IMG/VR virus record: IMGVR_UViG_3300035117_000094
Span: 39,589-103,588 of that record
Strand: one strand, 5' to 3'
Origin: a virus
DNA length: 64,000 nt
Shown: piece by piece, positions 1 through 64,000 of the stretch
Position numbering within the stretch: position 1 is the first letter of the stretch
How the letters are laid out: each line of letters begins with the position of its first letter
Program-made: the position numbers and the translations under genes
The notes under the pieces: model-generated
What the model was told of the DNA's origin: nothing
Database searches by the model: none
What the model saw: only the letters and a program-made list of their open reading frames with translations

Positions 1-1
1 G

Positions 2-577
2 GCGCGCGGCATCTTCGGCAAGGAGTACGAGTTCGAGCCGGTGCACACGCTGCTGATCCTGGTCAACCCCGAGGAGGAGCCGCCGTACACCGACGACGCC
101 GTGGCCTCCCGGATCTGCCGCGTCCACTTTAACGGCGACAAGGAGGCGGTCAAGGAGGTCGCGCGCTTCTACGAGCCGGGCAGCCCGATGTGGGAGGCCG
201 AGACTCCCGGCGTGCTGGCGTTCTTCATCCGGCGCGCCGCGCAGATCCTTCACGAGAAGTCGGACCGGGGCACCAGCTTCGCCAAGCCCGAGTCGGTGCG
301 GGCCGAGCAGGACGGCGTCGCCGGCGAGCAGGACATCGTGCTGGACTGGCTGACCAAGTGCACGGAGCCTGCTGCCGCCGAGGCCGCGTACACCGACGCG
401 GGCACCCTCTACGATCACTTCCTCGCCTGGTCGGCCCGGCGCCGGGAGTCAATCCCGGGCAAGATATCGTTCGGCCTGAAGCTGACGAGGCACGGCGTCC
501 CGGTCATCAGGCCGGGCGGGCGCAACCTGCGCGGCATTACCGTCAGGCAGGCGTGGGCGGGCATAGTCACGCAGTAG
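2..577 (+). CDS. D5/P4-family primase-helicase, C-terminal part (5'-truncated)
   Basis: Frame open from window start: ARGIFGKEYEFEPVHTL..., DDAVASRICRVHF, C-terminal winged-helix-like LYDHFLAW...FGLKL, typical of SF3 D5 helicases. Confidence 0.75.
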   Translation, partial: ARGIFGKEYEFEPVHTLLILVNPEEEPPYTDDAVASRICRVHFNGDKEAVKEVARFYEPGSPMWEAETPGVLAFFIRRAAQILHEKSDRGTSFAKPESVRAEQDGVAGEQDIVLDWLTKCTEPAAAEAAYTDAGTLYDHFLAWSARRRESIPGKISFGLKLTRHGVPVIRPGGRNLRGITVRQAWAGIVTQ

Positions 578-580
578 CCG

Positions 581-606
581 GGAATACTGGCGGCCACCCG
601 GGCGCT
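581..606 (+). promoter_or_regulatory. sigmaR/SigH-type promoter GGAAT-N18-GCT
   Basis: Intergenic, exact 18-nt spacer, recurring motif. Confidence 0.65.
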
Positions 607-668
607 GTACGAGGCGCACGGCACGACGAGGTAACGGTAACTGCACGATGAGACACTCAGGAGGAGCC

Positions 669-1379
669 ATGCCTAAAGACCGCACTGCCCCCGTGACCCA
701 GCCGGACGGCGACGAGGAGCACCCCGCGTTCGGCGTCATCGGGGTCCACCGGGTCCATTCCACGCCGGGCGAGGTGCTGTTCCAGTCTGACCTGCGCCAC
801 CAGGAGTACATCGTGCTGCGGGTCAGCGAGGCCAGCCGCAAGCGGGACCTGAAGCGCGACTGGGTGCACCCCGGGCGCCGGGTCTGCGAGGTCAGCATGT
901 CGCTGGCGCAGTTCGCCGCGTTCGTGTCCAGCGGCGGCACCGAGGGCGTCCCGTGCACCATCGAGTTCGCGGGGAGCGGCTCGCGCGAGCCGGGCCAGCG
1001 GCCGGGCCTGCTCCCCGCCTCCCGGCTATCGGTCACTAACGCCGAGGTGCGCGATGCGGCGCACAAGGCGTACGAGGGCATCCAGGAGGCGCTGGCGGAG
1101 TACGAGCAGGCGCTCGCGGACCCCCAGTGCCGGGCCGCCGCCCGCCGCTCGGCGCTGGCCACGCTCCGGAACCGGGTGGGCAACGCGGCGGGCAACGTGG
1201 AGTTCGCGGCCCAGGCCCTGGACGAGCATGCCGAGAACGTGGTGGCAACGTCCCGCGCCGACATCGAGGCCATGGCCGCGCAGGCGGCGCAGCGCCTCGG
1301 CCTCCCGTCAGCTGCCCCGCTGGCCATCAGCGGCGCCCCCCGGGCCATCGCGAGCGGGGACGAGTCCGGTGGACGGTAA
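669..1379 (+). CDS. hypothetical phage protein
   Basis: GGAGG SD before ATG 669, GC3-biased codons. Confidence 0.75.
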   Translation: MPKDRTAPVTQPDGDEEHPAFGVIGVHRVHSTPGEVLFQSDLRHQEYIVLRVSEASRKRDLKRDWVHPGRRVCEVSMSLAQFAAFVSSGGTEGVPCTIEFAGSGSREPGQRPGLLPASRLSVTNAEVRDAAHKAYEGIQEALAEYEQALADPQCRAAARRSALATLRNRVGNAAGNVEFAAQALDEHAENVVATSRADIEAMAAQAAQRLGLPSAAPLAISGAPRAIASGDESGGR

Positions 1380-1593
1380 GTGCGCGTGCCGGGAGTACCT
1401 GTACGTGATCAGCGGCGAGGCAGGGCAGCGTATCCTGTTCAGGGACCTGGGCAGCGCAGCCGCTGACGGCGTGCTCATCCGCCCGAAGAAGGACGGCGGC
1501 TACCTCGCGGTGCTGACCTCGGCCCAGGTGATCGCGCTGCTGAAACGGCAGGACGAGTCAGCGGCGCATCACCGGGAGCGGCTGTCCATCTAG
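1369..1593 (+). CDS. hypothetical protein
   Basis: GTG start overlapping previous stop, fills gap. Confidence 0.5.
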   Translation: MDGKCACREYLYVISGEAGQRILFRDLGSAAADGVLIRPKKDGGYLAVLTSAQVIALLKRQDESAAHHRERLSI

Positions 1594-1596
1594 CCG

Positions 1597-1622
1597 GGAA
1601 TACCAGCGACCGTTAGCGCGTT
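1597..1622 (+). promoter_or_regulatory. sigmaR/SigH-type promoter GGAAT-N18-GTT
   Basis: Perfect consensus, intergenic upstream of 1655. Confidence 0.75.
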
Positions 1623-1654
1623 ACCGGCCGCGTACCGACGAGACAGGAGACCTC

Positions 1655-2407
1655 ATGACCTCACAGCACCCTCCGGCCCGCGCCGTGCAGCGCGTCATCG
1701 ACCGCGACCTCCTCAGCGAGTGGGGCGTCCCTTTCGCCCTGCCCGCAGCGTCCCTGCCCGGCCCCGGTGTCCCTGACCCGGAACCTGGCAAGGCCGTGGC
1801 CCTGCACCGCTGGACCGCGAGCGTCCCGCCGGACCCTGCGGCGCCGTCACTGCACGGGCTGGTGTTCCGGGCGCCGGACGACGGGCACGCGTGGCGCGTC
1901 AGCTACGTGAAGTCGCGTCCCCTGCGCCCGGCCGTGGACCCGTGGCAGGACGCCGTCTTCGTGACCGCCACCATGGTCGAGCCGGTCTTCGGCGTGGTGG
2001 AGTGGAAGGCCGTGCCCGTGCCGCCGCTGCCCGGCGAGGGCAGCCCGGACCCCGCCCCTTCGCAGGCCAAGCCTGAGCCTGTCCCGCCGGCGGCCCGCTG
2101 GACGGACTGGCGCGGGCAGGAGTACGGCGTAGGCGATACGATCCTGTATCCCTGCGGGCAGGGCAGCTCCAGCGCGTATACCCGCGAGGGCGTCATCCTC
2201 GGCATGTTCCACGTCGCGAGGGACGAGCACTACAGGTGGAAGCCGGTCACCGAGGAGGAGGCGGCCGGACTGGACCGGTGGAGCAAGCAGGCCCGGCTCA
2301 TCGTGCAGGTGACCGGGGACCAGACGGGACTGCGCGACGAGCAGCGCGGCAAGGCCGTCACCCTGCTGAAGCGCGAGCACGTGGTGCTGATCGCGAGGGC
2401 GTCATGA
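1655..2407 (+). CDS. hypothetical protein (two domains, Pro-rich linker)
   Basis: AGGAG SD, long ORF. Confidence 0.75.
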   Translation: MTSQHPPARAVQRVIDRDLLSEWGVPFALPAASLPGPGVPDPEPGKAVALHRWTASVPPDPAAPSLHGLVFRAPDDGHAWRVSYVKSRPLRPAVDPWQDAVFVTATMVEPVFGVVEWKAVPVPPLPGEGSPDPAPSQAKPEPVPPAARWTDWRGQEYGVGDTILYPCGQGSSSAYTREGVILGMFHVARDEHYRWKPVTEEEAAGLDRWSKQARLIVQVTGDQTGLRDEQRGKAVTLLKREHVVLIARAS

Positions 2408-2604
2408 GCACAGGGTGCAGTCACCCGGGCCGGCTGTGCCCGGCCAACGACCCCAACCACTGCCACTGCCCGTGCGAGGGCTGCACGGTAGCCGTGGTAG
2501 GGGCGCAGGTTAAGCGCTCGAAGAAGGCCGCCAGGGGGCGCAAGGGGCAGGCCCCCGTGTTCGCCGAGGACGAGGTCATCAAGGTCCGCTGGTGGCAGCG
2601 ATGA
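2404..2604 (+). CDS. small Cys/His-rich protein
   Basis: ATGA overlap; CSHPGRLC...HCHCPCEGC. Confidence 0.5.
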   Translation: MSTGCSHPGRLCPANDPNHCHCPCEGCTVAVVGAQVKRSKKAARGRKGQAPVFAEDEVIKVRWWQR

Positions 2605-3107
2605 CGGGACAGCAGCCTGAGAAGGGCAAGGACCCGGCCCTGAGCCTGGCCGCAGTGGCGGCGCGGGCGTTCGCGTACGCCCTGAACGACCTGCCGGGCG
2701 AGGTGTACGCGGAGATCCGCCGGCTGCGGCGCGAGGACCTGGCCCGGGTGGCGAAGGCCGCGTCGCTGCTGAGGCAGGCGGCGCAGGCCGAGCTGGACGC
2801 CCGGCCCGAGGTGACTCCGCTCCTGGTCCAGGTGGCGGACGGCTCCCCGGACGGGAACGTCTACGTCATCGCGCCTACCCTGCGCAGGTTCGGTGACTGG
2901 TGCCGCCGTCACGGGATCCGGCCGCAGTCCCCCCGGGTGACCTTCGTCCGGGGGCTTGACGGCCTCACGGCGCTGGAGGGCACCGGGGGCGCGTGGTACG
3001 CGTTCCTCGGCATCCCGGCCGGGCTGGGCTATGACGAGCACCAGGCGTTCTCACGGCGGCTGAGGGCGCTCCAGGAGAACCCCTGGTTCCGCAACGCGGA
3101 AGGATAG
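2601..3107 (+). CDS. hypothetical protein
   Basis: ATGA overlap, coding-like bias. Confidence 0.65.
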   Translation: MTGQQPEKGKDPALSLAAVAARAFAYALNDLPGEVYAEIRRLRREDLARVAKAASLLRQAAQAELDARPEVTPLLVQVADGSPDGNVYVIAPTLRRFGDWCRRHGIRPQSPRVTFVRGLDGLTALEGTGGAWYAFLGIPAGLGYDEHQAFSRRLRALQENPWFRNAEG

Positions 3108-3116
3108 GAGGCAGGC

Positions 3117-3974
3117 GTGGCTACGGGCAGGCACGGCATACCGGAGTTCAGGGACCTGGCGGAGGCGAACACGATCCTGCGGGTGCAGGTAGGCTCGGGC
3201 GTCCACGGCATAGCGATCGAGGGCACCGATGACCGCGACGAGATGGGCGTGTGCGTCGAGCCGCAGGACTACGTCTTCGGGCTGCTGCCCCTGGGCGTCC
3301 CCGAGCGGTTCGAGCAGTACGAGCACCACACCGCGTGGGAGCGGGAGGGCGGCCTGAAGAACCGGTCCGGCCCCGGCGACCTGGACGTCACCGTCTACTC
3401 GCTGCGCAAGTTCCTCCGGCTGGCGCTCAACGGCAACCCGGCGATCATCGGCACGTTCTTCACCCCGCCCCGGGAAATCATCTCATGCAACGGCCTCGGG
3501 CTGCGGCTCCTGGAGCTGGCCCCGCTGATCGTCAGCAAGGAGGCCGGACCGAAGTACCTCGGCTACCTGAAGGCCCAGCGCCGGTCGATGGAGTCCGGCA
3601 ACGGCAAGGGCCGCGACGTGACCCGCAAGGAGCTGGTCGGGCGGTACGGCTTCGACACCAAGTTCGCCGGGCACATGATCAGGCTGGGCCTCCAGGGCGC
3701 TGAGCTGCTGGAGACGGGCCGGATCACGCTGCCGATGAGGGCGCACGAGCGGGGCATCGTCCGGTCCGTGCGCACGGGGGCCTTCACGATGCAGGCTTGC
3801 CTGGACTTCGCCGGGGACCTGGAGGCGCGCGTCCGGCGCGCGATGGAGGCCAGCGCCCTGCCTGAGCACCCTGACCGGGAGGCCGTGAACAGGTGGCTCG
3901 TGCAGGCGTACCTGGAGCACTGGGGACTGGCCCCGGACAGCGACCCCGGGGCCATGATGAGGTCGTGGGAATAG
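3117..3974 (+). CDS. Pol-beta superfamily nucleotidyltransferase (PF10127, YcgL/RlaP-like)
   Basis: GSGVHG...DDRDEMGV (GS...DxD), YSLRKFLRLALNGNP, YGFDTKFAGHMIRL. Confidence 0.85.
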   Translation: MATGRHGIPEFRDLAEANTILRVQVGSGVHGIAIEGTDDRDEMGVCVEPQDYVFGLLPLGVPERFEQYEHHTAWEREGGLKNRSGPGDLDVTVYSLRKFLRLALNGNPAIIGTFFTPPREIISCNGLGLRLLELAPLIVSKEAGPKYLGYLKAQRRSMESGNGKGRDVTRKELVGRYGFDTKFAGHMIRLGLQGAELLETGRITLPMRAHERGIVRSVRTGAFTMQACLDFAGDLEARVRRAMEASALPEHPDREAVNRWLVQAYLEHWGLAPDSDPGAMMRSWE

Positions 3975-4013
3975 CGTCCGGGGTACTTGCGGGAGGGGGG
4001 TAGAGTGGGCGTC

Positions 4014-4472
4014 ATGACAGAGACCCCGCTCACTCCCCTCCCGCTTACCGCCGAGCAGATCGACGTTATCCAGTCGCTGTTCCCGCAGGCGTTCCTCATC
4101 GCGCCGATGCCCGCCGTCAAGGCCCCGGCGCGCGTGGTGGTCAAGCCCGCGCCGGACTCCCGGCTGGAGGGGCTGCTCACCCTGTTCAAGTCGCGCCAGG
4201 AGGCGTCGGCGGCGGCCGAGACGGCGTTCAAGGACCTGAAGAGGGCCATCCTCGCCGAGCTGGAGGCGCTGTACCCGGAGGCCGCCCGGCCCACCGAGGC
4301 GTACGAGGTTCCCGCCACCGCGCTGTACCCGCAGCTCACCTTTCAGTACAAGGAGGTCCCGTACCTCCCGGCGCCGAGGATCCGCGAGTTCCTGCCCGCC
4401 GTCTACGACGCGTTCCACGGCGTGAAGCGGTACTGGGAGCTGCGCGAGACGGGCAAGGGCGGCAAGCGGTGA
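4014..4472 (+). CDS. hypothetical protein, probably leaderless
   Basis: TAGAGT -10 box 7 nt before ATG. Confidence 0.65.
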   Translation: MTETPLTPLPLTAEQIDVIQSLFPQAFLIAPMPAVKAPARVVVKPAPDSRLEGLLTLFKSRQEASAAAETAFKDLKRAILAELEALYPEAARPTEAYEVPATALYPQLTFQYKEVPYLPAPRIREFLPAVYDAFHGVKRYWELRETGKGGKR

Positions 4473-4921
4473 GCACGGGCTACGCGGATTACGCCAGCGC
4501 GCTCCCGTGGCGCGAGGCGGTGACGCGCGCCCTGGAATCCCGCAGGGCAGGCGTGCTCATGGAGGTCAGCGGGGACTTCCTTCGCGATAGCATCGCCGTG
4601 GAGACGTCGCTGGACCACTTCGCCGACACGCTGCTCGTCAGGCTGTCGGCGCTCGTCCTGGCCGACCAGGTCGTGAGCGAGCGCGACGAGGTGACCGTGG
4701 AAGTCCCGGCTGACTGGTGGCAGCACCTGAAGCGCGACCACGCGGCTCGCTGGTGGATGCGCTGGCTGGTGGCGAGGCACCCGGTGCGGACAGTGACGCT
4801 GCGGAACCTGGTGTCGTTCGACCAGTACCGGATGTACCCCGGGGCCGACGTCGTCCTCCCGAAGCTGCCGTACGGCACGCACCGGGTCCGTGAAGTGCTC
4901 GCGCAGGGAGGCTGGACGTGA
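4469..4921 (+). CDS. hypothetical protein
   Basis: GTGA overlap chain. Confidence 0.65.
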   Translation: MSTGYADYASALPWREAVTRALESRRAGVLMEVSGDFLRDSIAVETSLDHFADTLLVRLSALVLADQVVSERDEVTVEVPADWWQHLKRDHAARWWMRWLVARHPVRTVTLRNLVSFDQYRMYPGADVVLPKLPYGTHRVREVLAQGGWT

Positions 4922-5238
4922 GTATCTTCCGCAGGCACCCGCGACCGCCGGCTAAGTTCCAGGAGGACGGCCGGGCCGAGCTGGAGCGCCTCGTGCTCGA
5001 ATGCCTGAAGGTGAGCCTCGTGCAGCAGGTAACCTGGGCGCGCAGGGCCACCGCGCGGAATTCCCGGGATAACTGCTACGAGTGGTTCATGCACCCGGAG
5101 TGGGACCTGTGGTGCCGCAGGCTGGCCGACGACATGCGCATCCCCGGGGACGTCCCCGCCATGTCGCCCGCCGCGTACGCGCTGTTCGGCTACCCGGTGC
5201 ACGCGGGTCCTTCCTACAGCGCACCGGAGCTGAGGTAG
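4918..5238 (+). CDS. hypothetical protein
   Basis: GTGA overlap, GGAGG SD. Confidence 0.6.
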   Translation: MSIFRRHPRPPAKFQEDGRAELERLVLECLKVSLVQQVTWARRATARNSRDNCYEWFMHPEWDLWCRRLADDMRIPGDVPAMSPAAYALFGYPVHAGPSYSAPELR

Positions 5239-5240
5239 CC

Positions 5241-5495
5241 GTGACGACCCGGAGGAGCGACTGCATCTTTCGCGTCACGCGTTCGAACGGCCGGGTAACT
5301 CTCGGCTACAAGCGTAACCTCACCGCGCAACTCGGCGGCCAGAAGCGCCGTCACTACACGGGCGACATCGTCAAGATCGAGGCCACGAACGCCGACGCTA
5401 CGATCGGGTGGACGGACGTTACCTCCGAGTTCCCGGGAATTTCCCGGCAGCGCAGTCAGTTCCAGGTCATGGAAGACCCGCTAGGAGAGGAGTAG
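5241..5495 (+). CDS. hypothetical protein
   Basis: GAGG SD, GTG start. Confidence 0.55.
   Translation: MTTRRSDCIFRVTRSNGRVTLGYKRNLTAQLGGQKRRHYTGDIVKIEATNADATIGWTDVTSEFPGISRQRSQFQVMEDPLGEE
5436..5461 (+). promoter_or_regulatory. sigmaR/SigH-type promoter GGAAT-N18-GTT
   Basis: Perfect consensus at end of upstream CDS. Confidence 0.6.
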
Positions 5496-5498
5496 CCC

Positions 5499-5609
5499 GT
5501 GAACATACCCGGCATGATCATGCAGCTCATGGCCACGCAGTTCGGCGCGGGGTTCATCACGGGCGTGTTCCTGGTGCTGCTCCTCATCTTCGTCCGGAAG
5601 GTGCTGTAG
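5499..5609 (+). CDS. 36-aa single-TM membrane peptide
   Basis: GAGGAG SD; FGAGFITGVFLVLLLIFVRK. Confidence 0.55.
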   Translation: MNIPGMIMQLMATQFGAGFITGVFLVLLLIFVRKVL

Positions 5610-5613
5610 CGCC

Positions 5614-5829
5614 GTGGGACAGAGGATCGCCAAGGGGCCGCCCCCTGCCAGCGTGCCGCCGCTGACGGCCATGCCCCCGGCCGGAACCCGCTTCCGGCGC
5701 GGCGGCTACAGCTCCGGGGACCGTACCGTGTCACAGCTTCCCCCGCCGCCCCCGTCAGTGTGCGAGGAGCCGGACGACCGTGACTTCCTGGTCGCGCCTG
5801 ACCTGCCGCCTGACCTGGACGTGCCGTGA
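5614..5829 (+). CDS. Pro-rich hypothetical protein
   Basis: Fills operon, GTGA overlap with next gene. Confidence 0.45.
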   Translation: MGQRIAKGPPPASVPPLTAMPPAGTRFRRGGYSSGDRTVSQLPPPPPSVCEEPDDRDFLVAPDLPPDLDVP

Positions 5830-6050
5830 CCGCGCCGGCGCCTAGCGACGGGGACAAGTACCTGTGGTGGCAGCGGGGCGCCGAGGACAACGAGAGGATT
5901 CACGCCGAGAAGATGACCGCCGAGGCACGTGAGCTGTGCATGCTCCTGGAAGACCTCGCGAAGCTCCGCAGCCCTGCTACAGCCCTTGACCTGCTCACCT
6001 CAGCGGCCCGTATCTACTGCCCGCACGTACTGAAGAGGAAGTACCGCTGA
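5826..6050 (+). CDS. hypothetical protein
   Basis: Overlapping start/stop on both sides. Confidence 0.55.
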   Translation: MTAPAPSDGDKYLWWQRGAEDNERIHAEKMTAEARELCMLLEDLAKLRSPATALDLLTSAARIYCPHVLKRKYR

Positions 6051-6901
6051 TGCCCGGCCCCGTGTTCGGCAGCTTCCGGGACGTCATGATGAGCGTGCCT
6101 AAGTCGGTGCACGGCAACACCCCGTGGGCGGAGGCGTACGGCCGGGAGCAGCGGCGGCTCGTCTCCGACTACGCCGCCCGGGCGCCCCGTTCCCTCCAGA
6201 AGCACCTCGGCCCGTCCGAGCTTGGGGAAGAGTGCGATCGTCAGGTGGTGTTCAAGATGGCGGGCACCCTGGCGAAGACCAACAACGTCTCTGATCCGTG
6301 GGCGTCCGTCATGGGCACCGCCGGCCACGCCTGGGTCGAGGGGATGTACCACTGGGACAACGCCCGGCGCGTCAGCCTCGGCGGCGTGCCCCGGTGGATC
6401 CCCGAGCAGCGCGTCACCCCCGACCCGGGAGCCAGCCCGCACCCCGGCACCGCCGACCTGTACGACATCCCCTGGCAGTCCCTGGTGGACCACAAGTTCC
6501 TCGGCGACAGTTCGCGGGCCAAGCTGGTCTCCAGGGGGCCGAAGCGCGTCTACAAGGTCCAGCTCCTGCTTTACCGGCGCGGCTACCAGGTGATGGGCCT
6601 GCGGGTGGACAGGATCGTGCTGCTCGCGTGGCCGCGCACCAAGTCCAGCCTCGACGAGCTGTACGTGTGGGAGCACGTGCCCACGGCTGAGGACGAGGAG
6701 CTAGTTGACGACGTGCTGGAGCGGACGGGCGCCCGGCAGGCAGTCGCGGGGATGGTGAGGGCCGGGACGGTGAGCATCATGGACGTGCCCGCCACCCCGG
6801 ACGACGATTCCTGCCACTGGTGCCCGCTGTACCGCCCGCAGGCAGCTTACGACAGCTCCTACGGATGCCCGGGAACCCTGACGAGGAAGGCTGCCGCGTG
6901 A
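6050..6901 (+). CDS. Cas4/RecB-like PD-(D/E)XK exonuclease
   Basis: GPSELGEEC, GTAGH, GTADL...DHK, QLLLY, C-terminal CHWC...C (1+3 Cys). Confidence 0.85.
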   Translation: MPGPVFGSFRDVMMSVPKSVHGNTPWAEAYGREQRRLVSDYAARAPRSLQKHLGPSELGEECDRQVVFKMAGTLAKTNNVSDPWASVMGTAGHAWVEGMYHWDNARRVSLGGVPRWIPEQRVTPDPGASPHPGTADLYDIPWQSLVDHKFLGDSSRAKLVSRGPKRVYKVQLLLYRRGYQVMGLRVDRIVLLAWPRTKSSLDELYVWEHVPTAEDEELVDDVLERTGARQAVAGMVRAGTVSIMDVPATPDDDSCHWCPLYRPQAAYDSSYGCPGTLTRKAAA

Positions 6902-7254
6902 ACGGGAAGATTACGCACGTCGCTGACGACGGCACGGTGACCGACGTGACCAGCGCCGTGCAGGCGCTCTACGACCTCGCCGTAAGCTCGATGGACTACA
7001 CGTCGGGCTTCTGGTCCTACGAGGACGCGGCCCCCGTCGCGGAGCTGGCGAAGCGCTGCGAGTTCCGGGGCTACGAGGGCATCGAGAAGTACGCCCGCGA
7101 CGAGCTGCACAAGACGGAGGCCAGCGCATGGCAGCGCGACAACCTCAGCGGCGGCGGGAGCTTCGGTTACGAGTGGCGCGTACCGCACGAGCACGCGTTC
7201 TCCGTAGCCGGCCGGTGCATGTGGCCGGGCTGTTACCAGGAGAAGCCCGCGTGA
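6898..7254 (+). CDS. hypothetical protein
   Basis: GTGA overlap. Confidence 0.6.
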   Translation: MNGKITHVADDGTVTDVTSAVQALYDLAVSSMDYTSGFWSYEDAAPVAELAKRCEFRGYEGIEKYARDELHKTEASAWQRDNLSGGGSFGYEWRVPHEHAFSVAGRCMWPGCYQEKPA

Positions 7255-7493
7255 GCGGGTTCAGCGAGGCTGTCACGGACCTGAACCGCCGCATGCTGGC
7301 CACGTTCGGCATCCCGCCGTTCAGCCTCGGGCCGGAGCCGCTGCGATGCCCTGCTGACGGCTGGACCCGGGACAGGTGCCTCGCGGCCTGGGGACGTGAC
7401 CCGGCGCACGAGGAGGCTATACGAGAATCCCTCAGCCTGAGCCGGAATAACCCCGGGAGCGGGTACGCTGTACATGTCGCGGGATGGCCCTGA
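7251..7493 (+). CDS. hypothetical protein
   Basis: GTGA overlap, AGGAG SD. Confidence 0.45.
   Translation: MSGFSEAVTDLNRRMLATFGIPPFSLGPEPLRCPADGWTRDRCLAAWGRDPAHEEAIRESLSLSRNNPGSGYAVHVAGWP
7444..7469 (+). promoter_or_regulatory. sigmaR/SigH-type promoter GGAAT-N18-GCT
   Basis: Recurring motif upstream of SSB-like gene. Confidence 0.65.
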
Positions 7494-7638
7494 GGGACCG
7501 GAGCGCGAGCTGCACGACAAGTGAACCCGGCACAAAGGGCATCCAGGCATTAGAGGGGTAGTGACCCCGCGCCATCAGCCGAGACAGCCGAGACCAGTAG
7601 TTCCAGTCAGTCACGACAACGCCACGAGAGGCACCCAC

Positions 7639-8787
7639 GTGAATTACCCGCAACAGGGCTACCCCCAGCAGGGATATCCGCAGCAGGGCCAGCCCCAGGG
7701 CTACCCGCAGCAGGCACCTCCTCAGGGCTACCCGCCGCAGGCGCAGCCGCAGTTCCCCCCTCAGGGCCAGCCCCAGGGCTACCCGCAGCAGGCACCTCCC
7801 CAGGGTTACCCGCAGCAGGGCTACCCGCAGCAGGGATTCCCGCAGCAGGGCTACCCGCAGGGCTTCCAGGGCCAGCCGGCTCCCGTCGCTCCCCCGGCCG
7901 CGCAGGGCACCGTCGCCGACGCCTACACCCAGGGCGTCAAGGGCGGGCGCTACGGGCCGGCCGTGAAGTTCGAGCAGCAGGGCAACGAGGCTTACGTCAT
8001 CATCGCCCGTGACGTCCTCGACACCGACGTGGTCCAGGAGACGGACCCGAAGACCCGGATGCCGAAGTTCCAGCGGGACAACGTCACCCCGCGCTGGCAG
8101 ATGACCCTGCCGGTGAACCTGAACCCGTCCCCGGCGTTCCCGGAGGGCAAGGGCACGATCTACGCCAAGGGCGGCCTGCTCCAGGCGATCGTCCGGGCGC
8201 TGGTCGCCGCCGGCTATGACGTGCGGAAGGACGAGCGGCTGCACGCCGGGGACATGCTCCACGTCCGCCGCGTCGCCGACCGGCCGACCAACTTCGGCAA
8301 CGCCGCGCACGAGTTCGAGGCGACGGTCACCCGGGGCAGCGCCCCCGCCGTCGTTCCCGGCACCGAGGTCACCACAGGCCCCGGGTACCCGGTCGTCCAC
8401 GAGCCTGTGCCCGCACCGCCGCAGGGACCGCCGCCCGGCTACGCCCCGCAGCAGTTCCCGCAGGCCGTGGCCGACGCTCAGGCGCAGGCCGCCGCGACCG
8501 TGCAGGCGATGCAGGCGGCAGGCTACCAGGGGCCGGCGTACCAGCCCCCGCAGCAGGCTCAGGCAGCCGGCCTGAATTTCACTCAGCTCCAGGGGACTCC
8601 CGCGATTTACCAGCCCCCGGCACCGGCTCAGCAGGCGCCCGTCCAGCAGGCTCCTGCGGCGCCGGGTGCCCCGGTTCCCGCGACGCCGCTTCAGGCGGTC
8701 ATCGTCGCCCGGCTGACGGGGCAGCCCGTCACGGAGCAGATGCTGTCCCTGCTCACCCCCGAGGAGCGGTCCAAGGCAGGGTTCTAG
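7639..8787 (+). CDS. putative ssDNA-binding protein with Q/P/G/Y low-complexity termini
   Basis: Beta-rich central domain (AVKFEQ...PRWQMTLPV...LHAGDMLHV), located between exonuclease and helicase. Confidence 0.6.
7645..7880 (+). repeat. coding tandem repeat (YPQQG/PPQG)
   Basis: Repeated cagggctacccgcag-like units, in frame. Confidence 0.9.
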
Positions 8788-8818
8788 CAACCCGCAGGAG
8801 AATCCGGCGCCCCTGCCG

Positions 8819-8844
8819 GGAATTCCCGGACCATCGTCTGGGTT
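8819..8844 (+). promoter_or_regulatory. sigmaR/SigH-type promoter embedded in inverted repeat
   Basis: GGAAT-N18-GTT overlapping GCGCCCCTGCCGGGA...TCCCGGCAGGGGCGC hairpin. Confidence 0.65.
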
Positions 8845-8894
8845 ACTCCCGGCAGGGGCGCTTCCGCTCTCATCGCAGACGAAAGGACAGCCGC

Positions 8895-9107
8895 ATGCAC
8901 CTCAACTACGCACAGCTCGCCTGGCGAATCCTCTACGGCCTCGGTACCGTGCTCATGCTGGCCGCTGTAGTCGTATCCGGCTACCGGCGCGCTCAGAAGG
9001 TCGCCGACCGCGTCACGCCGCCCGCCACGGACGCCGTGATGAACGGGGTCATCGTGTTCAACCTGCTCATCTTCGCCCTCCTCGTCCAGGGGTACCTCCG
9101 TGCCTAA
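8895..9107 (+). CDS. small 2-TM membrane protein
   Basis: GAAAGGA SD, two hydrophobic segments. Confidence 0.7.
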   Translation: MHLNYAQLAWRILYGLGTVLMLAAVVVSGYRRAQKVADRVTPPATDAVMNGVIVFNLLIFALLVQGYLRA

Positions 9108-9360
9108 GGTGGTAGTCCTCCACAAGAGCGACGGGGCCGCGCGGGCAGCCGGCTCGCCAGAGGACGCCACTGAGGTCTTCGAGGGCGTAGCCAGGGTATG
9201 GCGCGAGGAAGGCTGGCTCGTCATCGTCAAGGAGGGCGGCGGCGGTGAGTTCGGCATCAACCGCGATGAGGTCGCCTCGTACTGGCTGGCTGCCGATGAC
9301 GTGTTCGACGCGGCGGCAGCGGCGGAGCTGGCCAAGGAGCAGGCGAGGGAGGGCGCGTGA
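9100..9360 (+). CDS. hypothetical protein
   Basis: Overlap chain. Confidence 0.6.
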   Translation: MPKVVVLHKSDGAARAAGSPEDATEVFEGVARVWREEGWLVIVKEGGGGEFGINRDEVASYWLAADDVFDAAAAAELAKEQAREGA

Positions 9361-11195
9361 TCGTTCCCGTGCTAGGGGAGCTGACGGAGGGCGGCCTGCT
9401 GAAGGTCGCCCTCGGCGGCGGCAACGACTGGGACGCGGAGTTCATGGGCACCCGCCTGCGCAGCCTCACCCCGGCATTCGAGGCGGTGAAGGGCGAGCCG
9501 CTGGCCATGACCACCGGCCTGTCCTGGGCTGCCGTCAACCAGCTTGCCCGCGCCTTCCCCGGCGCCCGCTCAGAGGCGGACAGCCGGCCGCTAGCCTGGA
9601 CTCCCGGCCCGCTGCTGTGCTCGTGGATCATGGGCGAGGCCGTGCGCCGGTCCTGCGAGGGCGACTTCACCGGCCAGCCGCCGGCCCGCGAGCCGATGAC
9701 CCACCAGGTGGCCGGCGCCATCGCCATCGGGATGAACGGCCGGTTCCTGCTCGCCGACGAACCCGGGACGGGCAAGACCCAGACCGCCGCGATGGGGCTG
9801 GCGGAGCTGGACGCCCGGGGCCGCTTCCCCTTCCCGGCGCTCGTCGTCGCGCCCGCCTCCGTCGTTGACTCGTGGCTGGAAGACCTCGCCCTGACCTACC
9901 CGGGCTGGAAGGTGATGCCCTACATGGGGGCGAGCCGGCAGCGGCTGCTCCGGTCCGACGCGCAGGTGCTCGTGACGAGCTGGGAGACCATGCGCAACGA
10001 CACGGGCGACTCCCGGACCCCCGGCCCGCTGATGAGGCACGGGTTCAGCTCCCTGGTCGGCGACGAGGCCCACAAGACCTGCAACTACGAGTCCCGCCAG
10101 AGCGTCCGGTTCCGCCGGCTGGCCAGCCACACCCCTGTCGTGATCGAGGCGACCGGCACGCCGACGAACAACAACGCCGGGAACTTCTGGCCGCTGATCA
10201 ACTCGATGCACCCCTCGGCGTTCCCCAGCCGTGACCGGTACAAGGAGCACTACTGCCTCGGCCGTCGCGCTGACTACGGCGATACCGAGGTGACGGGCCT
10301 GCGGCCGGAGATGGAGCCGGAGTTCCGGGCGGTCATGCAGGGCGCGATGCGCCGCGTGGCCAAGGCCGACGTGCTGGCCGAGCTGCCCCCCAAGACGTAC
10401 CAGACCCGCTGGATGGACATCCCGGCGAAGTACCGCCCGGCCTACGACGAAATGGAGGCGGACATGCTGGCGCACCTCCCGGACACGGAGACGCCGCTGA
10501 CCGCCATGAACACCCTCGCCAAGATGATGCGCCTGTCCCAGCTCGCTCACGCCGCCTGCGACGTCGAGGCGTACACGGAGCTGGACGACAACCCTAAGAG
10601 CCTCACGTACGGCCAGGAAGTAGAGAAGCTGAAGGTGACGATGAGGGAGCCGTCCTGGAAGGTGGACGCCCTCATGGAGATCCTGGACGAGCTGCACGAG
10701 GGCGACGCCCCGCTGACCGCGAAGGGCGACGTGGACCGCAGGCGCCTCGTGCACGGCAGCCGGCCCGTCGTCGCGTTCGCGCCGCTGAAGCAGCTCGTGA
10801 TGCTCGCCGGGGCGCGAGCCGAGGCACAGGGGTACAAGGTGGGGTACATTGTCGGGGGGATGACCGCCGCAGCCCGGACCGCCACCCGGCATGCCTTCCA
10901 GGCGCACGAGCTGGACCTGCTGTGCGTCACCACGGCGGCCGGGGGCGTCGGCCTTACGCTGACCGCCGCCGACACCGCAGTGTTCCTCATGAGGCCGTGG
11001 GGGCTGGTCGAGGCGACGCAGAGCGAGGACCGGCTGCACAGGCGAGGGCAGACCGGGAACGTGCTGATCATAGACCTCGTCACGCGCAAGTCGATCGAGT
11101 CGCGCATCAGGACGGCGCTGAAGGGCAAGGCGCAGAACCTGGCGGAACTCGTCCAGGACCCGAGAATCGCACGGGAACTTTTCGGAGGGGCATGA
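9357..11195 (+). CDS. SNF2-family (SF2) helicase
   Basis: LADEPGTGKT, DEAH, TGT, GVGLTL, QSEDRLHRRGQ. Confidence 0.93.
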   Translation: MIVPVLGELTEGGLLKVALGGGNDWDAEFMGTRLRSLTPAFEAVKGEPLAMTTGLSWAAVNQLARAFPGARSEADSRPLAWTPGPLLCSWIMGEAVRRSCEGDFTGQPPAREPMTHQVAGAIAIGMNGRFLLADEPGTGKTQTAAMGLAELDARGRFPFPALVVAPASVVDSWLEDLALTYPGWKVMPYMGASRQRLLRSDAQVLVTSWETMRNDTGDSRTPGPLMRHGFSSLVGDEAHKTCNYESRQSVRFRRLASHTPVVIEATGTPTNNNAGNFWPLINSMHPSAFPSRDRYKEHYCLGRRADYGDTEVTGLRPEMEPEFRAVMQGAMRRVAKADVLAELPPKTYQTRWMDIPAKYRPAYDEMEADMLAHLPDTETPLTAMNTLAKMMRLSQLAHAACDVEAYTELDDNPKSLTYGQEVEKLKVTMREPSWKVDALMEILDELHEGDAPLTAKGDVDRRRLVHGSRPVVAFAPLKQLVMLAGARAEAQGYKVGYIVGGMTAAARTATRHAFQAHELDLLCVTTAAGGVGLTLTAADTAVFLMRPWGLVEATQSEDRLHRRGQTGNVLIIDLVTRKSIESRIRTALKGKAQNLAELVQDPRIARELFGGA

Positions 11196-11491
11196 TGGCG
11201 GAGATCTACCCGTGCGGGGGCATCGGAAAGCACATAGGAAACTGCGATTGCCTTAACGCGGACGAGTCCCTGCCCCGCCGGCGCCGGAGGAAGCGCGAGC
11301 AGAAGCCCGCCGACCGGGGCAAGCCCCCCGCGACCAGCAGCGAGGAGCTGGAGTGGGTCAAGGTGGACTGCCCCAAGTGCCGTGGCGCCAAGAGCGGGCC
11401 GTGGGGTCGCGGGGGCAAGGTCATCACGTGCCCGGAGTGCAAGGGATCCGGCAGCCGCATGACCCAGAAGCCGAAGCCGAAGGAGAAGTGA
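11192..11491 (+). CDS. DnaJ-type zinc-finger protein
   Basis: CPKCRG...CPECKGSG. Confidence 0.65.
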   Translation: MMAEIYPCGGIGKHIGNCDCLNADESLPRRRRRKREQKPADRGKPPATSSEELEWVKVDCPKCRGAKSGPWGRGGKVITCPECKGSGSRMTQKPKPKEK

Positions 11492-11706
11492 TGAGGGTCC
11501 GGATGTGGGGCAGGCCCTCCGTGGAGGAGCAACTGGCGCCGTTCATGGGCAAGGCCGTGACGGTGACGATCCGGATTACGGGCCGGCTAGAGCGCGTCTA
11601 CGGGGACGAGATCCTGGTGGCCGGGCATCGCGGCATGACCCGGTACGTGAAGAAGTCCGATATCGATGAGATCGAGGAGGTTACCCGTGACTTACGTCCG
11701 CGATGA
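11491..11706 (+). CDS. hypothetical protein
   Basis: TGATG overlap, AGGAG SD. Confidence 0.55.
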   Translation: MRVRMWGRPSVEEQLAPFMGKAVTVTIRITGRLERVYGDEILVAGHRGMTRYVKKSDIDEIEEVTRDLRPR

Positions 11707-11950
11707 CGAGGCAGCGGCCGAGCTGCGCAGGCGGCTGTCACTCTACGCGCGGCACCAGGGGAGGATGGGGTACCTGTCGCTGCTAGGCCACCTGGGCATG
11801 GCCCCGGGGGAGTTCGACCGCTGGGTGCAGGACGGTATGCTGTCCGAGAGGTGGATCGCCAATCTCAGGAGGATGCCTGATGTCCCTGCCCACGCTGAGG
11901 AGCCTGGAGAAGTACGCAGCGCGCCCGTTCCAGGTCGGCTACCCGGCTGA
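11687..11950 (+). CDS. hypothetical protein
   Basis: GAGGAGG SD before GTG. Confidence 0.5.
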   Translation: MTYVRDDEAAAELRRRLSLYARHQGRMGYLSLLGHLGMAPGEFDRWVQDGMLSERWIANLRRMPDVPAHAEEPGEVRSAPVPGRLPG

Positions 11951-12479
11951 CGACCACGTCACGCTGTACGCGCCCGAGGACAACCTGCACGGCGCGCTGG
12001 TGAGCCTCGTAGGCTCTGCCGAGCACTCCCTCGTCATCGCCATGTACGGCTTCGACGATGATGAGCTGGCGACGGCGATCATGAGCAAGCTGGGAGCGGA
12101 GCACGTCTTCGTGTCCCTGTCGCTCGACTCCACGCAGGCCGCCGGCAAGCACGAGTCCGCACTGCTGGAGCACGCGCGGTTCCCGTCGAACTCCATCGCC
12201 TCCGGCCAGTCCGAGAAGCACGCCATCATGCACCTGAAGACCGTGATCATCGACGGCCTGGACGTGGTCAGCGGGTCCACCAACTGGTCGGACAGCGGCG
12301 AGCGGAAGCAGGACAACGAGCTGTCCGTCACCCGGCACCCCCTCATCGCCGCCCGCGCCCGGGCCAAGCTCGACATCGTCCACCAGTCCATGCTCCTCCA
12401 GATGGCGGCCAGGGCCAGGGAGCGCCGGAATAACGGGCGGCCAGTCACGGTTACCCCGGAGGAGAACGGCACCCCCTAG
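11880..12479 (+). CDS. PLD-family single-HKD nuclease/phosphodiesterase (Nuc-like)
   Basis: IAMYGF, HLKTVIIDG...SGSTNWS...QDNE. Confidence 0.88.
   Translation: MSLPTLRSLEKYAARPFQVGYPADDHVTLYAPEDNLHGALVSLVGSAEHSLVIAMYGFDDDELATAIMSKLGAEHVFVSLSLDSTQAAGKHESALLEHARFPSNSIASGQSEKHAIMHLKTVIIDGLDVVSGSTNWSDSGERKQDNELSVTRHPLIAARARAKLDIVHQSMLLQMAARARERRNNGRPVTVTPEENGTP
12427..12452 (+). promoter_or_regulatory. sigmaR/SigH-type promoter GGAAT-N18-GTT
   Basis: Perfect consensus upstream of RNA ligase. Confidence 0.7.
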
Positions 12480-12493
12480 GCACGGAGGCCCTG

Positions 12494-13183
12494 ATGACGG
12501 ATTTCGGCCCGGAGTACCCGAAGGTACAGACTGCCTTCCTGCGCGACATGACCGTGAAGGGAAGCCCGGTCCTGCCCGGCCAGTGGACGCTCCCGGAGTT
12601 TGCTTACCTCGCAGACAAGCCGTGGCGGTGGACCGAGAAGGTGGACGGCACCAACACGCGGCTGCACTTCGACGGCGGCCAGGTGACCCTCGGCGGCCGG
12701 ACGGGCAACGCCCAGGTTCCCGCGCACCTCATTGACGCCGTCCGGCGCCTCGGCCTGCTCGACGTGGCACGCTGGCAGGAGAAGTTCCCCCTCGTGCCCT
12801 TCGACGGCGGCGTGACCGTCTACGGCGAGGGCTACGGCCCTAAGATCCAGAAGGGCGGTGGCCTGTACCGGGACGACGTGAGCTTCATAGTCTTCGACGT
12901 CCGCGTAGGCGACTGGTGGCTCCAGCCGGACGCCGTCGAGGACGTGGCCTCGTTCCTCGGCCTGGAGACGGTCCCGTACTGGGGCGACGGTACCCCGCGA
13001 GACGTGTGGAACGCCATCATGGACGGGGCGCTCATATCTCACTGGCAGGACCGGGGCGTGCGGATCGAGGGACTGGTGGGCACGCCTGCCGTGCCGCTGT
13101 ACGACCGCCGTGGCCACCGCCTGGTCATGAAGCTGAAGGTCCGGGACGCGGAGGACTTCCGCAGGGCGCGCGGTGATGCCTGA
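12494..13183 (+). CDS. ATP-dependent RNA ligase (Rnl2-like)
   Basis: Motifs TEKVDGTN, YGEGYG, FIVFDV, EGLVG, KLK. Confidence 0.85.
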   Translation: MTDFGPEYPKVQTAFLRDMTVKGSPVLPGQWTLPEFAYLADKPWRWTEKVDGTNTRLHFDGGQVTLGGRTGNAQVPAHLIDAVRRLGLLDVARWQEKFPLVPFDGGVTVYGEGYGPKIQKGGGLYRDDVSFIVFDVRVGDWWLQPDAVEDVASFLGLETVPYWGDGTPRDVWNAIMDGALISHWQDRGVRIEGLVGTPAVPLYDRRGHRLVMKLKVRDAEDFRRARGDA

Positions 13184-13542
13184 TGGGCGCCTTCGGCCAG
13201 CCTGAGGCACCGCCCGCTCTCGTGCCCGTGCTGATGCTGGACGGCCCGAAGAAGGGCAAGATACACGTCCTCCCCCAGGACGTCGCGATGCTGCACGATG
13301 GCGAGGTGTACACGATCCCGCGACCCTGGGACGCATCGCTTCCCGACCTGGCGTACACCCGCGTCCGGCAGGTCACCTACTGGTTTTCCGAGGTGGTCGT
13401 GCTGGGGCGGCGGTTCCGGGTAGGGGCGCTGGGAGACGCGCACGGCGCCCCTTCCACGGGCCGGGTTAACGACGCCGCGTGGCTGGTGCTGACCTCGGAG
13501 CTGGCCCGGCAGGCCGAAGACCTCACCGTGAAGATGCGCTAG
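13183..13542 (+). CDS. hypothetical protein
   Basis: TGATG overlap. Confidence 0.6.
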   Translation: MGAFGQPEAPPALVPVLMLDGPKKGKIHVLPQDVAMLHDGEVYTIPRPWDASLPDLAYTRVRQVTYWFSEVVVLGRRFRVGALGDAHGAPSTGRVNDAAWLVLTSELARQAEDLTVKMR

Positions 13543-13544
13543 CC

Positions 13545-13570
13545 GGAATAACTGGCGGCCAGGGGGCGCT
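13545..13570 (+). promoter_or_regulatory. sigmaR/SigH-type promoter GGAAT-N18-GCT
   Basis: Intergenic, similar to copy at 581. Confidence 0.65.
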
Positions 13571-13585
13571 GTGCCCGGGGACGTG

Positions 13586-13894
13586 ATGACGGCGAAGGGA
13601 GACGCTATGGCGAAGCGTGACGGGCAAGGCAGGAAGCGCTACCGGCAGCGGACCAAGCGGCCGGCAGTGCCTGTGGTCAGCACCTCCGTGCTGTTCACCT
13701 GTGCTTGCGGGAAGCAGGCGTACGCTAGCCGGAGGAGCGCTAAGCAGGTATCCCGGGTAGCGTTCCCCGGCCAGGCCATGCGCGCGTACAGGTGCGAGGA
13801 GGGCGAAGGCGATGCGGCAGTTTATCACCTGACCTCGCTCAGCACGTCTCGCGTGACTGAGAGCCGGTCGTATTTCCAGGGAGGCACGTCATGA
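13586..13894 (+). CDS. basic Cys/His zinc-binding phage protein
   Basis: CACGK...RAYRC...YHLTS. Confidence 0.6.
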   Translation: MTAKGDAMAKRDGQGRKRYRQRTKRPAVPVVSTSVLFTCACGKQAYASRRSAKQVSRVAFPGQAMRAYRCEEGEGDAAVYHLTSLSTSRVTESRSYFQGGTS

Positions 13895-14190
13895 TCGGAC
13901 AGCAGGAAGGCGATGACCCGGGCACGCGCATGGAGCAGGCGATAACCGGGCTGACGGCCTGCGCCGCGCTGTACGGGTCCTTGTCCACGGCGATGACGGT
14001 GCTCTCCACGGCTGCGGCGCAGGCGTCTGCGGTGTTCAGCGACCTGGCAGAGGCCCTGCGCGAGGAGCACGAGGGTGAGGAGCACGAGGGCGAGGCGATT
14101 TCCGCCGAGGAGATTGCCGAGGAAGAGGAAGCGGCGAACAGGGCGCTCACAATGGCGGACGCCTGGGCGGAGGGCTACGATGGCCCTTAA
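13891..14190 (+). CDS. acidic hypothetical protein
   Basis: GGAGG SD, ATGA overlap. Confidence 0.6.
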   Translation: MIGQQEGDDPGTRMEQAITGLTACAALYGSLSTAMTVLSTAAAQASAVFSDLAEALREEHEGEEHEGEAISAEEIAEEEEAANRALTMADAWAEGYDGP

Positions 14191-14614
14191 TCCTGACGGG
14201 CACGAGATCGAGGTTATCACCGGCCGCAGGAGCGGAACCGGCGCTTCCCGCCAGGGCGAGGCTAACCCGAACGCCGCCCTGAAGGACAGCGAGGCCCGGG
14301 AGGTGCGGATCCTGCGGTCCAACGGCTGGTCGCACCAGGACATCGCCGTGCTGTACGGCATCTCGGTGGGCCGGTCCTCGGAGATCTGCCGGGGCCGGGC
14401 GTACGCGGGCGCCGGAGGCCCGGTGGAGTCCGGCCGCGAGTACCATATCGCCGCCGCGCGCTACACGGGCGATGCCGCCGTCCTGGAGCGGTCAGTGCTG
14501 GACCTGCACGGCCGGGGCCTGTCACAGCGGGCCATCGCAAGTCGCGTGCAGCGCAGCAAGACGCTCGTCGGCGACATCATCCGCGCCAGCCGGAGGGAGG
14601 CAGCCGGTGCCTGA
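14180..14614 (+). CDS. tandem helix-turn-helix DNA-binding protein
   Basis: GWSHQDIAVLYGIS and GLSQRAIASRVQRSKTLV. Confidence 0.75.
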   Translation: MALNPDGHEIEVITGRRSGTGASRQGEANPNAALKDSEAREVRILRSNGWSHQDIAVLYGISVGRSSEICRGRAYAGAGGPVESGREYHIAAARYTGDAAVLERSVLDLHGRGLSQRAIASRVQRSKTLVGDIIRASRREAAGA

Positions 14615-14828
14615 GGGCGGGGACTACTCCTTTGAGGGGCTGTACCGTGCGCTGGTGGACAAGGAGAAGTCCGGGTTCGGGCAGTGCCGGGAGAAGGCGA
14701 AGGAGTACGTTAAGGCCCGCGTGGCGGCGCTTGAGGCCGAGCGCAAGGGCGTAGGCTGGCTGGACACGTACGGGCGGGGCAGGATGGCCGCGTACGATGA
14801 CATGCTGAGGTTCCTGGGCGGCGAGTGA
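14607..14828 (+). CDS. hypothetical protein
   Basis: GGAGG SD, overlap. Confidence 0.55.
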   Translation: MPEGGDYSFEGLYRALVDKEKSGFGQCREKAKEYVKARVAALEAERKGVGWLDTYGRGRMAAYDDMLRFLGGE

Positions 14829-14856
14829 CAGCCCGGCTCCCTGGTACGCTTACGCT

Positions 14857-15186
14857 ATGCCCAAGACGCACCACGCTACGCGCAAGTTCAGGCTGGAGTG
14901 CGGCTGCCTCCGGGACTACCCGGGCATGGCGGCGGGCAAGCGCCATAGCGTGCTGTGCACGTCCTGCGGCAAGGCGTCGGCAACCTTGTTCGCCTACCCG
15001 GACAAGTGCTGCGGGGCCGAGGCCATGGTCGCCCAGGGCAGCCGCAGCACCCGCGTGAGCTGCACGAATGAAGCCGGGAATAGCGAATGCGGAGCCGGGG
15101 TTCACTACGACGAGTACGCCAGCGCCCGGTTTACCGTGACAGTGTCCCTGAAGAGGGGCAACTGGGGTAACACGGGCCGGGCATAG
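14857..15186 (+). CDS. Cys-rich hypothetical protein
   Basis: ECGC, CTSC, CC motifs. Confidence 0.55.
   Translation: MPKTHHATRKFRLECGCLRDYPGMAAGKRHSVLCTSCGKASATLFAYPDKCCGAEAMVAQGSRSTRVSCTNEAGNSECGAGVHYDEYASARFTVTVSLKRGNWGNTGRA
15077..15102 (+). promoter_or_regulatory. sigmaR/SigH-type promoter GGAAT-N18-GTT
   Basis: Perfect consensus, intragenic. Confidence 0.55.
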
Positions 15187-15207
15187 CCAAGTGAGAAGGA
15201 GACCCGA

Positions 15208-15642
15208 ATGGCAATCGTAATCCTCATCGGCGTACTGGCAGCGATCCTTGCCGGGGCGTTCCTCGGGCTGATCGAGTGCTACAAGTCGATGATCGTCGTC
15301 CCCGTGCTGATCGTAGCCGGCGCCGTGTTCCTCGGGCAGATGGAGTACGGCACGGTGCGCCACGTGACGTTCACCGTCCGCTCGCTTGACGACCAGGGCG
15401 GATCCCAGCACAAGTACCTGCTGTTCACCACGGACGGGCACGTGTACGAGGACACGGACACGTGGCTTCACGGCAAGACCGACAGCTCGGACGTGTGGGG
15501 CGCCTTCCTGAACGCGGGCACCGGGGCGACGTGGGACTGCCCGGTCTACGGCTACCGGCTCCACTGGCCGACTAGCTACCAGGACGTCCTCGACGGCTGC
15601 AAGCTCCTTCACGCCGGGCACGCAGCCACCCCCGCAGGCTAA
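15208..15642 (+). CDS. membrane-anchored protein
   Basis: AGGAG SD; two N-terminal hydrophobic segments then soluble domain. Confidence 0.75.
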   Translation: MAIVILIGVLAAILAGAFLGLIECYKSMIVVPVLIVAGAVFLGQMEYGTVRHVTFTVRSLDDQGGSQHKYLLFTTDGHVYEDTDTWLHGKTDSSDVWGAFLNAGTGATWDCPVYGYRLHWPTSYQDVLDGCKLLHAGHAATPAG

Positions 15643-15660
15643 GTGACGAGGAGGACCGGG

Positions 15661-15855
15661 ATGCGGGTTGAGGTAGACGCCGACGAGTACAGCGGCGACA
15701 TCGGCATCACGTTCGAGGATGAGAGCGCGTTCCTGCGCGAGTACTGCACGATCGAGGTACCCGATGACGTGGCCGCCCAGTGGAAGGACGCCCGGGACAA
15801 GTACCGGGTCATGCTCAGGCAGGTGAACGAGTATGCCGGGAGGACGCTCATCTGA
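15661..15855 (+). CDS. hypothetical protein
   Basis: GAGGAGG SD. Confidence 0.55.
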   Translation: MRVEVDADEYSGDIGITFEDESAFLREYCTIEVPDDVAAQWKDARDKYRVMLRQVNEYAGRTLI

Positions 15856-16456
15856 GGACGAGCCTGTGCCTCACGGTGACGAGTCCGGAATCCGGGTGCC
15901 ACTGGACTTCGGGGACTACCGCAGGTGGCTGTACAAGACGGCGGCCGACCTGCTGCCGGGCGGCTACTACGACACGGGCATTGACGACCTGGCGCAGGAG
16001 GGCCGGGTGGCCATGTGGCGTGCCCTGGAAACTCATGACCCGGCCAGGGGGGCGCTCGCCCCGTGGGTAACCCGGGCTGCCCGTACCCGGATGCGCGACC
16101 TGGCATGGGGCCACGGGCAGCCTACCGGGCACGAGCCTGTCCGGGGCTTCACGGAGGCCGAGGTAGCCGTTTACATAGACGGGCAGGAATCGCCTGACGA
16201 CCTGGCCCCGGCCGAGGCTGCCGTGGAGATGGCCGAGCCAGCGCTCATGGAGGTGCTGCGGGAGCTGCCCGAGGAGCAGAGGGAGTATATCTGGCTGCGC
16301 TTCTGGTGCGGGATAGAGGTCTCCTCGCGCGTCCCGGGCATCCGCAGCGTGGCGGCCCAGTACCCTATCCTGAGGAAGCGCTGGGTATGGGTGAAGGCAC
16401 GCGAGACGCTGGCTGCCGACCCTCGCGTACGGCAGCTGGCAGAGGTAACCGGATGA
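15833..16456 (+). CDS. ECF-like sigma-70 family RNA polymerase sigma factor
   Basis: Region 2 DDLAQEGRVAMWRALETHDP...WVTRAARTRMRD; region 4 LRELPEEQREYIWLRF. Confidence 0.8.
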   Translation: MPGGRSSEDEPVPHGDESGIRVPLDFGDYRRWLYKTAADLLPGGYYDTGIDDLAQEGRVAMWRALETHDPARGALAPWVTRAARTRMRDLAWGHGQPTGHEPVRGFTEAEVAVYIDGQESPDDLAPAEAAVEMAEPALMEVLRELPEEQREYIWLRFWCGIEVSSRVPGIRSVAAQYPILRKRWVWVKARETLAADPRVRQLAEVTG

Positions 16457-16469
16457 GAGGGCATGCGCG

Positions 16470-16964
16470 ATGATCGTATCCGTCATAGGGATCGACCCGG
16501 GCGCGACGACGGGGCTGGCGTTCCTCGACTACTGCCTCCAGCCGGGCGGGGCGTACCTGCTCGGCAAGCCCGTGCTGCTCCAGGCTGAGGGCGACTCCGC
16601 CGTGCACGTCCTGGAGGCGATGCTCCGCACCTGGTACGGCCCTGACGAGCGGGTCACCGGCCGGTTCGCCGGCGTTGAGCGGTTCGTCACCGGCAGGTCA
16701 GCGGGCACCCGGGGGCCGGCGGCCGAGGTGACCCGGCAGCTCGTCATGGCGCTCGCCGAGTGCTGCCAGGTCGGGGGCTACCGCGTGCAACTGCGCAACG
16801 CCGCCGTCGCCAAGGACTGGGCCACGGACAAGAGGCTCATCAGGGCCGGGATCGCCACGGCGGACTCCGGGATCCACGGCAAGCTCAGGGACGGCTTCGA
16901 TGCCGCCCGCCACGGCCTGTACGCCGCCGTGTGGGACGCTAAGATGAAGGACCCGCTGGCATGA
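16470..16964 (+). CDS. RuvC-like Holliday junction resolvase
   Basis: VIGIDPGATTG, VERF, DAARH. Confidence 0.75.
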   Translation: MIVSVIGIDPGATTGLAFLDYCLQPGGAYLLGKPVLLQAEGDSAVHVLEAMLRTWYGPDERVTGRFAGVERFVTGRSAGTRGPAAEVTRQLVMALAECCQVGGYRVQLRNAAVAKDWATDKRLIRAGIATADSGIHGKLRDGFDAARHGLYAAVWDAKMKDPLA

Positions 16965-17242
16965 ACACCGATCGCAAGGGCCTGCTGGGCGTGCTGACCG
17001 GAGACTGGGACTGGCCGGAGGGGGCAGCCGAGGCCGCTGTCCTGGTAGCGGACACCGCCGGCCGGCTGACTATCGCCGTTGGCCCGGAGACGGACCTGGT
17101 CATCTCCGCGCTGGAGCCGTGCGAGGCGTGCGGCAAGGGCGGCGGGTACGACGTGCTCGAAGCGGACCGGAAGGCCGGGGCCGGTGGCTTACACGGCCCT
17201 CGTCAGGACAGGACGTTACCACCAGGGGCACTACGCCTATGA
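16961..17242 (+). CDS. hypothetical protein
   Basis: ATGA overlap; CxxC. Confidence 0.45.
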   Translation: MNTDRKGLLGVLTGDWDWPEGAAEAAVLVADTAGRLTIAVGPETDLVISALEPCEACGKGGGYDVLEADRKAGAGGLHGPRQDRTLPPGALRL

Positions 17243-17455
17243 TTTCGAGACGCCAGGGGAGCGCAAGGAGTTCGTTAAGTCGCACCCGCAGGTGTGGTGG
17301 TACTTCTTTCCCGAGGAGGACGAGTTCGAGTCGGGCTGGCACAAGGGCGGCGCGTGGAAGGCCCTTGTGCCAGGGCCAGAAGCCCCTGAACCGCCCGTAG
17401 CGGCCCCGGAAGTCCCGCCCCTGGTCCAGGAGCGGCCAGAGCCGGAGGACCGCTG

Positions 17456-17740
17456 GTGAGCGGTTACGGCCTCACGTGGAGCGAGCTTAACGACTTCGCC
17501 GCCGGCCTGCCGAAGCTGCGGCGGACCGAGCTGCACTGCCACCCCCTCGTCCTGGCTGCCCTGAAGGAGATCTCGGACAGGGAGCCGTCGTTCAGCGCCC
17601 TTCCCCCGGGCGGCGGCCTTGCCGGCATCCCGGTTTACGAGCACGCGCTCTGGGCGGCGGGGTACTGGGAGCTGCGCGAGGACGGTACAGTGACTGACAG
17701 CGGCACGATCGTGCCGTTGCCCGCCAGGGAGGCCACGTGA
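17456..17740 (+). CDS. hypothetical protein
   Basis: GGAGG SD, overlap. Confidence 0.55.
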   Translation: MSGYGLTWSELNDFAAGLPKLRRTELHCHPLVLAALKEISDREPSFSALPPGGGLAGIPVYEHALWAAGYWELREDGTVTDSGTIVPLPAREAT

Positions 17741-17958
17741 AACTGAGGCAGCTAGCCGCGCTGTACGCCAAGACGCGGGTCATCTCGTGGCTGACCACCA
17801 CGAACCAGGCGGTGTGCATCTTCACCACGGACGGCTGCCGTATAAACCTCGCCGAGTTCTGCAACGGCCAGTACCGCGAGTCGCCGCCGCTCATTCCCGA
17901 TTTCATGCCGCCCGAGTGGCAGCAGGGGCAGCAGAAGCCCCCGGGGGAAAGCCCGTAA
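17737..17958 (+). CDS. hypothetical protein
   Basis: GGAGG SD, GTGA overlap. Confidence 0.5.
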   Translation: MKLRQLAALYAKTRVISWLTTTNQAVCIFTTDGCRINLAEFCNGQYRESPPLIPDFMPPEWQQGQQKPPGESP

Positions 17959-17986
17959 CGAGGACAACGCAGTACAAGGAGGGCAC

Positions 17987-18259
17987 ATGAGGCCATGGAA
18001 GGACCCGGGGTCAGCGGGCACCCGGGACGTCACGGGCGATGACATGCCGGGGAGGGGCAGGCTGCGCGTCATGGCCGGCGTCTCCCTGAACGAGGCTGCC
18101 AAGGCCCGGGGCGGGCTGATCGCGGGCGGCAGGCCCGGTGAGGCAGCACGGGTGGAGGCCAGCGCCATCGAGGGCGCCTCCGCGCTGGAGCTGTACGACG
18201 CCAGCCAGAAACCGCCGGTCTTATGCCGGGCGGATCACACGGCCCGCACTGCGGCCTGA
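17987..18259 (+). CDS. hypothetical protein
   Basis: AGGAGG SD. Confidence 0.5.
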   Translation: MRPWKDPGSAGTRDVTGDDMPGRGRLRVMAGVSLNEAAKARGGLIAGGRPGEAARVEASAIEGASALELYDASQKPPVLCRADHTARTAA

Positions 18260-18351
18260 GCAGCGACGGCAAGTACATGATCTGCTGTGACTGCCCTTCC
18301 TGCCACGGTCCTGTGGAGCCGGCGCCCCTGAAGCCCCCGAGGAAGTAAGCC

Positions 18352-18377
18352 GGAATAACCCGGGACCACAGGAGGTT
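18352..18377 (+). promoter_or_regulatory. sigmaR/SigH-type promoter GGAAT-N18-GTT
   Basis: Perfect consensus, ATG 18387 about 9 nt downstream. Confidence 0.7.
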
Positions 18378-18386
18378 CACCAGGGC

Positions 18387-18626
18387 ATGCCGAACAACAT
18401 GAGCCAGCGACAGAAAAAAGGACGACCGCCTCGCGGCAAGCCGGTGAGCGAGGATGGCCGCATGGCGAACTACGAGCGTCAGGCTTACGCGCTCAGCGGC
18501 GGCAGGAGCGGGCACCGGGCTACCCGTGACGGGTTCACCGGGCCGCAGCGGCGCCGCCTCACCCACAAGGACAACCACGCCAGTGCTTCGTTCGGGGCAG
18601 GGGCAGGACAGGAGGCCGCAGCATGA
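18387..18626 (+). CDS. small basic protein
   Basis: R/K-rich ORF after promoter. Confidence 0.55.
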   Translation: MPNNMSQRQKKGRPPRGKPVSEDGRMANYERQAYALSGGRSGHRATRDGFTGPQRRRLTHKDNHASASFGAGAGQEAAA

Positions 18627-19348
18627 GCGGAGACTACGACGATTACGAGCGGGCGAGTTACCCGATCTCGGCTTTCCTCCCGACGCGCCGGTCCGTGGCC
18701 TGTGACGTCATGGCGGACAGCGATGCCGTGGTCGCTACGGTGTCTTACTCGTACAGGGGCGGTCGCAGCGAGTTTCCGCTAGCGTATACGATGACCGGCT
18801 CCTCCAAGCGCGAGCGCGGCGACGCCTGTGACGCGGAGGTGGGCGAGCTGCTCGCCGTGTCCCGCGCCCTGGCCAAGCTGGCGGCCCGCCTGGAGAAGCG
18901 GGCACAGGGCCGGATGCGGCAGCTAGCCGCCATTAAGCGGCATAAGGCCGAGATCAGGGCGCGTAAGGCGGCCAGCTCGCCTCCCGTGGACACGGCCTCT
19001 GCGACGGCGCTGTTCACCAGCTTTAGCGGGTTCAGCCTGCGGATGCCCGTCATCAGCTTCGGCTTCGTCCCGGTTAAGCCGGAAGAAGAGGCGACCATGG
19101 CGGCCGGGCAGGCTGCGCACGACGCGGCGCTAGCGGGCGGCGATACCGCGTTCGGGGAGAGCGTGACCGCGAAAGGCGGCGGTAAGCCGGCAGGAGGCGA
19201 GTACGCGGCGGAGACGGTGTTCCCGGTTCGCGCCCGGTTCACGGATCGCTATTCCGGGCGGGCGCGCCTGCTGGTGCTGAGCGCGCAGGGGTACGTGACG
19301 ATGTACGACGAGGAGTCGGGCAGCAAGATACGCTCTTACTATGCCTGA
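18623..19348 (+). CDS. DUF1876/Rv2632c-like dsRBD-fold domain protein
   Basis: GSSKRERGDACDAEVGELLAVSRALAKL. Confidence 0.65.
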   Translation: MSGDYDDYERASYPISAFLPTRRSVACDVMADSDAVVATVSYSYRGGRSEFPLAYTMTGSSKRERGDACDAEVGELLAVSRALAKLAARLEKRAQGRMRQLAAIKRHKAEIRARKAASSPPVDTASATALFTSFSGFSLRMPVISFGFVPVKPEEEATMAAGQAAHDAALAGGDTAFGESVTAKGGGKPAGGEYAAETVFPVRARFTDRYSGRARLLVLSAQGYVTMYDEESGSKIRSYYA

Positions 19349-19607
19349 CAAGCATCGTCGCGACGGGATAGCGATCGACCCTGAGAAGGTCCGCTACTTC
19401 CTCAGCCTGCGGGCGCTCAGCCGTAACTCGCTGAGCGCCCGCTCTGGCATCCCGTACCGGGTGCTCACCTTCTACCTGTCCGGGGAGCGACGGCCGAGGG
19501 TGGCTAATTTCCGGAGGCTGTACACCGCCCTCGGCTGTGGTCCCGAGGACTTGCTGAAGGCCCGGCACGGCAGGAAGCACCTCATCGATCATGACGTGAC
19601 GGAGTAG
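19341..19607 (+). CDS. XRE-family HTH transcriptional regulator
   Basis: LSRNSLSARSGIPYRVLTFYLSGERRP...LYTALGCGPEDLL. Confidence 0.85.
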   Translation: MPDKHRRDGIAIDPEKVRYFLSLRALSRNSLSARSGIPYRVLTFYLSGERRPRVANFRRLYTALGCGPEDLLKARHGRKHLIDHDVTE

Positions 19608-19672
19608 CTGTGCCGCGTTACCGCCCGGTAGGCTAGGTAGCGGAGTGGATCCCTACTAGACCTGGGCGTTCG

Positions 19673-20272
19673 GTGGATGCTAGCGCGTGGCTTACCGTTA
19701 TCACGGCTGTCGCCTCAGTGGCGGCCAACTTCGTCGCCTACGTGGCGTGGCGGGATGGCCGCAAGAAGGACGATGGCACGGCGCTGAAGGAGCAGGTCCA
19801 GGGGCAGATCGCTACCGCCCTGGAACCTGCCGCCTTGCTTATCAGCGGGCTTAGCCAGAAGTTCGAGGCCCATCTCGGGCACGAGCCGGTTATCCTGGAC
19901 GCAGCGCTAGCGCGGTCCCTACAGCCCGTGCGCGAGGACATAGCCGTGCTCAAGAGCCAGGTCGAGGTGTTCTGGAAGCAGGTGGGCTTCAACATGGCGA
20001 CGACCCTTCACCAGCCCGACCCGGCGCGCAAGCACGTTGACACGCTGCTTGAGGCGTTCATGGCCATGCTCGACGACGGGCCGCCGATGGGACCGGGGGA
20101 GGTAGAGGAGCTACGGCGCCTGCTCGTGGTCATACGTGACTGGGAGCCGGGGCAGCGGATAGACTTTCCAGTGCGGCAGGGGGAACAGGCCGCAGCCGGC
20201 CTCCTGCTCAGCGTGATGAGTCACGTGATCCCGCCCCGCGAGCTGGTAAACGGAGGTAAGCAGCATGCCTGA
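19673..20272 (+). CDS. N-terminal TM membrane protein (possible lysis accessory)
   Basis: N-terminal hydrophobic helix, coiled-coil-like segment. Confidence 0.65.
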   Translation: MDASAWLTVITAVASVAANFVAYVAWRDGRKKDDGTALKEQVQGQIATALEPAALLISGLSQKFEAHLGHEPVILDAALARSLQPVREDIAVLKSQVEVFWKQVGFNMATTLHQPDPARKHVDTLLEAFMAMLDDGPPMGPGEVEELRRLLVVIRDWEPGQRIDFPVRQGEQAAAGLLLSVMSHVIPPRELVNGGKQHA

Positions 20273-20816
20273 AGACGAGAGCAAGCTAACGGAAGTGCCC
20301 GGGTTCCCGGCGGATCCGGTGATTGCCCTTGCCGTGCGCAAGGCCACCGAGCGCCTGGAGAACGTCATCGGCGGCATGAAGGAGGAGCTGCGGCTGGCCC
20401 AGCGGGCGGCGCGCTGGCGCACGCTCTGGGTATGCCTGCTCGGCCTCGCCTGCACGGGCGTGGCCTTCGTCGCGGTACTCGCGCTTACCACGGCCAGCCA
20501 GGAGCGCGCCACGGCCGGCCAGGCACGCGCCGCAGCACGGCAGGCGCAGGCAATTACCCAGCAGGTAGTCCAGGGGTCGCTGCGATCGTGCCTGGACGGC
20601 AACGCTAATCGCGCGGGCACCGTGCTGGCCATCGACCGGCTGGTCACGCTGCTCGTCAACGGCAGCAAGGACCCGGCCACGCTGAAGGCTGAGCGCACTT
20701 ACGAGGCGTACGTCCTTGCCGTCAACGCGCCCCAGAACTGCTACGCGGTCTACCACGTGAAGCCCCCGGTACCCGGCGTCCCGGCTGGCGCTGCGGGTGC
20801 CAGTGCCCTACCCTGA
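20265..20816 (+). CDS. membrane protein
   Basis: GGAGG SD; central TM helix, paired Cys downstream. Confidence 0.7.
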   Translation: MPEDESKLTEVPGFPADPVIALAVRKATERLENVIGGMKEELRLAQRAARWRTLWVCLLGLACTGVAFVAVLALTTASQERATAGQARAAARQAQAITQQVVQGSLRSCLDGNANRAGTVLAIDRLVTLLVNGSKDPATLKAERTYEAYVLAVNAPQNCYAVYHVKPPVPGVPAGAAGASALP

Positions 20817-20831
20817 GCACAGGAGGTAGTC

Positions 20832-20984
20832 ATGAAGGACGTTAGCGGGCTGAACGGCATGCTCGGGGACGGCGAGGGGCAGTGGCCGCGCATCGGCGAG
20901 GTCGCCCCTGACCCGGTCCCGGAGTGGCCGCTGGTGGACACGGCAGACAGGGGTCCGCAGGATCCCCGGTGGGAGAAGCTGTAG
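20832..20984 (+). CDS. 50-aa protein MKDVSG... (not in ORF track)
   Basis: AGGAGG SD; shares first six residues with 50160-50357. Confidence 0.65.
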   Translation: MKDVSGLNGMLGDGEGQWPRIGEVAPDPVPEWPLVDTADRGPQDPRWEKL

Positions 20985-20990
20985 CAGGCA

Positions 20991-21063
20991 CGGCCGGTAG
21001 CTCAACGGCAGAGCGCCCCGGGAGGAACCGGGGAAGACCTAGGTTCGAGTCCTGGCCGGCCAC
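20991..21063 (+). ncRNA. tRNA-like RNA with non-canonical anticodon loop (GGAGGAAC)
   Basis: Acceptor CGGCCGG/CCGGCCA, D arm GCTC/GAGC, T arm CTAGG-TTCGAGT-CCTGG, no U33. Confidence 0.8.
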
Positions 21064-21138
21064 TGGTAGAATGGGCTTCATGTCAAAGCTGCACGCGCGC
21101 CCGTCACTCCAGTACCGGTACGAGCACTACGACCCCCG

Positions 21139-21163
21139 GGAATAACCGCAGCGTACCTGCGCT
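21139..21163 (+). promoter_or_regulatory. sigmaR/SigH-type promoter (GGAAT-N17-GCT)
   Basis: Directly precedes tRNA-like RNA at 21169. Confidence 0.55.
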
Positions 21164-21168
21164 GCACG

Positions 21169-21242
21169 CGAAGACCGGGCCGGGCGGAACTGGCTGCACC
21201 GGGTCAAGGGGAGTTCGAGCCTCCCTCCCGGGCCGGTCTTCG
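21169..21242 (+). ncRNA. degenerate tRNA-like RNA with long terminal stem and T-arm, no D arm
   Basis: CGAAGACCGG/CCGGTCTTCG stem; GGGAG-TTCGAGC-CTCCC. Confidence 0.55.
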
Positions 21243-21272
21243 TGCCAGCAGGTACCGGGGCAGCGAGGCCGG

Positions 21273-21298
21273 GGAATAAGCGCAACGTGCCTTGCGTT
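21273..21298 (+). promoter_or_regulatory. sigmaR/SigH-type promoter GGAAT-N18-GTT
   Basis: Directly precedes tRNA-like RNA at 21308. Confidence 0.75.
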
Positions 21299-21307
21299 AC
21301 ACGTGAA

Positions 21308-21412
21308 GACCGGGCCGGTAGCTCAGCGGATCAGAGCAGCAGTGGCCACTGTGGCGATTCGTCGTCATGACAAGAGAGCAGGACGCGGGTTCGAGTCCCG
21401 CCCGGCCCGGTC
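21308..21412 (+). ncRNA. tRNA-like RNA with 11-bp extended acceptor stem and rebuilt anticodon region
   Basis: GACCGGGCCGG/CCGGCCCGGTC; TA-GCTC..GAGC; GCGGG-TTCGAGT-CCCGC. Confidence 0.8.
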
Positions 21413-23185
21413 CTAAGCGAACTTCCCTGGATACAGCATGCTTATGATGGACGCCAAGTCTGTTCTCGCGCTCTGGTAGGGCGTGATGGTGGCCGTCTGG
21501 GAGTTGTCGCTGAACTCGTACTCCCCTATTACGAACGAGATGGGGGCGAAGCCGACCTCGCCGCCGAAGGCGTAGTTGATGCCCAGCACGTCAGTGGTAT
21601 GGCCGCCCCAGTTGCAGCCGAGGTCCACGGGCACGCCGCCGTCGCTGACGAGCTGCCCCGGCTGGACGGTGAACGGCGCCGAGAAGTTAGCCCTGATGTA
21701 CTTGTTCAGGATGTTCTTCGCCACTGCCTGCGCGCCGCCCCGGGAGTAGACGCCGCCGTTGCTTATGTCGATGAAGTACTCCATGCGCCCGTGAAGCGCC
21801 ACGGACCCCGGCACGTCGGCGAAGGTGGTCCTGTAGGTAGCGGCCACGGCCTTCTTCGTGGCGGTGGCCACCACGTCAGGGGTTGCCTGGTAGTAGACGA
21901 CTATCGTGTTGTAGTCGCCTACGATCGAGCGCTGGACCGGGTTAGTGTTGATGATGTGGAGCTGGGGCGGCACGCGCGGCTCCACTGCCAGCCGGTCCAC
22001 GCGCTTCCACTTGTGCCCGACGAGTACCCGGGTCTCCAGCTTCTGCACCGGCCCGGCCTGGAGCGGGTTGCCGGAGAAGTCCTGCGGGAGCGCGACGATC
22101 TTCAGCTCCCACGGGCCGGGCGGGAACGAGCTTGCCGAAGCCGGGGGGACCAGCTCCCAGGTCAGGGAGCCGCCCGTGCACAGCAGGTTAAGGAAGTCCG
22201 TGACGGTCAGCGATCCCGGGTTCTGCACGGGGCCGAGGTAGATGCCGGGCGGGCTGCCGATGCCCCTGTTCACCCAGCGCAGGCCCCGGGCGATGGCGAG
22301 GTCCACGGGCGCGTCGGCGGTCCAGCCCGACGACCCCTTAGTCGGCCCTGCCCCCGGCTGCCACCAGGCCGCGAAGTTAGTGCCGTACGTGCCGACGCCG
22401 TTGGCGGTGAGCGTCCAGCCCGTCGAGGCGGGCACAGGCTCGGTGAGGATGCCCTCCCAGATGCACGAGCCGCCCTTGTGCACGGTAACGACCCGGCCGG
22501 GGTTCATGGCGTCCGTGCGGAAGTTCGGCTCAACCTGGAGCGTGGCGGTGAGCTGGTCCGGGCCGCCTGGCAGCGAGTACGTGTAGTTGAGGTCGGCGAC
22601 GTGCCCTATGCGCCCCAGCCAGCGCGGGCTGTACGGCTGCGGGACGGTGATGATACCGGACTGCCCCGCCGATATCAGCTCGCCGTGCGCCGGCGGCGGC
22701 GCGAAGTACACCTCCCAGGACGCGGGGGACTCCTGCTGCACGGCGATCACGGTGCAGAGCTGCGGGTCCTGGAGGAGGTACGGCGCCGGCTGGCCGGCCG
22801 TCTCGCGCGTGATCGTGAACGGGTAGACCGAGAACAGGTCGGGAGCCTCGTTCAGCCCCTGGTAAGCGGGGGCGCCCGGCTCTACGTTATCCCCGGCGAA
22901 GACGGGCGGGTTCGGGAACGCGGAGTACGTGCTCGCGGGGTTGACCTTCCAGAGCTGGAACTTCTCCCCGGCCGACACGGGCGGCGTGTGCTGCCCCTCG
23001 ACGGACGCCCACTGGCTGGTGCTGACCGTGTACCAGCCGTAGCGCGTGCCGTCCGGCCCCGTGCCCGCCCCGGCGCTTGCCGGGAGGTCGGTAGTGGAGC
23101 CTGCCTCCACGACGGGGAAGGCGCGCTGGGGCAGCGGCGGCGCCCACGTGACTACCTGGCCCGCGTTCCCCTTCTCGAATGCCAT
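21413..23185 (-). CDS. minor tail protein (baseplate hub/Tal-like)
   Basis: Distal tail module; YSLPGGPDQL, IWEGILTEP. Confidence 0.65.
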   Translation of the reverse strand: MAFEKGNAGQVVTWAPPLPQRAFPVVEAGSTTDLPASAGAGTGPDGTRYGWYTVSTSQWASVEGQHTPPVSAGEKFQLWKVNPASTYSAFPNPPVFAGDNVEPGAPAYQGLNEAPDLFSVYPFTITRETAGQPAPYLLQDPQLCTVIAVQQESPASWEVYFAPPPAHGELISAGQSGIITVPQPYSPRWLGRIGHVADLNYTYSLPGGPDQLTATLQVEPNFRTDAMNPGRVVTVHKGGSCIWEGILTEPVPASTGWTLTANGVGTYGTNFAAWWQPGAGPTKGSSGWTADAPVDLAIARGLRWVNRGIGSPPGIYLGPVQNPGSLTVTDFLNLLCTGGSLTWELVPPASASSFPPGPWELKIVALPQDFSGNPLQAGPVQKLETRVLVGHKWKRVDRLAVEPRVPPQLHIINTNPVQRSIVGDYNTIVVYYQATPDVVATATKKAVAATYRTTFADVPGSVALHGRMEYFIDISNGGVYSRGGAQAVAKNILNKYIRANFSAPFTVQPGQLVSDGGVPVDLGCNWGGHTTDVLGINYAFGGEVGFAPISFVIGEYEFSDNSQTATITPYQSARTDLASIISMLYPGKFA

Positions 23186-23193
23186 GACGACTC

Positions 23194-26142
23194 CTAGGTG
23201 AGGTTCAGCGGGATGTCAGCGTCAAACACCACGGCTCCCGTGCCAGTGGTCGCGTTGATGATGCTGATGTTGCCCGAGGTGTCGATCCGGCCGAACGCCG
23301 CCTGAGTGTAGCCCGTGCTCGTGTGGAAGGTCACGCCGAAGTCCACGCCGGTTGCCGACGTAGGCCAGTAGTTGCTGTCCGGCAGCGTGTAGAAGGTGGT
23401 GCCCGTCATGGCGCCCGAGCTGATGATGCCCCTGACGATCAGGTGGTTGCCCTCGGCGTTCATCCGGTACTGGAACGCGGGAGACTGCTGCGTCCAGCCG
23501 TTGAGGAGGCTGACGGGCTTGTGCCAGGTTTCCGGCTTGGCCGGGGTGGCGCCCGGCTGGAACGGCGTGATGGTGCCCGTGAAGCCCTGCGCGAACTTGT
23601 TCCCGCCCGGGTCCGTCACCGCGAACGCCTCGACGGCGGCCACGGCGACGCCGGCCGGGTTCACGTAGGTGACGTACAGGCCGCCGGGGGCACCGGGGGC
23701 AGCGTAGTCCGGCGGCGGGCTGCCCGCCGCGAGCGCGGAGTACGTGAGCGTCAGGAACGGGGCGACGGAGCTGCCGTCTGGCGCGGCGGACCCCGGCCCG
23801 TAGACCTCGCAGTTGAACGCCTGGGCCGTGGGCTGGCCGTACGCCTCGAAGGTAGGGGACGCCCCCGGCCCGAGGATGATGGCCCCGGCGCGGTCCGGGT
23901 AGTTCAGCCCGATGAGGGAGTCGTAGAAGCCCGTCTGGGTAAGGTCCATGGTCGCCGAGGCCGCCCCGGCCGGGATCACGAGCTGCCCGAGGCTCTGCTG
24001 GATGGTGCTGCCCGTGTAGCTGCCGGGCAGGACCGTGTCGAAGGAGTAGCTGACTTCGAGGATCACGGGGGCGGGATTCAGCGGGTTGGCGTTGAACACC
24101 GTCAGCGATACCTGCGTCACGTAATTGCTGACGTCGAAGAAGGTGAGGCTAGGGTCCGGGGTGAAGCCCAGCAGCGTGTACAGCGACGGGTCCAGCACGA
24201 GCATGCTGTTCTTCGCGCCGGTAGCGTAGTCGTTCGGCCCGGCGCCCGTGAACAGCAGCGAGTTAGTGCCCTGCTGGCCCGGGTTGTAGAGCGCCCCGGA
24301 GGCCGTGCCCCCGTTCGCGTCGGTGCCGTTGTAAGACGCCGCGCTGGTGAACCCGAACGTGGCCGCGCCGCCCGCCCCGGGGCTGGGAGTGCTGCCGCAG
24401 CCGCCGCCTCCGCCTGCCGTCGCGGCGAAGCTGGTGGCATTGTCCGTGGCGCTGTTAGAGCCTGCGGCGCCCGCGCTGCCGCCCGTAGTCCACTGCGCGA
24501 TGCTCGCCCCCACGGCGTGAGGCGTGCCCCCCGCGCCGCCCGTGGCCCCGCTGGAGGACGCGCCGTTGCCGCCGGCCCCGCCCGAGCCGCCGCTCGCCCC
24601 GCCGCCCGCCCCGCCCTGCGCGGGAACCGCGCCGAACGCCTCCGCGACGCCCGTGGCGTTCAGCGCGTCAGTGCCGAACCAGACATTGGACAGGTAGCCG
24701 AAGTAGCCGGCGACGTGCGGGCCGTCCGGGCTGGCGCCGATGGCGACGTCGTGGCCGGAGGCCGGGATCACGCTGATGCTCGCGCTGCCCGAGGCGACGA
24801 GGGAGCCGTTGATGTACAGGGCCATGGCCCCGGCGTGGAAGGTGGCCACGACGTGGTTCCACGCGCCCGCGTTCAGGAGGCCCTGAGCGGAGGTGACGTG
24901 GCTGTTGGAGGCGTCGCCCACCTTGAACTCGGCTACCCAGGACGGGGCGCTGGCGGTGCCCTTGTTGATCAGGCCGAGGGCGAAGCCCGTGATGTTCCCG
25001 CTGCCAGAGTAAGCTTTGCCCCGGGCGTTAGCGGCGATCGTCCCCCACGAGCCGGGGGCCGTGTCGCTGAACACGCCGCCCGCCTGAGGGCTTTGCGCGA
25101 TCCACGCCGAGATAGTGCACGCCCCGACGTTAGCCAGCCCGATGGGGGGCAGCGTTATCACCGCCGTGGTAGTGGTGAGCGACGCCACGGGGATCGTGCC
25201 GTTGTCGCCCTTGGCCGTGGCGTTGGTGACCGCGCTTCCGGCAGCCGAGGTGAACGTGGGCACCTGCACGGGCGCCGGGTTACTGCGAGTGTAGAAGGAC
25301 CCGCTGCCCGCCAGGTAGTCGATGGCGGCGTCTAGGCCGGACCCGGAGAAGTCGCTGAGGACGGTATTGCCCGAGTTGAGGGGGATAACGTCGCACATCA
25401 TGTACTGGGCCGCCGGCTGGAAGGTGGCGGCCCCGTTAGCCCACAGGGCGGGGTTGCTGCTGAGGGCGGCCGGGTCGTCGGAACCGATCCCGGACACGAC
25501 GGTCCCCCCGTTGCCGCCGTTGCAGTGCACGGTGTTGGCGCTGCCGGTACCGCCCCGGCCGCCCTCGCCCGTGGCGACCGCGTCGCCGGCTATCCCGCCG
25601 TGGGCGGTGACGCCGCCGGGAAGGCCGACTCCGAGAAGGTCGAAGATGGTAGGGCCGGCGCTGACCCCGGGCGTTACGGCCCCGGCTACGGCGCTGCCCC
25701 CGGAGCTGACGTCGCTGACTACCCAGACGTAGGACTTGCCCGGCTTCACGGCGTAGGAAGGCTCCGCAGCGTACTCGCCGGCGCCGCCGCCCCCGCCGCC
25801 CGTCGTCGTGCTGCCGCCCCCGCCGCCCGCGCCGCCGCCGAAGCACTCTACCTGGACCTGGTAGTCCGACCCGTCGCCGTTGGCGTCAGGGGCCACCCAC
25901 ACGCCCAGCAGCGGGAACGCGGGCACCGACTGGTTGTCCCCGGTGCCGCCGAGCAGGACGTTTCCTGTCCCGGACACGTTCGTGCCCCAGGTCACGGCGG
26001 TTGGCAGCGGCTGGTAGGCGGTGACGGGCGACAGGCTGGTGGTCAGCGTGGGCACGAGGGCCTGGACCCTTGCCGCGAGGGACTGCGCCATCGCGAGGGC
26101 CGTGGTCCTGGTCAGCCGGGGGCTGGGTGCTGAGCTTGCCAT
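23194..26142 (-). CDS. Gly-rich tail fibre/receptor-binding protein with LamG (ConA-like) domain
   Basis: TISAW...WNHVVATF...LYING; GGGGGAGEYAAEP repeats. Confidence 0.75.
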   Translation of the reverse strand: MASSAPSPRLTRTTALAMAQSLAARVQALVPTLTTSLSPVTAYQPLPTAVTWGTNVSGTGNVLLGGTGDNQSVPAFPLLGVWVAPDANGDGSDYQVQVECFGGGAGGGGGSTTTGGGGGGAGEYAAEPSYAVKPGKSYVWVVSDVSSGGSAVAGAVTPGVSAGPTIFDLLGVGLPGGVTAHGGIAGDAVATGEGGRGGTGSANTVHCNGGNGGTVVSGIGSDDPAALSSNPALWANGAATFQPAAQYMMCDVIPLNSGNTVLSDFSGSGLDAAIDYLAGSGSFYTRSNPAPVQVPTFTSAAGSAVTNATAKGDNGTIPVASLTTTTAVITLPPIGLANVGACTISAWIAQSPQAGGVFSDTAPGSWGTIAANARGKAYSGSGNITGFALGLINKGTASAPSWVAEFKVGDASNSHVTSAQGLLNAGAWNHVVATFHAGAMALYINGSLVASGSASISVIPASGHDVAIGASPDGPHVAGYFGYLSNVWFGTDALNATGVAEAFGAVPAQGGAGGGASGGSGGAGGNGASSSGATGGAGGTPHAVGASIAQWTTGGSAGAAGSNSATDNATSFAATAGGGGGCGSTPSPGAGGAATFGFTSAASYNGTDANGGTASGALYNPGQQGTNSLLFTGAGPNDYATGAKNSMLVLDPSLYTLLGFTPDPSLTFFDVSNYVTQVSLTVFNANPLNPAPVILEVSYSFDTVLPGSYTGSTIQQSLGQLVIPAGAASATMDLTQTGFYDSLIGLNYPDRAGAIILGPGASPTFEAYGQPTAQAFNCEVYGPGSAAPDGSSVAPFLTLTYSALAAGSPPPDYAAPGAPGGLYVTYVNPAGVAVAAVEAFAVTDPGGNKFAQGFTGTITPFQPGATPAKPETWHKPVSLLNGWTQQSPAFQYRMNAEGNHLIVRGIISSGAMTGTTFYTLPDSNYWPTSATGVDFGVTFHTSTGYTQAAFGRIDTSGNISIINATTGTGAVVFDADIPLNLT

Positions 26143-29100
26143 TTACTGTGTCCTGTCCAGGTACCACCTGGGCGCGTAGCGCACCCCTATGTTGGGCGCT
26201 CCGGCCGGGGAGTAGGCCAGCAGGAGGTTGTCCCCTGGCATGATGTAGAGGGGGCCGCCTGACGGCATCGCGTACTCCAGCACGCTCACCTGGCGCTGCC
26301 GCCCGCCCGTGGTCGCCCCGACGAAGCCCATGGCACGGTCGGCGGGAGGCTCGTCAACGTAGTAGCTGACGTACTGGCCGTAGCCGGGCGTGCCGGGGGC
26401 GATGTTGATCAGGACCGTCTGGCCCCGGGTGTCGAGGAACAGCACGTCCTGGAACGAGTCGCCCTGGTCAGAGTCAGAAATCGAAACCGTGAAGTAGGAC
26501 TGGTCGTTGTGCGCGGCGTAGTCCTTCAGCGGCAGGGTCACCTCGCCGAGGTTGACGATGCCGTTGACCACGTCGATCGCGGGGGTGACTGCCCGGCTGG
26601 CCTGCACGGAGTAGCGAGGGCCGCCCGGGTACTCGTACTGGTTGATGCTCACGGTCAGCGTCCGCACGCTGCCTGCGGTGGCCGCGTTCCAGGCGTAGGC
26701 GGCGGCCAGCACCGTGTACGTGCCGTCGAACTCCGCGTTCAGGTAGGGAACCTGCGACGGGACGGCTATCGTGTACTCGGTGTTGTTCGGGATGTCGGTC
26801 ACGGGGATCGGCACCAGCGGCGAGAAGTTCGGCGGTGCCGTCTCGCCCGGCCGGTGCAGGATGAGCGTGTTGAACGGCGTGAGCGGCGGCTGCCACGTGA
26901 TGCGGATAAGCCCCTGGCCGCCCGCCCCGCCGTTGAACGTGCTCGTGCTGAACACCGACGAGTAGGCACCGCCGCCCCCGCCGCCTGGCAGGGCGCCGTT
27001 GCCGCCCGGGGCGCTGGCTGCCTGCGCCCCGTTGCCGCCGTGCGCGCCGCCGGCGTAACCGGGAGCGCCGAGGCTGCTCATCGCGGGGTAGCCCGTGCCG
27101 CTCGCCCCGCCCGCCGCGCCGCCTCCGTTGCCGAGCGGGGCCTGGGTGAAGCCGACCATCGACAGCGCCCAGTTAACGGCGGACGGGTACGCGCCCGTTA
27201 CCGACAGCGCCTGGTTGTCCGTGCCCTGGGCGAGGAACAGGTCCGTGGACAGGTTCGCCTGGGCGTTGTCGAAGTCCACGTAGTTCCACGGCGCCCCGGG
27301 CCGGCTGCCCGCAGGGGTGAGGTGGACGCCCGCGCTTGGCAGGAAGTTCGAGGCCATGGCCATGATCTGGTCGTTAGCCGCGAAAGGCTGGTAGCTTCCC
27401 GAGACAGCGGTGCCGGTGCCGGTTACCGAGGTGACGAGCGCGCTGTCCAGCCCGGTGGCGTTCGGCAGCCAGTAAACGTCGTACATGTACTGCGGGCTGG
27501 CCGACGCGCCTCCCCAGTGCACCGTGCCGTTCGACCCCTGCGGCAGGGCCGCCGTCACGGGCGCGGTGAAGATCCACTGGTGCGCGTTGAACCCGGCCGT
27601 CTGGACGTTAGAGCGCTGGGCGTAGGCGTTCCCGGACACGTCCACTATCCCGGTCGGCGCCGCGCTCAGGGAGATGCCCATCACGGCGATCGTCCCGTTA
27701 GCCGAGATGGCGCCGCCGTTGGCCCAGTTCGTCGAGGCCCCGGGGGTGGTGCCGTTAACGCGGGCCAGCTTGACGGCGGTCGCGTCCTGCGCGGCGGCCA
27801 CGAGCGGGACGCACAGCAGTGACCAGTTCGAGGACGCGGACATCCCGCAGGAGAACGCGTCGCCGGCTGCCCCCTGGAGCGCCGTGCCGCCCCCCTGGTT
27901 AAGGGCGACGAATGCCTGGATGATCCCGGCGGAGTCCGTCGCGCTGCTGGTGGCGTTCGGGGCGAACCACATCGTGTTGTTGTTCGACGGCTGGCCGCCG
28001 GACGGCGTGGCCCCGGCGTCGTTCGACATGACGATCAGCTCGTACTGCATGCTCTGCTGGTCGCCGGCGCCGAAGGTGCCCGTGATGGTGCTGCCCGTGC
28101 CGGCGTTCGACGACTGGTTGGGCGCGCTCACGCCCGTGGACAGGGTCGGCGAGGTGTACCAGAGGTAGCCGTACGCCTGCGCCGTGCCGGACGTTATCGT
28201 GATCGTCGTGGCGGTGGTGACGGGGTTCGCTATGTTCGCGGTGAAAGCGTACGTGGTGATGCCGTTGTGCGCTGACCCGCCGGCTTGCTGGGCCGCTAGC
28301 GTGTACAGGTTCCCGGACGTGTCAGTCACGGTCAGGTCACTGACGGCGGCCCTCGACCGCACGAGCACCACCGATACGCCCTGGGCGCAGGAGGCCGCAG
28401 CCGTGCTGCTCGTGCCGCTGGCCGTGACGTAAGTGCCGCTGCCGCCGAGCTGGAAGGCGAAGGCCGTGCTCGTCCGGGCGGTGAACGGCGAGGTGTACCA
28501 GGAACCCTGCGGCCCGGAGGTGTACAGGCCGCCGATGCCTCCCGGGCTGTGCACCGTGTTGGAGCTGCCGGCGCCGCCCGTGGTAGCGGCCTCGCTGTTA
28601 GCGGCGGCCGAGGCCCCGCCGTGCGCCGTGACGGTCGTGCCCGTGGTCCCGGCTGAGCCGAAGGAGGTAGTCCCCCCGTTGACGGCTGCGCCGTTGCTCA
28701 CGGAGTAGCTGAGCTGGACCTCGCCGTCAGCTCCGTCAGCGCCGAGGTAGTTGCCGTCAGGAACGAGCGGGCCGCCCGCCGGCTGGATCGTCCGGAAGAT
28801 CACGGGGCCGGAGTAGCCTCCGCCGCCGCCGCCGCCCGGCGCCAGCCCCCTGGCCGGGAAGCCCGGTGCCGGCGACCCGTTGCCGCCGTTGCCGCCTGAG
28901 CTGTTGCCCTCAGGTGACCCGGTGCCGCCCGTGCCGCCGCCGGCCAGCCGGCCGAACGCCGACGTGGCGGGCGAGTCGCCGCCGTTGCCGCCGGCCCCGG
29001 CGTTACCGCCTGCCCCGCCGCCGCCGCCGCCGCCCGTTCCCGGGGACGCGCCGCCGTTGCCGCCGTTGTGGTGAACCGGGGCGGTCGAGCCGGAGCCGCC

Positions 29101-32079
29101 CTGGCCGCCCGGGGTAGCGCCCGTCAGCGGGGACTTGCCGCCGTGGGCCGCGAGCAGCGCCCCGGCCGCGTTCTTCGTGCCCGAGTTGCCGAACCAGGAG
29201 TCCTGCCCGGCGCGGGAACTGTTGCTGGCGGAGCTGGTGCCCGAGTTGGCGACGCCCCCGGCCCCGGCGTAAATCCAGTAAGTGACGCCCGGCGTGACGC
29301 TGAAGACCTGGGCCGCGTACTCGCCTGCCCCGCCGCCGCCCGCGCCAGCCGCCCCGGCCGCGCCCGCGCCCCAGTCCTCAACCAGGACGCTGGTGACGCC
29401 GGCCGGGCACAGCCAGTGGGAGACTACGCCTGCCTTGGTGAAGCTGATGACGGTCGGGGAAAGCTGGGCCGGAGTGCCGCCAGCGCCTACTGACCAGGGG
29501 ACCTTGGTTCCCGGGGTGACGGCGAGGGAAGGCTCGGCCGCGTACTCCCCGCCTGCCCCGCCGCCGCCGATGGCCGCGCCGGAAGCGGCGAGCACCGTCA
29601 CCTGGGCTGCCGTCAGCGCCTCGTTCATGATGGCCGCGCCCTCGATCAGGCCCGCGAAGAAGTCGGAGGGGCCGTACGCGCCGTAACCGACGCTGACGAG
29701 GTTCTGGAAGCCGGGGGCGACGGCACCGGACAGGGAGGCCGTGGCGACGGACGCGCCGTCAAGGTACAGGGTGACGGTCGTGCCGTCGTAGGTAGCCGCG
29801 CCGTGGTGCCAGCCGCTGGACGGCAGCGTGGACCCGGCCGTAGCCACGGCGTTGGCCGTGCCGGACCCGAACGCGGCGACGAGCTGGTGAGAGCTGTTGG
29901 CGTACAGCTCGAACCCGGCCTTGTCAGTGCCGGAGTCGGTGTGGCTGCTGGCGATCAGCCGGCCCACGGGCGCCGTGCCGTTGCCGTTGAACCAGGCGGA
30001 GATCGTCATCGTCTTGGCCCCGTACGGGTTCACGGGGAAGGTGATGCCGGAGGTCGTGCCGTTGAACAGGGCGGAGTGCTGCCCGGCGAGGCCCGAGTTG
30101 TCCTGGCTGAAGGTGACGGCGGTGGCCGTGCCGTTGAACCCGTTGCCCGAGGCGTCATTGGCATTGGCGCTGAGCGGCGCGTACAGGACAGGGTTGTACT
30201 CCAGCACGAGAGCGCCGTAGGATCCCGTCGAGGCGCCTGCCCCGCCCCCGGCCCAGCATTCGGCCGCGACGTTATAGACGCCTCCCGGCACCGGCCACGT
30301 GCCCAGCCCGGCGGCGGTGAACTCCCGGGTGACGGGGACTGCCGCCGGGAGCTGTGCCTGGACGGAGATCGGCGCCCGGGCGGACCCGGGAAGGCCGAAC
30401 AGGTTGTAGACGGCCCCGCGCGGCGATGCGGGGTTGGTGATGGTCTGCGGCTGCGCCAGGACGCTGTTCAGCCAGCAGTGCATCCGCGCGTAGCCGGGCG
30501 TGGCGCTGGCCGCCGAGTTGGTGACCTGAAGCGCGTAGGACGCCACGGCAGCGTAATTGAACCGGGGGCTGTTCTGCGGGATGGCCGTGTTCAGCTGCGT
30601 CCAGTAAGGGTTGCGGATGTCGGTAGCCCAGCGGACGCCCTTCTGCACTGAGCTGAACCGCAGCTTGTTCCCGTGGTTGTCCGTGAGGGTCCAGTTGAGG
30701 GTGACGTTGGACTTGAACGCGGGCGTCGGCACCCACCGGCCGTCGTAGACCTGCCCGAACCATACCGACAGCGTGGGCAGCCCGGCGACGCTCACGCTGC
30801 CCGCCATCGAGGAGGCGTAGGCGGCGGCGGTGTACGGCAGCTTCACGGGCGACGGCGACTGGAACCTGACGGACGTGCCGCCGAGCGGGCTGTAGGTGAC
30901 GCTGTCCTGTGCCCAGTCCGGGTTGGCCCCGGCGTTGAAGCTGGTGAAGTTGTCCACCGTGACGGCACCGGGCAGCGACGGCCCGCTGACGAGGCCGTTG
31001 GTGAACAGGAGATCCTGCGCCCCGTCTACGTCAGACTTACCGTAGGGCAGCGCCTGGATGGTCAGGGTAATCAGGCCGATGGGGTAGTTCGCGTCGGCGG
31101 CCTCACTCTGCGTGGCCGACCCGCCGGCTGAGTAGTTGAACCCGTAGACGGGAACGCTCGGCAGTGCGCGGAAGCAGTCGAACAGCATGGGCAGGCCCGT
31201 GTCGGCCGAGGTCCACCTGATCGACCAGGACTGCTGGTCGATGATGGCCATCAGGTACTCACGGGCGGCGAGCACCTGCGCCATGCCGCCGGCCTCCGTG
31301 CCGAAGATCACGATCGGCAGCGACATCTGCCGGTTGCTCGCCCGGCTGCCGAAGGGCCGCTCGCCGTCGAGCAGCATCGAGGCGACGACGTCCTGCGTGG
31401 GCTGCGGGGCGTTCAGGTCGTAGCTGCCCTGGTAGCCGAGGGCGGCCGAGTTACCGGACGGGGGAGCGAGGAGCCGGAACCTCGGGCCGGCGCCGTTAGA
31501 GTCCAGCAGCGCGGGGATGGTGCACGGGACGCCGGGCGTGCCGCCCATCAGCTCTATCTGCCCGTCGAGCACGAGCGAGTCGAAGTCCCCCGGCAGGACC
31601 GGGTTGTAATTCCACGACAGCAGCGCGTTGCTCAGGGCCGACCACGGCCAGTAGTTCCAGGTGAAGGCGTAGTTGGCATTTACGGCGGTGCCGGTCTGGT
31701 CACTGACCAGCCCCTGGAAGACGGACAGGATGTTGCTCACGGCGGGCAGCCCGGCCTGCGTCACCGTGGCGACGGCGTACGAGGCCCCGGCAGGCGCTGT
31801 CACGGTGCCCGAGTTCGCCGTGTAGTTCTGGCCGCCCGTCATGTTCGTCACGGTGGCGCCGGCTGCCGCCGCCAGCTGGACCCCGACGCTGCTGAAGATG
31901 GCGAGGGTGATGCTCGCGCCGGGCGCGTAGGTCGCCGCGTACGAGAGGGTGGCGGTGAAGTTGTAAGTGCTGCCGACGACGACGGGGACCTGCTCGGACT
32001 GCATGCCCGCGTTCGAGGTCGAGCCGTTGTTCTGGATCTCGGTCCAGTAGGGCAGCTGACCGGGGCCAGAGTATGGCAT
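26143..32079 (-). CDS. giant minor tail protein (Dit-like with inserted LamG/Gly-rich domains)
   Basis: Follows tape measure; NRQMSLPIVI Dit-like segment; LamG WHHGAATYDG; C-terminal YAPRWY. Confidence 0.75.
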   Translation of the reverse strand: MPYSGPGQLPYWTEIQNNGSTSNAGMQSEQVPVVVGSTYNFTATLSYAATYAPGASITLAIFSSVGVQLAAAAGATVTNMTGGQNYTANSGTVTAPAGASYAVATVTQAGLPAVSNILSVFQGLVSDQTGTAVNANYAFTWNYWPWSALSNALLSWNYNPVLPGDFDSLVLDGQIELMGGTPGVPCTIPALLDSNGAGPRFRLLAPPSGNSAALGYQGSYDLNAPQPTQDVVASMLLDGERPFGSRASNRQMSLPIVIFGTEAGGMAQVLAAREYLMAIIDQQSWSIRWTSADTGLPMLFDCFRALPSVPVYGFNYSAGGSATQSEAADANYPIGLITLTIQALPYGKSDVDGAQDLLFTNGLVSGPSLPGAVTVDNFTSFNAGANPDWAQDSVTYSPLGGTSVRFQSPSPVKLPYTAAAYASSMAGSVSVAGLPTLSVWFGQVYDGRWVPTPAFKSNVTLNWTLTDNHGNKLRFSSVQKGVRWATDIRNPYWTQLNTAIPQNSPRFNYAAVASYALQVTNSAASATPGYARMHCWLNSVLAQPQTITNPASPRGAVYNLFGLPGSARAPISVQAQLPAAVPVTREFTAAGLGTWPVPGGVYNVAAECWAGGGAGASTGSYGALVLEYNPVLYAPLSANANDASGNGFNGTATAVTFSQDNSGLAGQHSALFNGTTSGITFPVNPYGAKTMTISAWFNGNGTAPVGRLIASSHTDSGTDKAGFELYANSSHQLVAAFGSGTANAVATAGSTLPSSGWHHGAATYDGTTVTLYLDGASVATASLSGAVAPGFQNLVSVGYGAYGPSDFFAGLIEGAAIMNEALTAAQVTVLAASGAAIGGGGAGGEYAAEPSLAVTPGTKVPWSVGAGGTPAQLSPTVISFTKAGVVSHWLCPAGVTSVLVEDWGAGAAGAAGAGGGGAGEYAAQVFSVTPGVTYWIYAGAGGVANSGTSSASNSSRAGQDSWFGNSGTKNAAGALLAAHGGKSPLTGATPGGQGGSGSTAPVHHNGGNGGASPGTGGGGGGGAGGNAGAGGNGGDSPATSAFGRLAGGGTGGTGSPEGNSSGGNGGNGSPAPGFPARGLAPGGGGGGGYSGPVIFRTIQPAGGPLVPDGNYLGADGADGEVQLSYSVSNGAAVNGGTTSFGSAGTTGTTVTAHGGASAAANSEAATTGGAGSSNTVHSPGGIGGLYTSGPQGSWYTSPFTARTSTAFAFQLGGSGTYVTASGTSSTAAASCAQGVSVVLVRSRAAVSDLTVTDTSGNLYTLAAQQAGGSAHNGITTYAFTANIANPVTTATTITITSGTAQAYGYLWYTSPTLSTGVSAPNQSSNAGTGSTITGTFGAGDQQSMQYELIVMSNDAGATPSGGQPSNNNTMWFAPNATSSATDSAGIIQAFVALNQGGGTALQGAAGDAFSCGMSASSNWSLLCVPLVAAAQDATAVKLARVNGTTPGASTNWANGGAISANGTIAVMGISLSAAPTGIVDVSGNAYAQRSNVQTAGFNAHQWIFTAPVTAALPQGSNGTVHWGGASASPQYMYDVYWLPNATGLDSALVTSVTGTGTAVSGSYQPFAANDQIMAMASNFLPSAGVHLTPAGSRPGAPWNYVDFDNAQANLSTDLFLAQGTDNQALSVTGAYPSAVNWALSMVGFTQAPLGNGGGAAGGASGTGYPAMSSLGAPGYAGGAHGGNGAQAASAPGGNGALPGGGGGGAYSSVFSTSTFNGGAGGQGLIRITWQPPLTPFNTLILHRPGETAPPNFSPLVPIPVTDIPNNTEYTIAVPSQVPYLNAEFDGTYTVLAAAYAWNAATAGSVRTLTVSINQYEYPGGPRYSVQASRAVTPAIDVVNGIVNLGEVTLPLKDYAAHNDQSYFTVSISDSDQGDSFQDVLFLDTRGQTVLINIAPGTPGYGQYVSYYVDEPPADRAMGFVGATTGGRQRQVSVLEYAMPSGGPLYIMPGDNLLLAYSPAGAPNIGVRYAPRWYLDRTQ

Positions 32080-32125
32080 GCGCGGGCCTCCGTGAGTTGG
32101 CGTTCAGGGCCAGCTTACCGGGAAG

Positions 32126-32151
32126 GGAATAGCCAGGCGATAGCCCGCGCT
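32126..32151 (+). promoter_or_regulatory. sigmaR/SigH-type promoter antisense to tape measure
   Basis: GGAAT-N18-GCT in intergenic gap. Confidence 0.45.
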
Positions 32152-32160
32152 ATAGCAGGG

Positions 32161-35100
32161 TTAGCCCCCGGTGGCGAAGAACGCGTGCCGGGTACCCGAG
32201 GCGAGGCTGCCGTTGATCACGGTGCCAAGGGCGTGAGGCTGCTGCTGCATCAGCCTGACGAGCTGCTGGAGGAGCTGGATGAGCAGCGTGCCCTGAACCT
32301 GGGTTACCGGCTGGGACTGCGGGCCGCTGACAGCGCTGTCAGCCGGGGCCAGCAGCGGGTTGAGGGAGTTCGCGCCGAAGCTGAACACGGAACCCGCCAG
32401 CAGCGCGCTCAGCGTCTGCGAGGCACCGGTAGTGCGCAGGGAGCTGACTGAGCCGCCGCCCTGTAGGCCGGGCACGCCCGCGCGCTTGGCCATGTCCTTG
32501 AACGCGGGCGCGTGGCTCGTCGGGATCACCAGCTCTCCCGGTGCCAGGGCGCGCAGCGTGGAGTCCTGCCCGGACGGCCCGCTGCCGCGCACGATGTAGG
32601 CGCCCGCTGCGTGATGGGGGAACAGGCCCGGCGCCGACACGCCCGGGATAGGCCCCTGCACGGTGCCGGGGATGCTTATCATCTCCTGGATGCGCACCGT
32701 GTAAGTCTGGGCCGTGAGCGCCTGGATGGCTGCCGCTGCGGCATCGGCCTTCTGCTGGAGCTGGTCTAGCTGGGCGTTGACTGCCGCGAGGGCGCCCGGG
32801 GCCACGCCGAGCTTCTGGAGCAGCGCGTCCGTCATCGCCTTGGCCTGGTCAGTGCCGATGCCCGCCGACACCATCGCCTGGTAGTACTGCCCTGCCAGCG
32901 TGGTCGCCAGCCCGGTCAGCTTGCCGTGCGTCTTGCCCAGCGTGTTGATCAGGTTGTTCTGGATCGCGTTGAACCGGCTGCTGGACAGGATCGCCTGCGC
33001 CTGTGACTGGGTGACGTCCTGCACCAGGGCGTTGCCGAGGTTCCTGGCCGCCTTGGACAGCTCGGCGGCGGTCCGGGCGAGGGCCTGCTGCTGCTTGTCC
33101 AGGTCAGCGGTAGCGTTCTTCGCGTTGCCGACCCACTTGGCCAGCGCGGCGAAGCTGTTGGCGCCACGGTACCCGGCCACCTGGGCAAGCCCGTACAGTG
33201 ACGTGGTCGCGTGAGCCGACCCCTTGGCGAACGGCAGCAGCGTGGCGATGATGTCGCGGCCGGCCTGGTTCAGGTGCTGCTGCGAGGCAGCGGTGTTCCC
33301 CGAGGCCGCCGCCAGCATCTGGAGGCTGCCGTACAGGGTGCCGGCGGCGGTTATCTGGGAGGTGAACGCCTGCCGGACTGCCAGGGCCGCCTGCGAGGTG
33401 CCGTTCATGGCCGCGCCGGTAGCGTCGTACTTCTGCTTCAGGCCGCCGACCTTGACGGTGAAGTTCGTGGCGGAGTTAGCGCCGTTCTTCAGCGTGTCGG
33501 CCAGCGTCTGGTTGCCCTGGATGAACGCAGTGAACGCCGCCTCGCCGCCCGTGATGATGCCGAGCCAGTTCTGCTCGGCGGACGTGAGCGTCTGCACGGC
33601 CTGCGCGGTGGTCCCGGTGGAGATGTTCAGCGTGTCAAGCTGGTTGCCCAGGGTGCCCGCCTGCTGGCCGATGAACCCGTAGGCCGCCGCCGTCGCCAGG
33701 AGCTTCTGCTGGTCCAGCGCCCACGCCTGCGCGTTGGCCGTCGCGATGTCGCCCTGCTTCACCCCGGCCAGGTTGAACAGCTGGAGCAGGCTGGCGGTGT
33801 CCCCGTAGGACTTGCCGAGGGAGTTCAGCCGCAGCGCGGCGGTGGCCGACTGGTCAGCGTACTGCTGGAGGGCCGCCGTGTTCGCCTGGATCTGGCCCTT
33901 CTGCTGGCCGATGGCGTGCGAGACGCCAGCCGAGGTGTAGCGGTTGCTGTCACGGGTGAGCTGCGTGATGGCTACCCGCTCGCCCTGGATAGCCGCCGTG
34001 GTGGCCTTCATGGCGGCGGCGACGCTGAACTGCACGTTGATGATGCTCGACGCCGATATAGTCTTCTCCAGCTGCGCGTTCAGCTGCGCGGCGGCGTCCG
34101 TGGAACTCCTGAACGCGAGGAACAGCACCCCGCCGATGGCCACGGCGGCGACGCCCGCCGCAAGCCCGGCCGGCCCGAACGGGATGGCGCCGAGGGCGTC
34201 CCGGAATACGGCGGTGGCGCCTGCGGCGACGCCCTCGGCCTTGGTGATGTAGAGGATGTCAGCGCCCCACGCGACGGCGGCCTTGCCCGCGCTGACCAGT
34301 GCCCCGGCCGCGCTGCCGACAGCGGCGCCCCACGCGGAGATCTTCCCGCTGGTGGCCACGGCTGCCTCGCCAGCCGCCACGGCACGGAACGCCGTCACCG
34401 CCGCGCGGCTGAACGTGCCGAGGATGGTGGCGGCCAGGCCCAGGTAGAAGATGGCGCCGTGAATGGCCAGGAACTTGGCGATGATCGGCTGCGCGGCCTG
34501 GATGACGTCAGCCGAGACGGTCAGCGCGGCAGTGCCCAGCTTCAGCAGGATCTCCGCGTACCCGGGCACGGACTTCAGCAGCGTGTTAACGATGCGGCCT
34601 ACCTGCTGGAAGGACTGCCCGAGCAGGTTGATGTCGCCGGCTGCCTTGTTCAGGAACGTGCCGCCCGTATTGGAGTTGAGCGCTACGACGGCCTTGGCCG
34701 CGAAGTTGTCCAGCACGCCGCCGATGTTCTTCAGCACGGTCGCGAAGTGACTGCCCTTGTTGCTGCTGATCGTCAGCCAGTCGCCCCAGAGCTGGAGCGC
34801 CTGCGGCTTGACTGCTACTGACAGCTTGTTCATGCCCGCGTTCACGTGGTCGAAGCTCTGCCCCGCTGCGGTAACTTCGGTGCGCACGTTCTTGAACTGC
34901 GCGTAAACGTCCCTGGCGATCGGGTACGCGGCTAGGCCGAACGCCGTGAGGCCGATGATGGCCGGACCCCAGACGGCGGTGAACTCAATGACGGCCTCGG
35001 CTACGAGGTGGAAGCCTGAGGCGGTGGTGATGAAGTTCTTGCCGAGGTTCGCCAGTCCCTTGTCCAGGATGTCCGCGTCCTTGGCGTACTGCATGGACGT

Positions 35101-35478
35101 GGCGAACAGCGGGATGTGCGTGTTCTGTATGGCGGCCAGCGCCCGGCCGAAGATGCCGAACCCCTTCGCCGCCCGCGTGGCGGAGGCGCCTGACTGGTCA
35201 GCGGCGCCGCTCAGGCCGTTGAGGGCGCTGGTGGCGTTACGGGCGGCGGCAGCCACGCCGGCCGTGCCGGAGGCGTTAGCGCTGACGTTGACCTTGCCGC
35301 CCTTGGCCAGCGCGTTAAGGGCCTTGATCTTGGCAGCGGCCCCGGCCGTGTTCGCGCCGATGTTGATGCTCGGGTTGATCCCCGTCAGCGCGGCCCGGAT
35401 CTTGGTGTTGGCCTGGCGCTCGAACTTGGTGGTGTCCGGGAGGATGGCTACGTAAGCCTCGCCGATGAGCCGTGGCAC
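32161..35478 (-). CDS. tape measure protein
   Basis: 1105 aa Ala-rich helical, IGEAYVAILPD N-terminus, downstream of tail chaperones. Confidence 0.92.
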   Translation of the reverse strand: MPRLIGEAYVAILPDTTKFERQANTKIRAALTGINPSINIGANTAGAAAKIKALNALAKGGKVNVSANASGTAGVAAAARNATSALNGLSGAADQSGASATRAAKGFGIFGRALAAIQNTHIPLFATSMQYAKDADILDKGLANLGKNFITTASGFHLVAEAVIEFTAVWGPAIIGLTAFGLAAYPIARDVYAQFKNVRTEVTAAGQSFDHVNAGMNKLSVAVKPQALQLWGDWLTISSNKGSHFATVLKNIGGVLDNFAAKAVVALNSNTGGTFLNKAAGDINLLGQSFQQVGRIVNTLLKSVPGYAEILLKLGTAALTVSADVIQAAQPIIAKFLAIHGAIFYLGLAATILGTFSRAAVTAFRAVAAGEAAVATSGKISAWGAAVGSAAGALVSAGKAAVAWGADILYITKAEGVAAGATAVFRDALGAIPFGPAGLAAGVAAVAIGGVLFLAFRSSTDAAAQLNAQLEKTISASSIINVQFSVAAAMKATTAAIQGERVAITQLTRDSNRYTSAGVSHAIGQQKGQIQANTAALQQYADQSATAALRLNSLGKSYGDTASLLQLFNLAGVKQGDIATANAQAWALDQQKLLATAAAYGFIGQQAGTLGNQLDTLNISTGTTAQAVQTLTSAEQNWLGIITGGEAAFTAFIQGNQTLADTLKNGANSATNFTVKVGGLKQKYDATGAAMNGTSQAALAVRQAFTSQITAAGTLYGSLQMLAAASGNTAASQQHLNQAGRDIIATLLPFAKGSAHATTSLYGLAQVAGYRGANSFAALAKWVGNAKNATADLDKQQQALARTAAELSKAARNLGNALVQDVTQSQAQAILSSSRFNAIQNNLINTLGKTHGKLTGLATTLAGQYYQAMVSAGIGTDQAKAMTDALLQKLGVAPGALAAVNAQLDQLQQKADAAAAAIQALTAQTYTVRIQEMISIPGTVQGPIPGVSAPGLFPHHAAGAYIVRGSGPSGQDSTLRALAPGELVIPTSHAPAFKDMAKRAGVPGLQGGGSVSSLRTTGASQTLSALLAGSVFSFGANSLNPLLAPADSAVSGPQSQPVTQVQGTLLIQLLQQLVRLMQQQPHALGTVINGSLASGTRHAFFATGG

Positions 35479-35542
35479 CGGGCATCCTCCTCTTGCGCTG
35501 GACCGTCAATCCAGCCTAACGACTGCGATCCTGATTGCACAG

Positions 35543-35899
35543 TCAGACGCTGGCCGCGCTGAGCGCCATGCTCAGGAAGGGCTTGCGGTCTCGGGCGCCC
35601 TCCAGCCAGACAGTCGGGGCGTAGGGCGCGTTGGTGCCCGCGAACAGGTGGCCCGCCCCGTCGATGGAGGCCATGTGCACGTGCGTCCGGCTCTTGGTGA
35701 ACCCGCCCGCCCAGGGCATGTAGGACGTAGAGCCGTGCAGGCTCCAGGAGTAGGATTTCGGACCCTGCACGGGGGCGAATCCCTTAGCCCGGGCCGTCAT
35801 GCGCACGGCAAGCTCGTCCAGCAGCCCGCCGACAGGGCCGTCCGGGTCGTGGAGCAGGTCCTCGATGGCGAAGCCGTAGAGGTTGAGCAGGAAGGCCAT
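35543..35899 (-). CDS. HK97-gp10-like tail/neck protein
   Basis: AKGFAPV...GTNAPYA...KPFLSMAL. Confidence 0.65.
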   Translation of the reverse strand: MAFLLNLYGFAIEDLLHDPDGPVGGLLDELAVRMTARAKGFAPVQGPKSYSWSLHGSTSYMPWAGGFTKSRTHVHMASIDGAGHLFAGTNAPYAPTVWLEGARDRKPFLSMALSAASV

Positions 35900-35901
35900 G
35901 A

Positions 35902-36336
35902 CTACACCTTACGCGTCAGCTTCCGGTTAAGGTCGTCCATGGACTTGTACTCCACGTCCTGGTCCCACCAGCGGTCAGCCTGCTTCCCGGTAACCGGCGT
36001 GTCGTCCCACTCCTTGCCCTGCTGCCTCATCCACTCCTTGTGCATGGCGAGGGCCAGCTCCTCCGCGTTAGCGCCGCCGCGCAGGCCGATGGACTCCTCG
36101 AACGCGCGGATCTCGTCGCCGAGAGGGTCCTGCGCCTCGAACTTCTCGCCCCTGGACACGCGGGCGCGGAAGGTCAGCACCATCTCGTCGTAGACCAGCG
36201 AGTAGGCGATGTTGCAGAGCTGCCGGATCGTGAATCCCTCGACCCCGCGCCCCGTCTGCCGGAGCTGCTGCCCGTCAATCCTCCGCAGGTTCGCCAGGAA
36301 GTACCTGCTGAGGAAGCGGACTACTCGGTAGGGTTT
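35902..36336 (-). CDS. tail assembly chaperone frameshifted extension (gpT-like)
   Basis: -1 frame open from the slippery site to 35902. Confidence 0.7.
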   Translation of the reverse strand, partial: KPYRVVRFLSRYFLANLRRIDGQQLRQTGRGVEGFTIRQLCNIAYSLVYDEMVLTFRARVSRGEKFEAQDPLGDEIRAFEESIGLRGGANAEELALAMHKEWMRQQGKEWDDTPVTGKQADRWWDQDVEYKSMDDLNRKLTRKV

Positions 36337-36761
36337 CCGCTCAGCGCCTCGAAGGACGCGTTCTGGAAGTCCACCAGCTCCTTGAACCCCACGTTGTGGT
36401 CCCGGGCGTACTTCTTGAACTCGGGGAACTGCTCGCGGTCTACGACAGCCTCCAGGACGTGGTAGGCCGCCCGCAGGTTCTCGAAGGCGCTGTTATCGCC
36501 GCTGCCGTCCCCTGCCGCCGCCCACTCCATGAGCGCCATCGCGCCCACGTCGTCGGCCATCCGGAACTCCTCGCGGCCCGTCTCCTTGCCTTCCTTGTCC
36601 AGGGTGATGAGCGGGACGTAGATGCCGGGCTTGCGCGCCGGCGGCGCCTTCTCCCCGCCCTGCTGGCCCGGGGGAAGCTGCGCTCCCTGCTCGGTGGCGG
36701 CGGCCTGGATCCGCGCAAGCTCGCGGTCGTCCTCGATGTCGGTGGCGGGGGCGTCAGTCAT
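36321..36761 (-). CDS. tail assembly chaperone (gpG-like)
   Basis: Between tail tube and tape measure; ends SGNPTE; AGGAG SD. Confidence 0.8.
   Translation of the reverse strand: MTDAPATDIEDDRELARIQAAATEQGAQLPPGQQGGEKAPPARKPGIYVPLITLDKEGKETGREEFRMADDVGAMALMEWAAAGDGSGDNSAFENLRAAYHVLEAVVDREQFPEFKKYARDHNVGFKELVDFQNASFEALSGNPTE
36330..36336 (-). other. -1 programmed frameshift slippery heptamer A AAC CCT
   Basis: X XXY YYZ in correct phase just before chaperone stop. Confidence 0.75.
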
Positions 36762-36836
36762 GGCTGCTCCTGGTAAGCGCGATACGGTGTCAGGTGTCAT
36801 CCTAGCCGGCCGGCCGGGCGTGTAAAGGCACGCTGA

Positions 36837-36864
36837 AGGGGCGGTCGCCGTGACGACCGCCCCT
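36837..36864 (-). terminator. hairpin terminator after tail tube gene
   Basis: AGGGGCGGTCG...CGACCGCCCCT inverted repeat. Confidence 0.7.
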
Positions 36865-36876
36865 CCCGCTCCGGGC

Positions 36877-37341
36877 TTAGGTGCCGGAGATGCCCGCTGC
36901 CGGGTACCGCTGGACCTGCGCTGCCGCGTTCCAGCTCGACTTCATCGTGACCGCGCTGGCCACGCCACCGGAGGCGGCGTAGTCAGGGAGGATCAAGCCG
37001 AAGAAGTACTCTCCGGAGCTGATCGTCGCGTTGCCGGGGCCGCCGTTCACGGCGACGAGCGTCGGGTACAGGTACATCGCCCGTGGCTGGCCGTCTACGG
37101 CTGCCTGGTACGTCTGGGCAGACGCGGTGTCCATGAACCCGGTGAAGTCGCCGCTCGCATCGGGCAGGCCGGCCACCCAGATGAGGTTGGTGTCGCCGAG
37201 GGCGGTCACGTCCACCTTGGCAACCGTGAAGTTTATTGTCCAGTCCGAGACGAAAGACATGGGCGTCGCCGGGTTGGCGCCGTTGTTCCATGGCTGGACG
37301 CTCAGGTAGACCATGCCGTTGCGACCGTGTATCCGGCCCAT
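36877..37341 (-). CDS. major tail (tube) protein
   Basis: MGRIHGRNG..., DWTINF...VDVTALGD...GLPDASG. Confidence 0.85.
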   Translation of the reverse strand: MGRIHGRNGMVYLSVQPWNNGANPATPMSFVSDWTINFTVAKVDVTALGDTNLIWVAGLPDASGDFTGFMDTASAQTYQAAVDGQPRAMYLYPTLVAVNGGPGNATISSGEYFFGLILPDYAASGGVASAVTMKSSWNAAAQVQRYPAAGISGT

Positions 37342-37385
37342 TGCGTGTAGTCACCCTCTCGCGAAGAGATTCCAGGATGACCAGA

Positions 37386-37424
37386 CGGCTCCGTACGCGG
37401 CTCTTTCCGCGCGCCGGCCTCGGC
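37386..37424 (-). promoter_or_regulatory. conserved structured leader motif (tail tube copy)
   Basis: GCCGAGGCCGGCG-N19-GGAGCCG shared with capsid leader. Confidence 0.6.
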
Positions 37425-37478
37425 TGCTCCTTTTTAGTGTAGGGTGCGCTCTCGGCAACAGGAAAGCGGCAAGAGATC

Positions 37479-37826
37479 CTATACGGCAGCGCCCGCGCTG
37501 TCCACGGGTCCGAGGCCGCGCGCTATGATGGCCTGCACCAGGGCCTGCGCCGTGACCTCGTCAAGGGCGGCGAGGTACCCGTCAGGGTCGATGACGCCTG
37601 CTACCAGGTCCGCTTCAACGAGTGCCAGGTACACGTCAGCCTGCCACCCGGAGTAGCCGAACGGCCTCTTGGCGCTGAACTTCTCGCCCCGGCGCCACAG
37701 TGTGGCGAACAGCGCCCGCAAGTACGCGCCGACCGTCTCGCCATCGGACTCCCCCGTGACGGGCCGTCCTTCCGGGACGCGGATCCTCGCCGCCGCAGCG
37801 GCCCGCACCATCTCGTCGCTGATCAT
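37479..37826 (-). CDS. hypothetical protein
   Basis: ATGA overlap; FSAKRPFGYSGW. Confidence 0.65.
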   Translation of the reverse strand: MISDEMVRAAAAARIRVPEGRPVTGESDGETVGAYLRALFATLWRRGEKFSAKRPFGYSGWQADVYLALVEADLVAGVIDPDGYLAALDEVTAQALVQAIIARGLGPVDSAGAAV

Positions 37827-39001
37827 ACGGTCAGCCCCGCGTCCTCTAGCCAGCCCATGATCTTCAGGGCGTTGTTGCCGAACGTGCGGTCCAGGATCTT
37901 CTCGCGTGCCTGCCGGGCGCGCTCCTCGCGCAGGGAGTCCAGCTTAGACCAGTGCCGGATCAGCTCCGCCGCCTCTTCCGGCGAGCTGAAAGTAGGCAGG
38001 ATCCCGTCGAACAGCTCGTCGCCCTCGCCGCGCGGGTCGCGGATGAAGAACGTGCCGCAGGCGGCCAGCTCGACTTCACGCGGACCCATGGACCAGCCCG
38101 CGTAGTCGGTGCCGTCCTCGCCCTCGCGCCGGTACAGGTTCAGGCTCGTCTTCGCGATCCGGTACTGGCGCGCGGTCTCCTCGTTGTCAACGCACAGCTC
38201 CGGGTGGTGCCCCATGTAGTCGAGGAGGTGCGCGTTGGCCGGCTCGGTGACGGCCTCACCCCAGCCGCCGCCGCCGATCGACCACCGGACGCCCGTTAGG
38301 TCCATCTGGCCGAAGAAGTCCCGGCGTGACTTGAACCCGGTGCCGATGAACGTGAAGTCGGACTCGTAAGGCTCGGAGCGCGCGAACTTGCGCTCGCGGT
38401 CCCCCAGTTGCGTGACCTCCGCGACGGTCACCGGGTAGTGGACCTCCGGGTCGTAGGCGTGCGGCAGGTAGTGCGTGCGAAGGCCGGCGGCCCGCCACGC
38501 CGCCAGGTTCACCGGGTCGTTGATGAGGTTGAGGTCCATGTGCGCGCCGATGGCCATCTGGCGCTCGTCCTCGTACGGGCTTTCGGTGTGGATCATGGCG
38601 AGCTTCATCCCGCGCGCCCGCAGCACCTCGAAGATCGCCTCGTCATAGAAGAACCCCGAGGTGAACACGATGACGTTCGGCCAGAACACGAAGGCGTCCT
38701 CGAAGATCTGCCGGGTGACGATCGTGGTGACCTGCTCGTCGGTGAGCGCCTTCTTGAACGGCTCCTGGCCGCACGCCTCGCAGGAGGGGAGCTTGCGCGA
38801 CCCGTCCCAGTCCTCCGGGTAGTCCTTCAGGTAGGTGTTGCCGTGGTACATCAGCCGGTGGTTCATGTTGAACGTGATCACCGGGTGCCCCAGCTTGCGG
38901 AACGCCTTCTCATAGCCACGCCAGACATCGTGGACGGAGAACTCGGGACCGGGGTGCGTCAGGAGGATGCGCAGGTGCTCAGGGTCATTGGCGAGGCTCA
39001 C
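37823..39001 (-). CDS. CgeB/YkvP-like glycosyltransferase (GT-B)
   Basis: ESPYE, YLPHAYDPEVH, FIGT, PREVELAACG, RTF. Confidence 0.85.
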   Translation of the reverse strand: MSLANDPEHLRILLTHPGPEFSVHDVWRGYEKAFRKLGHPVITFNMNHRLMYHGNTYLKDYPEDWDGSRKLPSCEACGQEPFKKALTDEQVTTIVTRQIFEDAFVFWPNVIVFTSGFFYDEAIFEVLRARGMKLAMIHTESPYEDERQMAIGAHMDLNLINDPVNLAAWRAAGLRTHYLPHAYDPEVHYPVTVAEVTQLGDRERKFARSEPYESDFTFIGTGFKSRRDFFGQMDLTGVRWSIGGGGWGEAVTEPANAHLLDYMGHHPELCVDNEETARQYRIAKTSLNLYRREGEDGTDYAGWSMGPREVELAACGTFFIRDPRGEGDELFDGILPTFSSPEEAAELIRHWSKLDSLREERARQAREKILDRTFGNNALKIMGWLEDAGLTV

Positions 39002-39031
39002 GACGGCAAGTTTACACGAGGCCGGGGGAGG

Positions 39032-39502
39032 CTAGACCAGGCCGATGGTGAAGTGGATCCGGGCGCCGAAGTACATGACGCCGTTGTAGTCGAGCGGCGC
39101 GTAGGAGTCCGCCGTGACCGGCTCGCACCACTGCACGACCCCGCCAAGGGTATCGTCCATCGCGACGGCCATCGGGATGCTCACCGTGACGCCGGGGATA
39201 AGCTCGTAGCCGAACCACTGGTCGAGGGTCTGCTGCACGGTATCGATGTCGGCGTTCCGGGCGATGGCCACCATCACGTCCAGGCTGAAGGACGACGCGG
39301 CGTAGGGACTGCGGGTGACCGGGTCCATGTACGCGCCGCCGAGGGTCTCCCCGTACTTCGCGAAGGTCCCGTGCGCGGGCAGCACCAGCGCCACGGGCGG
39401 GCTTATCTGGTCGGCGGGGTTACCCTCCGCCTGGATGGCCGGGAACGCGTTGGCCGCTATCTGCGCCGCCAGCGCCGTCCGCACTGCCCTCAGGCTTGCC
39501 AT
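39032..39502 (-). CDS. tail terminator/completion-like protein
   Basis: Position; DDTLGGVV...ARIHFTI; GGAGG SD. Confidence 0.65.
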   Translation of the reverse strand: MASLRAVRTALAAQIAANAFPAIQAEGNPADQISPPVALVLPAHGTFAKYGETLGGAYMDPVTRSPYAASSFSLDVMVAIARNADIDTVQQTLDQWFGYELIPGVTVSIPMAVAMDDTLGGVVQWCEPVTADSYAPLDYNGVMYFGARIHFTIGLV

Positions 39503-39857
39503 GGACTACCTCCGTCAGGTGCTGCTTCAGTTCCTCGTGGCGCGTGTCAACGTGCGTGACCATGCTGGCCTTCAGCTCCTCGTGGCGCGCGTCCACGTGG
39601 CCGGCCGTCAGCTCCGTGGTGAAGAAGCTGAACACGGAGGCCAGCAGCGGCACCACGGTTACCATCATAGCGGCGATAAGCCAGTACCCCGCCGGGTTGT
39701 CCGGCAGCACGTCACAGCCGACCGTGGTCGAGGTGCCCAGGGCGCAGTACAGGCCCTTCCACACGGCGATGTGCTCAGACGCGCTGTACGCCAGCCCGAA
39801 CGCGACGTTCAGGGTCACGGTGGCGATCAGCACCCTGAATGCCCGCTTGTGCTGCAC
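39420..39857 (-). CDS. KcsA-like 2-TM ion channel (Ion_trans_2) with altered filter TTVGCD
   Basis: TM1, GLYCALGTSTTVGCDVLP...G, TM2; starts 2 nt after upstream stop. Confidence 0.75.
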   Translation of the reverse strand: MQHKRAFRVLIATVTLNVAFGLAYSASEHIAVWKGLYCALGTSTTVGCDVLPDNPAGYWLIAAMMVTVVPLLASVFSFFTTELTAGHVDARHEELKASMVTHVDTRHEELKQHLTEVVHGKPEGSADGAGGADSGQRVPGHPGGG

Positions 39858-39859
39858 GG

Positions 39860-40906
39860 CTACCCCGCCACCTTCCAGCTCACGGCCCACGCTTCCTCGG
39901 TGGTGCCCTCGTACGGCAGTTCCTGGCCCCAGGATATGACCCGGCGGCCAGGCAGGGATACTGCCGCGTGCGGGCCGAGCGGCGCCCGGAAGCCGATGAC
40001 GTGGCCGGGCACGAGGCCGAGCGCCGCCGGCACGCGCGTTACCCCGGCGACCCGGACCGGGTGGCCCGCGACGGCGAGCACGTCCCCCAGGACCGCGAGT
40101 CCCTGCGGTATCGTCGCCCCGGGGCCGCACGCCCGCTCCAGCCGGCGGAACATCAGCGGGGGCACGCGGTAGCCGGTGTGCAGCAGCATCGCGTTGGCCA
40201 CGGCCACGGGCACGCAGTTCGCGTCCTCCGGCCGGCCGAGCCACGGCCCCTGGTCCTTTCCCGTCGCGACGAGGGAGGACGGGGCCTGCCGCCCGGCCGG
40301 GGCCTTCCTTGCCGCCGCCAGCCCCGCCGCTACCACCGAAGCCTGCTGCGCGGCGGTGAACTTCGACCTGTTCCGGCCACTGCCGGGGCTGGCCTGCACG
40401 GACCTGCTCGCCTTGCCGGCCGCCCGCCGCGCGTGCGCGAACACCTGCTTCTCGTGGGCCACGGCCTGCGACTGGGTGACGGTGCGGAGCACGGCTTTCG
40501 TCACGTACTTCCGCTCGCCCGCCTGCGCGAACTGGAGGCGCCCGAGGATCTTCGCGTGCCGGAAGTAGTCTGCCTTGATCCGGTTCTGGAGGCTGGCGTT
40601 CTGGTGGCCGCGCACGCTCTGGAGGTAGGACTGCTTGACCGCGAACGCGGCGACGGCTGCCGTCTGGGCTGAGTGGTAGACGGCGTTGTACTTCTTCGCC
40701 GTGGAGTAAGCGGCGGCCAGCCGCGACCTGCGGAAGCCCGAGGCAGCGCGCGAGATCGCGATCTGCCTGCTCTTGGCCGCCGCGCCGGCGCGGTACGCCT
40801 TCCACTGGGCCGCGCTGAGCTGGAGTCCACGGGCTGTCTTCTTCCCGGTCTTGGACCCGGCCGGCCGGCCGCGCTTGCCCTTCGGTGCCTTGCTCGCGGC
40901 AGCCAC
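39860..40906 (-). CDS. K/R/A-rich basic protein with C-terminal papain/C39-like domain
   Basis: Histone-H1-like N-terminus; NCVPVAVANAM...PHAAV. Confidence 0.6.
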   Translation of the reverse strand: MAAASKAPKGKRGRPAGSKTGKKTARGLQLSAAQWKAYRAGAAAKSRQIAISRAASGFRRSRLAAAYSTAKKYNAVYHSAQTAAVAAFAVKQSYLQSVRGHQNASLQNRIKADYFRHAKILGRLQFAQAGERKYVTKAVLRTVTQSQAVAHEKQVFAHARRAAGKASRSVQASPGSGRNRSKFTAAQQASVVAAGLAAARKAPAGRQAPSSLVATGKDQGPWLGRPEDANCVPVAVANAMLLHTGYRVPPLMFRRLERACGPGATIPQGLAVLGDVLAVAGHPVRVAGVTRVPAALGLVPGHVIGFRAPLGPHAAVSLPGRRVISWGQELPYEGTTEEAWAVSWKVAG

Positions 40907-40907
40907 G

Positions 40908-41930
40908 CTACACCCCGGCTTTGCGCCTCATATTGACGTAGTCCTTCATCAGCTCGACGACCCACGGGTTCGACTGGACCTTGACGATGCCCAGGTCGGA
41001 GACGCCGGCGACGCCCCACGGCGCGTCCTTGCTTTTATACAGGTCCACCGCCAGCAGCATTGCCGCCTGCGAGATCGCCGGGGGAACCGAGTTCCAGCCC
41101 CACGTGCCGGTTACCTGCACGCGGTTCAGGTAGGTGTACGGCCAGATCCACGGCAGCCAGCCGCCGCCCGGGATGGCAGACACGCCGGCTACCCCGGTAA
41201 GCACCTGAAGCTGCCGGTAAGGGCGCGGGACGCCGGCGGCGTTGATGTTGTAGTTGTCCTCGCTGTTGCCCATGCCGCCGAGCTTGAGCTGGTAGTTGAC
41301 CCCGAGCGCCCAGGACACGTCATAGACGCCGTTGCCGTTGTAGTCGAGGTTTACCTGCGTACCGGACACCACCGCCGGGTCGGATACCAGGTCGTCCAGC
41401 GGGCACCCCCAGACGCTCTCCGGGATGAACGTCCGGGCCTCGTGCAGCCGGTAGAAGTGACGACCGCAGTAGTTGTTGACCCAGTTGGCGACTACCTGGA
41501 TGGCGAGCTGCGCCTCGTAGTCGTAGCGGTTGTCACTGATGTTCAGCCGGTGCTTCAGCTCGTCGAGGCCGGTATACCAGAACTGCGCGCCCGTGCCCAC
41601 GTCGGACAGGGGGATCAGCCGGAAGGTGCCGGGCGTGACCTGCTGGACGCCGTTGCCGGTGCCGACCCACGTGAAGCTGTACAGCCCGGAGACGGTCAGG
41701 CCGTCCACGGTCAGGGCGTAGTTGCCGGCCGACTCCTTCTCGACGTGCCCGATACCCGTGTTCGAGGGGTTATACACGTAGCTCGTGATCGTGCCCGCAG
41801 GGTCCGTCACCACGCACGTGATCGAGCTGGGGTCGGCCAGCTGGCCGGTGGTCGCGTCCACGAAGGCCACGGGCGTCACCGCCGCTGCCTCGCTGGGGCT
41901 GGAGTAGTAAATCTGCACTCCGCTGCTCAC
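40908..41930 (-). CDS. head-tail connector/adaptor with N-terminal Ig-like domain
   Basis: YTGLDELK...YCGRHF...VTGTWGW..VPPAISQAAMLLA. Confidence 0.85.
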   Translation of the reverse strand: MSSGVQIYYSSPSEAAAVTPVAFVDATTGQLADPSSITCVVTDPAGTITSYVYNPSNTGIGHVEKESAGNYALTVDGLTVSGLYSFTWVGTGNGVQQVTPGTFRLIPLSDVGTGAQFWYTGLDELKHRLNISDNRYDYEAQLAIQVVANWVNNYCGRHFYRLHEARTFIPESVWGCPLDDLVSDPAVVSGTQVNLDYNGNGVYDVSWALGVNYQLKLGGMGNSEDNYNINAAGVPRPYRQLQVLTGVAGVSAIPGGGWLPWIWPYTYLNRVQVTGTWGWNSVPPAISQAAMLLAVDLYKSKDAPWGVAGVSDLGIVKVQSNPWVVELMKDYVNMRRKAGV

Positions 41931-42087
41931 CTGGCCACCTCCGGTTCAATGCTATCTAGCGCCGGAGGCCGCCGCCACCCGCAGTGACGACGGCCTCGCG
42001 ACGAGATGTAACCGGACCACCTCCCGGATCGCAGTGCTACCGTTCACCAGCACCACCTCCCCGGGAGAAGAAGATCCTGTCCTCAGG

Positions 42088-42303
42088 CTATCCGGTACCC
42101 TCCGGGTTCCGCCAGATCATCTTGGCCTGCGTGAAGGCGTACCCGGCCGCCGCGCTGCCGAACGGGCTGCTGACCGCTTCGAGGATGCCACTGACGGCGA
42201 GCCTCGTGGACCCGTGCGTCTCTGTCCTGACGACGTTGCTGAACACCGCCATCTCGTCCTCGGTCAGGGTCGTGGTCTCCAGGTCGTAGGTGAACGCCCT
42301 CAT
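42088..42303 (-). CDS. hypothetical protein
   Basis: ATGA overlap. Confidence 0.5.
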   Translation of the reverse strand: MRAFTYDLETTTLTEDEMAVFSNVVRTETHGSTRLAVSGILEAVSSPFGSAAAGYAFTQAKMIWRNPEGTG

Positions 42304-43001
42304 TGCCGGGACGCCGCCGTGGCCTGCCGTAGCCGGTGGTCTTCCAGGTACAGGTCCATGGGCATGACGTAACCGGGCCACCGGCCGTCGTTGAATACGT
42401 GCAGGTCCCGCCGCTCGTACGAGGCGTCCGCAAGCTGAGAGCAGATGACGTGCCCCTGGTCCTCGATGAAGCCCTTCAGCCCTGGTGCCGGGACGTGCAG
42501 GCGGTGCAGCGCGAGCGCCTCGTAGTCGAGGAAGGCGTAGCCTACGCCCTCGAACTCACGGGCAGCGTCGGCTACCCCGGTCAGCTCGTACGCCGTGAAC
42601 TTGGAGGCGATGCCGTAGCACCAGTAGACGGACGGGTACTTGCTGACGTTCACGATCTCCGCGCCGCCCGGCTCCGCCTCGATGCAGGTGCCCTCGGTGT
42701 CCAGGGCGACGAGGGCGTGCTCGTAGCGGGGCAGGTCGTTCCTGCGCAGCCAGCGGTCCATAGGCGTTTCCGCCAGGTACTGGCCGAGGTGGATGAGGCG
42801 GCCTACCTCGCCGCCGATCTCCGTTAGCCCGATAAGCCCCGGGGCGGGCGCCTCGCCGAAGAGGCCGTTGCTGGGGGGTGCCATGGCATCCAGGGTACGC
42901 GGTGCGGCCTTAGCCCACTTCGGCGGCAGCTCGGGCACGGAGTGGATTCCGTGCCAGGGCACCCGGCGGTCGTCGTCGTCGTCGTCGTCTTGTTCGCTCA
43001 T
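42300..43001 (-). CDS. permuted papain-like NlpC/P60 (YiiX/YebB-like) enzyme
   Basis: YEHALV...IEAEPGG...ICSQL...PMDL (His before Cys). Confidence 0.8.
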   Translation of the reverse strand: MSEQDDDDDDDRRVPWHGIHSVPELPPKWAKAAPRTLDAMAPPSNGLFGEAPAPGLIGLTEIGGEVGRLIHLGQYLAETPMDRWLRRNDLPRYEHALVALDTEGTCIEAEPGGAEIVNVSKYPSVYWCYGIASKFTAYELTGVADAAREFEGVGYAFLDYEALALHRLHVPAPGLKGFIEDQGHVICSQLADASYERRDLHVFNDGRWPGYVMPMDLYLEDHRLRQATAASRQ

Positions 43002-43016
43002 GCCCTGTGCAACGCG

Positions 43017-43583
43017 CTAGAAGGCTGGTTTCATCCAGGCGCCGCGCGGTGCGTCCCACTCATCGACTACCGGTATCCACCGCGTCATGTCCGTGGTCTC
43101 CCAGCCGCCGCCGGCCAGGATCGCGCCGGGCTTCATCGCGGCCATGATCTTGCGCTCCAGCTCGGCTTCCAGGTGAACGTCCCGGAACGGCATGTACAGC
43201 CAGATGATGTCGTAGCTGCCGTAGTCCTCGAAGTCCAGGGCGTCCTTCGCGAATACGGTGGAGTGCGCGCTGGCCACTCGCGCCATGGCCAGGTCCACCT
43301 CGATGCCGGCTACGTCCAGCCCGAATATCTCGCGGGCAAGCGTGCCCTTGGTGGCCGGCCCGCAGCCCACGTCGAGGAACCTGGCGCCGTTCGCCTCCGC
43401 GACGACCTCGGCCATGATAGACATGAACTCGCCTACCTGGAACGGCATCCACGGCGTGTACACGGGGTCTTGCCGGTTGCTGCCGTGGGACTTGTACAGG
43501 TGCTCCGTCTGCATGGCGTTTCGCAGGGCAGTCTGGACGTGCCCTGCGCGCCAGCTAGCGGCGTCACTCGTGCTGGGGATCAT
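43017..43583 (-). CDS. class I SAM-dependent methyltransferase
   Basis: FLDVGCG, GIEVD, DAL, YDIIWLYMPF, MKPGA. Confidence 0.85.
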   Translation of the reverse strand: MIPSTSDAASWRAGHVQTALRNAMQTEHLYKSHGSNRQDPVYTPWMPFQVGEFMSIMAEVVAEANGARFLDVGCGPATKGTLAREIFGLDVAGIEVDLAMARVASAHSTVFAKDALDFEDYGSYDIIWLYMPFRDVHLEAELERKIMAAMKPGAILAGGGWETTDMTRWIPVVDEWDAPRGAWMKPAF

Positions 43584-43791
43584 GCTGGCTCTCCGGGGGG
43601 TCTGGGGGCAGGGCAGTCGGGCGGGTAACGGCGGCCATGGCCGCGCACCAGTGACGACGCGTCTCCGGGGGCAGGTCACGCCATTTCGGCATGGGGCCGT
43701 CCCAGTGGTCCTTCCACCCGGCATCCTCACCATAGCCGTCGTAGGCGCGGTGAGCCAGCCCGGAGATCACGTCGTCCCAGGTGCGCGGCAT
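43564..43791 (-). CDS. hypothetical protein
   Basis: PMPKWRDLP...W small phage protein. Confidence 0.55.
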   Translation of the reverse strand: MPRTWDDVISGLAHRAYDGYGEDAGWKDHWDGPMPKWRDLPPETRRHWCAAMAAVTRPTALPPDPPESQHDPQHE

Positions 43792-43793
43792 GG

Positions 43794-43976
43794 CTATTCC
43801 GGGTCCGGCCAGAACTTCAGGCTCGGGTCGGCGGTGATGCGGGTGCCAGCCAGGGCGGACGGCATGACCTCATCAGGCAGGGCGTCCTCGCCGGGCACGA
43901 AGTCCGACAAGCGGTCACCGCCACGGAGTTCGATTGGCCGGACGGGGAATTCCGGCTCGGTAGCGTCAGCTTCCAT
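43794..43976 (-). CDS. hypothetical protein
   Basis: GAGGAG SD before ATG 43976. Confidence 0.5.
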   Translation of the reverse strand: MEADATEPEFPVRPIELRGGDRLSDFVPGEDALPDEVMPSALAGTRITADPSLKFWPDPE

Positions 43977-44029
43977 CAGGTTCTCCTCTCGCGTCAGGGT
44001 CACCCTACCACCTGCGCGCCGTGCGGGGA

Positions 44030-44656
44030 CTACGGGCAGGCGTAGGTGAAGGAGGGCCACACGTCGATGGTCACCTCTTCCACCCGGGCGAACTTAACGC
44101 CGGCCCGCAGCCACGCGCTGACGATCTCCCAGTCCTCGGTAGCGGACGGCGGACCCCAGGTGGCCACGCTTTCCAGCTCGCGCCTGTGCAGGATCATGGG
44201 CGTCCCGATATTGCAGGAGGCCGGGTACTGCCCTGTCCCCACGATGGACTCGCCGGGGACCGGGTGCTCGTAAGTCATCATCCAGGAGTACGCGAACCCC
44301 GCTTCCGGCTCGGCTTCCAGCGCGGCGGCCAGGAGGCTCACGTGGCGGGGCCGCAGGGCGTCGTCGCTGTCCACGTACCCGATCAGCTCCCCGGCAGCGT
44401 GCGCCAGCCCTTCCCTGCGGCCCGGGCCGCCCCAGTGGCGCTCCGGGTCGTGCTCCGGCAGCTCGAAGTACCGGACGGGGTGCCGCAGGCCGCCCAGCGC
44501 GTCCACGGCCTCGCGCAGCACGGGGTCAGGGCCGTCACTGACGATGACGTGCTCGACGGCCGGGTACTCCTGCGCCTGCACGCTGGGAACGCACCGGCCC
44601 AGCAGCAGCTCGTGGCGCCCCCAGGCAGGCGTGATAACGGTGACCAGCGGCGTCAT
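44030..44656 (-). CDS. GT2 (GT-A) glycosyltransferase
   Basis: LVTVITP, VSDG, YVDSDD, EDWE. Confidence 0.9.
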   Translation of the reverse strand: MTPLVTVITPAWGRHELLLGRCVPSVQAQEYPAVEHVIVSDGPDPVLREAVDALGGLRHPVRYFELPEHDPERHWGGPGRREGLAHAAGELIGYVDSDDALRPRHVSLLAAALEAEPEAGFAYSWMMTYEHPVPGESIVGTGQYPASCNIGTPMILHRRELESVATWGPPSATEDWEIVSAWLRAGVKFARVEEVTIDVWPSFTYACP

Positions 44657-44657
44657 G

Positions 44658-45560
44658 TCAGCGAACCCTCCTGGCGCGCAGGGCGCGGTCGATGCCCTCT
44701 TCCAGTGATACCCTCGGCTCGTAGAACTCTCGCAGCAGCGACGGGTCGCACACCCGGTACGCCGCGCCCTCCGGGGTGCCGGGCACCAGGCGGATAGCCG
44801 GGCTGTAGCCTGCGGCGCTCGTCACCATGACCGCCAGCTCCCGCATCGTCACCGCGCGGCCCGTGCCCAGGTTCACTGGCCCGTCCATGCCGAGGTTAAC
44901 CATGCCGTAAGACGCCCTGACGATGTCCTCGATGTGGATGAAGTCCCGTGCCTGCTCGCCCGATCCCCAGACGTCGAAGGGGTCCTCGCGGCTGGCAGCC
45001 CGCGCGATGAAGGCCGGGAACGGGTAGCTGGGGTCCTGGTCGGTACCGTAGCCGGAAAATGGCCTGACCACCGTGACGTTCAGGCCCTCCTGCCGCGCCC
45101 GGTACGCCAGGTTCTCCCCCGTCAGCTTGGTCCAGCCGTAAAGCTGGTCGGGAACGCCGGCTACGGGGCCTGCGAATGACGGGTCGATGAAGTCCTCGTA
45201 CAGCCTCTGCCGGGCGGTCTGGCGCTGGAAGTGGAGCGGGTAGGCGGCCGAGCTGGAGAAGTACAGGATCCGGCCGGGGCGGTTGCGCAGCGCCCACTGG
45301 AACAGGCCCGCGTCCAGCTCCAGGTTGGAGGCCAGCGCCAGCGGCGCCCCGTCGATGAGCTTCCGGCCGCCGACTATCGCGGCAGCGTGCACGACGAGGT
45401 CAAACTTGCCCGTGCTGCCGAGCCGGAAGAACTCGCGGGCGTCCTGGTCCGGGTGACGCCGGATATCCAGGGTCAGCAGCTCGAAGCCCCGGGCCGCCAG
45501 GTAGGCCGTGAAGTGCCTGCCGACGAACCCGGCGCTGCCGGTGATGAGGGCGCGCTTCAT
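44658..45560 (-). CDS. NAD-dependent nucleotide-sugar epimerase/dehydratase
   Basis: ITGSAGFVG, SSSAAY, YGWTK, RDFIHI. Confidence 0.92.
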   Translation of the reverse strand: MKRALITGSAGFVGRHFTAYLAARGFELLTLDIRRHPDQDAREFFRLGSTGKFDLVVHAAAIVGGRKLIDGAPLALASNLELDAGLFQWALRNRPGRILYFSSSAAYPLHFQRQTARQRLYEDFIDPSFAGPVAGVPDQLYGWTKLTGENLAYRARQEGLNVTVVRPFSGYGTDQDPSYPFPAFIARAASREDPFDVWGSGEQARDFIHIEDIVRASYGMVNLGMDGPVNLGTGRAVTMRELAVMVTSAAGYSPAIRLVPGTPEGAAYRVCDPSLLREFYEPRVSLEEGIDRALRARRVR

Positions 45561-46150
45561 GCCCGCTCCGCCGCGATGACCTGGAACCCGGCCACCTGCT
45601 CGTGCCGGATGACGCGCCACCCGCCCTGCTCCAGCAGGTTCCGGTAGCCGGCCATGTCCCAGGCCCAGGCGTGGAACTCGTAGTGCGACCACAGGCTCTC
45701 GTTGGCCGGGGACGAGGCGACGAGGTAGCGCGTTTCCCGCGCCATGCGGGTGACGAACGCGTGCGGGTCCGTCAGGTGCTCCAGGATCTCCGTGACCACG
45801 GTGATGTCCCCGTACTCCGGGTTCCCGGTCACCACGTCCAGCACCCCGGCGGTCATCCCGCGCTCGCAGGCGCCCTCGACGGCGGCGTGGCACAGGTCAT
45901 AGCCCCAGCAGCGGGTCAGCCCGGCCGTGCAGTCTACGAGGGACATGAGGCCGCCGTCGCCGCAGCCGAAGTCGGACAGGGTACGGCAGCCGTTCGCTGC
46001 TGCCAGCATCCGGACGAACTCCGTCGCGAGGAACAGCCGGTCACGGTGGGCGGCCTGCTCCAGGTGAGGAGCGCGCTCGCGGCCCGCGTACCATTCCGCC
46101 GTGGTGAACTCGGGAACCGTCCCCTCGGGGAACAGCCGCCACTCAGTCAT
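45557..46150 (-). CDS. class I SAM-dependent methyltransferase
   Basis: DFGCGDG, EILEHLTDP. Confidence 0.85.
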   Translation of the reverse strand: MTEWRLFPEGTVPEFTTAEWYAGRERAPHLEQAAHRDRLFLATEFVRMLAAANGCRTLSDFGCGDGGLMSLVDCTAGLTRCWGYDLCHAAVEGACERGMTAGVLDVVTGNPEYGDITVVTEILEHLTDPHAFVTRMARETRYLVASSPANESLWSHYEFHAWAWDMAGYRNLLEQGGWRVIRHEQVAGFQVIAAERA

Positions 46151-46695
46151 GCGCATCTCCAGACCTGGAAGGTGTAGTAGGCGTTCGACTCCGCCGTGAA
46201 CAGCGTAACGTCACGGGCCGTCCAGCCGGCCGCCGCGAGCATGGCGTCCAGGTCGCTGGTGTCCCAGCCCCAGTAGTGCTGCGGGTTGCGGGCGTCAGAC
46301 TCGCCGCAGGGGGTGGTCAGCAGCAGGCGGCGGGCCTTGCCCCTGATCGCCCGCAGCAGGGCATCAGGGTCCTCGATGTGCTCCAGCGTCTCCGAGCACA
46401 CGAACACGTCCACCGGGGGGATCTCCTCGATGGTGCGCTCGATCGGCCCGGTGAAGTCCCGGCCGCCCGTGTAGTCGCCCAGGAACGCGATGTCGCTGAG
46501 CTGGGCCATGCCGACGACGGCCCCGTCACCACAGCTCAGGTCGGCCACGTTATGAGGGGACATCGCGCGCAGGAGCCGGGCCGTGTACGCCACCCGCTCG
46601 ACGTGATCAGGCCAGTCGGTGTGGTCGTAAGGCCGGGCGTACACCTGCGCTAGCTGCGCCGGGCTGTGGAACGGCCGGAGCTGGACCCTGGTCAC
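46147..46695 (-). CDS. class I SAM-dependent methyltransferase
   Basis: DLSCGDG, SETLEHIEDP, LLTTP. Confidence 0.85.
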   Translation of the reverse strand: MTRVQLRPFHSPAQLAQVYARPYDHTDWPDHVERVAYTARLLRAMSPHNVADLSCGDGAVVGMAQLSDIAFLGDYTGGRDFTGPIERTIEEIPPVDVFVCSETLEHIEDPDALLRAIRGKARRLLLTTPCGESDARNPQHYWGWDTSDLDAMLAAAGWTARDVTLFTAESNAYYTFQVWRCA

Positions 46696-47375
46696 AGGCC
46701 GAGCGCCTTCCTGAGCCGGGCCAGCTCGCCGGGCCACTCGTCCGCCACGTACTGCGCGTAGCGCCGTCCGTCCAGCGCGTACTGCGCGCCGTTGTTGGCG
46801 CTGGCGTACGTCTCGTCCCACGCGGCCTGGCCCACAGTGGGGTGCATGTGCTCGATGATCACGTCGTCCTGGTAGGCCAGGTTGCCGACGCCCTCGCCCA
46901 GCTTCTTCCAGAAGTCGTCCAGGTACAGGTGCTCCAGGGCGGCCGGGACTAGGTAGCCGAGGGCCAGGATGATGTCCGAGGACATCACGACCGCCGTGGG
47001 CAGCTCGGCTCCCTTGATCAGGTCGTTCCCGTAGGCGACGCCCGGCTTGCCGTCGAGGGCCGCGATCAGCTTCTCGTCCCAGCCGGGCGTGCGGGGCAGG
47101 TGGTCGTCGCCCATGAACCCGGTGTGCGTGCTGAACAGGGCTTCCTTCGGCGCGTAGTGGTTCAGGATCGGCCCGATGCGCCGCAGCCCGGGGGCCACGA
47201 CCTCCAGGGGCCAGCCAAGCGCGAGCGCGGCGTACTCCTCGCGGGCCGGGTCGTCATGGTCCACGAGGAACACGAGGTGGGTGTCCGTTGACGAGGCCGT
47301 GTCGAGCGCTGCCTCGGCTAGCCGCGTAGCGTTCCCGGGCCGGCCACGCGTGGGCACCATTATCGTCAGGCTCAC
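46692..47375 (-). CDS. GT2 (GT-A) glycosyltransferase
   Basis: VPTRGRP, VDHDD, MGDD, HLYLDD, IEHMHP. Confidence 0.85.
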   Translation of the reverse strand: MSLTIMVPTRGRPGNATRLAEAALDTASSTDTHLVFLVDHDDPAREEYAALALGWPLEVVAPGLRRIGPILNHYAPKEALFSTHTGFMGDDHLPRTPGWDEKLIAALDGKPGVAYGNDLIKGAELPTAVVMSSDIILALGYLVPAALEHLYLDDFWKKLGEGVGNLAYQDDVIIEHMHPTVGQAAWDETYASANNGAQYALDGRRYAQYVADEWPGELARLRKALGL

Positions 47376-47680
47376 CGGATCTCCTCGGGGGGAAGCTCAG
47401 TCAGGGCCATGGTGACGGGCTGGGCAAGCGCTACGCCCCGGTGCTCGGCGCCCGCGCCGTCCCGGACGGTTATCATGCGCCGCGCGCCGTCAACAGGCAG
47501 GTACGAGTGCACGGTGACGTCCGCCCGGCCGTCCTCGTAGCGACGGAACTCTGCCTTGAACACGTACTTCAGCGGCCTGCCATCCGGGGCAAGGAACCGC
47601 TCGCACCACGCGGTCAGCTCACGCGATGGCAGCGCGCCCGCGCTGATGTCGAAGCCGAAGGTCTCGGCTACTCCATTCAT
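47372..47680 (-). CDS. hypothetical protein
   Basis: GAAAGG SD, overlaps. Confidence 0.55.
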   Translation of the reverse strand: MNGVAETFGFDISAGALPSRELTAWCERFLAPDGRPLKYVFKAEFRRYEDGRADVTVHSYLPVDGARRMITVRDGAGAEHRGVALAQPVTMALTELPPEEIR

Positions 47681-48750
47681 GCCTTTCCTCCCTGGAACTG
47701 CCATCCTACGGGGAACAGCGCCTTGTACGTGTCCTCCCATTCCCGCCAGTGGCCCTCGATCGTGTTAGCGCGGGCCGTCTCCAGCGCGGCGGCCTTCATG
47801 CTGAAGCGAAGTTCATCATCGCCGGCCAGCAGGCTCAGGTAATTAAGCCACTCATGCTCCCGCTTAACCAGGAAGCCGTTCTCGCCGTGGCGGATGAAGC
47901 GCCTGTACGGCTCCACGTCGCTCGCGATGACGACGGCGCCGCGCGCCATGTACTCCAGCGCCTTGACGGGGGACTTGGCCCGGTTGAACTCCGTGCCGGC
48001 CAGCGGGGCGATGCCGATGTCGAAGTCGATCGCGCGGTAGTAGAGCTTCGGCCGCATGCACACCGGCAGCCACGGGACGTGGAAGGTCCGGTCGAACGGC
48101 GTCCCGGCCTCGCGGCGGAAGTCCACGCCGTTCACCCAGCAGTGCCACTGCGGGAACCGCTTCATGAACCGCGCCAGCGAGTTGCCGGGCACCGCCAGGT
48201 CCTTCTTGTGCGAGCTGCCGCCGGCCCAGCCGACCCTGGGGTGGCCCTGCCGGTCGTCGCTGGCCAGTCCCAGCACCCACTCCGGGATGTAGTTGGGCAG
48301 CACCGTGACGGGCACGTGCGGGGACATCTCGCGGTGCAGGTCGCCGAGGTACGGCGTCGTCACGGTGATCAGCGAGGCCGTGTCGCAGTACCGCTGGACC
48401 GCCTCGCGGATGTCGCCGCCCTCCTCGTAATGCTTGTACGCCGGGTTGCTGGGGTCGATGTGCCACACGTCGTCGTCGTTCTCGTACACCGTGCGCCGCT
48501 GCGGCGTGACCATCCGCCGCCACATGCCCAGCCCCTTGTAGCTGTTGACCCGCTGGGCGAGGAAGACGTCCGCCCCCTCGGCCTGGCCCGGGGAAGTCAG
48601 CAGCGGGTCGCCGGTTATCTCGTCACCGGCCAGGGCTGAGCAGAACGAGACGCTGGTATCCTCGCTGTGCTCGTTAACGGCCTTCAGCGGGACGTAGACA
48701 CGGTACCAGGTGCACCCGGAGCCGCCGTCGTGGGCCGCAAGGATCTTCAC
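47677..48750 (-). CDS. GT-B (GT4-like) glycosyltransferase
   Basis: YENDDD, VGWAG, DIGIAPL...KSPVKALEYMARG...ASDV...NGFLV. Confidence 0.9.
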   Translation of the reverse strand: MKILAAHDGGSGCTWYRVYVPLKAVNEHSEDTSVSFCSALAGDEITGDPLLTSPGQAEGADVFLAQRVNSYKGLGMWRRMVTPQRRTVYENDDDVWHIDPSNPAYKHYEEGGDIREAVQRYCDTASLITVTTPYLGDLHREMSPHVPVTVLPNYIPEWVLGLASDDRQGHPRVGWAGGSSHKKDLAVPGNSLARFMKRFPQWHCWVNGVDFRREAGTPFDRTFHVPWLPVCMRPKLYYRAIDFDIGIAPLAGTEFNRAKSPVKALEYMARGAVVIASDVEPYRRFIRHGENGFLVKREHEWLNYLSLLAGDDELRFSMKAAALETARANTIEGHWREWEDTYKALFPVGWQFQGGKA

Positions 48751-48753
48751 ACG

Positions 48754-48779
48754 GGAATGCTACCCGACGACAGGTCGTT
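48754..48779 (+). promoter_or_regulatory. sigmaR/SigH-type promoter overlapping a divergent -10 box
   Basis: GGAAT-N18-GTT; minus-strand TAGCAT overlaps the -35. Confidence 0.7.
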
Positions 48780-48787
48780 ACCGGGAC

Positions 48788-49078
48788 ATGAGCATGAGCA
48801 CCTGCCCGCGCTGCGGGTACGAGGACCCGGACGCCCTCCGGGCGGGAGACACCCTGTACGGGTACTGCGGCGGCGAGTTCGGCCGGGACTCCTACGAGGA
48901 CAAGAAGGTGCTGGCCATCGGCGCTACCTGGGTCCTCGTGCAGTACGGCAGCGGGGCCACGGCCACCCGGGACGGCGACCCGCAGGAGCTGGCGCAGTAC
49001 CGGGTGAAGCGCTGCTGGTCATGCGATGAGCCAGTTCCTGCGGGCGGCGAGTGCCTGAACGGGTGCGACGGAGGGTAG
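48788..49078 (+). CDS. Cys-rich hypothetical protein
   Basis: CPRC...CWSC...C...C; follows promoter. Confidence 0.65.
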   Translation: MSMSTCPRCGYEDPDALRAGDTLYGYCGGEFGRDSYEDKKVLAIGATWVLVQYGSGATATRDGDPQELAQYRVKRCWSCDEPVPAGGECLNGCDGG

Positions 49079-49088
49079 GCTGGCCGTC

Positions 49089-49706
49089 ATGGAGATCATG
49101 ACCCTGGCGCAGCATCACGACGCGTGGCAGGCCCTCGTCGCCGGCCGGCTGTCCGGCCGTGCTGCCTGGCGCGGCGTAACCTGTCACCAGCACCCGGCTG
49201 ACCTGGCCCGCTGCGCGCGGCGCATCCGTGAGCTGAAGCCGCCGTGGCTGCTCCGGACCGCGATAGGCCGGGGCGGGACGATGGCGTTCCTCGCCGACAC
49301 GATGCGCAAGGTGAACCCGGAGAGCCGGTGCATGTTCGCGGACACTGAGCTGGAGCTGGTGAAGTGCCGCGTTAGCACGGGCACCCTGCCCGGCGCCGAG
49401 GTCTACATGGGCAGCACCGTCAGCCCCGTGCTTTTCCGGGAGTTCGCCAGGTTCGCGGGGGGCGAGCGCGGTATCGTCTTCCTCGGCGGTAACCGGGACG
49501 CGGGGCAGGTTACCGCCGAGCTGGACTTGTACGCGGCGCACGCGAGCTACCTGGTAGCAGAGGGCACTGCATGGGATAACCGCGTGACGGAGGCCCTCAG
49601 CACGTGGCTGGAGTCGCACCCTGAGTTCGCCGCCGACCCTGACCCGCAGCCGAGCCAGCACCCGGGCGGCTGGCTGCGACGGGTAAGCGACAGCGCGAGG
49701 GGCTAG
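49089..49706 (+). CDS. CmcI/rhamnosyl O-methyltransferase-like protein (divergent)
   Basis: WRGVTCHQHPADL...LKP..., YLVAEGT, HPGGWLRRV. Confidence 0.7.
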   Translation: MEIMTLAQHHDAWQALVAGRLSGRAAWRGVTCHQHPADLARCARRIRELKPPWLLRTAIGRGGTMAFLADTMRKVNPESRCMFADTELELVKCRVSTGTLPGAEVYMGSTVSPVLFREFARFAGGERGIVFLGGNRDAGQVTAELDLYAAHASYLVAEGTAWDNRVTEALSTWLESHPEFAADPDPQPSQHPGGWLRRVSDSARG

Positions 49707-49912
49707 GTCTGGCGCCAGGTCCCGGGGCCGTCAGGGAAACGCGAGACGGCTTCCAGGTCGTCGTGCTGGACAGGGCCGGAGCGCGCGTCCACCGACGCCC
49801 AGGGGCCGTAGCCCGTCTCCCTGTTGTGACGGCTGTCCGTGGCGCTGTAATGCGCCGTGTGCAGCTCGTGCCCGGGACCGGGGCGCCGGATGTGGCCTGC
49901 TACTTCAGCCAT
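49703..49912 (-). CDS. small virion-cluster protein
   Basis: Adjacent to upstream stop. Confidence 0.55.
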   Translation of the reverse strand: MAEVAGHIRRPGPGHELHTAHYSATDSRHNRETGYGPWASVDARSGPVQHDDLEAVSRFPDGPGTWRQT

Positions 49913-50206
49913 CTACTTCACCGTCTTCCACGCTGCCGCTGCCGGAGCGTAAGTCGTGTCCGAGCGGCTGGCCGTCCGCGCGGTCGTCGAGGAGCAGTCG
50001 TCGGCCTCCCCGGGCGTGAAGTCCAGGTCAGGGGAGACGTGCGGCTCGATGCTGATAGCCTGCGCGGAAAGCTCGGTCTGCTCCGACTCGGTGCCGGGGG
50101 CCTTGCCCCACGGGACCGCGTTGTCCACAGTGGCGCCAGCCGCCATGGACGCGCCGTAGCTAGGCCAACCCTTGCTCAGGTGCGATAGATCCTGGATCGG
50201 ACTCAC
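49913..50206 (-). CDS. small S/T/P-rich virion-cluster protein
   Basis: In capsid operon. Confidence 0.6.
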   Translation of the reverse strand: MSPIQDLSHLSKGWPSYGASMAAGATVDNAVPWGKAPGTESEQTELSAQAISIEPHVSPDLDFTPGEADDCSSTTARTASRSDTTYAPAAAAWKTVK

Positions 50207-50357
50207 CTCCGTCAGGTGCTGGTTCGGGCGTGTTGCCGGGCGTAGGGCTGAAGGAGTCCGGGATGGCCGCGACCGGGTCCTGGCGGCCGAACAGCGGGCC
50301 GAACCCGCCGACGTGCGCGCCCGGAACCGCCCACTTCACCCCGGATACGTCCTTCAT
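50160..50357 (-). CDS. small protein MKDVSG...
   Basis: In capsid operon; N-terminus shared with 20832. Confidence 0.55.
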   Translation of the reverse strand: MKDVSGVKWAVPGAHVGGFGPLFGRQDPVAAIPDSFSPTPGNTPEPAPDGGESDPGSIAPEQGLA

Positions 50358-50360
50358 GGC

Positions 50361-50882
50361 CTACAGGCCCTTCCCTGCGCCCCGGAGGCGCCCGTGGCCC
50401 AGGCCGCTGCTCGTCGGCCGGTTGCCCGCAAGTCCCGGAAGGGTCGGGCCGGTGGCGTACTTGGCCGACCCCTGGGTCCAGTCCTCGTCGCCGTCCACGT
50501 GCGCCTGCACGGTCACGTCCCGGTTGACGCCGCCGATGACCCCGAAGGGGTCGGTATAGGTGACGGACTCGCCGCCGCGAGCGGGCTGGGCGCCCGGGGT
50601 TCCGTCGAGCGTGGTCTGCGAGTGCTCGACCGTCTGCCCCGAGATGCCCTCGTAGGTCTGGTCGCTGACCTGGGTCACGTCGCCGGGGGTCCGCGAGCCG
50701 GCGGTGCCGGGAAGCCCGGTGCCCCCCAGGGCGGTATTCGCGCCGAAGATCGTGGCGGGCGTCGGGTCAGACGGAATGGTCGGCTCGGAGTTAACGCCCC
50801 GGCCGGAGTTCTTGCGAGCGGGAGCCTGCCGGGCAGGCTGGCCCATGCGCCCGGGGTTCTGCCCGTCCTGCACGGTTGCCAT
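50361..50882 (-). CDS. G/P/T-rich low-complexity virion-cluster protein
   Basis: GAAGGA SD. Confidence 0.7.
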   Translation of the reverse strand: MATVQDGQNPGRMGQPARQAPARKNSGRGVNSEPTIPSDPTPATIFGANTALGGTGLPGTAGSRTPGDVTQVSDQTYEGISGQTVEHSQTTLDGTPGAQPARGGESVTYTDPFGVIGGVNRDVTVQAHVDGDEDWTQGSAKYATGPTLPGLAGNRPTSSGLGHGRLRGAGKGL

Positions 50883-50952
50883 CGTGGTCGTTCCTTCCCT
50901 TGACAGGTGGTCCTACGACAAGCGTAGCTGAGGTGCCCGTGACGGGAAAGCT

Positions 50953-51336
50953 CTAAAGCCGCTCGCCGTACTTGGTCATGAGCTGGACCTTCGACATGTC
51001 CCCTGCCGCCTCCGCCGTAAGCTCCGGGTCCTGGTGCAGCGCCCACCGGACCCAGGCGGCCTTCGTCGCGTTGCCCCACGGGCGCTTCATCGGCTCGTCG
51101 TCTTCCGGCACCGCCGGCTGCTGCTCTCCGGGCAGGCTGCCCCCGGGCGGTACCTCGCCCATGTACCAGGACGGCGGCTCGGCGGGAAGCTCCGCGACCG
51201 GCTCGCCCTCGGTGATGACCGCGTTGCCGAGGCGGACGATGTCATCCGCGATATGGTCGGGAACGCCCGTGATCACCATGTCGCAGTCGGCGGGGAACGG
51301 CACCATGAACGCGCACGTTGTGCGGATAGTCTTCAC
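50953..51336 (-). CDS. capsid-adjacent protein with small C-terminal helical domain
   Basis: RPWGNATKAAWVRWA...MSKVQLM; AAGGA SD. Confidence 0.65.
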   Translation of the reverse strand: MKTIRTTCAFMVPFPADCDMVITGVPDHIADDIVRLGNAVITEGEPVAELPAEPPSWYMGEVPPGGSLPGEQQPAVPEDDEPMKRPWGNATKAAWVRWALHQDPELTAEAAGDMSKVQLMTKYGERL

Positions 51337-51361
51337 GCCTGGTCCTTTCAGGGGAAAGCAG

Positions 51362-51395
51362 GAGGCCCAGCACCAGGCTACCTGGTGCCGGGCCT
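51362..51395 (-). terminator. hairpin after major capsid gene
   Basis: GAGGCCCAGCACCAGG...CCTGGTGCCGGGCCTC. Confidence 0.7.
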
Positions 51396-51413
51396 CGCAG
51401 CCAGCCGTGGGGC

Positions 51414-52787
51414 TTAGGTCGCGCCGCCCTGGAACAGCATGACCGGCTGGGACCGGGTGATGTTCGTCGGGGGGTTGAGCAGGTTCGCGTCCACGCGGAT
51501 CACGGCCCGGAACGAGACCAGGTCGGTCCCGAACGCGAAGTCGTCGCTGCGCTCGAAGCGCATGTCGCCGACAAGCCGGATCGCGTACTGCGAGAAGTCG
51601 CCGAAGGCCACCGACTTGTTGCCCACGCCGATGAGCGGCATGAACGGGTCGGCCACGATCGGCTTGCCGAGCAGCAGGTCCGGGGCGCCGAGGATGGTGC
51701 TCGGCTCCCAGATCGGCCGGCCGACGTTGTCGGTCAGCAACCGGAGCTGGCCGAGCGACTGGTCAGCGGCCAGCCAGTAGCAGGAGCGGCTCTGGCGGTA
51801 GGGCGCGATCACCGAGTACTGCAAGGTGACCAGGTCCTGGTAGCGGGGGCCGCCCTCGACCACGCCGTTGGCCGACGCGGCAGTACCGGAGATCGCGGCG
51901 ACGCCGGTCACCGCGACGGGTGCCTGCGTCAGCAGCGGGCCGGTGATGCCGGACCCTCCGTTGACCAGGACGTTGCCGACGATGTTGCCGAGCGAGCGCC
52001 CGGCCGAGGTCGCCAGGTAGCCGAGCAGGTTGACGCCCGTGTCGTCCAGCAGCTCGCGCGGCACCTGAACCAGGATGCCGAACTTGTTGGCGGTCAGGGT
52101 CTTCTGCGAGAAGACCGGGTCCGCTGCCTGGAGAGGGGCCGCCTGCTGGGCGGACAGGTTGGCGTACTGGTTGGCGCCCGTGAGCTGCCCGGTGTGCAGC
52201 GACACGACCGGCATCTGGATCGGCTCGCCGCCCTGGGTGTTCAGGACGGTCGGCCCGGTCTGCATGATGCCGCTGACCTCGACCAGGTAGCTGATGATCT
52301 GGTCGTAGAAGTCGATCGGCACGATGCCGGCGCCGGACGGGTTGGTGAACGACCCCGGGGTGCCGCCCGGGATGTAGTTGTCCAGGATGGTCCGGACCTC
52401 GGTCGGGTTGACCGGGCGGCCACTGGACAGGCGCCGGATCAGGCGGGAGTCGGCGGCCGGGATCGCGAAGCCCTCAGACTCGCGCTTCCAGACCTTGCGG
52501 ACTTCCTCGTTAAAGCGCCGCTCGACGGGAACGGCGCCAGCGACAGGCGCCCGTGAGCCGAAGTCCGCGTAAGCGGTAGTGGCCGCAGCCATCCGCTTCT
52601 CGTCTTCCATGATCTCGCGCTTGCGCTTGTCAAGGCTGTCGATCTCGGTGTGGAGGTTGCCGTACCGGACCTGCTCGTCGGGGGTCAGGCTGCGGTTCTC
52701 CGCCACCTGGACCTCGTGGAGGGCCTTGACCTGCTCCCACAGACCGAGTTCCTGCTCGTGGAGTCGCCGGGCGACATCGAGTGCCAC
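51414..52787 (-). CDS. HK97-fold major capsid protein
   Basis: N-terminal delta-like domain, VPRELLDD, LLGKPI, FGDFSQY, FRAVIRVD. Confidence 0.95.
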   Translation of the reverse strand: MALDVARRLHEQELGLWEQVKALHEVQVAENRSLTPDEQVRYGNLHTEIDSLDKRKREIMEDEKRMAAATTAYADFGSRAPVAGAVPVERRFNEEVRKVWKRESEGFAIPAADSRLIRRLSSGRPVNPTEVRTILDNYIPGGTPGSFTNPSGAGIVPIDFYDQIISYLVEVSGIMQTGPTVLNTQGGEPIQMPVVSLHTGQLTGANQYANLSAQQAAPLQAADPVFSQKTLTANKFGILVQVPRELLDDTGVNLLGYLATSAGRSLGNIVGNVLVNGGSGITGPLLTQAPVAVTGVAAISGTAASANGVVEGGPRYQDLVTLQYSVIAPYRQSRSCYWLAADQSLGQLRLLTDNVGRPIWEPSTILGAPDLLLGKPIVADPFMPLIGVGNKSVAFGDFSQYAIRLVGDMRFERSDDFAFGTDLVSFRAVIRVDANLLNPPTNITRSQPVMLFQGGAT

Positions 52788-52818
52788 GGTGGATCCTTTC
52801 GATGAGGCATCTCGTCGC

Positions 52819-52853
52819 CGGCTCCATGCGAGCGGGTGCCCGCCGGCCTCGGC
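52819..52853 (-). promoter_or_regulatory. conserved structured leader motif (capsid copy)
   Basis: GCCGAGGCCGGCG-N15-GGAGCCG. Confidence 0.6.
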
Positions 52854-52931
52854 AGTCTTACACTCTCAAGAGTAGGAACAGCGTCACGCTAGGCATAGAG
52901 CCGCAATAAAGTTACCTGACCGAGATATGAG

Positions 52932-52966
52932 GAAGCCCCGTGACGGTGCTCCCGTCACGGGGCTTC
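52932..52966 (-). terminator. hairpin after protease gene
   Basis: GAAGCCCCGTGACGG...CCGTCACGGGGCTTC. Confidence 0.75.
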
Positions 52967-52973
52967 CAGTGTC

Positions 52974-54494
52974 CTACGCGCTCATCAGCTCGCGCTCGAA
53001 CTCCATCTGCCGCTGCCGCATCCGCGCGATGTCCAGCCCCATCTGCGCCGGGGTGATCCCGCGCTCAGCCGGGGCCGCCGGCTTGTGGCCGTCCTCGTGG
53101 CCGTAGGGCAGCGCGCACGGCTGGCCGCCCGCGTCCTGGTCGCAGGTCGTGCCGTCAGCGGCGCCCTCGATCTCGGCGCCGTCCCGCGTCTCTGCGCCCT
53201 CCTGGCCGCCGGCGTCGCGCGAACCGGAGATTCGCATCGGCTCGTGCTCGCCCTCGTGGCCCATCACGCGACTGCACGGCAGCCCGCCAGAGCGCATCCA
53301 GCATGCCGGGGCACAGCCGTCCTCGTCGTCATGCCCCTTCGGCCGGACGCACGGCTCGCCGCCCGTCCACATGCGGCACAGGTCGTCGTAGCCGGTCAGC
53401 GCCGCGCGCAGCTCGGCCTCGGCCGGCGCGACGCGCTCGGCCGTTCCGGTGCCGGGGTCTCCGGCGCCCGGGGAAGCCTCTTCCGCCGCCACGGCCGGGG
53501 CATCGTCGTCGAACCGCCAGTTGCGCAGCGCCACGGCGGTGTCGTCCATCATGCGGCCCTCGGCCGACGCGTGGTCCAGCACCGGGATGGCGGACGGCCG
53601 GTCGGTGCGCCGGAAGAACTTGACTGCCTGCCCGGCAGCGAGGTAACTGCGGGCCTCGTCAACGGGGACGTCCACCCACCGGGCCAGCGACTCGACGGCG
53701 CCGGTCATGGACCGGGCAGCGGCGCTGGTGTCGAAGTAAGCGGGGTCCAGCACGGGGGCCGTGTCCTTGACGTTCACCTTGCGCAGGCTCCGGAGCGGGA
53801 AGTCGCCTAGCGTGACGCCCCAGGAGTCATCCTCGCCGGGAACCTCGCAGACGAAGGCGAACGAGCTGTACCGCACGTCGCGCCGCTCGACCAGCTCCAG
53901 CACGTCGGCCCGGGTCTTCGGGGGGTCCACGTCGTAGTGCATGCCGCGCTCATCGACCTCGATGCGCAGCGTGCCGGCGTCCGTAGTGCCCAGGACCATG
54001 TCATCGCGGTGGTTGTACCGGCAGACCACGCCGGGGAAGCCCGCATCCCGGGAGGCGTCGAACGCCCGAGGCTCGATGACCTCCATGAAGCCGCCGAGGC
54101 GACGGGACAGCTTGCCGAACACCGCCGCGTAACCGGTGATGTGCGGGGTGCCGCCCCCTTCGACCATGCGGAACTCGGGGGCCTCCTTGATGAACCGGAC
54201 CTCGGGGAACAGGCTCTCCAGTGACCGGCCGGTCTCCGAGGACTCGTCGTGATCGACGCCGTGCGCCTTGGCCGCCGCCAGCACCTTCGCCTTGGCCTGG
54301 CTGCCGAAGCGCGTCCCCTGGGCGATCCGCGAGAGGGCGTTGCGGACGTGAGGCGCGTCGTGGACGGGATAGTGCCGCCACTTGTCCGGCGTCTTGCCGC
54401 CCACCTTCTCGCCCTCGTGCCCCGGCTCGATGTAAGCGAATGCGGAGTCTGGCAGCGCAGCGCGCCCCTTGCCGCTTAGTACCGCCACCGTCAT
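52974..54494 (-). CDS. HK97-family prohead protease with extra N- and C-terminal domains
   Basis: ITGYAAVF, YNH, SSFAF, PAY. Confidence 0.9.
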   Translation of the reverse strand: MTVAVLSGKGRAALPDSAFAYIEPGHEGEKVGGKTPDKWRHYPVHDAPHVRNALSRIAQGTRFGSQAKAKVLAAAKAHGVDHDESSETGRSLESLFPEVRFIKEAPEFRMVEGGGTPHITGYAAVFGKLSRRLGGFMEVIEPRAFDASRDAGFPGVVCRYNHRDDMVLGTTDAGTLRIEVDERGMHYDVDPPKTRADVLELVERRDVRYSSFAFVCEVPGEDDSWGVTLGDFPLRSLRKVNVKDTAPVLDPAYFDTSAAARSMTGAVESLARWVDVPVDEARSYLAAGQAVKFFRRTDRPSAIPVLDHASAEGRMMDDTAVALRNWRFDDDAPAVAAEEASPGAGDPGTGTAERVAPAEAELRAALTGYDDLCRMWTGGEPCVRPKGHDDEDGCAPACWMRSGGLPCSRVMGHEGEHEPMRISGSRDAGGQEGAETRDGAEIEGAADGTTCDQDAGGQPCALPYGHEDGHKPAAPAERGITPAQMGLDIARMRQRQMEFERELMSA

Positions 54495-54562
54495 TCCTTC
54501 CGTCAGCCTACGGCTATCGCTTTCCAGCGTAGGAACTAGTTACCCGTCGTGCAATGCCCTGC

Positions 54563-56200
54563 TCACGCGGAGAGCACGATCTCCTGCGCGTGGTTGCTGA
54601 CCCACGGCGCCAGCATGTCGCTCGCCGTGACCGTCCCGGCTTCCCGCCTGTCCTGCGCGAGCCGGGCAGCGCGCGTGAGGATGCTGATGTACGCCGCCCG
54701 GGCCGCCTCGCGCGCCTCGTACGGCGCTCCCATGTCCCGCTGCACGCTGATGAGCGAGGCCAGGAACGACGCCGGGTCCTGCGCGAGGGGAAGCGGAGCC
54801 GGGGGCTGCCCGATCGGCACGTCCTGGATCGTGGTCGCGCCGGTCGGCTTGCCCGTGACCGGGTCGGTGACAGGGACGGCCTGCTTGGCGAAGGTCTTCT
54901 CCAGCTTGATGAGCCGGTCGGTGGCCACGTCCATCTCCAGCACGACGGACTTCATCAGGGACTTGGGGATCGCGCCGGCGCGGGTGCCCAGGGCCTTCAG
55001 CAGCTCCAGCGCGATGCCCTCGGCGCCGATGCCGTCCGGGAGGGGCGCCAGGTCGTCCAGGGCGCGCAGCTCGTCGGCAGTGCGGAAGCCGATCTCCCGC
55101 TGGACCTGGTAGATCTGCATGCGGGTCTGGAGGTCCACCTTCAGCAGGGCGTCAGTGTAGAACGCGGTCTCCCGGTTGCGGGGGAGGATCAGGCTGAACG
55201 CCTGCTCGAACCTCACCAGCCACGGGCGCAGCGCCTCGATGATCTGGAGGGCGTCCTGGGCCTGCGAGCTGTAGTGCAGCGAGTCGCCCGAAAGGCCGCC
55301 GAGCCGGTTAGGGGGCAGCCCCAGCACGGAGGCAACCTGGGTGGCGGTGAGCTGCTGGGTCTCGATGAACTGCGCTTCGGCGGCCGGCACGGTGACGGGC
55401 TTGTAATCCCAGTCCCGGCCGTAGACCAGGGGCTGGCGGGCACGGAGCACCTTGACCAGCTCGGCGCGCATGTCCGCCGCCTGCTCCTTGTTGACCTCGA
55501 TCTCGGCGTTCTGGAACGTGCCGATCGCGAAGCCGCCGTTCTTGAACCAGTCGGAGCCGTACCGCTGGGCCTCATGGCCAGAGGACAGCACCAGGGCCAT
55601 CGCGCGGATAAGCGACAGCCCCTCCAGTCGGCCGGGAAGCCCGAACGCCTTAACGTGGAACAGCTCAGCGTCCGGCCCGTACCACGTGGCGTCCCGGCCG
55701 TAGACGAACACCTTGGCGTCCAGGGGGTTCATGGAGCGCTGGTCCCTGGCCTCCTGGACGAACACGTCCTCCGGGGGGATCCACTCGATGCCCGTAGGGT
55801 AGCCGAAGCCGTCCCGGCCGGTGATCCAGCCCCACGCGTTGCCCTGGAGGATGCAGGAGACCATGGCGCAGAAGATCCAGTCGAACTGCGTCCCGACGAG
55901 GGAGGGCCGGTCGAACATGGACGGGCCGGTGTACAGCTTGCGGGCCGGCATGCCGACAGCGTCGGTGTACTTCGCGTAGACCCGCAGCGGCAGGGACGCG
56001 GCGCTGTCGGCGAGCAGCTTGGCCCCCGCGTACAGGGCGGGCAGCCCGAGCGCGGCCTCCGGGGAGTTGTAGAAGCGGCTCGGGTGAGCGGGGCCGCCAA
56101 GGTCAAAGCGGAAGTAGGGGTTGTTCCACGGCATCCACGGGACGCCGCCGATGACACGCTGCTCCTCGCGAGCGGCGCGGATATTGTCCAGGTACCTCAC
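54563..56200 (-). CDS. HK97-family portal protein
   Basis: ASLPL, GNAW, GLS, AQFIET, GLPP, ELRALDDLAP. Confidence 0.93.
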   Translation of the reverse strand: MRYLDNIRAAREEQRVIGGVPWMPWNNPYFRFDLGGPAHPSRFYNSPEAALGLPALYAGAKLLADSAASLPLRVYAKYTDAVGMPARKLYTGPSMFDRPSLVGTQFDWIFCAMVSCILQGNAWGWITGRDGFGYPTGIEWIPPEDVFVQEARDQRSMNPLDAKVFVYGRDATWYGPDAELFHVKAFGLPGRLEGLSLIRAMALVLSSGHEAQRYGSDWFKNGGFAIGTFQNAEIEVNKEQAADMRAELVKVLRARQPLVYGRDWDYKPVTVPAAEAQFIETQQLTATQVASVLGLPPNRLGGLSGDSLHYSSQAQDALQIIEALRPWLVRFEQAFSLILPRNRETAFYTDALLKVDLQTRMQIYQVQREIGFRTADELRALDDLAPLPDGIGAEGIALELLKALGTRAGAIPKSLMKSVVLEMDVATDRLIKLEKTFAKQAVPVTDPVTGKPTGATTIQDVPIGQPPAPLPLAQDPASFLASLISVQRDMGAPYEAREAARAAYISILTRAARLAQDRREAGTVTASDMLAPWVSNHAQEIVLSA

Positions 56201-56261
56201 GGTACTACCGCCCTCGGCCTTGACACTCGGTACACGTCAAGTACCAGGATACGGGCGCCGC

Positions 56262-56522
56262 CTACTGCTGGCGAGGAGGTTCGGGCTGCTTCCGGCGCCG
56301 CTGCTCCGGGGGGATCTTCGCGCCGTTCCAGTAACCGACCCGGAATGCCACGGCGCAGAACGCCCCGAGGAACCAGGCACGGCCGATTACCCAGCCGAGC
56401 AGGCTGAAGACGCCGAGGAACGCGGCCAGCAGCATCTCGGCCGGCGAGGCGCTGGCGGCCAGGGCCGCTGCCTCGTCGCGAACGTCAGCGAGGGTCGGCC
56501 GCTCGGCCGTCATGGTGCTCAT
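56262..56522 (-). CDS. small membrane protein
   Basis: Hydrophobic core upstream of portal. Confidence 0.6.
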   Translation of the reverse strand: MSTMTAERPTLADVRDEAAALAASASPAEMLLAAFLGVFSLLGWVIGRAWFLGAFCAVAFRVGYWNGAKIPPEQRRRKQPEPPRQQ

Positions 56523-56635
56523 GGTCCTGAGCGTACCACGCTACTTAGAGCAGGAGTGCCCGTCCTTCACCCAGTAGACCTCGCCGCACTTCCCGCAGGC
56601 CGCCGTCATCTGCCACAGCGCGCGTGCCAGGGCGC

Positions 56636-57037
56636 TCACCGGTCACCGTCCGGGTCCTCGCGCAGCAGGTGCCGCACTCCGAGGACCCCGGCCTCGTCAA
56701 GCCGGTCCCAGTACGCGGTAGCCTCGCCCCTCGTAGGCCACGGGCCAGCTACCGCCCGCTCGTGCGGGAACTCCGGCAGCCCGTGCGTCGTCATGACGTA
56801 CCAGTCGCCCTTCTCGTCCTCCGGCGCCGGGTCCGGCTTCGCGGCCTCGGTCAGGGCCTTGCTCGCCGCCCACCGGTCCGTCATGGACTGTAGCTGGCTG
56901 ACCATCTCCGGCGTGAAGGACCCGAAGGGCGCGTCCGCCTGGTTCCAGTGGTCGCCCGGGTTGGCCTTGAACACGACGTGGACGTAGTCCTTGTGCGAGT
57001 AGCCCTTGAACAGCTCAGTCTCGAAGTCAGCGCTCAC
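56636..57037 (-). CDS. hypothetical protein
   Basis: GGAGG SD. Confidence 0.6.
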   Translation of the reverse strand: MSADFETELFKGYSHKDYVHVVFKANPGDHWNQADAPFGSFTPEMVSQLQSMTDRWAASKALTEAAKPDPAPEDEKGDWYVMTTHGLPEFPHERAVAGPWPTRGEATAYWDRLDEAGVLGVRHLLREDPDGDR

Positions 57038-57357
57038 CAGTCGTTCCTCCAGTCACTCTTCCAGTTGCTTCGCCAGTTGTAGCCGTAGTGCTCCCTTGTC
57101 ACCAGGCATCCGCACCACAGCGGGCTTCCGTACTTGCGCAGCTCCAGCCGGCCGCGCGCTTCCCCGCCCTCGGGCAGGTAATGCAGCGGGCACATGTGCG
57201 AGAGCCGGACCTCGCCGTCGTGCATAATCCGCAGGGTTTCCCGCCATGCCCATTCCCGGTGAACCCGGTGCCTCACGACGAGGTAGCGGGCTGCCTGCCA
57301 GCACTCGCGGGCCAGGTACAGCGGAGCGTAGGGCGTAGTCAGCGCGGCGAGGTCCAT
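57034..57357 (-). CDS. hypothetical protein
   Basis: TGATG overlap. Confidence 0.45.
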   Translation of the reverse strand: MDLAALTTPYAPLYLARECWQAARYLVVRHRVHREWAWRETLRIMHDGEVRLSHMCPLHYLPEGGEARGRLELRKYGSPLWCGCLVTREHYGYNWRSNWKSDWRNDW

Positions 57358-57707
57358 CAGGAGAAATCGTAGTACGCGAACGTGCAGCCCTCGTCGTCGA
57401 ACGGCCATTCTGCGCCAGTCCAGTAACGTCGCTGCACTGACGTGAGCGGAAAGTGGCTTTTCTTGTCACGCCGGGCCTCGACGTACTCCAGGAACTCGTC
57501 TGCGGAGTACGGCGCCCCGTACTCGTCAGTGATCAGGAAGAAGCCGTCTAGCTGGCGCAGCCACGACTGGATGCCCGTGATGCCACGATCGCGGTCCGCC
57601 TGGAACAGGAACTGCCAGCCCATCGAGGACAGCCCGAGGTGCACCTTCTCCTCGGTGACCGTGACGAGGTCCGTGCTCCTGCGGTACCCGTAGAAGTTGG
57701 CGCCCAT
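57357..57707 (-). CDS. hypothetical phage protein
   Basis: HLGLSSMGWQF...DEYG. Confidence 0.65.
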   Translation of the reverse strand: MGANFYGYRRSTDLVTVTEEKVHLGLSSMGWQFLFQADRDRGITGIQSWLRQLDGFFLITDEYGAPYSADEFLEYVEARRDKKSHFPLTSVQRRYWTGAEWPFDDEGCTFAYYDFS

Positions 57708-57913
57708 CAGAGGCCATCTCCCGGGTACCGCGCCGGCTCGGGCAGGATCTCGCCCTTCTCGCCGTAGTTCCAGGGGTCGTGCAGCTTCAGCGCGACGGAA
57801 TGCCGGAGGGCGCCGGAGTCTCCCTCGTCGTAACGTCGCCGGGCGTCAGCGGCGAGCGCGCCGACGATGGCTAGCTGCTTGTCCGTCAGGGCGTACCCCT
57901 GGTAATCCGTCAT
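57707..57913 (-). CDS. hypothetical protein
   Basis: GGAGG SD. Confidence 0.55.
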   Translation of the reverse strand: MTDYQGYALTDKQLAIVGALAADARRRYDEGDSGALRHSVALKLHDPWNYGEKGEILPEPARYPGDGL

Positions 57914-57922
57914 GCCTGCCTC

Positions 57923-59590
57923 CTACGCTACGGTCTTGCCGAGGTCATAGCCCCTGTGCCGCCTGTTGAGCACGTACGCCGCCAGGGTGCCGCTTGTCAC
58001 GGGCGTGATGTCCGACTCGCTGTCGCGCCGCGACCACGCCTTGCCGCCGTCACCGAGTACCCGGGTCTGCGCCCGGCCCATCGCGTGCCACAGGGTCGGG
58101 GCGCCCTCCTCGCCGAAGTGGGAGATCATCCCCGCCTTGACCTGCTGCATGAACCAGGCGAAGGCCGCCGCCTCTTCAGCGGCCCCGATCTCTATAAGCC
58201 GGTCGCCCCACTTTTTCTTCCCTTCCTGGATGATTCCCGCCGCCGGCCCGCTCTTGGGCATCGCGACGCCGATCGGGTGCCACTTCCGGTAGAGCCGGTC
58301 CAGCTCGTCCAGCACCCAGTCCGACCCGGAGCGGGAGTCGTCGCGGGGGATCTCGATGACGACGGGGTCCTTAACGCTGCGCGACCAGGCGGAGGAGATG
58401 GTGGCGCTCTTGCCGTCCTCGTCGATGTCGCAGGCGAAGGCGATCGGCTGGACGGGGAAGCCCGGGTTCGCTACGGTGAGGGACTTCCACTTCTCCTGGC
58501 TGATGACGGACCAGGCTTCCTCGTCGGCTGGCCACTCGCCGACGCCGTTCCGCTCGCGGTCGAACTCGCCCTCGGGCATCTTGTGCAGCTCGCGGCGGGT
58601 GAACGACGTCCGGATCCGGTAGCCGGTGCCCGGGTTGGACTTGGCCCAGGACCGGGGATCGTCACGGTCGTCGTGCTTAGCGCACGTGATGTAGTAGTTG
58701 GTGCGGCGCCCGTTAACCTCGTCGCGGGGGCAGTCATCGGTGTGGGGGCTGATGCTGTACTCGGCGCCGAACATCTCCGGGGCCTTGCGGAGCATGTCCT
58801 TGCGGGCCTTGGCCAGCTGGAACGAGTCCTTCAGGCCAGCGGACCCGGCGAGGATGGTCTGCGGGTTCGGCATGGCGGACATGGTGGGCATGCTGGCCCC
58901 GACCTGCTCGTCCGTCAGGATCATCGCCTCGTCGTAGATGAGGCAGTCAGCGCTGAACCCCCGGCCGCCGCTCGACCCCTGCCGGGCGTGGAAGTACAGG
59001 GTGCTGGCCACCCGGCGACGGATCTGCCGTCCCCCGGAGCCGAAGATCAGGGTCGGCTGGGCGAACAGCTCGATGGCCTCCTCGCCGTGCGACCCGGCGA
59101 TCCTCTTCACGCGGCGCCGGAGGGCCGGGTACTCGTTCAGCACCTTCTTCAGCCGGCGGAAGTGGTTGAGGGAGGTCTTGAACTGGTGACTAGTGTGAAT
59201 AAGCGTTTCCTCGCCGATCACGAACATGCCCGCCAGCTCGCGTACTTCGAGGATCGTACCCTTCCCGTTCTGGCGGGGTACTATAAGCAGGCAGTCAGGA
59301 GCGGCCCACGTGCCATCCGGCTTCACCGACAGGATGTTCGTGACGGACCACTTCTGCCACGGGTCCAGCTCGTAGCCGAAGCCCTCTGCCCAGGCAAGCG
59401 CGTCCACGGCCTGAGCCTCGCCGCAGCCAGTCTCGCGGCGCTTCTCGTTAGCCTCAATGAGGCACATGACGCAGTCTTCGGCCGGGAGCTTGTGCCGGTC
59501 CGGCTCGACGAAGAAACGGGGAACCTGGCTGCCGAACAGCGGGCCGTCGATCGTAGTGCCGTCCGGCAGCTCGATCAGCTCAGCCTTCAC
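57923..59590 (-). CDS. terL: terminase large subunit
   Basis: PRQNGKG Walker A, LIYDEA Walker B, FACDID nuclease. Confidence 0.95.
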   Translation of the reverse strand: MKAELIELPDGTTIDGPLFGSQVPRFFVEPDRHKLPAEDCVMCLIEANEKRRETGCGEAQAVDALAWAEGFGYELDPWQKWSVTNILSVKPDGTWAAPDCLLIVPRQNGKGTILEVRELAGMFVIGEETLIHTSHQFKTSLNHFRRLKKVLNEYPALRRRVKRIAGSHGEEAIELFAQPTLIFGSGGRQIRRRVASTLYFHARQGSSGGRGFSADCLIYDEAMILTDEQVGASMPTMSAMPNPQTILAGSAGLKDSFQLAKARKDMLRKAPEMFGAEYSISPHTDDCPRDEVNGRRTNYYITCAKHDDRDDPRSWAKSNPGTGYRIRTSFTRRELHKMPEGEFDRERNGVGEWPADEEAWSVISQEKWKSLTVANPGFPVQPIAFACDIDEDGKSATISSAWSRSVKDPVVIEIPRDDSRSGSDWVLDELDRLYRKWHPIGVAMPKSGPAAGIIQEGKKKWGDRLIEIGAAEEAAAFAWFMQQVKAGMISHFGEEGAPTLWHAMGRAQTRVLGDGGKAWSRRDSESDITPVTSGTLAAYVLNRRHRGYDLGKTVA

Positions 59591-59753
59591 GGGTGACCGC
59601 CGTGAGCCGCAGTTCCTGGATCCTGCGCACGGCGGCCCGCGCGAGGCCCCTGTAAGCATCCGGGAGCAGCGGCACGCCGCGCCTGTCGCACAGCCACAGG
59701 TTCTCGTCTATCAGCGCGCAGGCTACCGCCTCAACGACCTCGTCCGTTGTCAC
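59580..59753 (-). CDS. small leaderless hypothetical protein
   Basis: TAGAAT 6 nt before GTG; read by hand. Confidence 0.45.
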   Translation of the reverse strand: MTTDEVVEAVACALIDENLWLCDRRGVPLLPDAYRGLARAAVRRIQELRLTAVTREG

Positions 59754-59914
59754 GGAGCCATTCTACGAGCACGTACGGCTAGACCGCGTCGTCCAGCTCG
59801 AACAGCCCTAGCGGAACGTGGTAGACAGCGGTTACCGTACCCGCGTCATCGCGCAGCACCTTGTAGTAGGCATTGCCCGTCAGCAGCATCTCCAGGGCCT
59901 CAGCGCTCCCGTTG

Positions 59915-60241
59915 TCAGCCTGCATAGCGAGCGCCCTTGATGAGGTTGCACTCCCGGCACAGCAGCTGAAGGTTGGCCATCTCAGTCGGCCCGCCCCACG
60001 ACCAGGGTGTCACGTGATCGAAGTGAGCCTGACAGGGAACGGGGTGCCGGGTCCTGGTGACGCCGCGCCCGCAGTGCCTGCACCGGGCGCCGTCGCGACG
60101 GAAGACCAGGCGCTTCTGCTCGTCAGTGGCGAAGCGCTGCGGCAGGGCCGGAGGCGAGTCCGGGGTGATAACGCGCTCACGCGCCCTGCTGACGAGGCAG
60201 ACCAGGACGATGAGCACGATCACCGTGAGCACGGCACTCAC
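59915..60241 (-). CDS. HNH endonuclease with N-terminal hydrophobic helix
   Basis: RDGARCRHC...DHVTPWSWGG...NLQLLCRECNLIKG. Confidence 0.88.
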   Translation of the reverse strand: MSAVLTVIVLIVLVCLVSRARERVITPDSPPALPQRFATDEQKRLVFRRDGARCRHCGRGVTRTRHPVPCQAHFDHVTPWSWGGPTEMANLQLLCRECNLIKGARYAG

Positions 60242-60666
60242 CGGCCCCACAGCCCCGCGAACTTCCACAAGACGATCGCGACAGGCGTCATGCCGTGGCG
60301 GGTGCACCACGTGCCCGTCCTGTCGATCCGGCTGGTGACCGCGAGCCGGACGCGGATGCGCCGGGGCAGCGGCGTCAGGAGCACGGGAGGCTTCCCCGCG
60401 ACCTCACTGAGCGCCCTTGCCATGGCGTAGCCCAGGTCTTCCATGGTGCGCTGCGGAGGTTCGAACCGGAGCCGGATCTCCTGGCCTTCCCGGAGGTTCT
60501 TCTCGAACATGTCGTTGAGGCTGCCGGTAAGCGGAGCGGATTCCAGGCTGGCCAGGGCGCCCATCACGTCCTCGCCCGGCCGGGCGCCCGATCCGCGCAA
60601 TGACTCCGTCCTCATCCAGATGCCGAAGTCGCCCGCTTCCGCAGCGGCCTTCTCGTCTTCGTCCAC
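60238..60666 (-). CDS. hypothetical protein
   Basis: GGAGG SD, overlap. Confidence 0.55.
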   Translation of the reverse strand: MDEDEKAAAEAGDFGIWMRTESLRGSGARPGEDVMGALASLESAPLTGSLNDMFEKNLREGQEIRLRFEPPQRTMEDLGYAMARALSEVAGKPPVLLTPLPRRIRVRLAVTSRIDRTGTWCTRHGMTPVAIVLWKFAGLWGR

Positions 60667-60687
60667 GGCTACCTCCGGGGGATCGGG

Positions 60688-61035
60688 TTAGGCACCGGAA
60701 TGTTCCACTCCGGGCACTTCAGGGCCGCTGGCAGGAACCGGCTGAATACCCGGCACAGCCTCACGTGGCGCGGGGGCGCGCAGTGCGGGCGCAGCGGCCA
60801 GCGCTTGTACGCCGCTAGCAGCGTCTTCATGGTCATCGTCACCCTCCTGGAGTAGCCCGGTGAACGCACGCCAGGCTTGAGCCGGGTAGCGCACTCGCGG
60901 GCCGGCCGGGTTTACCGAGTCGCGCACCATGACGGCGCCCGTAGCGGGAGCCACTTCGACGCACGCGCCGTTGTGAATGCTCCGGCGCGACTTGCGCCAG
61001 CCGGCGTCCTTGCGGCGCGTGCTGCCCATGCTCAC
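60688..61035 (-). CDS. DUF397 domain protein
   Basis: WRKSRRS...GACVEVA...VRDS.NP.GP...AW.AF. Confidence 0.88.
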   Translation of the reverse strand: MSMGSTRRKDAGWRKSRRSIHNGACVEVAPATGAVMVRDSVNPAGPRVRYPAQAWRAFTGLLQEGDDDHEDAASGVQALAAAPALRAPAPREAVPGIQPVPASGPEVPGVEHSGA

Positions 61036-61038
61036 TGC

Positions 61039-61064
61039 AACCTCCGGGCTATCGGCTATATTCC
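61039..61064 (-). promoter_or_regulatory. sigmaR/SigH-type promoter GGAAT-N18-GTT
   Basis: Perfect consensus directly upstream of DUF397 gene. Confidence 0.7.
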
Positions 61065-61472
61065 GCTCTGCTCGCGCATGCGGCGCTCGCGGTCCTCGCG
61101 GGCCTTGGTGGTGGGGTCGTCAGCCTCCTGGGCGGGGAACAGGTCCCGGAGCTGCATGTACCCGAGGCGGATGTCCTTGGTGTAGAGGGTCATCTCGCGC
61201 GGCGGTACCTCGTCGGCGTCCACCTGCGCGGCCAGCTTCACCATGGACTGGGCGATGGCCGTCTTAGCCGCCTCGGGCGGCAGCGTGTCCAGGTCATCCT
61301 GAACGGCCTGCCCGAGCGGCCCGAGGATCACCGGCTCGTTCTCGGCGAGCAGGCCGCAGTCACCGCACAGGTAGACGCCGGCGGACTTGCGGAACACGTG
61401 GTCGCCGGAGTCGATCTTCTTCTTGCACCAGCGGCAGGAAGTCGCCCGGGCCACGTCCATCCAGTTGGCCAT
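61056..61472 (-). CDS. putative terminase small subunit with N-terminal Zn finger
   Basis: CRWC...CGDC then LAAQVD...RERR helical part; upstream of terL. Confidence 0.6.
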   Translation of the reverse strand: MANWMDVARATSCRWCKKKIDSGDHVFRKSAGVYLCGDCGLLAENEPVILGPLGQAVQDDLDTLPPEAAKTAIAQSMVKLAAQVDADEVPPREMTLYTKDIRLGYMQLRDLFPAQEADDPTTKAREDRERRMREQSGI

Positions 61473-61631
61473 GACCTAATGCTAGCCTGACGGCCATCAG
61501 GCTGTCAGTCCTCGTCGTCCTCAATGATCGTCTCGCCGGTCACGGTGACGACGTCGTGCGATCCCTCGCGGAAAACCCGGTCATCCTCCCCCAGCTTAAC
61601 CACCCTGGCCCCGGTACGACGGTTAACCGTC

Positions 61632-61862
61632 TCACGGTGAAGCTTCTCCTGGCGCACTACCGGGTGCTTGTTCCACATGGCCTGCTCCTTCTCGTTGCGC
61701 GGTCGCTCCCGCTCCTGGTACCTCTCGCCGGGCAGCCAGCAGCCGGTCGTGCTCTGCCCGCGCCCGGGCGCCCTCAGCGTGGTACGGCCCGTTGCCCCCG
61801 GTACCGAAGTACCCCCTGTAGTACTCGCTGCGCCGGTTACCGCTCTTGCCCGACGCGCTCAT
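61632..61862 (-). CDS. hypothetical protein
   Basis: Adjacent to upstream stop. Confidence 0.45.
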   Translation of the reverse strand: MSASGKSGNRRSEYYRGYFGTGGNGPYHAEGARARAEHDRLLAARREVPGAGATAQREGAGHVEQAPGSAPGEASP

Positions 61863-61863
61863 G

Positions 61864-62499
61864 TCAGAGCCTCGTCCGGGCTGGGCTGGCGACGGGGCCG
61901 CCGCTGAACGTCAGGGGGCCGCTCAGCACGTGCACGCTGTCGCCTGCGCGGACGAGTTCCAGGCCGACCGTCCCTGTTGTACCGGCGTCCACCATCTCAG
62001 CTACCTGCACGAACTCCGCCAGCGATGCTTCCTCGCCCGCCATGCGCAGGCTGAACGCGCCCGGGTTACCGAACTCCAAGCCGTGGACCACGTAGTCCTT
62101 CAGGGAGCCAATCGTCAGCGAGCCGTCTACCGCCTCCGTAAGGACGCGCGTGCCCCACGGGTCATCGTCGCCGGCCGGCACGTAGCGGACGGTCACCGTG
62201 ACTAGGTCGAGGCCGCGCTCCTCCGCGATAGCGGCTGTGGCCTCCGGGTCCGCGAGGATGGCCTCGGTCTCGGCCGCCGATTCGAGAACCCGGATCTCCT
62301 GCTGGAGGTAGAAGACCGCCTGCTTCAGGTCTTGCAGGTGACGGCCTTTCGCTGGCCGGCCGATGTACTTCAGCACGTTGAACAGGTAGGCGTTCCTGTG
62401 CAGGCCCCACGCCTCGGCCACCTTGATGACCTCGTACGGGTTGTCCTTGCCGCCGTAGTAGGGCGGGTGGTTCACCGGGTCGAACTCGCCGTTGCTCAT
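61864..62499 (-). CDS. DUF3310 domain protein with C-terminal extension
   Basis: DPVNHPPYY...NVLKYIGR...DLKQAVFYL. Confidence 0.85.
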   Translation of the reverse strand: MSNGEFDPVNHPPYYGGKDNPYEVIKVAEAWGLHRNAYLFNVLKYIGRPAKGRHLQDLKQAVFYLQQEIRVLESAAETEAILADPEATAAIAEERGLDLVTVTVRYVPAGDDDPWGTRVLTEAVDGSLTIGSLKDYVVHGLEFGNPGAFSLRMAGEEASLAEFVQVAEMVDAGTTGTVGLELVRAGDSVHVLSGPLTFSGGPVASPARTRL

Positions 62500-62538
62500 C
62501 GCGTCCTCCGGGTCGTCAGCTATCTGGTGCTGATCGTC

Positions 62539-62564
62539 AACTAGCTGACGGTGCTGTCTATTCC
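62539..62564 (-). promoter_or_regulatory. sigmaR/SigH-type promoter GGAAT-N18-GTT
   Basis: Perfect consensus upstream of DUF3310 gene. Confidence 0.7.
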
Positions 62565-62993
62565 GGGCGGGTCCGTATGCGCCCACCGCGCGTGCACCTC
62601 GGCTGCCCGGGCGGCGAGGCCCGGATCTGGCTCCTCGTTGCGGCCCGCCCCGGTGATGACGGCGATGTCGGCGCCGAGCAGGGCGGCAAGGACGTTCTCG
62701 GCGCCGTCCACGGCGATCTTCAGGCGCCGCCGCTCAGCGCGCAGGAGGGCATGCCCATTGCCGGCTACCCAGCCGCGAACGTGCATGACGTGCTCACGCA
62801 GGAGCCGGCGGCACTCGATCAGGTCCAGGTCCTGGCGGCGCTCCCGGAGCAGGGGCAGCAGCTCGTGCTTCCGCATGTCAGCTAGCGAGGCGGTCTCCGT
62901 CAGGATCACCCGGCCCGCAGGATCGTCAAGCCACCACTGGCTTACCTGGTAAGTCTTGCCGTACTGCCGGGGCCAGACCAGCCAGCGGATCAT
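62541..62993 (-). CDS. small P-loop protein (terminase-like Walker A)
   Basis: PRQYGKT; IAVDG. Confidence 0.6.
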   Translation of the reverse strand: MIRWLVWPRQYGKTYQVSQWWLDDPAGRVILTETASLADMRKHELLPLLRERRQDLDLIECRRLLREHVMHVRGWVAGNGHALLRAERRRLKIAVDGAENVLAALLGADIAVITGAGRNEEPDPGLAARAAEVHARWAHTDPPGIDSTVS

Positions 62994-63211
62994 GCCCGGC
63001 CGCCTGACCCGTGCTCGCGCCGGCGCTGGTCGGGCACGTTGTCCTGCACTTCCAGCGGCTCGACGTGGACGCCCTTGAAAGTCTTGCGGAGACGGCCGGC
63101 TTCCTCATCGGCGCTGCCCCGGGTGACGTGCGGGTTGACCAGCTCATCAGTCTCGACCCCGGTGCCGTTCTTGTCCCTGATGAACGTCCCGAAGATCTTC
63201 GGCTTCGCCAT
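62990..63211 (-). CDS. hypothetical protein
   Basis: GAGGAG SD. Confidence 0.55.
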   Translation of the reverse strand: MAKPKIFGTFIRDKNGTGVETDELVNPHVTRGSADEEAGRLRKTFKGVHVEPLEVQDNVPDQRRREHGSGGRA

Positions 63212-63242
63212 GTCGTGCTCCTCTCTCGGCGCCTGTCCTGCG

Positions 63243-63324
63243 TGGAGCTGCCGGGAGTCGAACCCGGGTGCGGTCCGGGCCTCCGACGTGCGGCTTTAAC
63301 CCGGCGACGAATCCGTCCAGCCCC
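63243..63324 (-). ncRNA. minimal tmRNA-like RNA (tRNA-like domain only)
   Basis: GGGGCTG/CAGCTCC-A with G3-U70, unpaired GGATTCG D-loop, CCGGG-TTCGACT-CCCGG. Confidence 0.8.
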
Positions 63325-63331
63325 CTGCTAC

Positions 63332-63399
63332 CATTGCCGCCCGGATTCGAACCGGTCCCCTCCGTGAGGGGCGTGCCATCCCTGATGCACCGGGCTGAT
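63332..63399 (-). ncRNA. degenerate tRNA-like element
   Basis: D stem GTGC/GCAC, CCCCTC-ACG-GAGGGG, CCGG-TTCGAAT-CCGG, poor acceptor stem. Confidence 0.55.
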
Positions 63400-63412
63400 C
63401 CCGTGAGCGTGG

Positions 63413-63592
63413 TCAGCGCTCCCAAGCCCGGACTGCTAGCGCCGGACCTTCAGCATACCCGGCCCTGCGCAGTACCTCGCGCGCCACGGCGGCAGCCTCG
63501 TCCCGCTCGTCGGCGGCGATTTGCCCGGGGCTGCGCAGCGGCAGGTAGTCCAGCAGGAAGATCCCGGAGTCGTAGAGCAGGTCAGCGGCCAT
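63413..63592 (-). CDS. 59-aa leaderless hypothetical protein
   Basis: TACACT 6 nt before ATG; read by hand. Confidence 0.5.
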   Translation of the reverse strand: MAADLLYDSGIFLLDYLPLRSPGQIAADERDEAAAVAREVLRRAGYAEGPALAVRAWER

Positions 63593-64000
63593 GAGGGCAG
63601 TGTATAACGGCCTGGCAAGCCCTCGCGAAAGCCCCGGAAACCAGGCACATTCGCGTGAATTACCCTGGATAATGGCTAGCCCGGCAGGATCCGACGAATT
63701 ACCCGGAGATCCGTAAAGAGACTGATACGGAGCGTTACTAGCAGGGCAAGACTGCCGAGCTGGTCGTTGTCACGCTGCGCTGACCTGGCGTTACGACGAG
63801 TGCTCGAACAAAAGTAGGACGGTTTGCGGACTGATTAAGCTACGGTGGCGTAACCTACGATAGCGTAAGTAGTTGCACGTGCATCTATGCAGGTCAGAGG
63901 CCCGTTTGGAAATCAAACTCGCCAGGATGTCACTGCCTGCGACGAGGGGCGACCCTCTGTTGTCGAAGGGGCTTTCGAATCGGGGAGAGAAAACCGTCAC

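Follow-up and report, generated by a model that had tools for sequence, protein, structure and literature searches.

The DNA analyzed (the "window") was the last 64 kb of a 103.6-kb virus contig (69% GC). As judged from its sequence, the contig belongs to a phage of roughly 104 kb, the terminase of which is distantly related (ca. 30% identity) to actinophage terminases. The original prediction had placed five tRNA-shaped loci in this window, and all five were recovered at their positions. They are designated E1 to E5; E1–E3 lie on the plus strand, and E4 and E5 are on the minus strand. The loci are listed below with two promoter-like motifs, along with the evidence used for each.

20991..21063, plus strand: E1 (ARAGORN tRNA-???; Rfam RF00005, 43.1 bits; folds)
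21139..21163, plus strand: GGAAT-N17-GCT promoter-like motif upstream of E2 (motif count)
21170..21241, plus strand: E2 (fold; 75% identity to the E3 unit; GGAAC loop scan)
21273..21298, plus strand: GGAAT-N18-GTT promoter-like motif upstream of E3 (motif count)
21308..21412, plus strand: E3, tRNA body 21312-21409 (Rfam, 46.7 bits; folds; homologues in L094 and L095)
63243..63324, minus strand: E4, tag-less mini-tmRNA comprising the tRNA-like domain (TLD) only (Rfam RF00023, 46.5 bits, E 4e-17; alignment with DS6A and 24 viral variants; PMC11915505, PMC4131195)
63337..63393, minus strand: E5, probable tRNA remnant (fold z -0.42; best Rfam match 14.9 bits, unrelated family; position in L007; weak tRNA likeness)

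Five T-arm hairpins were observed in the window, compared to 0.77 in shuffled sequences; the clusters are therefore not a product of chance. The five loci are real tRNA-derived sequences, and they represent three different kinds of tRNA-derived gene located in two "tRNA slots". A 7-nt anticodon loop featuring U33 and a readable triplet was absent from all of them: E1 has an 8-nt loop (GGAGGAAC), E3 a 4-nt loop (GGCC), and E5 a 3-nt loop, while E2 has no anticodon arm and E4 no such loop. The notion that each anticodon arm is unusable in its own way was not quite accurate: a GGAAC-containing loop is common to E1, E2, and E6, the last being a sixth aberrant element located outside of the window. 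Normal tRNAs, which had been described as missing, were indeed missing from the window; three of them (tRNA-Met, tRNA-Asn, and tRNA-Gln, at 50–64 bits) were found elsewhere in the same genome.

E4 was matched end to end (model positions 1–374) by the Rfam tmRNA model RF00023 with 46.5 bits (E 4e-17), just under the gathering score of 47; on the tRNA model RF00005 it scored 22.8 bits. All of the elements of the tRNA-like domain of tmRNA were present, i.e. G3:U70, the discriminator A (A73), a D-loop analogue (GGAUUCG), the T arm, and paired 5' and 3' ends. A short, capped P2 was also found, and CCA is not encoded. The mRNA-like domain (resume codon, tag reading frame, pseudoknots) is absent from E4, in which only 32 nt separate the P2 strands where the tmRNA model has about 320. 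Neither the window nor, in an ARAGORN scan, the genome yielded a full or permuted tmRNA, and no SmpB gene was found in the phage. The mini-tmRNA gene of mycobacteriophage DS6A was located at JN698994 28478-28560. E4 could be aligned with this gene (L107:1501-1582), and the P2 stem and an inner hairpin of the AAAGCCGCACG type are common to both. Like RNAs of the DS6A type (about 70–90 nt), E4 consists of the tRNA-like domain plus a short, capped P2 and is phage-encoded. On these sequence characteristics, E4 is a tag-less, tRNA-like-domain-only tmRNA of the DS6A type. E4-type sequences were found as 24 distinct variants across about 40 viral contigs (33–71% GC). In the alignment of the family, G3:U70 was invariant (26/26 sequences), and the T stem covaried. 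In the relatives L009, L012, and L007, the mini-tmRNA closes a tRNA array or comes directly after tRNA-Met.

To our knowledge, the DS6A example is the only tag-less mini-tmRNA that has been published. In passages of two papers (PMC11915505, PMC4131195), the DS6A-type RNA is reported as an inhibitor of host tmRNA, perhaps acting via titration of SmpB, with reference to a similar molecule in E. coli. The alanine identity pair is retained in E4, as is the tRNA-like domain that binds SmpB; a message is absent. By analogy to the published family, E4 most likely competes during infection with host tmRNA for SmpB; AlaRS, EF-Tu, and stalled ribosomes may be further objects of this competition. Such competition would damp trans-translation tagging. 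E4 adds to the growing evidence that uncultured phages commonly carry tag-less mini-tmRNAs, and interference with trans-translation may therefore be a widespread phage strategy that is worth testing.

E5 is only weakly like a tRNA. It contains a 4-bp T arm (CCGG/TTCGAAT/CCGG) and a hairpin (CCCCUC-ACG-GAGGGG; 6 bp, 3-nt loop), and no acceptor stem could be drawn for it. Its fold was no better than those of shuffled sequences (z -0.42), and its best Rfam match (14.9 bits) was to an unrelated family. Because the closest relative, L007, has tRNA-Met at this place, directly before the mini-tmRNA, E5 is probably an eroded remnant of that tRNA.

E1 begins 6 nt past the stop codon of the last plus-strand gene, and no homologue of it was found among the loci compared. 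It scored 43.1 bits on the Rfam tRNA model (gathering score, 29). The D and T arms are intact, and there is a C1:A72 mismatch. ARAGORN called it tRNA-??? with a 4-base "anticodon" (AGGA); the 8-nt loop has G in place of U at position 33, and an alternative drawing of the arm has 6 bp in the stem and 6 nt in the loop. E3 (46.7 bits) has 37 nt in the anticodon arm, compared to 13 in the model. Its acceptor stem is lengthened to 11 bp through leader-trailer pairing, and its D and T arms are also intact. The 5-bp anticodon stem (GCAGT/ACTGT) has a GGCC cap and is followed by a UUCG hairpin and then a purine-rich AGAGAGCAGGAC tail. The palindromic loop of E3 is not significant when taken alone, as 31 twelve-nucleotide palindromes were counted in the window and 36 in shuffled sequences. 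The end of E3 lies 1 nt short of the stop codon belonging to a convergent gene for a 590-aa protein.

In E2, a 15-bp closing stem (GAAGACCGGGCCGGG and its 3' partner, with one G.G mismatch) surrounds a T arm of 5–6 bp (GGGAG/TTCGAGC/CTCCC). There is no D arm, and the interior (CCGGGCGGAACTGGCT) is similar to the anticodon arm of E1. E2 gave no match to Rfam. It is 75% identical to the E3 unit, with the promoter, leader, and trailer included; on this similarity, E2 is a paralogue of E3 that lost its D arm. The GGAAT-N17/18-GYT motif that precedes both had 16 matches in the window versus 2.4 expected, and 11 of the 16 are co-oriented with the plus-strand gene block at 1–21300. Each of the two elements is probably transcribed from a phage middle-type promoter of its own; the predicted transcripts would start with GAAGACC, which could pair with the 3' end.

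Given the ARAGORN outputs (AGGA for E1, and tRNA-Gln or tRNA-His with an insert for E3), one of these RNAs might still decode, for instance by using a 4-base anticodon to suppress +1 frameshifts or once an intron has been excised. This is hardly credible. E1 has G, not U, at position 33, and its loop can close to 6 nt. The anticodon stem of E3 is closed by just 4 nt and the extra 32 nt are located after the stem; therefore, no excision restores a 7-nt loop. Further, a scan of genomes with the E3 pattern gave matches in archaeal records only, in stretches that were read as insert-bearing tRNAs and are unrelated.

E1, E2, and E3 may be viewed as local paralogues of one tRNA-derived gene that no longer decode but are retained for the shape of the acceptor and T arm (in E1 and E3, of the D arm as well); they probably serve as stable, tRNA-shaped RNAs that bind some tRNA-recognizing factor. 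Their T stems are all paired despite differing in sequence (CTAGG/CCTGG, GGGAG/CTCCC, and GCGGG/CCCGC, respectively), and the stems of E2 and E3 differ through compensatory changes. An E3-type element was found at the same slot in L094 and L095; in this element, the acceptor is extended to 12 bp, the 4-bp anticodon stem carries a UGCA loop, and both a long extra arm and a GAGAGAGACAG tail are present. Compared to E3, A-U pairs are replaced by G-C in the acceptor extension and the anticodon stem, and G.U by U.G at 27:43. The 590-aa protein of the L094/L095 lineage is only about 58% identical to that of this phage. The E3 family comprises two independent lineages only, since L094 and L095 hardly differ from one another, and additional scans yielded no elements of this type beyond these three. 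The GGAAC loop, which E2 also has, is carried by E1, E6, and a module in G002, a distant relative, on stems that are unrelated.

An unlikely explanation, albeit one of appreciable probability, is that all of the elements apart from E4 (i.e. E1, E2, E3, E5, and E6) are functionless tRNA pseudogenes at different stages of decay, left behind in a lineage that lost its tRNA genes. Relatives by terminase have 26–29 normal tRNAs beside the mini-tmRNA, and in other relatives the E1–E3 slot holds a normal tRNA-Asn, Gly-Cys-Asn, Gln-Asn, or nothing. E5 lacks an acceptor stem and E2 a D arm, and in E6 the acceptor contains a mismatch and the D stem is poor. E1 and E3 exceed the RF00005 threshold of 29 but score below the phage's normal tRNAs (43–47 versus 50–64 bits); E2 and E5 had no RF00005 match. 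Arguing against simple decay, a copy of the enriched promoter motif is retained ahead of both E2 and E3, the T stems and closing stems are fully paired despite the sequence differences between paralogues, the oddities of E3 recur with compensatory changes in a lineage as divergent as L094/L095, and the GGAAC loop recurs on different stems. The original prediction of selection for tRNA shape without decoding found signs in its favor at E1–E3 (promoter motifs of their own, stems with compensatory changes, and a second lineage that has a homologue) but not at E5, which looks decayed. At the same slot, the nearest relatives (L085 and L090; 74% and 66% identity of the 590-aa protein, respectively) have coding sequence and no RNA element, and E1–E3 are therefore dispensable.

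The position of E1–E3 could also suggest a mainly cis-acting role, in which they would terminate transcription without a U-tract, protect the 3' ends of the flanking mRNAs, or signal the processing of these mRNAs by RNase P. The GC-rich elements sit at the junction of the plus-strand block and a convergent tail operon, where they occupy the whole gap between the two stop codons. No canonical terminator was found at this junction, the stems are of high stability (-40 to -51 kcal/mol), and the L095 element likewise directly follows a stop codon. We regard this role as improbable. A terminator needs no promoter of its own, no D arm, and no canonical TTCGA T loop, tRNA-specific features are retained, and relatives do without any spacer at the junction.

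The five loci had been proposed to be a coordinated set of decoys for tRNA-targeting toxins or anti-phage effectors, acting alongside the RNA ligase and nucleotidyltransferase of the phage. For the family of E4, inhibition of tmRNA has been reported, perhaps through titration of SmpB (PMC4131195), and to this extent a decoy function agrees with published work. The phage does encode RNA-repair genes (an RlaP nucleotidyltransferase, 1e-25, and an RNA ligase, 2e-16), and E1 and E3 retain an intact tRNA body. However, anticodon nucleases, which had been cited as targets, need the anticodon loop that is missing from these RNAs, making them poor decoys. The repair genes are 8–18 kb from E1–E3 and unlinked to them in relatives, E5 is not credible as a tRNA mimic, and no toxin, effector, or binding partner was identified. 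Moreover, the loci vary independently among relatives and occupy two unrelated slots, 42 kb apart, that in relatives hold ordinary tRNAs or nothing. The grouping of the five as one set is unsupported, and we consider coordinated decoys very improbable.

A more restricted proposal is that E1–E3 and E6 represent an undescribed class of phage-expressed, non-decoding tRNA-shaped RNAs that use a tRNA scaffold to present a conserved loop of the GGAAC type or a tail rich in purines and that titrate or redirect a host tRNA-binding factor. Candidate factors would be an acceptor-end-modifying toxin, a processing enzyme, or a ribosome-associated factor, in parallel to the mini-tmRNA and SmpB. This proposal is doubtful; if true, the phage would have several RNA decoys against different parts of the translation apparatus. 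The best overall account, which we hold with slightly better than even confidence, is that E4 is a DS6A-type mini-tmRNA, E1–E3 are non-decoding local paralogues, and E5 is an eroded remnant, with no joint action of the five.

Phage tRNA genes are usually read as a codon supply or as spare parts against host defenses. The phage described here, which has few working tRNAs, keeps several non-decoding tRNA-shaped RNAs, two of which are preceded by their own copy of a phage promoter motif. Should E1–E3 be expressed and bound by a host factor, the RNA-decoy idea would extend from SmpB to other tRNA-recognizing proteins; should they not be, the locus would be a clear example of the decay of a phage tRNA slot. 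The kind of RNA represented by E4 is already published. E3 and the elements of L094 and L095 are provisionally taken as a family of E3-type anticodon-less tRNA-like RNAs.

The closest known system to E4 is the TLD-only ("CDS-less") tmRNA of DS6A (Mao et al. 2009, as cited in PMC4131195 and PMC11915505). It resembles E4 in the acceptor with G3:U70, A73, the D-loop analogue, and the T arm. Both have a short P2 stem with an AAA(G/A)CCGCACG-type hairpin cap, lack a tag reading frame, and are phage-encoded; E4 is about 82 nt long. The acceptor is GGGGCUG in E4 and GGGGCCG in DS6A, and E4 comes from a different, uncultured phage lineage. E4 also differs in its setting, as it lies about 600 nt from the contig end and adjoins a decayed tRNA. 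The reduced tmRNA of jakobid mitochondria (Jacob et al. 2004, cited in PMC11915505; PMC3590771) is likewise reported to be cut down to the tRNA-like domain. It differs from E4 in being an organelle gene that functions in rescue with imported SmpB and not as a viral competitor. The sequence relationship between the two is limited to the tRNA-like domain.

Compared to canonical tRNAs (RF00005 and the phage's tRNA-Met, tRNA-Asn, and tRNA-Gln), E1 and E3 keep the 7-bp acceptor, the 4-bp D stem with GG in its loop, and the 5-bp T stem with a TTCGAGT loop. They lack the 7-nt anticodon loop and U33; E3 additionally has an 11-bp acceptor and 32 extra nucleotides, and E2 has no D arm. The YrlA Y RNA-like mimics (RF02553) that accompany Ro60/Rsr also have a tRNA elbow without an anticodon and occur in phages; they are circularly permuted, with a sealed acceptor, and are associated with a TROVE protein. 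The loci of this phage, by contrast, have the normal arm order, and YrlA or Y RNA identity was rejected (14.6 bits versus a threshold of 69; PF05731, for TROVE, was unmatched in the genome). Species 1 (rnaC) and species 2 (rnaD) of T4 and the tRNA-like stable RNA of T5 are encoded by phages beside tRNA genes, have acceptor and T-arm features, are non-decoding, and are of unknown function. Compared to these stable RNAs (by description only), E1–E3 retain a larger part of the cloverleaf, and two of the three have promoter motifs of their own.

The tRNA-shaped loci of the window lay at two sites, and a sixth aberrant element (E6) was located in the same viral genome, ca. 14.6 kb before the window start. 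These features, together with two RNA-repair genes identified using Pfam, are as follows.

20991-21063, plus strand: E1, tRNA-like locus without a usable anticodon
21170-21241, plus strand: E2, tRNA-like locus without a usable anticodon
21312-21409, plus strand: E3, tRNA-like locus without a usable anticodon
63243-63324, minus strand: E4, tag-less mini-tmRNA
63337-63393, minus strand: E5, probable eroded tRNA
G000:C1:24901-24985 (source genome), minus strand: E6, called by ARAGORN as an 85-nt tRNA-Phe(GAA)
3117-3974: RlaP RNA-repair nucleotidyltransferase
12494-13183: RNA ligase

The best reading of the loci is a mixture: a mini-tmRNA of the DS6A type that would compete with host tmRNA, a small family of probably expressed, non-decoding tRNA-shaped RNAs, and one tRNA remnant. 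The original prediction, which described five tRNA mimics with disabled anticodon arms, was largely correct as an observation; the coordinates and most of the descriptions were borne out by ARAGORN, Rfam, folding, and an excess of T-arm-type hairpins (five in the window compared to 0.77 in shuffles, with four of the five at the named loci). E1 and E3 were called by ARAGORN and exceeded the Rfam tRNA threshold (43.1 and 46.7 bits). E2 matched no Rfam family; its fold featured a 15-bp closing stem around the T arm. The statement that no normal tRNA is present did not hold for the genome, which has tRNA-Met, tRNA-Asn, and tRNA-Gln (50-64 bits) outside the window. E6 directly follows the normal tRNA-Gln and tRNA-Asn; its acceptor contains a mismatch, its D stem is poor, its loop reads AGGAACA with G33, and its variable region spans 13 nt. 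Rfam did not detect it.

The window forms the final 64 kb of the source contig (IMG/VR virus, 103,588 bp), and the GC content of the window is 69%. A block of plus-strand genes ends at 20984, and the minus strand carries a long structural operon that begins at 63211 and extends to 21413; E1-E3 occupy the whole gap where the two blocks converge. E5 and E4 are located upstream of the structural operon, ca. 600 nt from the contig end. The proposal of one five-part system was rejected, since 42 kb separate the two sites and each varies from relative to relative independently of the other. Neither region had a match among cultured phages in blastn searches. The 578-aa large terminase (57923-59659) shares ca. 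30% identity with its counterparts in Rhodococcus, Arthrobacter, and Mycobacterium phages, and a SNF2 helicase and a PLD-like protein are also encoded (Pfam).

The sequences place E1-E3 in a single paralogous family. Over ca. 140 nt, the E2 and E3 units show 75% identity; both contain a GGGAATAA...G(C/T)T motif as well as the leader GAAGACCGGGCCGG, and they also have the 3' strand in common. The D arm, 17 nt in length, is missing from E2. The interior of E2 (CCGGGCGGAACTGGCT) is similar to the anticodon arm of E1 (CCGGGAGGAACCGGGG), and the acceptor (GGCCGG) and D arm are common to E1 and E3. The motif GGAAT-N17/18-GYT occurs 16 times in the window (581-62564) compared to 2.4 expected, a number that no shuffle reached. 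Eleven copies are co-oriented with plus-strand genes; sites include 12427, 13545, and 18352, as well as 21139 and 21273, which are upstream of E2 and E3, respectively. The number and orientation of the copies are suggestive of an ECF/SigH-like set of promoters that serve middle genes. Near the RNA loci, neither sigma-70 promoters nor U-tract terminators were identified. With the start position inferred to be a few bases past the whole GGAAT-N17/18-GYT motif, E2 and E3 transcripts would begin at GAAGACC; this is the first base of the E2 closing stem, and the extended stem of E3 starts three bases further in, at GACC.

E1-E3 are probably expressed, non-decoding RNAs, a reading that is about evenly balanced against the alternative that they are pseudogenes. 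Among the tRNAs of relatives, no clear isoacceptor ancestor was found for E1, E3, or E5. The T stems of E1, E2, and E3 differ in sequence, and all are fully paired; in the tandem copies E2 and E3, two pairs are changed on both sides. Free decay after duplication is hard to reconcile with such paired but divergent stems. Several other identities were considered. A Y RNA was rejected (14.6 bits compared to a threshold of 69; the order is normal, not permuted, and there is no TROVE gene). A frameshift suppressor is unlikely for E1, the loop of which is without U33. E3 was not accepted as an intron-bearing tRNA: 4 nt close its anticodon stem, and the additional nucleotides come after the stem. The palindromic loop of E3, proposed as a dimerization signal, was not significant alone.

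The site of E1-E3 was also compared among relatives. The adjoining gene encodes a 590-aa protein with more than 130 homologues. A search of viral and metagenome contigs with this single protein located no related loci; an alignment query yielded 27, which were read downstream of the 590-aa gene for elements oriented like E1-E3. The closest homologues (P0002, P0004, and P0006; 65-75% identity) are outside these 27 loci. Normal tRNAs occupied the site in the following relatives.

L079: tRNA-Asn
L084, L101, L102: tRNA-Gly-Cys-Asn
L099: tRNA-Gln-Asn

At this site, L085, L090, L080, and L083 have no RNA element; the two closest relatives among the 27 loci belong to this group. L094 and L095, near-identical contigs with ca. 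58% protein identity to the window, harbor a 107-nt element of the E3 type. Its tRNA acceptor reaches 12 bp through an extension, D and T arms are present, UGCA caps an anticodon stem of 4 bp, and the element also has a long extra arm and a GAGAGAGACAG tail. Compared to E3, changes on both sides leave the pairing intact in the acceptor extension (A-U to G-C), at acceptor pair 2:71, and in the anticodon stem, where A-U is replaced by G-C and G.U by U.G. These paired changes argue that the E3 architecture has been maintained in a second lineage, although two lineages do not suffice for a statistical test. A pattern for the T-arm side of E3 had no match in viral contigs; the pattern for the 5' half matched only normal tRNA-Thr, tRNA-Arg, and tRNA-Ile there, and this half is thus generic. 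In genomes, E3-pattern matches were confined to archaeal records and were rejected, as the stretches read as insert-bearing tRNAs. In L085, the closest of these relatives at the E1-E3 site, a gene convergent on the 590-aa homologue (ca. 1610-2190, minus strand) encodes a protein in which a DIDGT-type motif was read from the translation; such a motif would be consistent with a HAD or polynucleotide-kinase-phosphatase-like protein and would add another RNA-repair gene to this phage group.

The original prediction held that every anticodon arm is broken differently. This premise was weakened by the recurrence in E1, E2, and E6 of a GGAAC-bearing loop that is kept while the stems differ. Loops of this kind (6-8 nt on 5-bp stems, just 5' of the T arm) were found in four places.

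E1: CCCCG / GGAGGAAC / CGGGG
E2: GGCGGAAC
E6: GGGGC / AGGAACA / GCCCC
G002 (genome of a distant relative), one module of an odd tRNA-like cluster: UCUUC / GGAACU / GAAGG

The conservation of the motif on differing stems speaks for a functional loop. The idea that GGAAC serves E1, E2, and E6 as an internal ECF-type -35 element was rejected because its spacing to any -10-like motif was inconsistent.

Other odd tRNA-like modules were observed in relatives. A distant one (L055:1380-1900, minus strand; IMGVR_UViG_3300021404_000006, ca. 71.2-71.7 kb) has three tandem modules, each with a conserved GAGCCGGA-N3-5-AATCGGTTATC motif followed by a T arm; one includes a tRNA 5' half with 93% identity over 27 nt to that of E3. 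The modules matched no Rfam family, and their motif is absent from the genome of the window. At L066:4651-4794 and L014:16592-16767 (minus strand), inside tRNA arrays, a tRNA 5' half (acceptor and D arm, TAGCTCAACGGCAGAGC, as in E1) is followed by ca. 120-150 nt of non-tRNA sequence without a matching 3' half. ARAGORN missed additional tRNA-like genes in the 27-gene tRNA array of G002 (L066:9960-10027, 10107-10174, 4795-4865, and 7464-7538), among them 68-nt forms with a reduced D arm and an initiator-type tRNA-Met.

With moderate confidence, E5 is a decaying tRNA, and the decoy interpretation was wrong for this locus. It has no acceptor stem, and its fold does not surpass that of shuffles; what can be drawn is a T arm of 4 bp and a 6-bp hairpin around a 3-nt loop. 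By terminase (68%), the closest relative is L007, in which a single base separates the mini-tmRNA from the end of a normal tRNA-Met(CAU) that precedes it; E5 stands in the place of this tRNA with the T arm alone kept. Compared to the tRNAs of relatives, E5 scored 62, a slight excess over the shuffled maximum of 54. A small open frame (63421-63592, minus strand; ca. 56 aa) ends ca. 25 nt before the E5 region, which places E5 and E4 after a short leader gene close to the end of the genome. The right end of the window (63590-64000) and the start of the L007 contig (L007:1-330) have TCTCTCCCCGATT in common, 10-23 nt from the contig ends, and a TGCAC(G/A)TGCAA motif ca. 120 nt inside both. These likenesses suggest that the two contigs stop at a shared physical end of the genome or at a packaging site rather than where assembly happened to break.

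E4 was identified with high confidence as a mini-tmRNA of the DS6A type, a kind already published. The tmRNA model was matched at both ends, with 32 nt in place of ca. 320 (46.5 bits, E = 4e-17). A scan of viral contigs for this architecture returned five contigs, and a looser pattern returned 39; the resulting set contained 24 different sequences, 69-91 nt in length, and the GC content of their phages ranges from 33 to 71%. Every one of the 26 aligned sequences has G3:U70, and covariation was seen in the T stem. The mini-tmRNA is the last gene of a 26-29-gene tRNA array in L009 and L012, and it comes after an initiator-like tRNA-Met in L007. One with a GGGGCCG acceptor was also observed in the G002 array (L066:10199-10278). 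The phage genome has no SmpB gene, and E4 would therefore have to use host SmpB.

No precedent for phage tRNA-like decoys was found in the literature. For E4, the decoy interpretation was nonetheless right in spirit: the best reading, by analogy with the mechanism published for the mini-tmRNA family, is that it would compete with host tmRNA. The DS6A gene was placed at JN698994 28478-28560 (43.2 bits), and it can be aligned with E4, including the inner AAAGCCGCACG-type hairpin.

Follow-up and report, generated by a model that had tools for sequence, protein, structure and literature searches.

Small two-transmembrane (2TM) K+ channels of tailed phages have been catalogued with function unknown, and the listing includes Mycobacterium phages Myrna and Phabba, Streptomyces phage BillNye, Acinetobacter phage ME3 and Pseudomonas phage ventosus (Greiner et al. 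2018, PMC6163359). The phage channel described here is like these proteins (about 117-124 aa, two TM helices, tailed phages; PHROG 14690, which it matched at E 4e-5), and a canonical member of its family matched BillNye, ME3 and ventosus by tblastn; the catalogued channels differ from it in having canonical K+ signatures. The chlorovirus channel Kcv, also a virus-encoded miniature 2TM channel, depolarises the host and thereby prevents a second infection (PMC7019647). However, Kcv is K+-selective, lies in an internal virion membrane and is active at entry. Since a tailed phage has no internal virion membrane, the phage channel must act from the membrane of the infected cell.

Among cellular channels, KcsA of Streptomyces lividans (full-length structure 3EFF) has the same succession of TM1, pore helix, filter, TM2 and C-terminal four-helix bundle, and 124 columns align, but its filter is TVGYGD and that of the phage is TVG-CD. 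NaK of Bacillus cereus and the CNG-type pores keep the T-V-G base with an outer filter other than GYG, as the phage protein does (structural Z 12.4), whereas NaK has TVGDGN, of K+-filter length, and the phage filter is one residue shorter. Marked K+ selectivity is confined to filters with four sites (PMC3082925; NaK variants), and PMC9822992 likewise gives four-site filters alone as markedly K+-selective.

The short filter has been built by hand in NaK C-DI (PDB 7OOR, 7PA0, 8AYP), which is NaK with the AMPA-receptor filter, TTVGCDI. This construct retains only sites S3 and S4 below a widened outer vestibule; its conductance is about 66 pS. K+, Rb+ and Cs+ were bound at S3/S4 and Na+ was not; bi-ionic recordings were mostly one-directional, and in molecular dynamics (MD) K+ passed with almost no Na+. 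The same TTVGCDI filter put into GluA2 gave no current. Its authors described the GluA2 filter as unlike that of any other tetrameric channel, and engineered the mimic (Minniberger et al., bioRxiv 10.1101/2022.08.08.502946). This preprint was the sole relevant match in the literature for TVGCD, TTVGCD, VGCDV and TVGGD filters.

The window analysed here is a stretch of 64 kb from a 103.6-kb phage genome of 69% GC, which is soil-type and large. The features which concern the channel are as follows.

40908-41930: head-tail adaptor
39860..40906, minus strand: upstream 348-aa gene, no family match, stop 2 nt ahead of the channel start
39420..39857, minus strand: channel gene, 145 codons and stop, GTG start at 39855-39857 (GC3 plot; identical start in homologues)
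39774..39854, minus strand: N-terminal basic stretch (QHKRAFR, net +3) and outer helix TM1, residues 2-28 (AF2 pLDDT 90-98)
39729..39764, minus strand: pore helix, residues 32-43 (VWKGLYCALGTS; AF2 helix)
39711..39728, minus strand: selectivity-filter segment TTVGCD, residues 44-49 (family alignment; one residue shorter than TTVGYGD)
39618..39695, minus strand: inner helix TM2, residues 55-80; Pro70 and Phe76 are near-invariant (AF2 predicts a helix starting at residue 55)
39504..39617, minus strand: cytoplasmic C-terminal helix, residues 81-118 (AF2; predicted four-helix bundle of the tetramer)
39555-39599 and 39510-39554, minus strand: two 15-residue HVD repeats within the C-terminal helix (direct comparison)
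39420..39503, minus strand: predicted disordered, unconserved tail, residues 119-145, and stop (pLDDT 60-65; absent from homologues)
39032..39502, minus strand: tail terminator, the downstream gene (PHROG 17840, E 4e-9)
36877-37341: major tail protein
32161-35478: tape measure, weak match (PHROG, E 6e-4)

The channel gene is nested in a 461-codon open frame (39420-40805, minus strand). A sequence-only reading had proposed a KcsA-like channel hidden in this longer frame, and this was confirmed with the same translation: TM1, then WKGLYCALGTSTTVGCDVLPDNPAG, then TM2, then HVDARHEELK and HVDTRHEELK. In the GC3 frame plot, the coding signature typical of the genome was limited to the last 146 of the 461 codons, with GC3 of 0.87-1.0 in the channel frame between about 39875 and 39560. 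The GTG at 39857 starts 2 nt past the TAG of the upstream gene, and the N-terminus agrees with the MHHKRAL-type N-termini among homologues. Most homologues are 100-130 aa long, against 145 here, and the final 27 codons (39502-39423) overlap the tail-terminator gene, whose frame GC3 tracks there; these codons are unconserved read-on. The DNA of the two HVD repeats is identical at 27 of the first 30 nt and at 31/45 overall; the two 45-nt units were unreported by Tandem Repeats Finder and were found by direct comparison.

For the filter, 155 sequences were compared, which were the 150 representatives with the best profile matches together with the channel protein and close relatives. In 84 of them the filter falls one residue short of TVGYGD, usually as T-x-G-[C/G]-D; another 54 carry the canonical filter. 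The replacement of GYGD by the shorter, Cys-containing GCD, noticed at first in the single sequence, is therefore borne out by the family alignment, and the family-wide conservation excludes a singleton mutation. T45 and G47 are invariant within the short clade, and G35, P70 and L71 are conserved at 90% or more; P70 is present in 148/149 family rows. The filter T-V-G-C-D departs from the K+-channel signature T-x-G-[YF]-G-D with its four contiguous sites, and agrees with the NaK/CNG type by retaining T45-V46-G47 below a non-GYG outer part, C-D. The aromatic pair which backs the filter Tyr (W67/W68 in KcsA) is missing, and the phage channel has Y37 and C38. In KcsA numbering, the W67/W68 cuff would correspond to Y37/C38 and E71 to G41. 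Cys38 is presumably at the W68 position, which is Trp in 46/54 canonical relatives and Cys in 67/84 of the short clade. The residue between filter Thr and Gly is Val here, and D, E, N, R, F, L or A in relatives; this variability is seldom met in filters lined by carbonyls and may point to another filter geometry. Further variants include TVGGD and TTSGNSPF. The family tree (149 rows, 84 columns) had only 15 well supported branches, and is too poorly resolved to tell a single origin of the short filter from several.

A profile of the short clade had its best PDB matches in NaK C-DI (E 1e-8 and 3e-8), and matched KcsA at E 2e-5 and wild-type NaK at 1.4e-3. Both NaK C-DI and the phage protein are two-TM pores with almost the same filter, TTVGCDI and TTVGCDV, followed by x-P, and the NaK C-DI filter is likewise one residue shorter than that of NaK. 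They differ in that NaK C-DI is a laboratory construct with about 20% overall identity, Phe at the position of phage Cys38 and no C-terminal repeat bundle, whereas the phage protein occurs in nature and selection acts on it across many lineages. GluA2 (QQGCDISP) has a filter of equal length with the same G-C-D-[IV]-x-P motif, and AMPA-receptor transmembrane domains were among the fold matches; Pfam Lig_chan (PF00060) gave weak matches in 3/77 clade members (best E 0.0015). The phage channel is unlike an AMPA receptor in lacking the ligand-binding domain, the third helix and the Q/R-site glutamines (T-V for Q-Q of GluA2), and in its predicted topology, which is that of a K channel and not inverted. 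Descent from or to ionotropic glutamate receptors (iGluRs) was rejected as unsupported, with no iGluR chain found at E <= 10 by either the clade profile or a pore-loop-only profile. The likeness stands at motif level and may be convergent.

The Pfam ion-channel family PF07885 (Ion_trans_2), to which the sequence-only reading had pointed, was not reached: the match covered 72/79 profile positions at 15.6 bits (E 0.015), below the gathering cut-off of 22.5, and just 26/77 clade members matched at E <= 0.01. Homology was shown instead by the family profile, which matched canonical TTVGYGD proteins (E 1e-28; e.g. P0019 at 1.5e-28). This profile search found 276 representatives at E <= 1e-3, 146 of them at E <= 1e-10. 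The nearest ESM Atlas clusters were of Ion_trans_2 type at 0.87, which is a lead only, and all clusters checked were metagenomic. A locus search with a 6-row alignment found four genome loci, all in metagenome-assembled genomes; two were on long Actinomycetota contigs, with neighbours having no usable PHROG match. Among 50,697 GenBank phage records there was no tblastn match for two short-filter queries (P0001 and P0008, the GGD-type relative included), and no DNA match for the channel locus, so neither a cultured phage nor a host anchors the short-filter clade. Sequence homology places the protein in a family of small channels known from metagenomes, which also holds canonical TTVGYGD potassium channels.

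The AlphaFold topology is TM1, pore helix, filter loop and TM2 running on into a long C-terminal helix. AF2 gave pLDDT 90.4 with the full family alignment and 90.3 with the short-filter sequences alone, and the same helices (2-28, 32-43, 55-118) under both. The best PDB fold matches were the pores of MthK, NaK and KcsA; VIA-align superposed 80/81 residues of the MthK pore (Z 12.6, rmsd 1.9 A), and its top 50 rows were all tetrameric cation-channel pores. Foldseek was led by NaK C-DI, full-length KcsA and MthK, and the BFVD list by viral K+ channel proteins, Kcv-type proteins among them. In the model, then, the fold is two TM helices around a re-entrant pore helix and filter loop, and the KcsA-type pore loop first read from the letters agrees with both the AF2 model and the structural matches.

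A tetramer model, the check proposed with the sequence-only reading, had ipSAE of 0.62 against 0.00 for the best control, although the predictor may here be reproducing K-channel tetramers learned from solved structures, which are textbook cases. Among proteins of solved structure, 20 of 30 same-chain pairs reached the ipSAE mark, against 1 of 23 single chains. The runs shared at least 89% of contacts, with partner pLDDT of at least 78. The modelled contacts were between the pore helix and the neighbouring TM2, between the T45 residues at the axis, and in a C-terminal bundle where inter-chain contacts were spaced by 15 residues (88/103/118, 92/107, 95-96/110-111, 99-100/114-115). On this model, the channel would be a homotetramer around a central pore.

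The gene is located in the late module, whose order is terminase, portal, protease, capsid, glycosylation cluster, adaptor, 348-aa gene, channel and tail terminator. The neighbours (adaptor, tail terminator, major tail protein and the weak tape-measure match) uphold the placement in the virion gene cluster. The upstream stop lies so near the channel start that the two genes are likely co-transcribed. The 2-nt gap upstream and the 82-nt overlap downstream leave no room for the channel's own promoter or terminator, and no promoter- or terminator-like sites were found on the minus strand in 38800-42400; the terminator ATG at 39502 is preceded by GGAGGT lying within the channel gene. Among relatives, the channel gene was in at least five different late-module positions, always co-oriented, and in some it adjoins terminase or capsid genes; it was in the late virion operon in every phage contig with identifiable neighbours. 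With respect to a moron, the variable insertion site was observed, and an own promoter and terminator were not found here. From gene order, the channel is probably expressed late. A holin or lysis-cassette reading was rejected: the channel (about genome 79000) is outside the lysis cassette, about 50 kb from the endolysin candidate (genome 27756-28847), and BFVD holins matched the model at probability 0.14-0.25 with rmsd > 10 A.

We therefore propose, with a probability of about 0.55, that the phage encodes a miniature two-TM tetrameric pore-loop cation channel of weak selectivity, which is made late and acts on the host membrane potential. Four subunits would assemble around a central pore, held by packing of pore helix against TM2 and by a cytoplasmic four-helix bundle of the 15-residue HVDxRHEELK-type repeats. 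The clade filter is missing one residue (TVG-CD or TVG-GD in place of TVGYGD), and Cys stands where a pore-helix Trp normally backs the filter Tyr. T-T-V would keep the inner sites S3 and S4, and the outer half would widen to a vestibule, by analogy with NaK C-DI. Since a filter needs four contiguous sites to be K+-selective, the likely outcome is a monovalent-cation conductance of weak selectivity. For the non-selective cation channel suggested from sequence, the engineered construct is an experimental proxy in favour, as it conducts with S3/S4 alone; the proxy is imperfect, and passed almost no Na+ in MD.

The gene itself may be a mobile, moron-like accessory gene embedded in the late virion operon. 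This embedding and the absence of an own promoter or terminator point to late synthesis and insertion into the host cytoplasmic membrane, where the N-terminus would be inside and the filter outward. Most plausibly, the membrane potential would be dissipated or clamped. The benefit to the phage is a matter of speculation; possible gains are the blocking of superinfecting phages, shutdown of host transport or earlier holin triggering.

A more specific version can be put forward tentatively: a natural, diversifying clade of minimal channels, carried by uncultured actinophage-like phages, in which a canonical K+ filter was turned into an AMPA-receptor-type G-C-D-[IV]-x-P filter on a T-T-V base, and which serves as a late depolariser. 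The conversion would have needed a one-residue deletion and the Trp-to-Cys change in the pore helix, giving the very hybrid that was engineered as NaK C-DI.

The channel could instead be still K+-selective through a rearranged short filter, with K+ following the membrane potential, perhaps to replenish K+ in the cytoplasm for the packaging of DNA and for late synthesis. Close family members are indeed canonical TTVGYGD channels, the gene lies beside terminase or capsid genes in some relatives, and NaK C-DI binds K+, Rb+ and Cs+ without Na+ and passes far more K+ than Na+ in MD. We consider this unlikely, as marked selectivity requires four contiguous sites (PMC3082925), and the phage filter is one residue short and has no canonical Tyr/Trp pair.

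Meanwhile, Cys38 and Cys48, both predicted to be extracytoplasmic, might form a disulfide or a thiol/metal site setting filter conformation or gating. All 54 sequences with an outer-filter Cys also have Cys38, where canonical relatives have Trp, and variants retain a nearby Cys in another register (G-D-C, A-C-T). Against this, 13 sequences have Cys38 and no filter Cys, only four independent pairs were left on the tree after allowing for ancestry (sign-test p 0.25-0.5), and both residues are outside the confident inter-chain contacts of the tetramer model. Such a site is improbable, and the redox sensitivity put forward earlier, for which the evidence is the co-occurrence of the two cysteines, is not sustained, this being non-significant given shared ancestry. 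A cysteine-pair reading would refine the main reading and does not exclude it.

Small membrane proteins encoded among phage structural genes frequently act in exclusion or lysis, as with HK97 gp15. By this precedent the fold could be non-conducting, a tetrameric membrane anchor or a membrane perturber (holin- or antiholin-like, or a superinfection-exclusion protein blocking DNA entry), and the highly variable middle filter residue over the clade would suit it. But the filter Thr and Gly and the pore-helix Gly vary little or not at all across the clade, a conservation difficult to account for in a protein that forms no pore, and the distant endolysin candidate and the poor holin fit also stand against it; we regard it as quite improbable. 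Finally, a dominant-negative subunit poisoning a host KcsA-like channel by co-assembly, also raised from sequence, is very improbable and found no support, since it is favoured by general pore-domain similarity only, whereas the tetramer model has the protein assembling with itself, with a family-specific C-terminal bundle, and the clade is diverse across phages of 57-69% GC, contrary to tuning to one host partner.

A weakly selective late channel of this kind would matter in several ways. The family offers natural channels of about 100 residues with a nearly GluA2-type filter, in many variants and with canonical sisters. If the two-site, wide-vestibule structure is true, they would offer, in minimal natural form, a model for non-selective permeation of the iGluR kind, and TVGYGD, TVGGD, TVGCD and TTSGNSPF would be living intermediates in the loss of K+ selectivity. 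As a comparative set, they may show what filter length, the Tyr/Trp cuff and the cysteines of the outer mouth each contribute to selectivity. For the phages, the placement in the late structural module with a shifting position points to a selected role late in infection in controlling the host membrane.

The virus record (103,588 bp, estimated completeness 88%, GC 68.7%), whose right-hand 64 kb make up the window, has a minus-strand frame that is open from 40805 to 39420 and thus longer than the channel gene. In the GC3 plot the upstream 948 nt of this frame were non-coding; a real gene for a 348-aa protein lies there in another frame (39860-40906, minus strand). The coding signature of the genome (GC3 0.87-1.0) was confined in the channel frame to about 39875-39560. 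The start codon of the channel gene is GTG at 39857, separated by two bases from the TAG that ends the upstream gene, and the encoded N-terminus (M)QHKRAF agrees with the MHHKRAL-type starts of homologues. The gene ends with a stop codon at 39420-39422, and its final 27 codons run into the tail-terminator gene, which has GGAGGT ahead of its ATG at 39502. In the GC3 plot the composition of this overlap is that of the terminator; the encoded tail is missing from homologues and predicted to be disordered. It is almost certain that the channel gene is real and expressed, and the sequence-only reading had given its sequence, its coordinates and its place hidden within a longer ORF correctly.

The AlphaFold model had a pLDDT of 90.4, and it was the same (pLDDT 90.3) when short-filter sequences alone, in which the filter is one residue shorter than TVGYGD, made up the alignment.

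Predicted segments of the channel protein
Residues 2-28: TM1, helix
Residues 32-43: pore helix
Residues 44-54: filter and turret loop
Residues 55-118: TM2 and cytoplasmic extension, one long helix
After residue 118: disordered tail

Structure matches in the PDB were MthK, NaK and its mutants, KcsA (124 columns of full-length KcsA) and K2P channels, the best with Z 12.6 and rmsd 1.9 Å over 80 residues. In a viral structure library, viral K+ channel proteins were on top and holins matched nominally at most. The charges, +3 at the N-terminus and -2 in the pore loop, indicate that the N-terminus is inside and the filter outside. The sequence-only reading depended on a pore-loop fold; this model and its K-channel-type matches make such a channel fold very probable.

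Four copies of residues 1-118 were predicted together, with controls. The tetramer scored 0.62 versus 0.00 for the best control, and among solved proteins the mark was attained by 20 of the 30 same-chain pairs and by 1 of the 23 single chains; the runs agreed in at least 89% of contacts, with partner pLDDT of at least 78. The predicted interface (pore helix against the neighbour's TM2, Thr45-Thr45 at the axis, a C-terminal bundle) resembles what a K-channel tetramer should show. Because K-channel tetramers have been solved many times over, this result means likeness and not proof. The predicted bundle contacts repeat every 15 residues, in register with two repeats containing HVDxRHEELK; the number of such units in relatives ranges from one to three. 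Histidines 87, 92, 102 and 107 line the predicted bundle and may form a pH- or metal-sensitive gate. A conducting homotetramer is likely.

A word-indexed search gave five relatives keeping GLYCA...T-x-G-[CG]-D, and a profile search of 1.84 billion representatives gave 276 matches at E ≤ 1e-3 (146 at E ≤ 1e-10). We aligned 155 sequences: 150 listed representatives plus the protein of the window and its close relatives. The filter was one residue short of the K+ signature in 84 of them (TVGCD 19, TDGCD 10, TVGGD 9, and others such as TLGGD, TFGGD and TEGCD), canonical T-T-V-G-Y-G-D in 54, and otherwise odd in 17 (TTSGNSPF, TTAGGDNV, TTSGSSVP). The family proteins P0038-P0040, P0052, P0054, P0069, P0093, P0094, P0115, P0116 and P0119 include members with such non-canonical filters of normal length and short-filter members with a shifted Cys (T-x-G-G-D-C, T-E-G-A-C-T). 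In this small-channel family, then, the filter seems to be unusually plastic. Gly35, Tyr37, Thr45, Gly47, Asp49, Pro52, Pro70 (148 of 149 family rows), Phe76 and His87 are common to the short and canonical groups, which argues that short-filter proteins are derived members of an ordinary small K+ channel family. Together with the counts it also means that TVGCD is not a singleton mutation, which the sequence-only reading had named as a finding that would refute it. The support of the family tree is too weak to tell one filter deletion from several. Ten clusters looked up had metagenome sources only and were unnamed or "hypothetical".

Cys38 takes the position of a Trp in canonical relatives, which we take from our own alignment to be equivalent to KcsA W68. 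It was present in all 54 sequences with an outer-filter Cys; 13 sequences had Cys38 without the filter Cys, and none had the reverse. On the tree this amounts to just four independent contrasts (p 0.25-0.5). The pattern fits a Cys pair replacing a Tyr/Trp pair, and as a lead, the pair could form an outward-facing disulfide, redox site or metal site.

When a profile built from short-filter proteins alone was searched against all PDB sequences, the best matches were engineered NaK C-DI mutants (E 1.1e-8 and 3.1e-8), with wild-type NaK at E 1.4e-3; TvGcDv of the profile aligns onto TVGCDI. In NaK C-DI, DGNF of NaK is replaced by C-DI, copying the GluA2 AMPA-receptor filter. Its authors report that the filter is one residue shorter and straightened, that the TTV part stays as it was and holds K+, Rb+ and Cs+ at sites S3 and S4, that the outer part opens into a wide vestibule, and that conductance is 66 ± 12 pS (bioRxiv 10.1101/2022.08.08.502946). 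Among NaK variants, marked K+ selectivity is confined to filters with four contiguous sites (PMC3082925). From these properties and the four-site rule, we infer that the phage protein would be a weakly selective monovalent-cation channel, and we put poor K+/Na+ selectivity at about 0.55. However, the bi-ionic recordings of NaK C-DI were mostly one-directional, molecular dynamics passed little Na+, and the TTVGCDI filter in a GluA2 background gave no current (bioRxiv 10.1101/2022.08.08.502946); the middle filter residue also varies widely across the short-filter clade. Likeness to ionotropic glutamate receptors goes no further than the motif G-C-D-[IV]-x-P. Searches with the clade profile and with a profile of the pore loop alone gave no glutamate-receptor chain at E ≤ 10, and Pfam Lig_chan matched weakly in 3 of 77 clade members. 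The earlier observation of a rewritten filter is confirmed, and its interpretation is partly supported.

Small canonical 2TM K+ channels of tailed phages (Myrna, Phabba, BillNye, ME3, ventosus) were catalogued in 2018 without functional data (PMC6163359), so the kind is already known; a canonical member of the present family matches several of these phages. Two short-filter queries (P0001 and P0008) had no match in 50,697 GenBank phage records, and we found no description of a natural TVGCD or TVGGD filter in the literature. What is new, within the reach of our searches, is that a shortened filter is conserved, that Trp has changed to Cys and that the filter matches an AMPA mimic.

The minus strand of the window carries a classic late module, and the channel gene indeed lies inside the virion gene cluster, as had been claimed.

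Late genes of the window
57923-59659, minus: large terminase
54563-56200, minus: portal
52974-54494, minus: protease
51414-52787, minus: major capsid
43017-48750 (about 43-49 kb), minus: block of glycosyltransferase, methyltransferase-like and nucleotide-sugar epimerase genes, between capsid and connector genes
40908-41930, minus: head-tail adaptor
39032-39502, minus: tail terminator, adjoining the channel downstream
37823-39001, minus: further glycosyltransferase, between tail terminator and major tail protein
36877-37341, minus: major tail protein
32161-35478, minus: 1105-aa ORF, weak tape-measure match (PHROG E 6e-4)

The order is head-tail adaptor, 348-aa gene, channel and tail terminator, and large tail proteins follow the tape-measure-like ORF. 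No promoter-like or terminator-like site was found on the minus strand near the channel gene. An endolysin candidate is at genome 27756-28847, about 50 kb from the channel gene, and the phage encodes its own DNA polymerase and helicase. The glycosylation genes at 43017-48750 and 37823-39001 suggest virion glycosylation. The 348-aa protein encoded just before the channel is rich in Lys, Arg and Ala in its N-terminal third; it matched nothing in Pfam or PHROG, and no homologue of it was found in related loci. Two tail-region proteins of 1978 aa (26143-32079, minus) and 982 aa (23194-26142, minus), both with Laminin_G_3 (concanavalin-like) domains and the larger additionally with a glycine-rich domain, are probably receptor-binding or tail-fibre proteins.

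Relatives were found on nine contigs from IMG/VR and four from the genome collection (numbered with L). Where neighbours could be identified, the channel gene was co-oriented with late genes and its site varied.

Sites of the channel gene
L003, L007 (by PHROG) and L004 (by matching gene layout alone): just upstream of large terminase
L001, L002, L011: between major capsid gene (57-67% identical to that of the window) and glycosyltransferase
L005: after major tail protein
L008, L009: about 5 kb upstream of a tape-measure-like gene
The window: between the 348-aa gene and tail terminator

In L001, L002 and L011 the flanking genes are a capsid-proximal 127-aa gene and a 357-aa glycosyltransferase; in the window the matching interval (48750-50953) is occupied by different ORFs, of which some are plus-strand (49089-49706). 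L009 (IMGVR_UViG_3300036820_000008) has 57% GC versus 65-69% for other loci, so the clade extends beyond a single host GC range. Two relatives (L013:7965-8357 and L014:7845-8294) come from metagenome-assembled genomes of Actinomycetota, where they sit on long contigs of 2.8 Mb and 243 kb. No usable PHROG match was obtained for the neighbouring genes, and these two relatives may be prophage or cellular genes.

No neighbour was conserved among the loci with identifiable neighbours. The positional behaviour resembles that of a mobile accessory gene kept by selection for expression together with the late genes, and not that of a virion part or of a lysis-cassette member. We only tentatively suggest that, late in infection, the channel may depolarise the membrane or clamp its potential.

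What the first reader, a model, noticed from the sequence alone, without database searches (positions are those of the whole stretch)
63243..63324. Phage mini-tmRNA: alanine-accepting tRNA-like domain with the mRNA-like domain deleted
Seen (minus strand): GGGGCTG GACGGATTCGTC G CCGGGTT AAAG CCG CACGT CGG A GGCCCGG ACCGCAC CCGGG TTCGACT CCCGG CAGCTCC A. The 7-bp acceptor stem has G3-U70 and A73, the D-loop has no stem and contains GGATTCG, and the T arm is canonical. Established: these features define the tmRNA (ssrA) tRNA-like domain that binds SmpB and is charged by AlaRS. Here P2 (CCGGGTT/GGCCCGG) is capped by a tiny hairpin, with no pseudoknots or tag ORF. Full tmRNAs occur in some mycobacteriophages and tag-less tmRNAs in jakobid/oomycete mitochondria; I know of no phage TLD-only form. 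Inference: it could act as an SmpB/EF-Tu sponge that blocks host trans-translation, or add Ala at stalled ribosomes without a degradation tag.
Basis: partly seen in the sequence, partly recalled or inferred. Interest (0 to 1): 0.88.

Follow-up and report, generated by a model that had tools for sequence, protein, structure and literature searches.

The report
Phage tag-less mini-tmRNA, DS6A type
This 82-base phage gene encodes only the alanine-accepting, tRNA-like end of the bacterial ribosome-rescue RNA (tmRNA); it is a real, conserved RNA, but one of a kind already described in mycobacteriophage DS6A.

Summary
Window 63243-63324 (minus strand) is a complete tmRNA tRNA-like domain (TLD). A 7-bp helix with a tiny hairpin stands where the roughly 320-nt coding and pseudoknot region should be. 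The Rfam tmRNA model gives 46.5 bits (threshold 47). ARAGORN finds nothing.

It is not a one-off deletion. At least 120 viral contigs carry the same design. So do the phage's own relatives, found through their terminase rather than through the RNA. All helices covary: 96% of cells are paired, against 41-58% in slid controls. G3·U70 was present in 107 of 107 sequences when that pair was left free in the search. This argues that alanine charging is under selection.

Mycobacteriophage DS6A's "TLD only" tmRNA was published in 2009 and noted again in 2014 and 2025, and it is reported to inhibit host tmRNA. This scan has also found such mini-tmRNAs before on other DNA.

My reading: a charged decoy that takes host SmpB and stalled ribosomes from host tmRNA, so nascent proteins are not SsrA-tagged. 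Function was not tested here. I class it as a new member of a known kind, of moderate interest.

The parts
63243..63324 (-). Whole mini-tmRNA gene (82 nt up to discriminator A; CCA not encoded, the next bases are CGC)
   Evidence: RF00023 46.5 bits, model 1-374. Own model R1 68.9 bits, E about 2e-12.
63318..63324 (-). Acceptor stem, 5' strand (GGGGCUG), including G3 of the G3·U70 pair
   Evidence: Read directly. Pairs 4-6 covary in the family while G3·U70 is invariant.
63309..63317 (-). D-loop analogue (GACGGAUUC) with the GG and UUCG signature of tmRNA
   Evidence: Rfam alignment. GG and UCG are invariant in alignments A2 and A4.
63298..63308 (-). P2 helix, 5' strand (G17 to U27)
   Evidence: The P2 pairs all show changes on both sides in the family.
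63282..63297 (-). A-rich internal loop (AAAG) plus 3-bp capping hairpin CCG-CACGU-CGG and A43. This is the conserved family motif U-A-A-R-R-C-C ... G-G-A
   Evidence: Column counts on 63 long-class sequences: A 53/63, A 47/63, CC 55 and 53/63, GG 53 and 52/63.
63269..63281 (-). P2 helix, 3' strand, with an AC bulge and A56 of the G·A pair
63251..63267 (-). T arm (5 bp, loop UUCGACU)
   Evidence: 100% of cells paired and 4 of 5 pairs changed on both sides in the family.
63243..63250 (-). Acceptor stem, 3' strand (CAGCUCC), plus discriminator A
63413..63592 (-). Context: upstream 59-aa ORF on the same strand, no family match
62990..63211 (-). Context: downstream 73-aa ORF with a purine-rich stretch (GAGAGAGGAG) that looks like a ribosome-binding site. 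It opens the arm that leads to the large terminase (57923-59659), portal, protease and capsid genes

Best explanation
This is a functional phage gene for a TLD-only (CDS-less) tmRNA of the DS6A type. Inferred steps, none shown here: it is transcribed with the rightward-to-leftward gene arm. It is cut out like a tRNA (RNase P at the 5' end; 3' trimming and CCA addition, since CCA is not encoded). Host AlaRS charges it with alanine through G3·U70 and A73. Host SmpB binds it and EF-Tu delivers it. Because it has no resume codon or tag frame, it occupies SmpB and stalled ribosomes in place of host tmRNA. Nascent chains then receive at most untagged alanine instead of the SsrA degradation tag. The net effect is suppression of host trans-translation tagging during infection.
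For: Anatomy: full TLD by the Rfam tmRNA model. The 92-sequence model-guided alignment A4 has 96.4% of cells paired against 41-58% when partners are slid. 16 of 21 pairs change on both sides, and the covariation score is 0.621 against about 0.08. RNAalifold finds the acceptor, P2 and T helices independently. Alanine identity: with positions 1-7 and 66-70 left free in the search pattern, 107 of 107 unique sequences with a good acceptor stem have G3·U70. In the same set pair 4 is GC 80, CG 16, AU 5, UA 4, GU 2. Relatives: phages found through the terminase protein, not the RNA, also carry it. The closest, L258 (68% TerL identity), has it at the same place near the genome end, directly after a tRNA-Met. 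Seven others have it as the last gene of arrays of 21-29 tRNAs. Cultured phages: Streptomyces phage Shaeky has it unannotated inside its tRNA array, at 59.3 bits, above the Rfam threshold. Literature: the DS6A TLD-only form is reported to inhibit endogenous tmRNA in E. coli (PMC4131195; PMC11915505). A TLD fragment with SmpB drives polyalanine synthesis without mRNA in vitro (PMC3929946).
Against: No promoter-like or terminator-like site was found nearby. This copy departs from the consensus at the base of P2: U·C instead of the second G·A/A·G pair, an AC bulge, and GCAC instead of GGAC. That could weaken SmpB binding. The copy in the closest relative, L258, is shorter and scores lower (42.8 bits), so this lineage may be decaying. 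Streptomyces phage Enygma carries a mini form and a full-length tmRNA together, which fits poorly with a general inhibitor of trans-translation. The primary paper (Mao et al. 2009) could not be read.
Confidence: 0.55

Rival explanations
1. Off-ribosome SmpB sponge. The RNA simply binds and titrates SmpB, so that host tmRNA is destabilised and inactive. Charging and ribosome entry play no part.
For: Hudson et al. summarise Mao et al. [quoted passage not shown] The conserved inner motif could be an additional protein contact.
Against: G3·U70 is kept in 107 of 107 sequences when unconstrained, while neighbouring pairs covary freely. A pure SmpB sponge has no need of the AlaRS identity pair. Enygma carries a full tmRNA as well.
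Confidence: 0.17
2. Productive tag-free rescue. The selected benefit is not inhibition but faster recycling of ribosomes stalled on the many broken mRNAs of an infected cell. One or several alanines are added and the chain is then released by ArfB-type factors, so phage proteins are spared proteolysis.
For: TLD plus SmpB cycles on ribosomes in vitro, making polyalanine without template. CDS-less tmRNAs persist in some mitochondria and plastids, in mitochondria together with SmpB. The mini form sits in tRNA arrays and coexists with a full phage tmRNA.
Against: No release step is known for a peptidyl-Ala-TLD with an empty A site. The one reported experiment showed inhibition.
Confidence: 0.15
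3. Cis-acting or decaying element. It is a tRNA-like processing site that cuts the polycistronic transcript, or a relic with no function in trans in this particular phage.
For: It lies between two ORFs of one strand, next to a degenerate tRNA-like stretch. L258's copy is shortened and its D loop is degenerate. 134 of 159 unique family members have no tRNA within 300 nt.
Against: All TLD features are intact here. Family-wide covariation and the invariant G3·U70 indicate selection on the RNA itself.
Confidence: 0.08
4. Attachment site (attP) or remnant of integration into a host ssrA gene.
For: The 3' 29 nt match a Mycobacterium tmRNA 3' end at 27 of 29 positions. Cluster K mycobacteriophages, which integrate at the tmRNA gene, match only this 3' half (PMC10865867).
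Against: The 5' half of the TLD is present too. No tyrosine or serine integrase was found in the 103.6-kb record. Relatives place the element in tRNA arrays.
Confidence: 0.02

Closest known systems
Mycobacteriophage DS6A 'TLD only' tmRNA (tmRNA Website ID 11587; Mao et al. 2009; Hudson, Lau and Williams 2014; JN698994 28478-28560)
   Same: Phage-encoded, about 80 nt, with a full TLD including G3·U70 and A73. P2 is capped by a tiny hairpin and there is no CDS. Both share the inner motif AAA(A/G)CCGCACG and the GCAC linker. They are 73% identical, and the same model scores both (67.9 and 68.9 bits).
   Different: The host lineage is unknown here. Genome position differs: near the genome end upstream of the terminase here, mid-genome before a DNA polymerase III gene in DS6A. 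This copy has an AC bulge in P2. DS6A is reported as temperate, integrating at a tRNA-Lys gene (PMC10865867), whereas no integrase was found here.
Full-length tmRNA (ssrA, Rfam RF00023), including phage copies (Bxz1-type mycobacteriophages, Streptomyces phages, Gordonia phage GMA2)
   Same: The TLD aligns end to end with the model. The TLD halves match a Mycobacterium tmRNA at 16/19 and 27/29 positions.
   Different: It lacks the resume codon, the tag frame, the stop codon and all four pseudoknots, about 290 nt in all.
CDS-less tmRNAs of organelles (mitochondrial forms; about 65-bp plastid forms of Mallomonadaceae; PMC11915505)
   Same: A tRNA-like domain alone, with no tag frame.
   Different: Those are organelle genes of reduced genomes, taken to act with the organelle's own SmpB. 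This one is a second, phage-borne copy entering a cell that has a normal tmRNA.
Engineered TLD fragments (Thermus TLD: 5' 25 nt plus 3' 34 nt joined by UUCG, PDB 2CZJ; Shimizu and Ueda 2006)
   Same: Same design. The natural 63-nt phage class even uses a 6-bp P2 with a UUCG loop. These fragments bind SmpB and support peptidyl transfer and polyalanine synthesis in vitro.
   Different: They are laboratory constructs. The window's form has an extra conserved internal loop and hairpin.

Membership tests
tmRNA (ssrA, RF00023) | tRNA-like domain: 7-bp acceptor stem with G3·U70, discriminator A73, T arm, D loop without a stem (GGAUUCG) | tested here: met
   46.5 bits against a threshold of 47.
tmRNA (ssrA, RF00023) | mRNA-like domain: resume codon, tag reading frame, stop codon | tested here: not met
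   32 nt replace 320 model positions. The only stop triplet lies inside P2 (read).
tmRNA (ssrA, RF00023) | Pseudoknots PK1-PK4 | tested here: not met
   There is no room for them. The interior is one helix with a 3-bp hairpin.
tmRNA (ssrA, RF00023) | Alanylation by AlaRS and binding of SmpB and EF-Tu | not testable with these tools
   Only indirect evidence: G3·U70 in 107 of 107 sequences when unconstrained.
TLD-only (CDS-less) phage tmRNA, DS6A type | Complete TLD, total length under about 90 nt, P2 closed by a short hairpin, no CDS | tested here: met
TLD-only (CDS-less) phage tmRNA, DS6A type | Homology to the DS6A element | tested here: met
   73% identity, a shared inner motif and linker, and both matched by model R1.
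TLD-only (CDS-less) phage tmRNA, DS6A type | Encoded by a phage and conserved rather than a one-off deletion | tested here: met
   Virus record with terminase, portal and capsid genes. Present in terminase-defined relatives. Covariation.
TLD-only (CDS-less) phage tmRNA, DS6A type | Inhibits host trans-translation | not testable with these tools
   Reported for the DS6A form only.
attP of an ssrA-integrating phage | Adjacent integrase, and only the 3' part of ssrA present | tested here: not met
   No PF00589 or PF00239 match in the record. Both TLD halves are present.
tRNA-Ala | D stem and anticodon arm with an Ala anticodon | tested here: not met
   No tRNA call by ARAGORN or Rfam at this site.

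The most novel reading that the evidence does not exclude
TLD-only tmRNAs are a widespread class of phage genes that are charged with alanine and act on the ribosome. With host SmpB they enter stalled ribosomes and add untagged alanine(s), freeing ribosomes or sparing phage proteins from SsrA-directed proteolysis. The conserved inner loop-hairpin motif (UAARRCC...GGA) would be a second SmpB or ribosome contact, possibly derived from the region just upstream of the resume codon of actinobacterial tmRNA (AUAAGC|GCC in the four full tmRNAs).
Probability: 0.25. Interest if true: 0.65.

Novelty: new member of a known kind. Interest (0 to 1): 0.35.

Why it matters
Trans-translation is the main ribosome-rescue and quality-control pathway of bacteria, and it is a drug target. 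A natural, phage-evolved minimal RNA that engages AlaRS, SmpB and perhaps the ribosome shows how small a working tRNA-like domain can be. It also suggests that many phages manipulate host tagging of incomplete proteins. In practical terms, these genes are missed by ARAGORN and are left unannotated in deposited phage genomes (Shaeky, Enygma). This single instance adds little beyond DS6A. The value lies in the breadth of the family and in the invariant G3·U70, which points to charging.

Tried and rejected
- ARAGORN, at default and lowered thresholds, found no tmRNA and only implausible tRNA calls over 63200-63440.
- Folding energy against shuffles was not significant (z -0.81), so it gives no support.
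- The promoter and terminator scan of 62800-64000 found nothing.
- Mao et al. 2009 is not held; its content is cited only through PMC4131195 and PMC11915505.
- Searches for 'mini-tmRNA' and 'tmRNA-like' with 'phage' found no further description of such a family.
- The MAFFT alignment of 56 sequences misplaced the 5' ends. I replaced it with a subset alignment, a covariance model and a model-guided alignment.
- The attP reading was rejected.
- The tag-ORF reading was rejected: the only stop lies inside P2 and it is not conserved.
- A phage-encoded SmpB was sought and not found.
- The idea that the element always sits beside tRNAs was rejected: only 25 of 159 unique family members have a tRNA within 300 nt.
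- The looser pattern on bacterial genomes returned many unrelated tRNA-like hits, which I set aside.

Full report
**What is there**

- The Rfam tmRNA model (RF00023) aligns from its first to its last position. Its central 320 positions are replaced by 32 nt. The score is 46.5 bits against a gathering score of 47, with E 3.6e-17 and 1.1e-18 over the whole record.
- The acceptor stem has 7 bp with G3·U70 and A73. The T arm is canonical. The D region carries GGAUUCG.
- P2 has 7 bp, plus two more pairs beyond an AC bulge, plus the conserved G·A pair. It is capped by a 3-bp hairpin.
- The only stop triplet lies inside P2, so there is no tag frame.
- ARAGORN sees nothing.
- The folding energy is no better than shuffles, so the case rests on the covariance model and on comparison with other sequences.

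**Surroundings**

- The element lies in a 200-nt gap between a 59-aa ORF and a 73-aa ORF on the same strand.
- It sits about 3.6 kb upstream of the large terminase. Portal, protease and capsid genes follow.
- It is about 700 nt from the contig end. That end is probably the true genome end, because the closest relative's contig begins at the homologous position with a shared TCTCTCCCCGATT.
- The record has no integrase, no SmpB and no full-length tmRNA. It has six tRNA genes.

**It is a family, not an accident**

- A strict pattern found 17 more viral contigs.
- There are two size classes. One is about 63-65 nt, with P2 a plain 6-bp hairpin that often has a UUCG loop. The other is about 78-82 nt and adds an A-rich internal loop and a tiny hairpin. 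The window belongs to the second class.
- I built covariance model R1 from 21 sequences and aligned 92 matches to it.
- On that alignment 96.4% of cells form standard pairs, against 41-58% when partners are slid. 16 of 21 pairs change on both sides. The covariation score is 0.621 against about 0.08. This alignment is fitted to the model's structure, so it leans towards it; RNAalifold predicting its own structure on the same alignment also recovers the acceptor, P2 and T helices.
- The first patterns fixed G3·U70, so I repeated the scan with acceptor positions 1-7 and 66-70 left free. Of 111 unique hits, 107 had a good acceptor stem, and all 107 had G3·U70. Pair 4 varied among GC, CG, AU, UA and GU. 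G3·U70 is the established major identity element for AlaRS, so charging appears to be under selection.
- The inner motif U-A-A-R-R-C-C ... G-G-A is conserved in sequence beyond what pairing needs.

**Relatives of this phage**

I found these through the terminase protein, independently of the RNA.

- The closest, L258 (68% identity), has a shorter copy (69 nt, 42.8 bits). It sits at the same place near the genome end, directly after a tRNA-Met.
- Eight others (L260-L267, 49-52% identity) have copies scoring 55-83 bits. In seven of them the copy is the last gene of an array of 21-29 tRNAs, convergent with the terminase gene.
- No full-length tmRNA appears in these loci among the matches listed.
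- Across the whole family, however, only 25 of 159 unique elements lie within 300 nt of a tRNA. A solitary position like the window's is the usual one.

**Cultured phages and bacteria**

- Streptomyces phage Shaeky carries an unannotated copy inside its tRNA array, at 59.3 bits, above the Rfam threshold.
- Streptomyces phage Enygma carries an unannotated mini copy in its tRNA array and also a full-length tmRNA.
- Bacterial genomes that hold a mini copy (a Mycobacterium MAG, Actinomadura, Hamadaea, Nostoc) also have a normal tmRNA elsewhere.

**What is already known**

- Hudson, Lau and Williams (2014) list mycobacteriophage DS6A as 'TLD only'. Citing Mao et al. 2009, they note that a similar molecule, chargeable or not, strongly inhibits tmRNA, perhaps by titrating SmpB.
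- The 2025 tmRNA database paper repeats that the DS6A form inhibits endogenous tmRNA in E. coli. It also reports plastid CDS-less forms of about 65 bp.
- The DS6A element is 73% identical to the window's and shares its inner motif and GCAC linker.
- This scan's earlier notes also record such mini-tmRNAs on other DNA.
- I found no paper describing the breadth of the phage family. That is an absence within the library searched, not proof.

**How it most likely works**

- Shown: the anatomy, the conservation and the invariant alanine identity pair.
- Inferred: tRNA-like processing, CCA addition, alanylation, binding of SmpB and EF-Tu, and entry into stalled ribosomes.
- With no resume codon, the RNA cannot deliver a tag. 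It would therefore compete with host tmRNA and suppress SsrA tagging.
- In vitro, a TLD fragment with SmpB makes polyalanine without mRNA, so ribosome entry is plausible.
- The invariant G3·U70 argues against a purely off-ribosome sponge.
- The coexistence with a full phage tmRNA in Enygma argues against a simple general inhibitor and keeps productive tag-free rescue open.
- This copy's deviations at the base of P2, and the shortened copy in L258, leave some room for decay in this lineage.

**Verdict**

The function is plausible but untested, and the novelty claim is wrong. It is a new member of a known kind.

Noticed in passing
window 63332-63399 (-): A degenerate tRNA-like stretch lies 8 nt upstream of the mini-tmRNA. 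It has a T arm (CCGG-UUCGAAU-CCGG), a possible D arm and a 5-6-bp stem with a short loop. No tRNA call comes from ARAGORN or Rfam; the only match is a weak mascRNA-like one of 14.9 bits. In the closest relative, L258, a proper tRNA-Met occupies this position (622-694).
   Followed up: partly
window 20991-21063 (+) and 21311-21410 (+): Two odd tRNA genes. ARAGORN reads one with a 4-base anticodon (AGGA). The other is a 100-nt tRNA-Gln(CUG) with about 37 nt where the Rfam tRNA model expects 13 in the anticodon arm (46.7 bits).
   Followed up: no
window 63975-63995 (-) and L258 5-25: Both contigs end at homologous positions and share TCTCTCCCCGATT about 10 nt from the end. This suggests the true physical genome end, not an assembly break.
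   Followed up: partly
L286 1446-1523 (PP358745 88032-88112) and PP358745 100256-100536: Streptomyces phage Enygma has an unannotated mini-tmRNA in its tRNA array and also a full-length tmRNA (92.9 bits) in the same genome.
   Followed up: partly
L020 3001-3079 (MT701595 42932-43013): Streptomyces phage Shaeky has an unannotated mini-tmRNA (59.3 bits by Rfam) between its annotated tRNA-Phe and tRNA-Leu.
   Followed up: yes
KR063281 60389-60800 (-), locus L287: Gordonia phage GMA2 (103 kb) has an unannotated full-length tmRNA (94.6 bits) at the head of its tRNA array. It overlaps the annotated hypothetical 'Orf58'.
   Followed up: no
L158, L164, L167, L171, L181, L185, L190, L215, L220, L223 (bacterial genome contigs): Acidimicrobiia and 'Candidatus Poriferisodalis' genomes carry 67-nt tRNA-like genes that appear to have little or no D arm. 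Their anticodon-loop-like sequence is CUCUAAA or CUGUAAA. The loose pattern picked them up, and they are unrelated to the mini-tmRNA family.
   Followed up: no
L284 1455-1532 (MH910036 49692-49767): Arthrobacter phage Hestia's annotated 'tRNA-OTHER (Undet)' matches model R1 only weakly (34 bits) and RF00023 not at all. It shares the T arm and acceptor 3' end with the window's element.
   Followed up: partly
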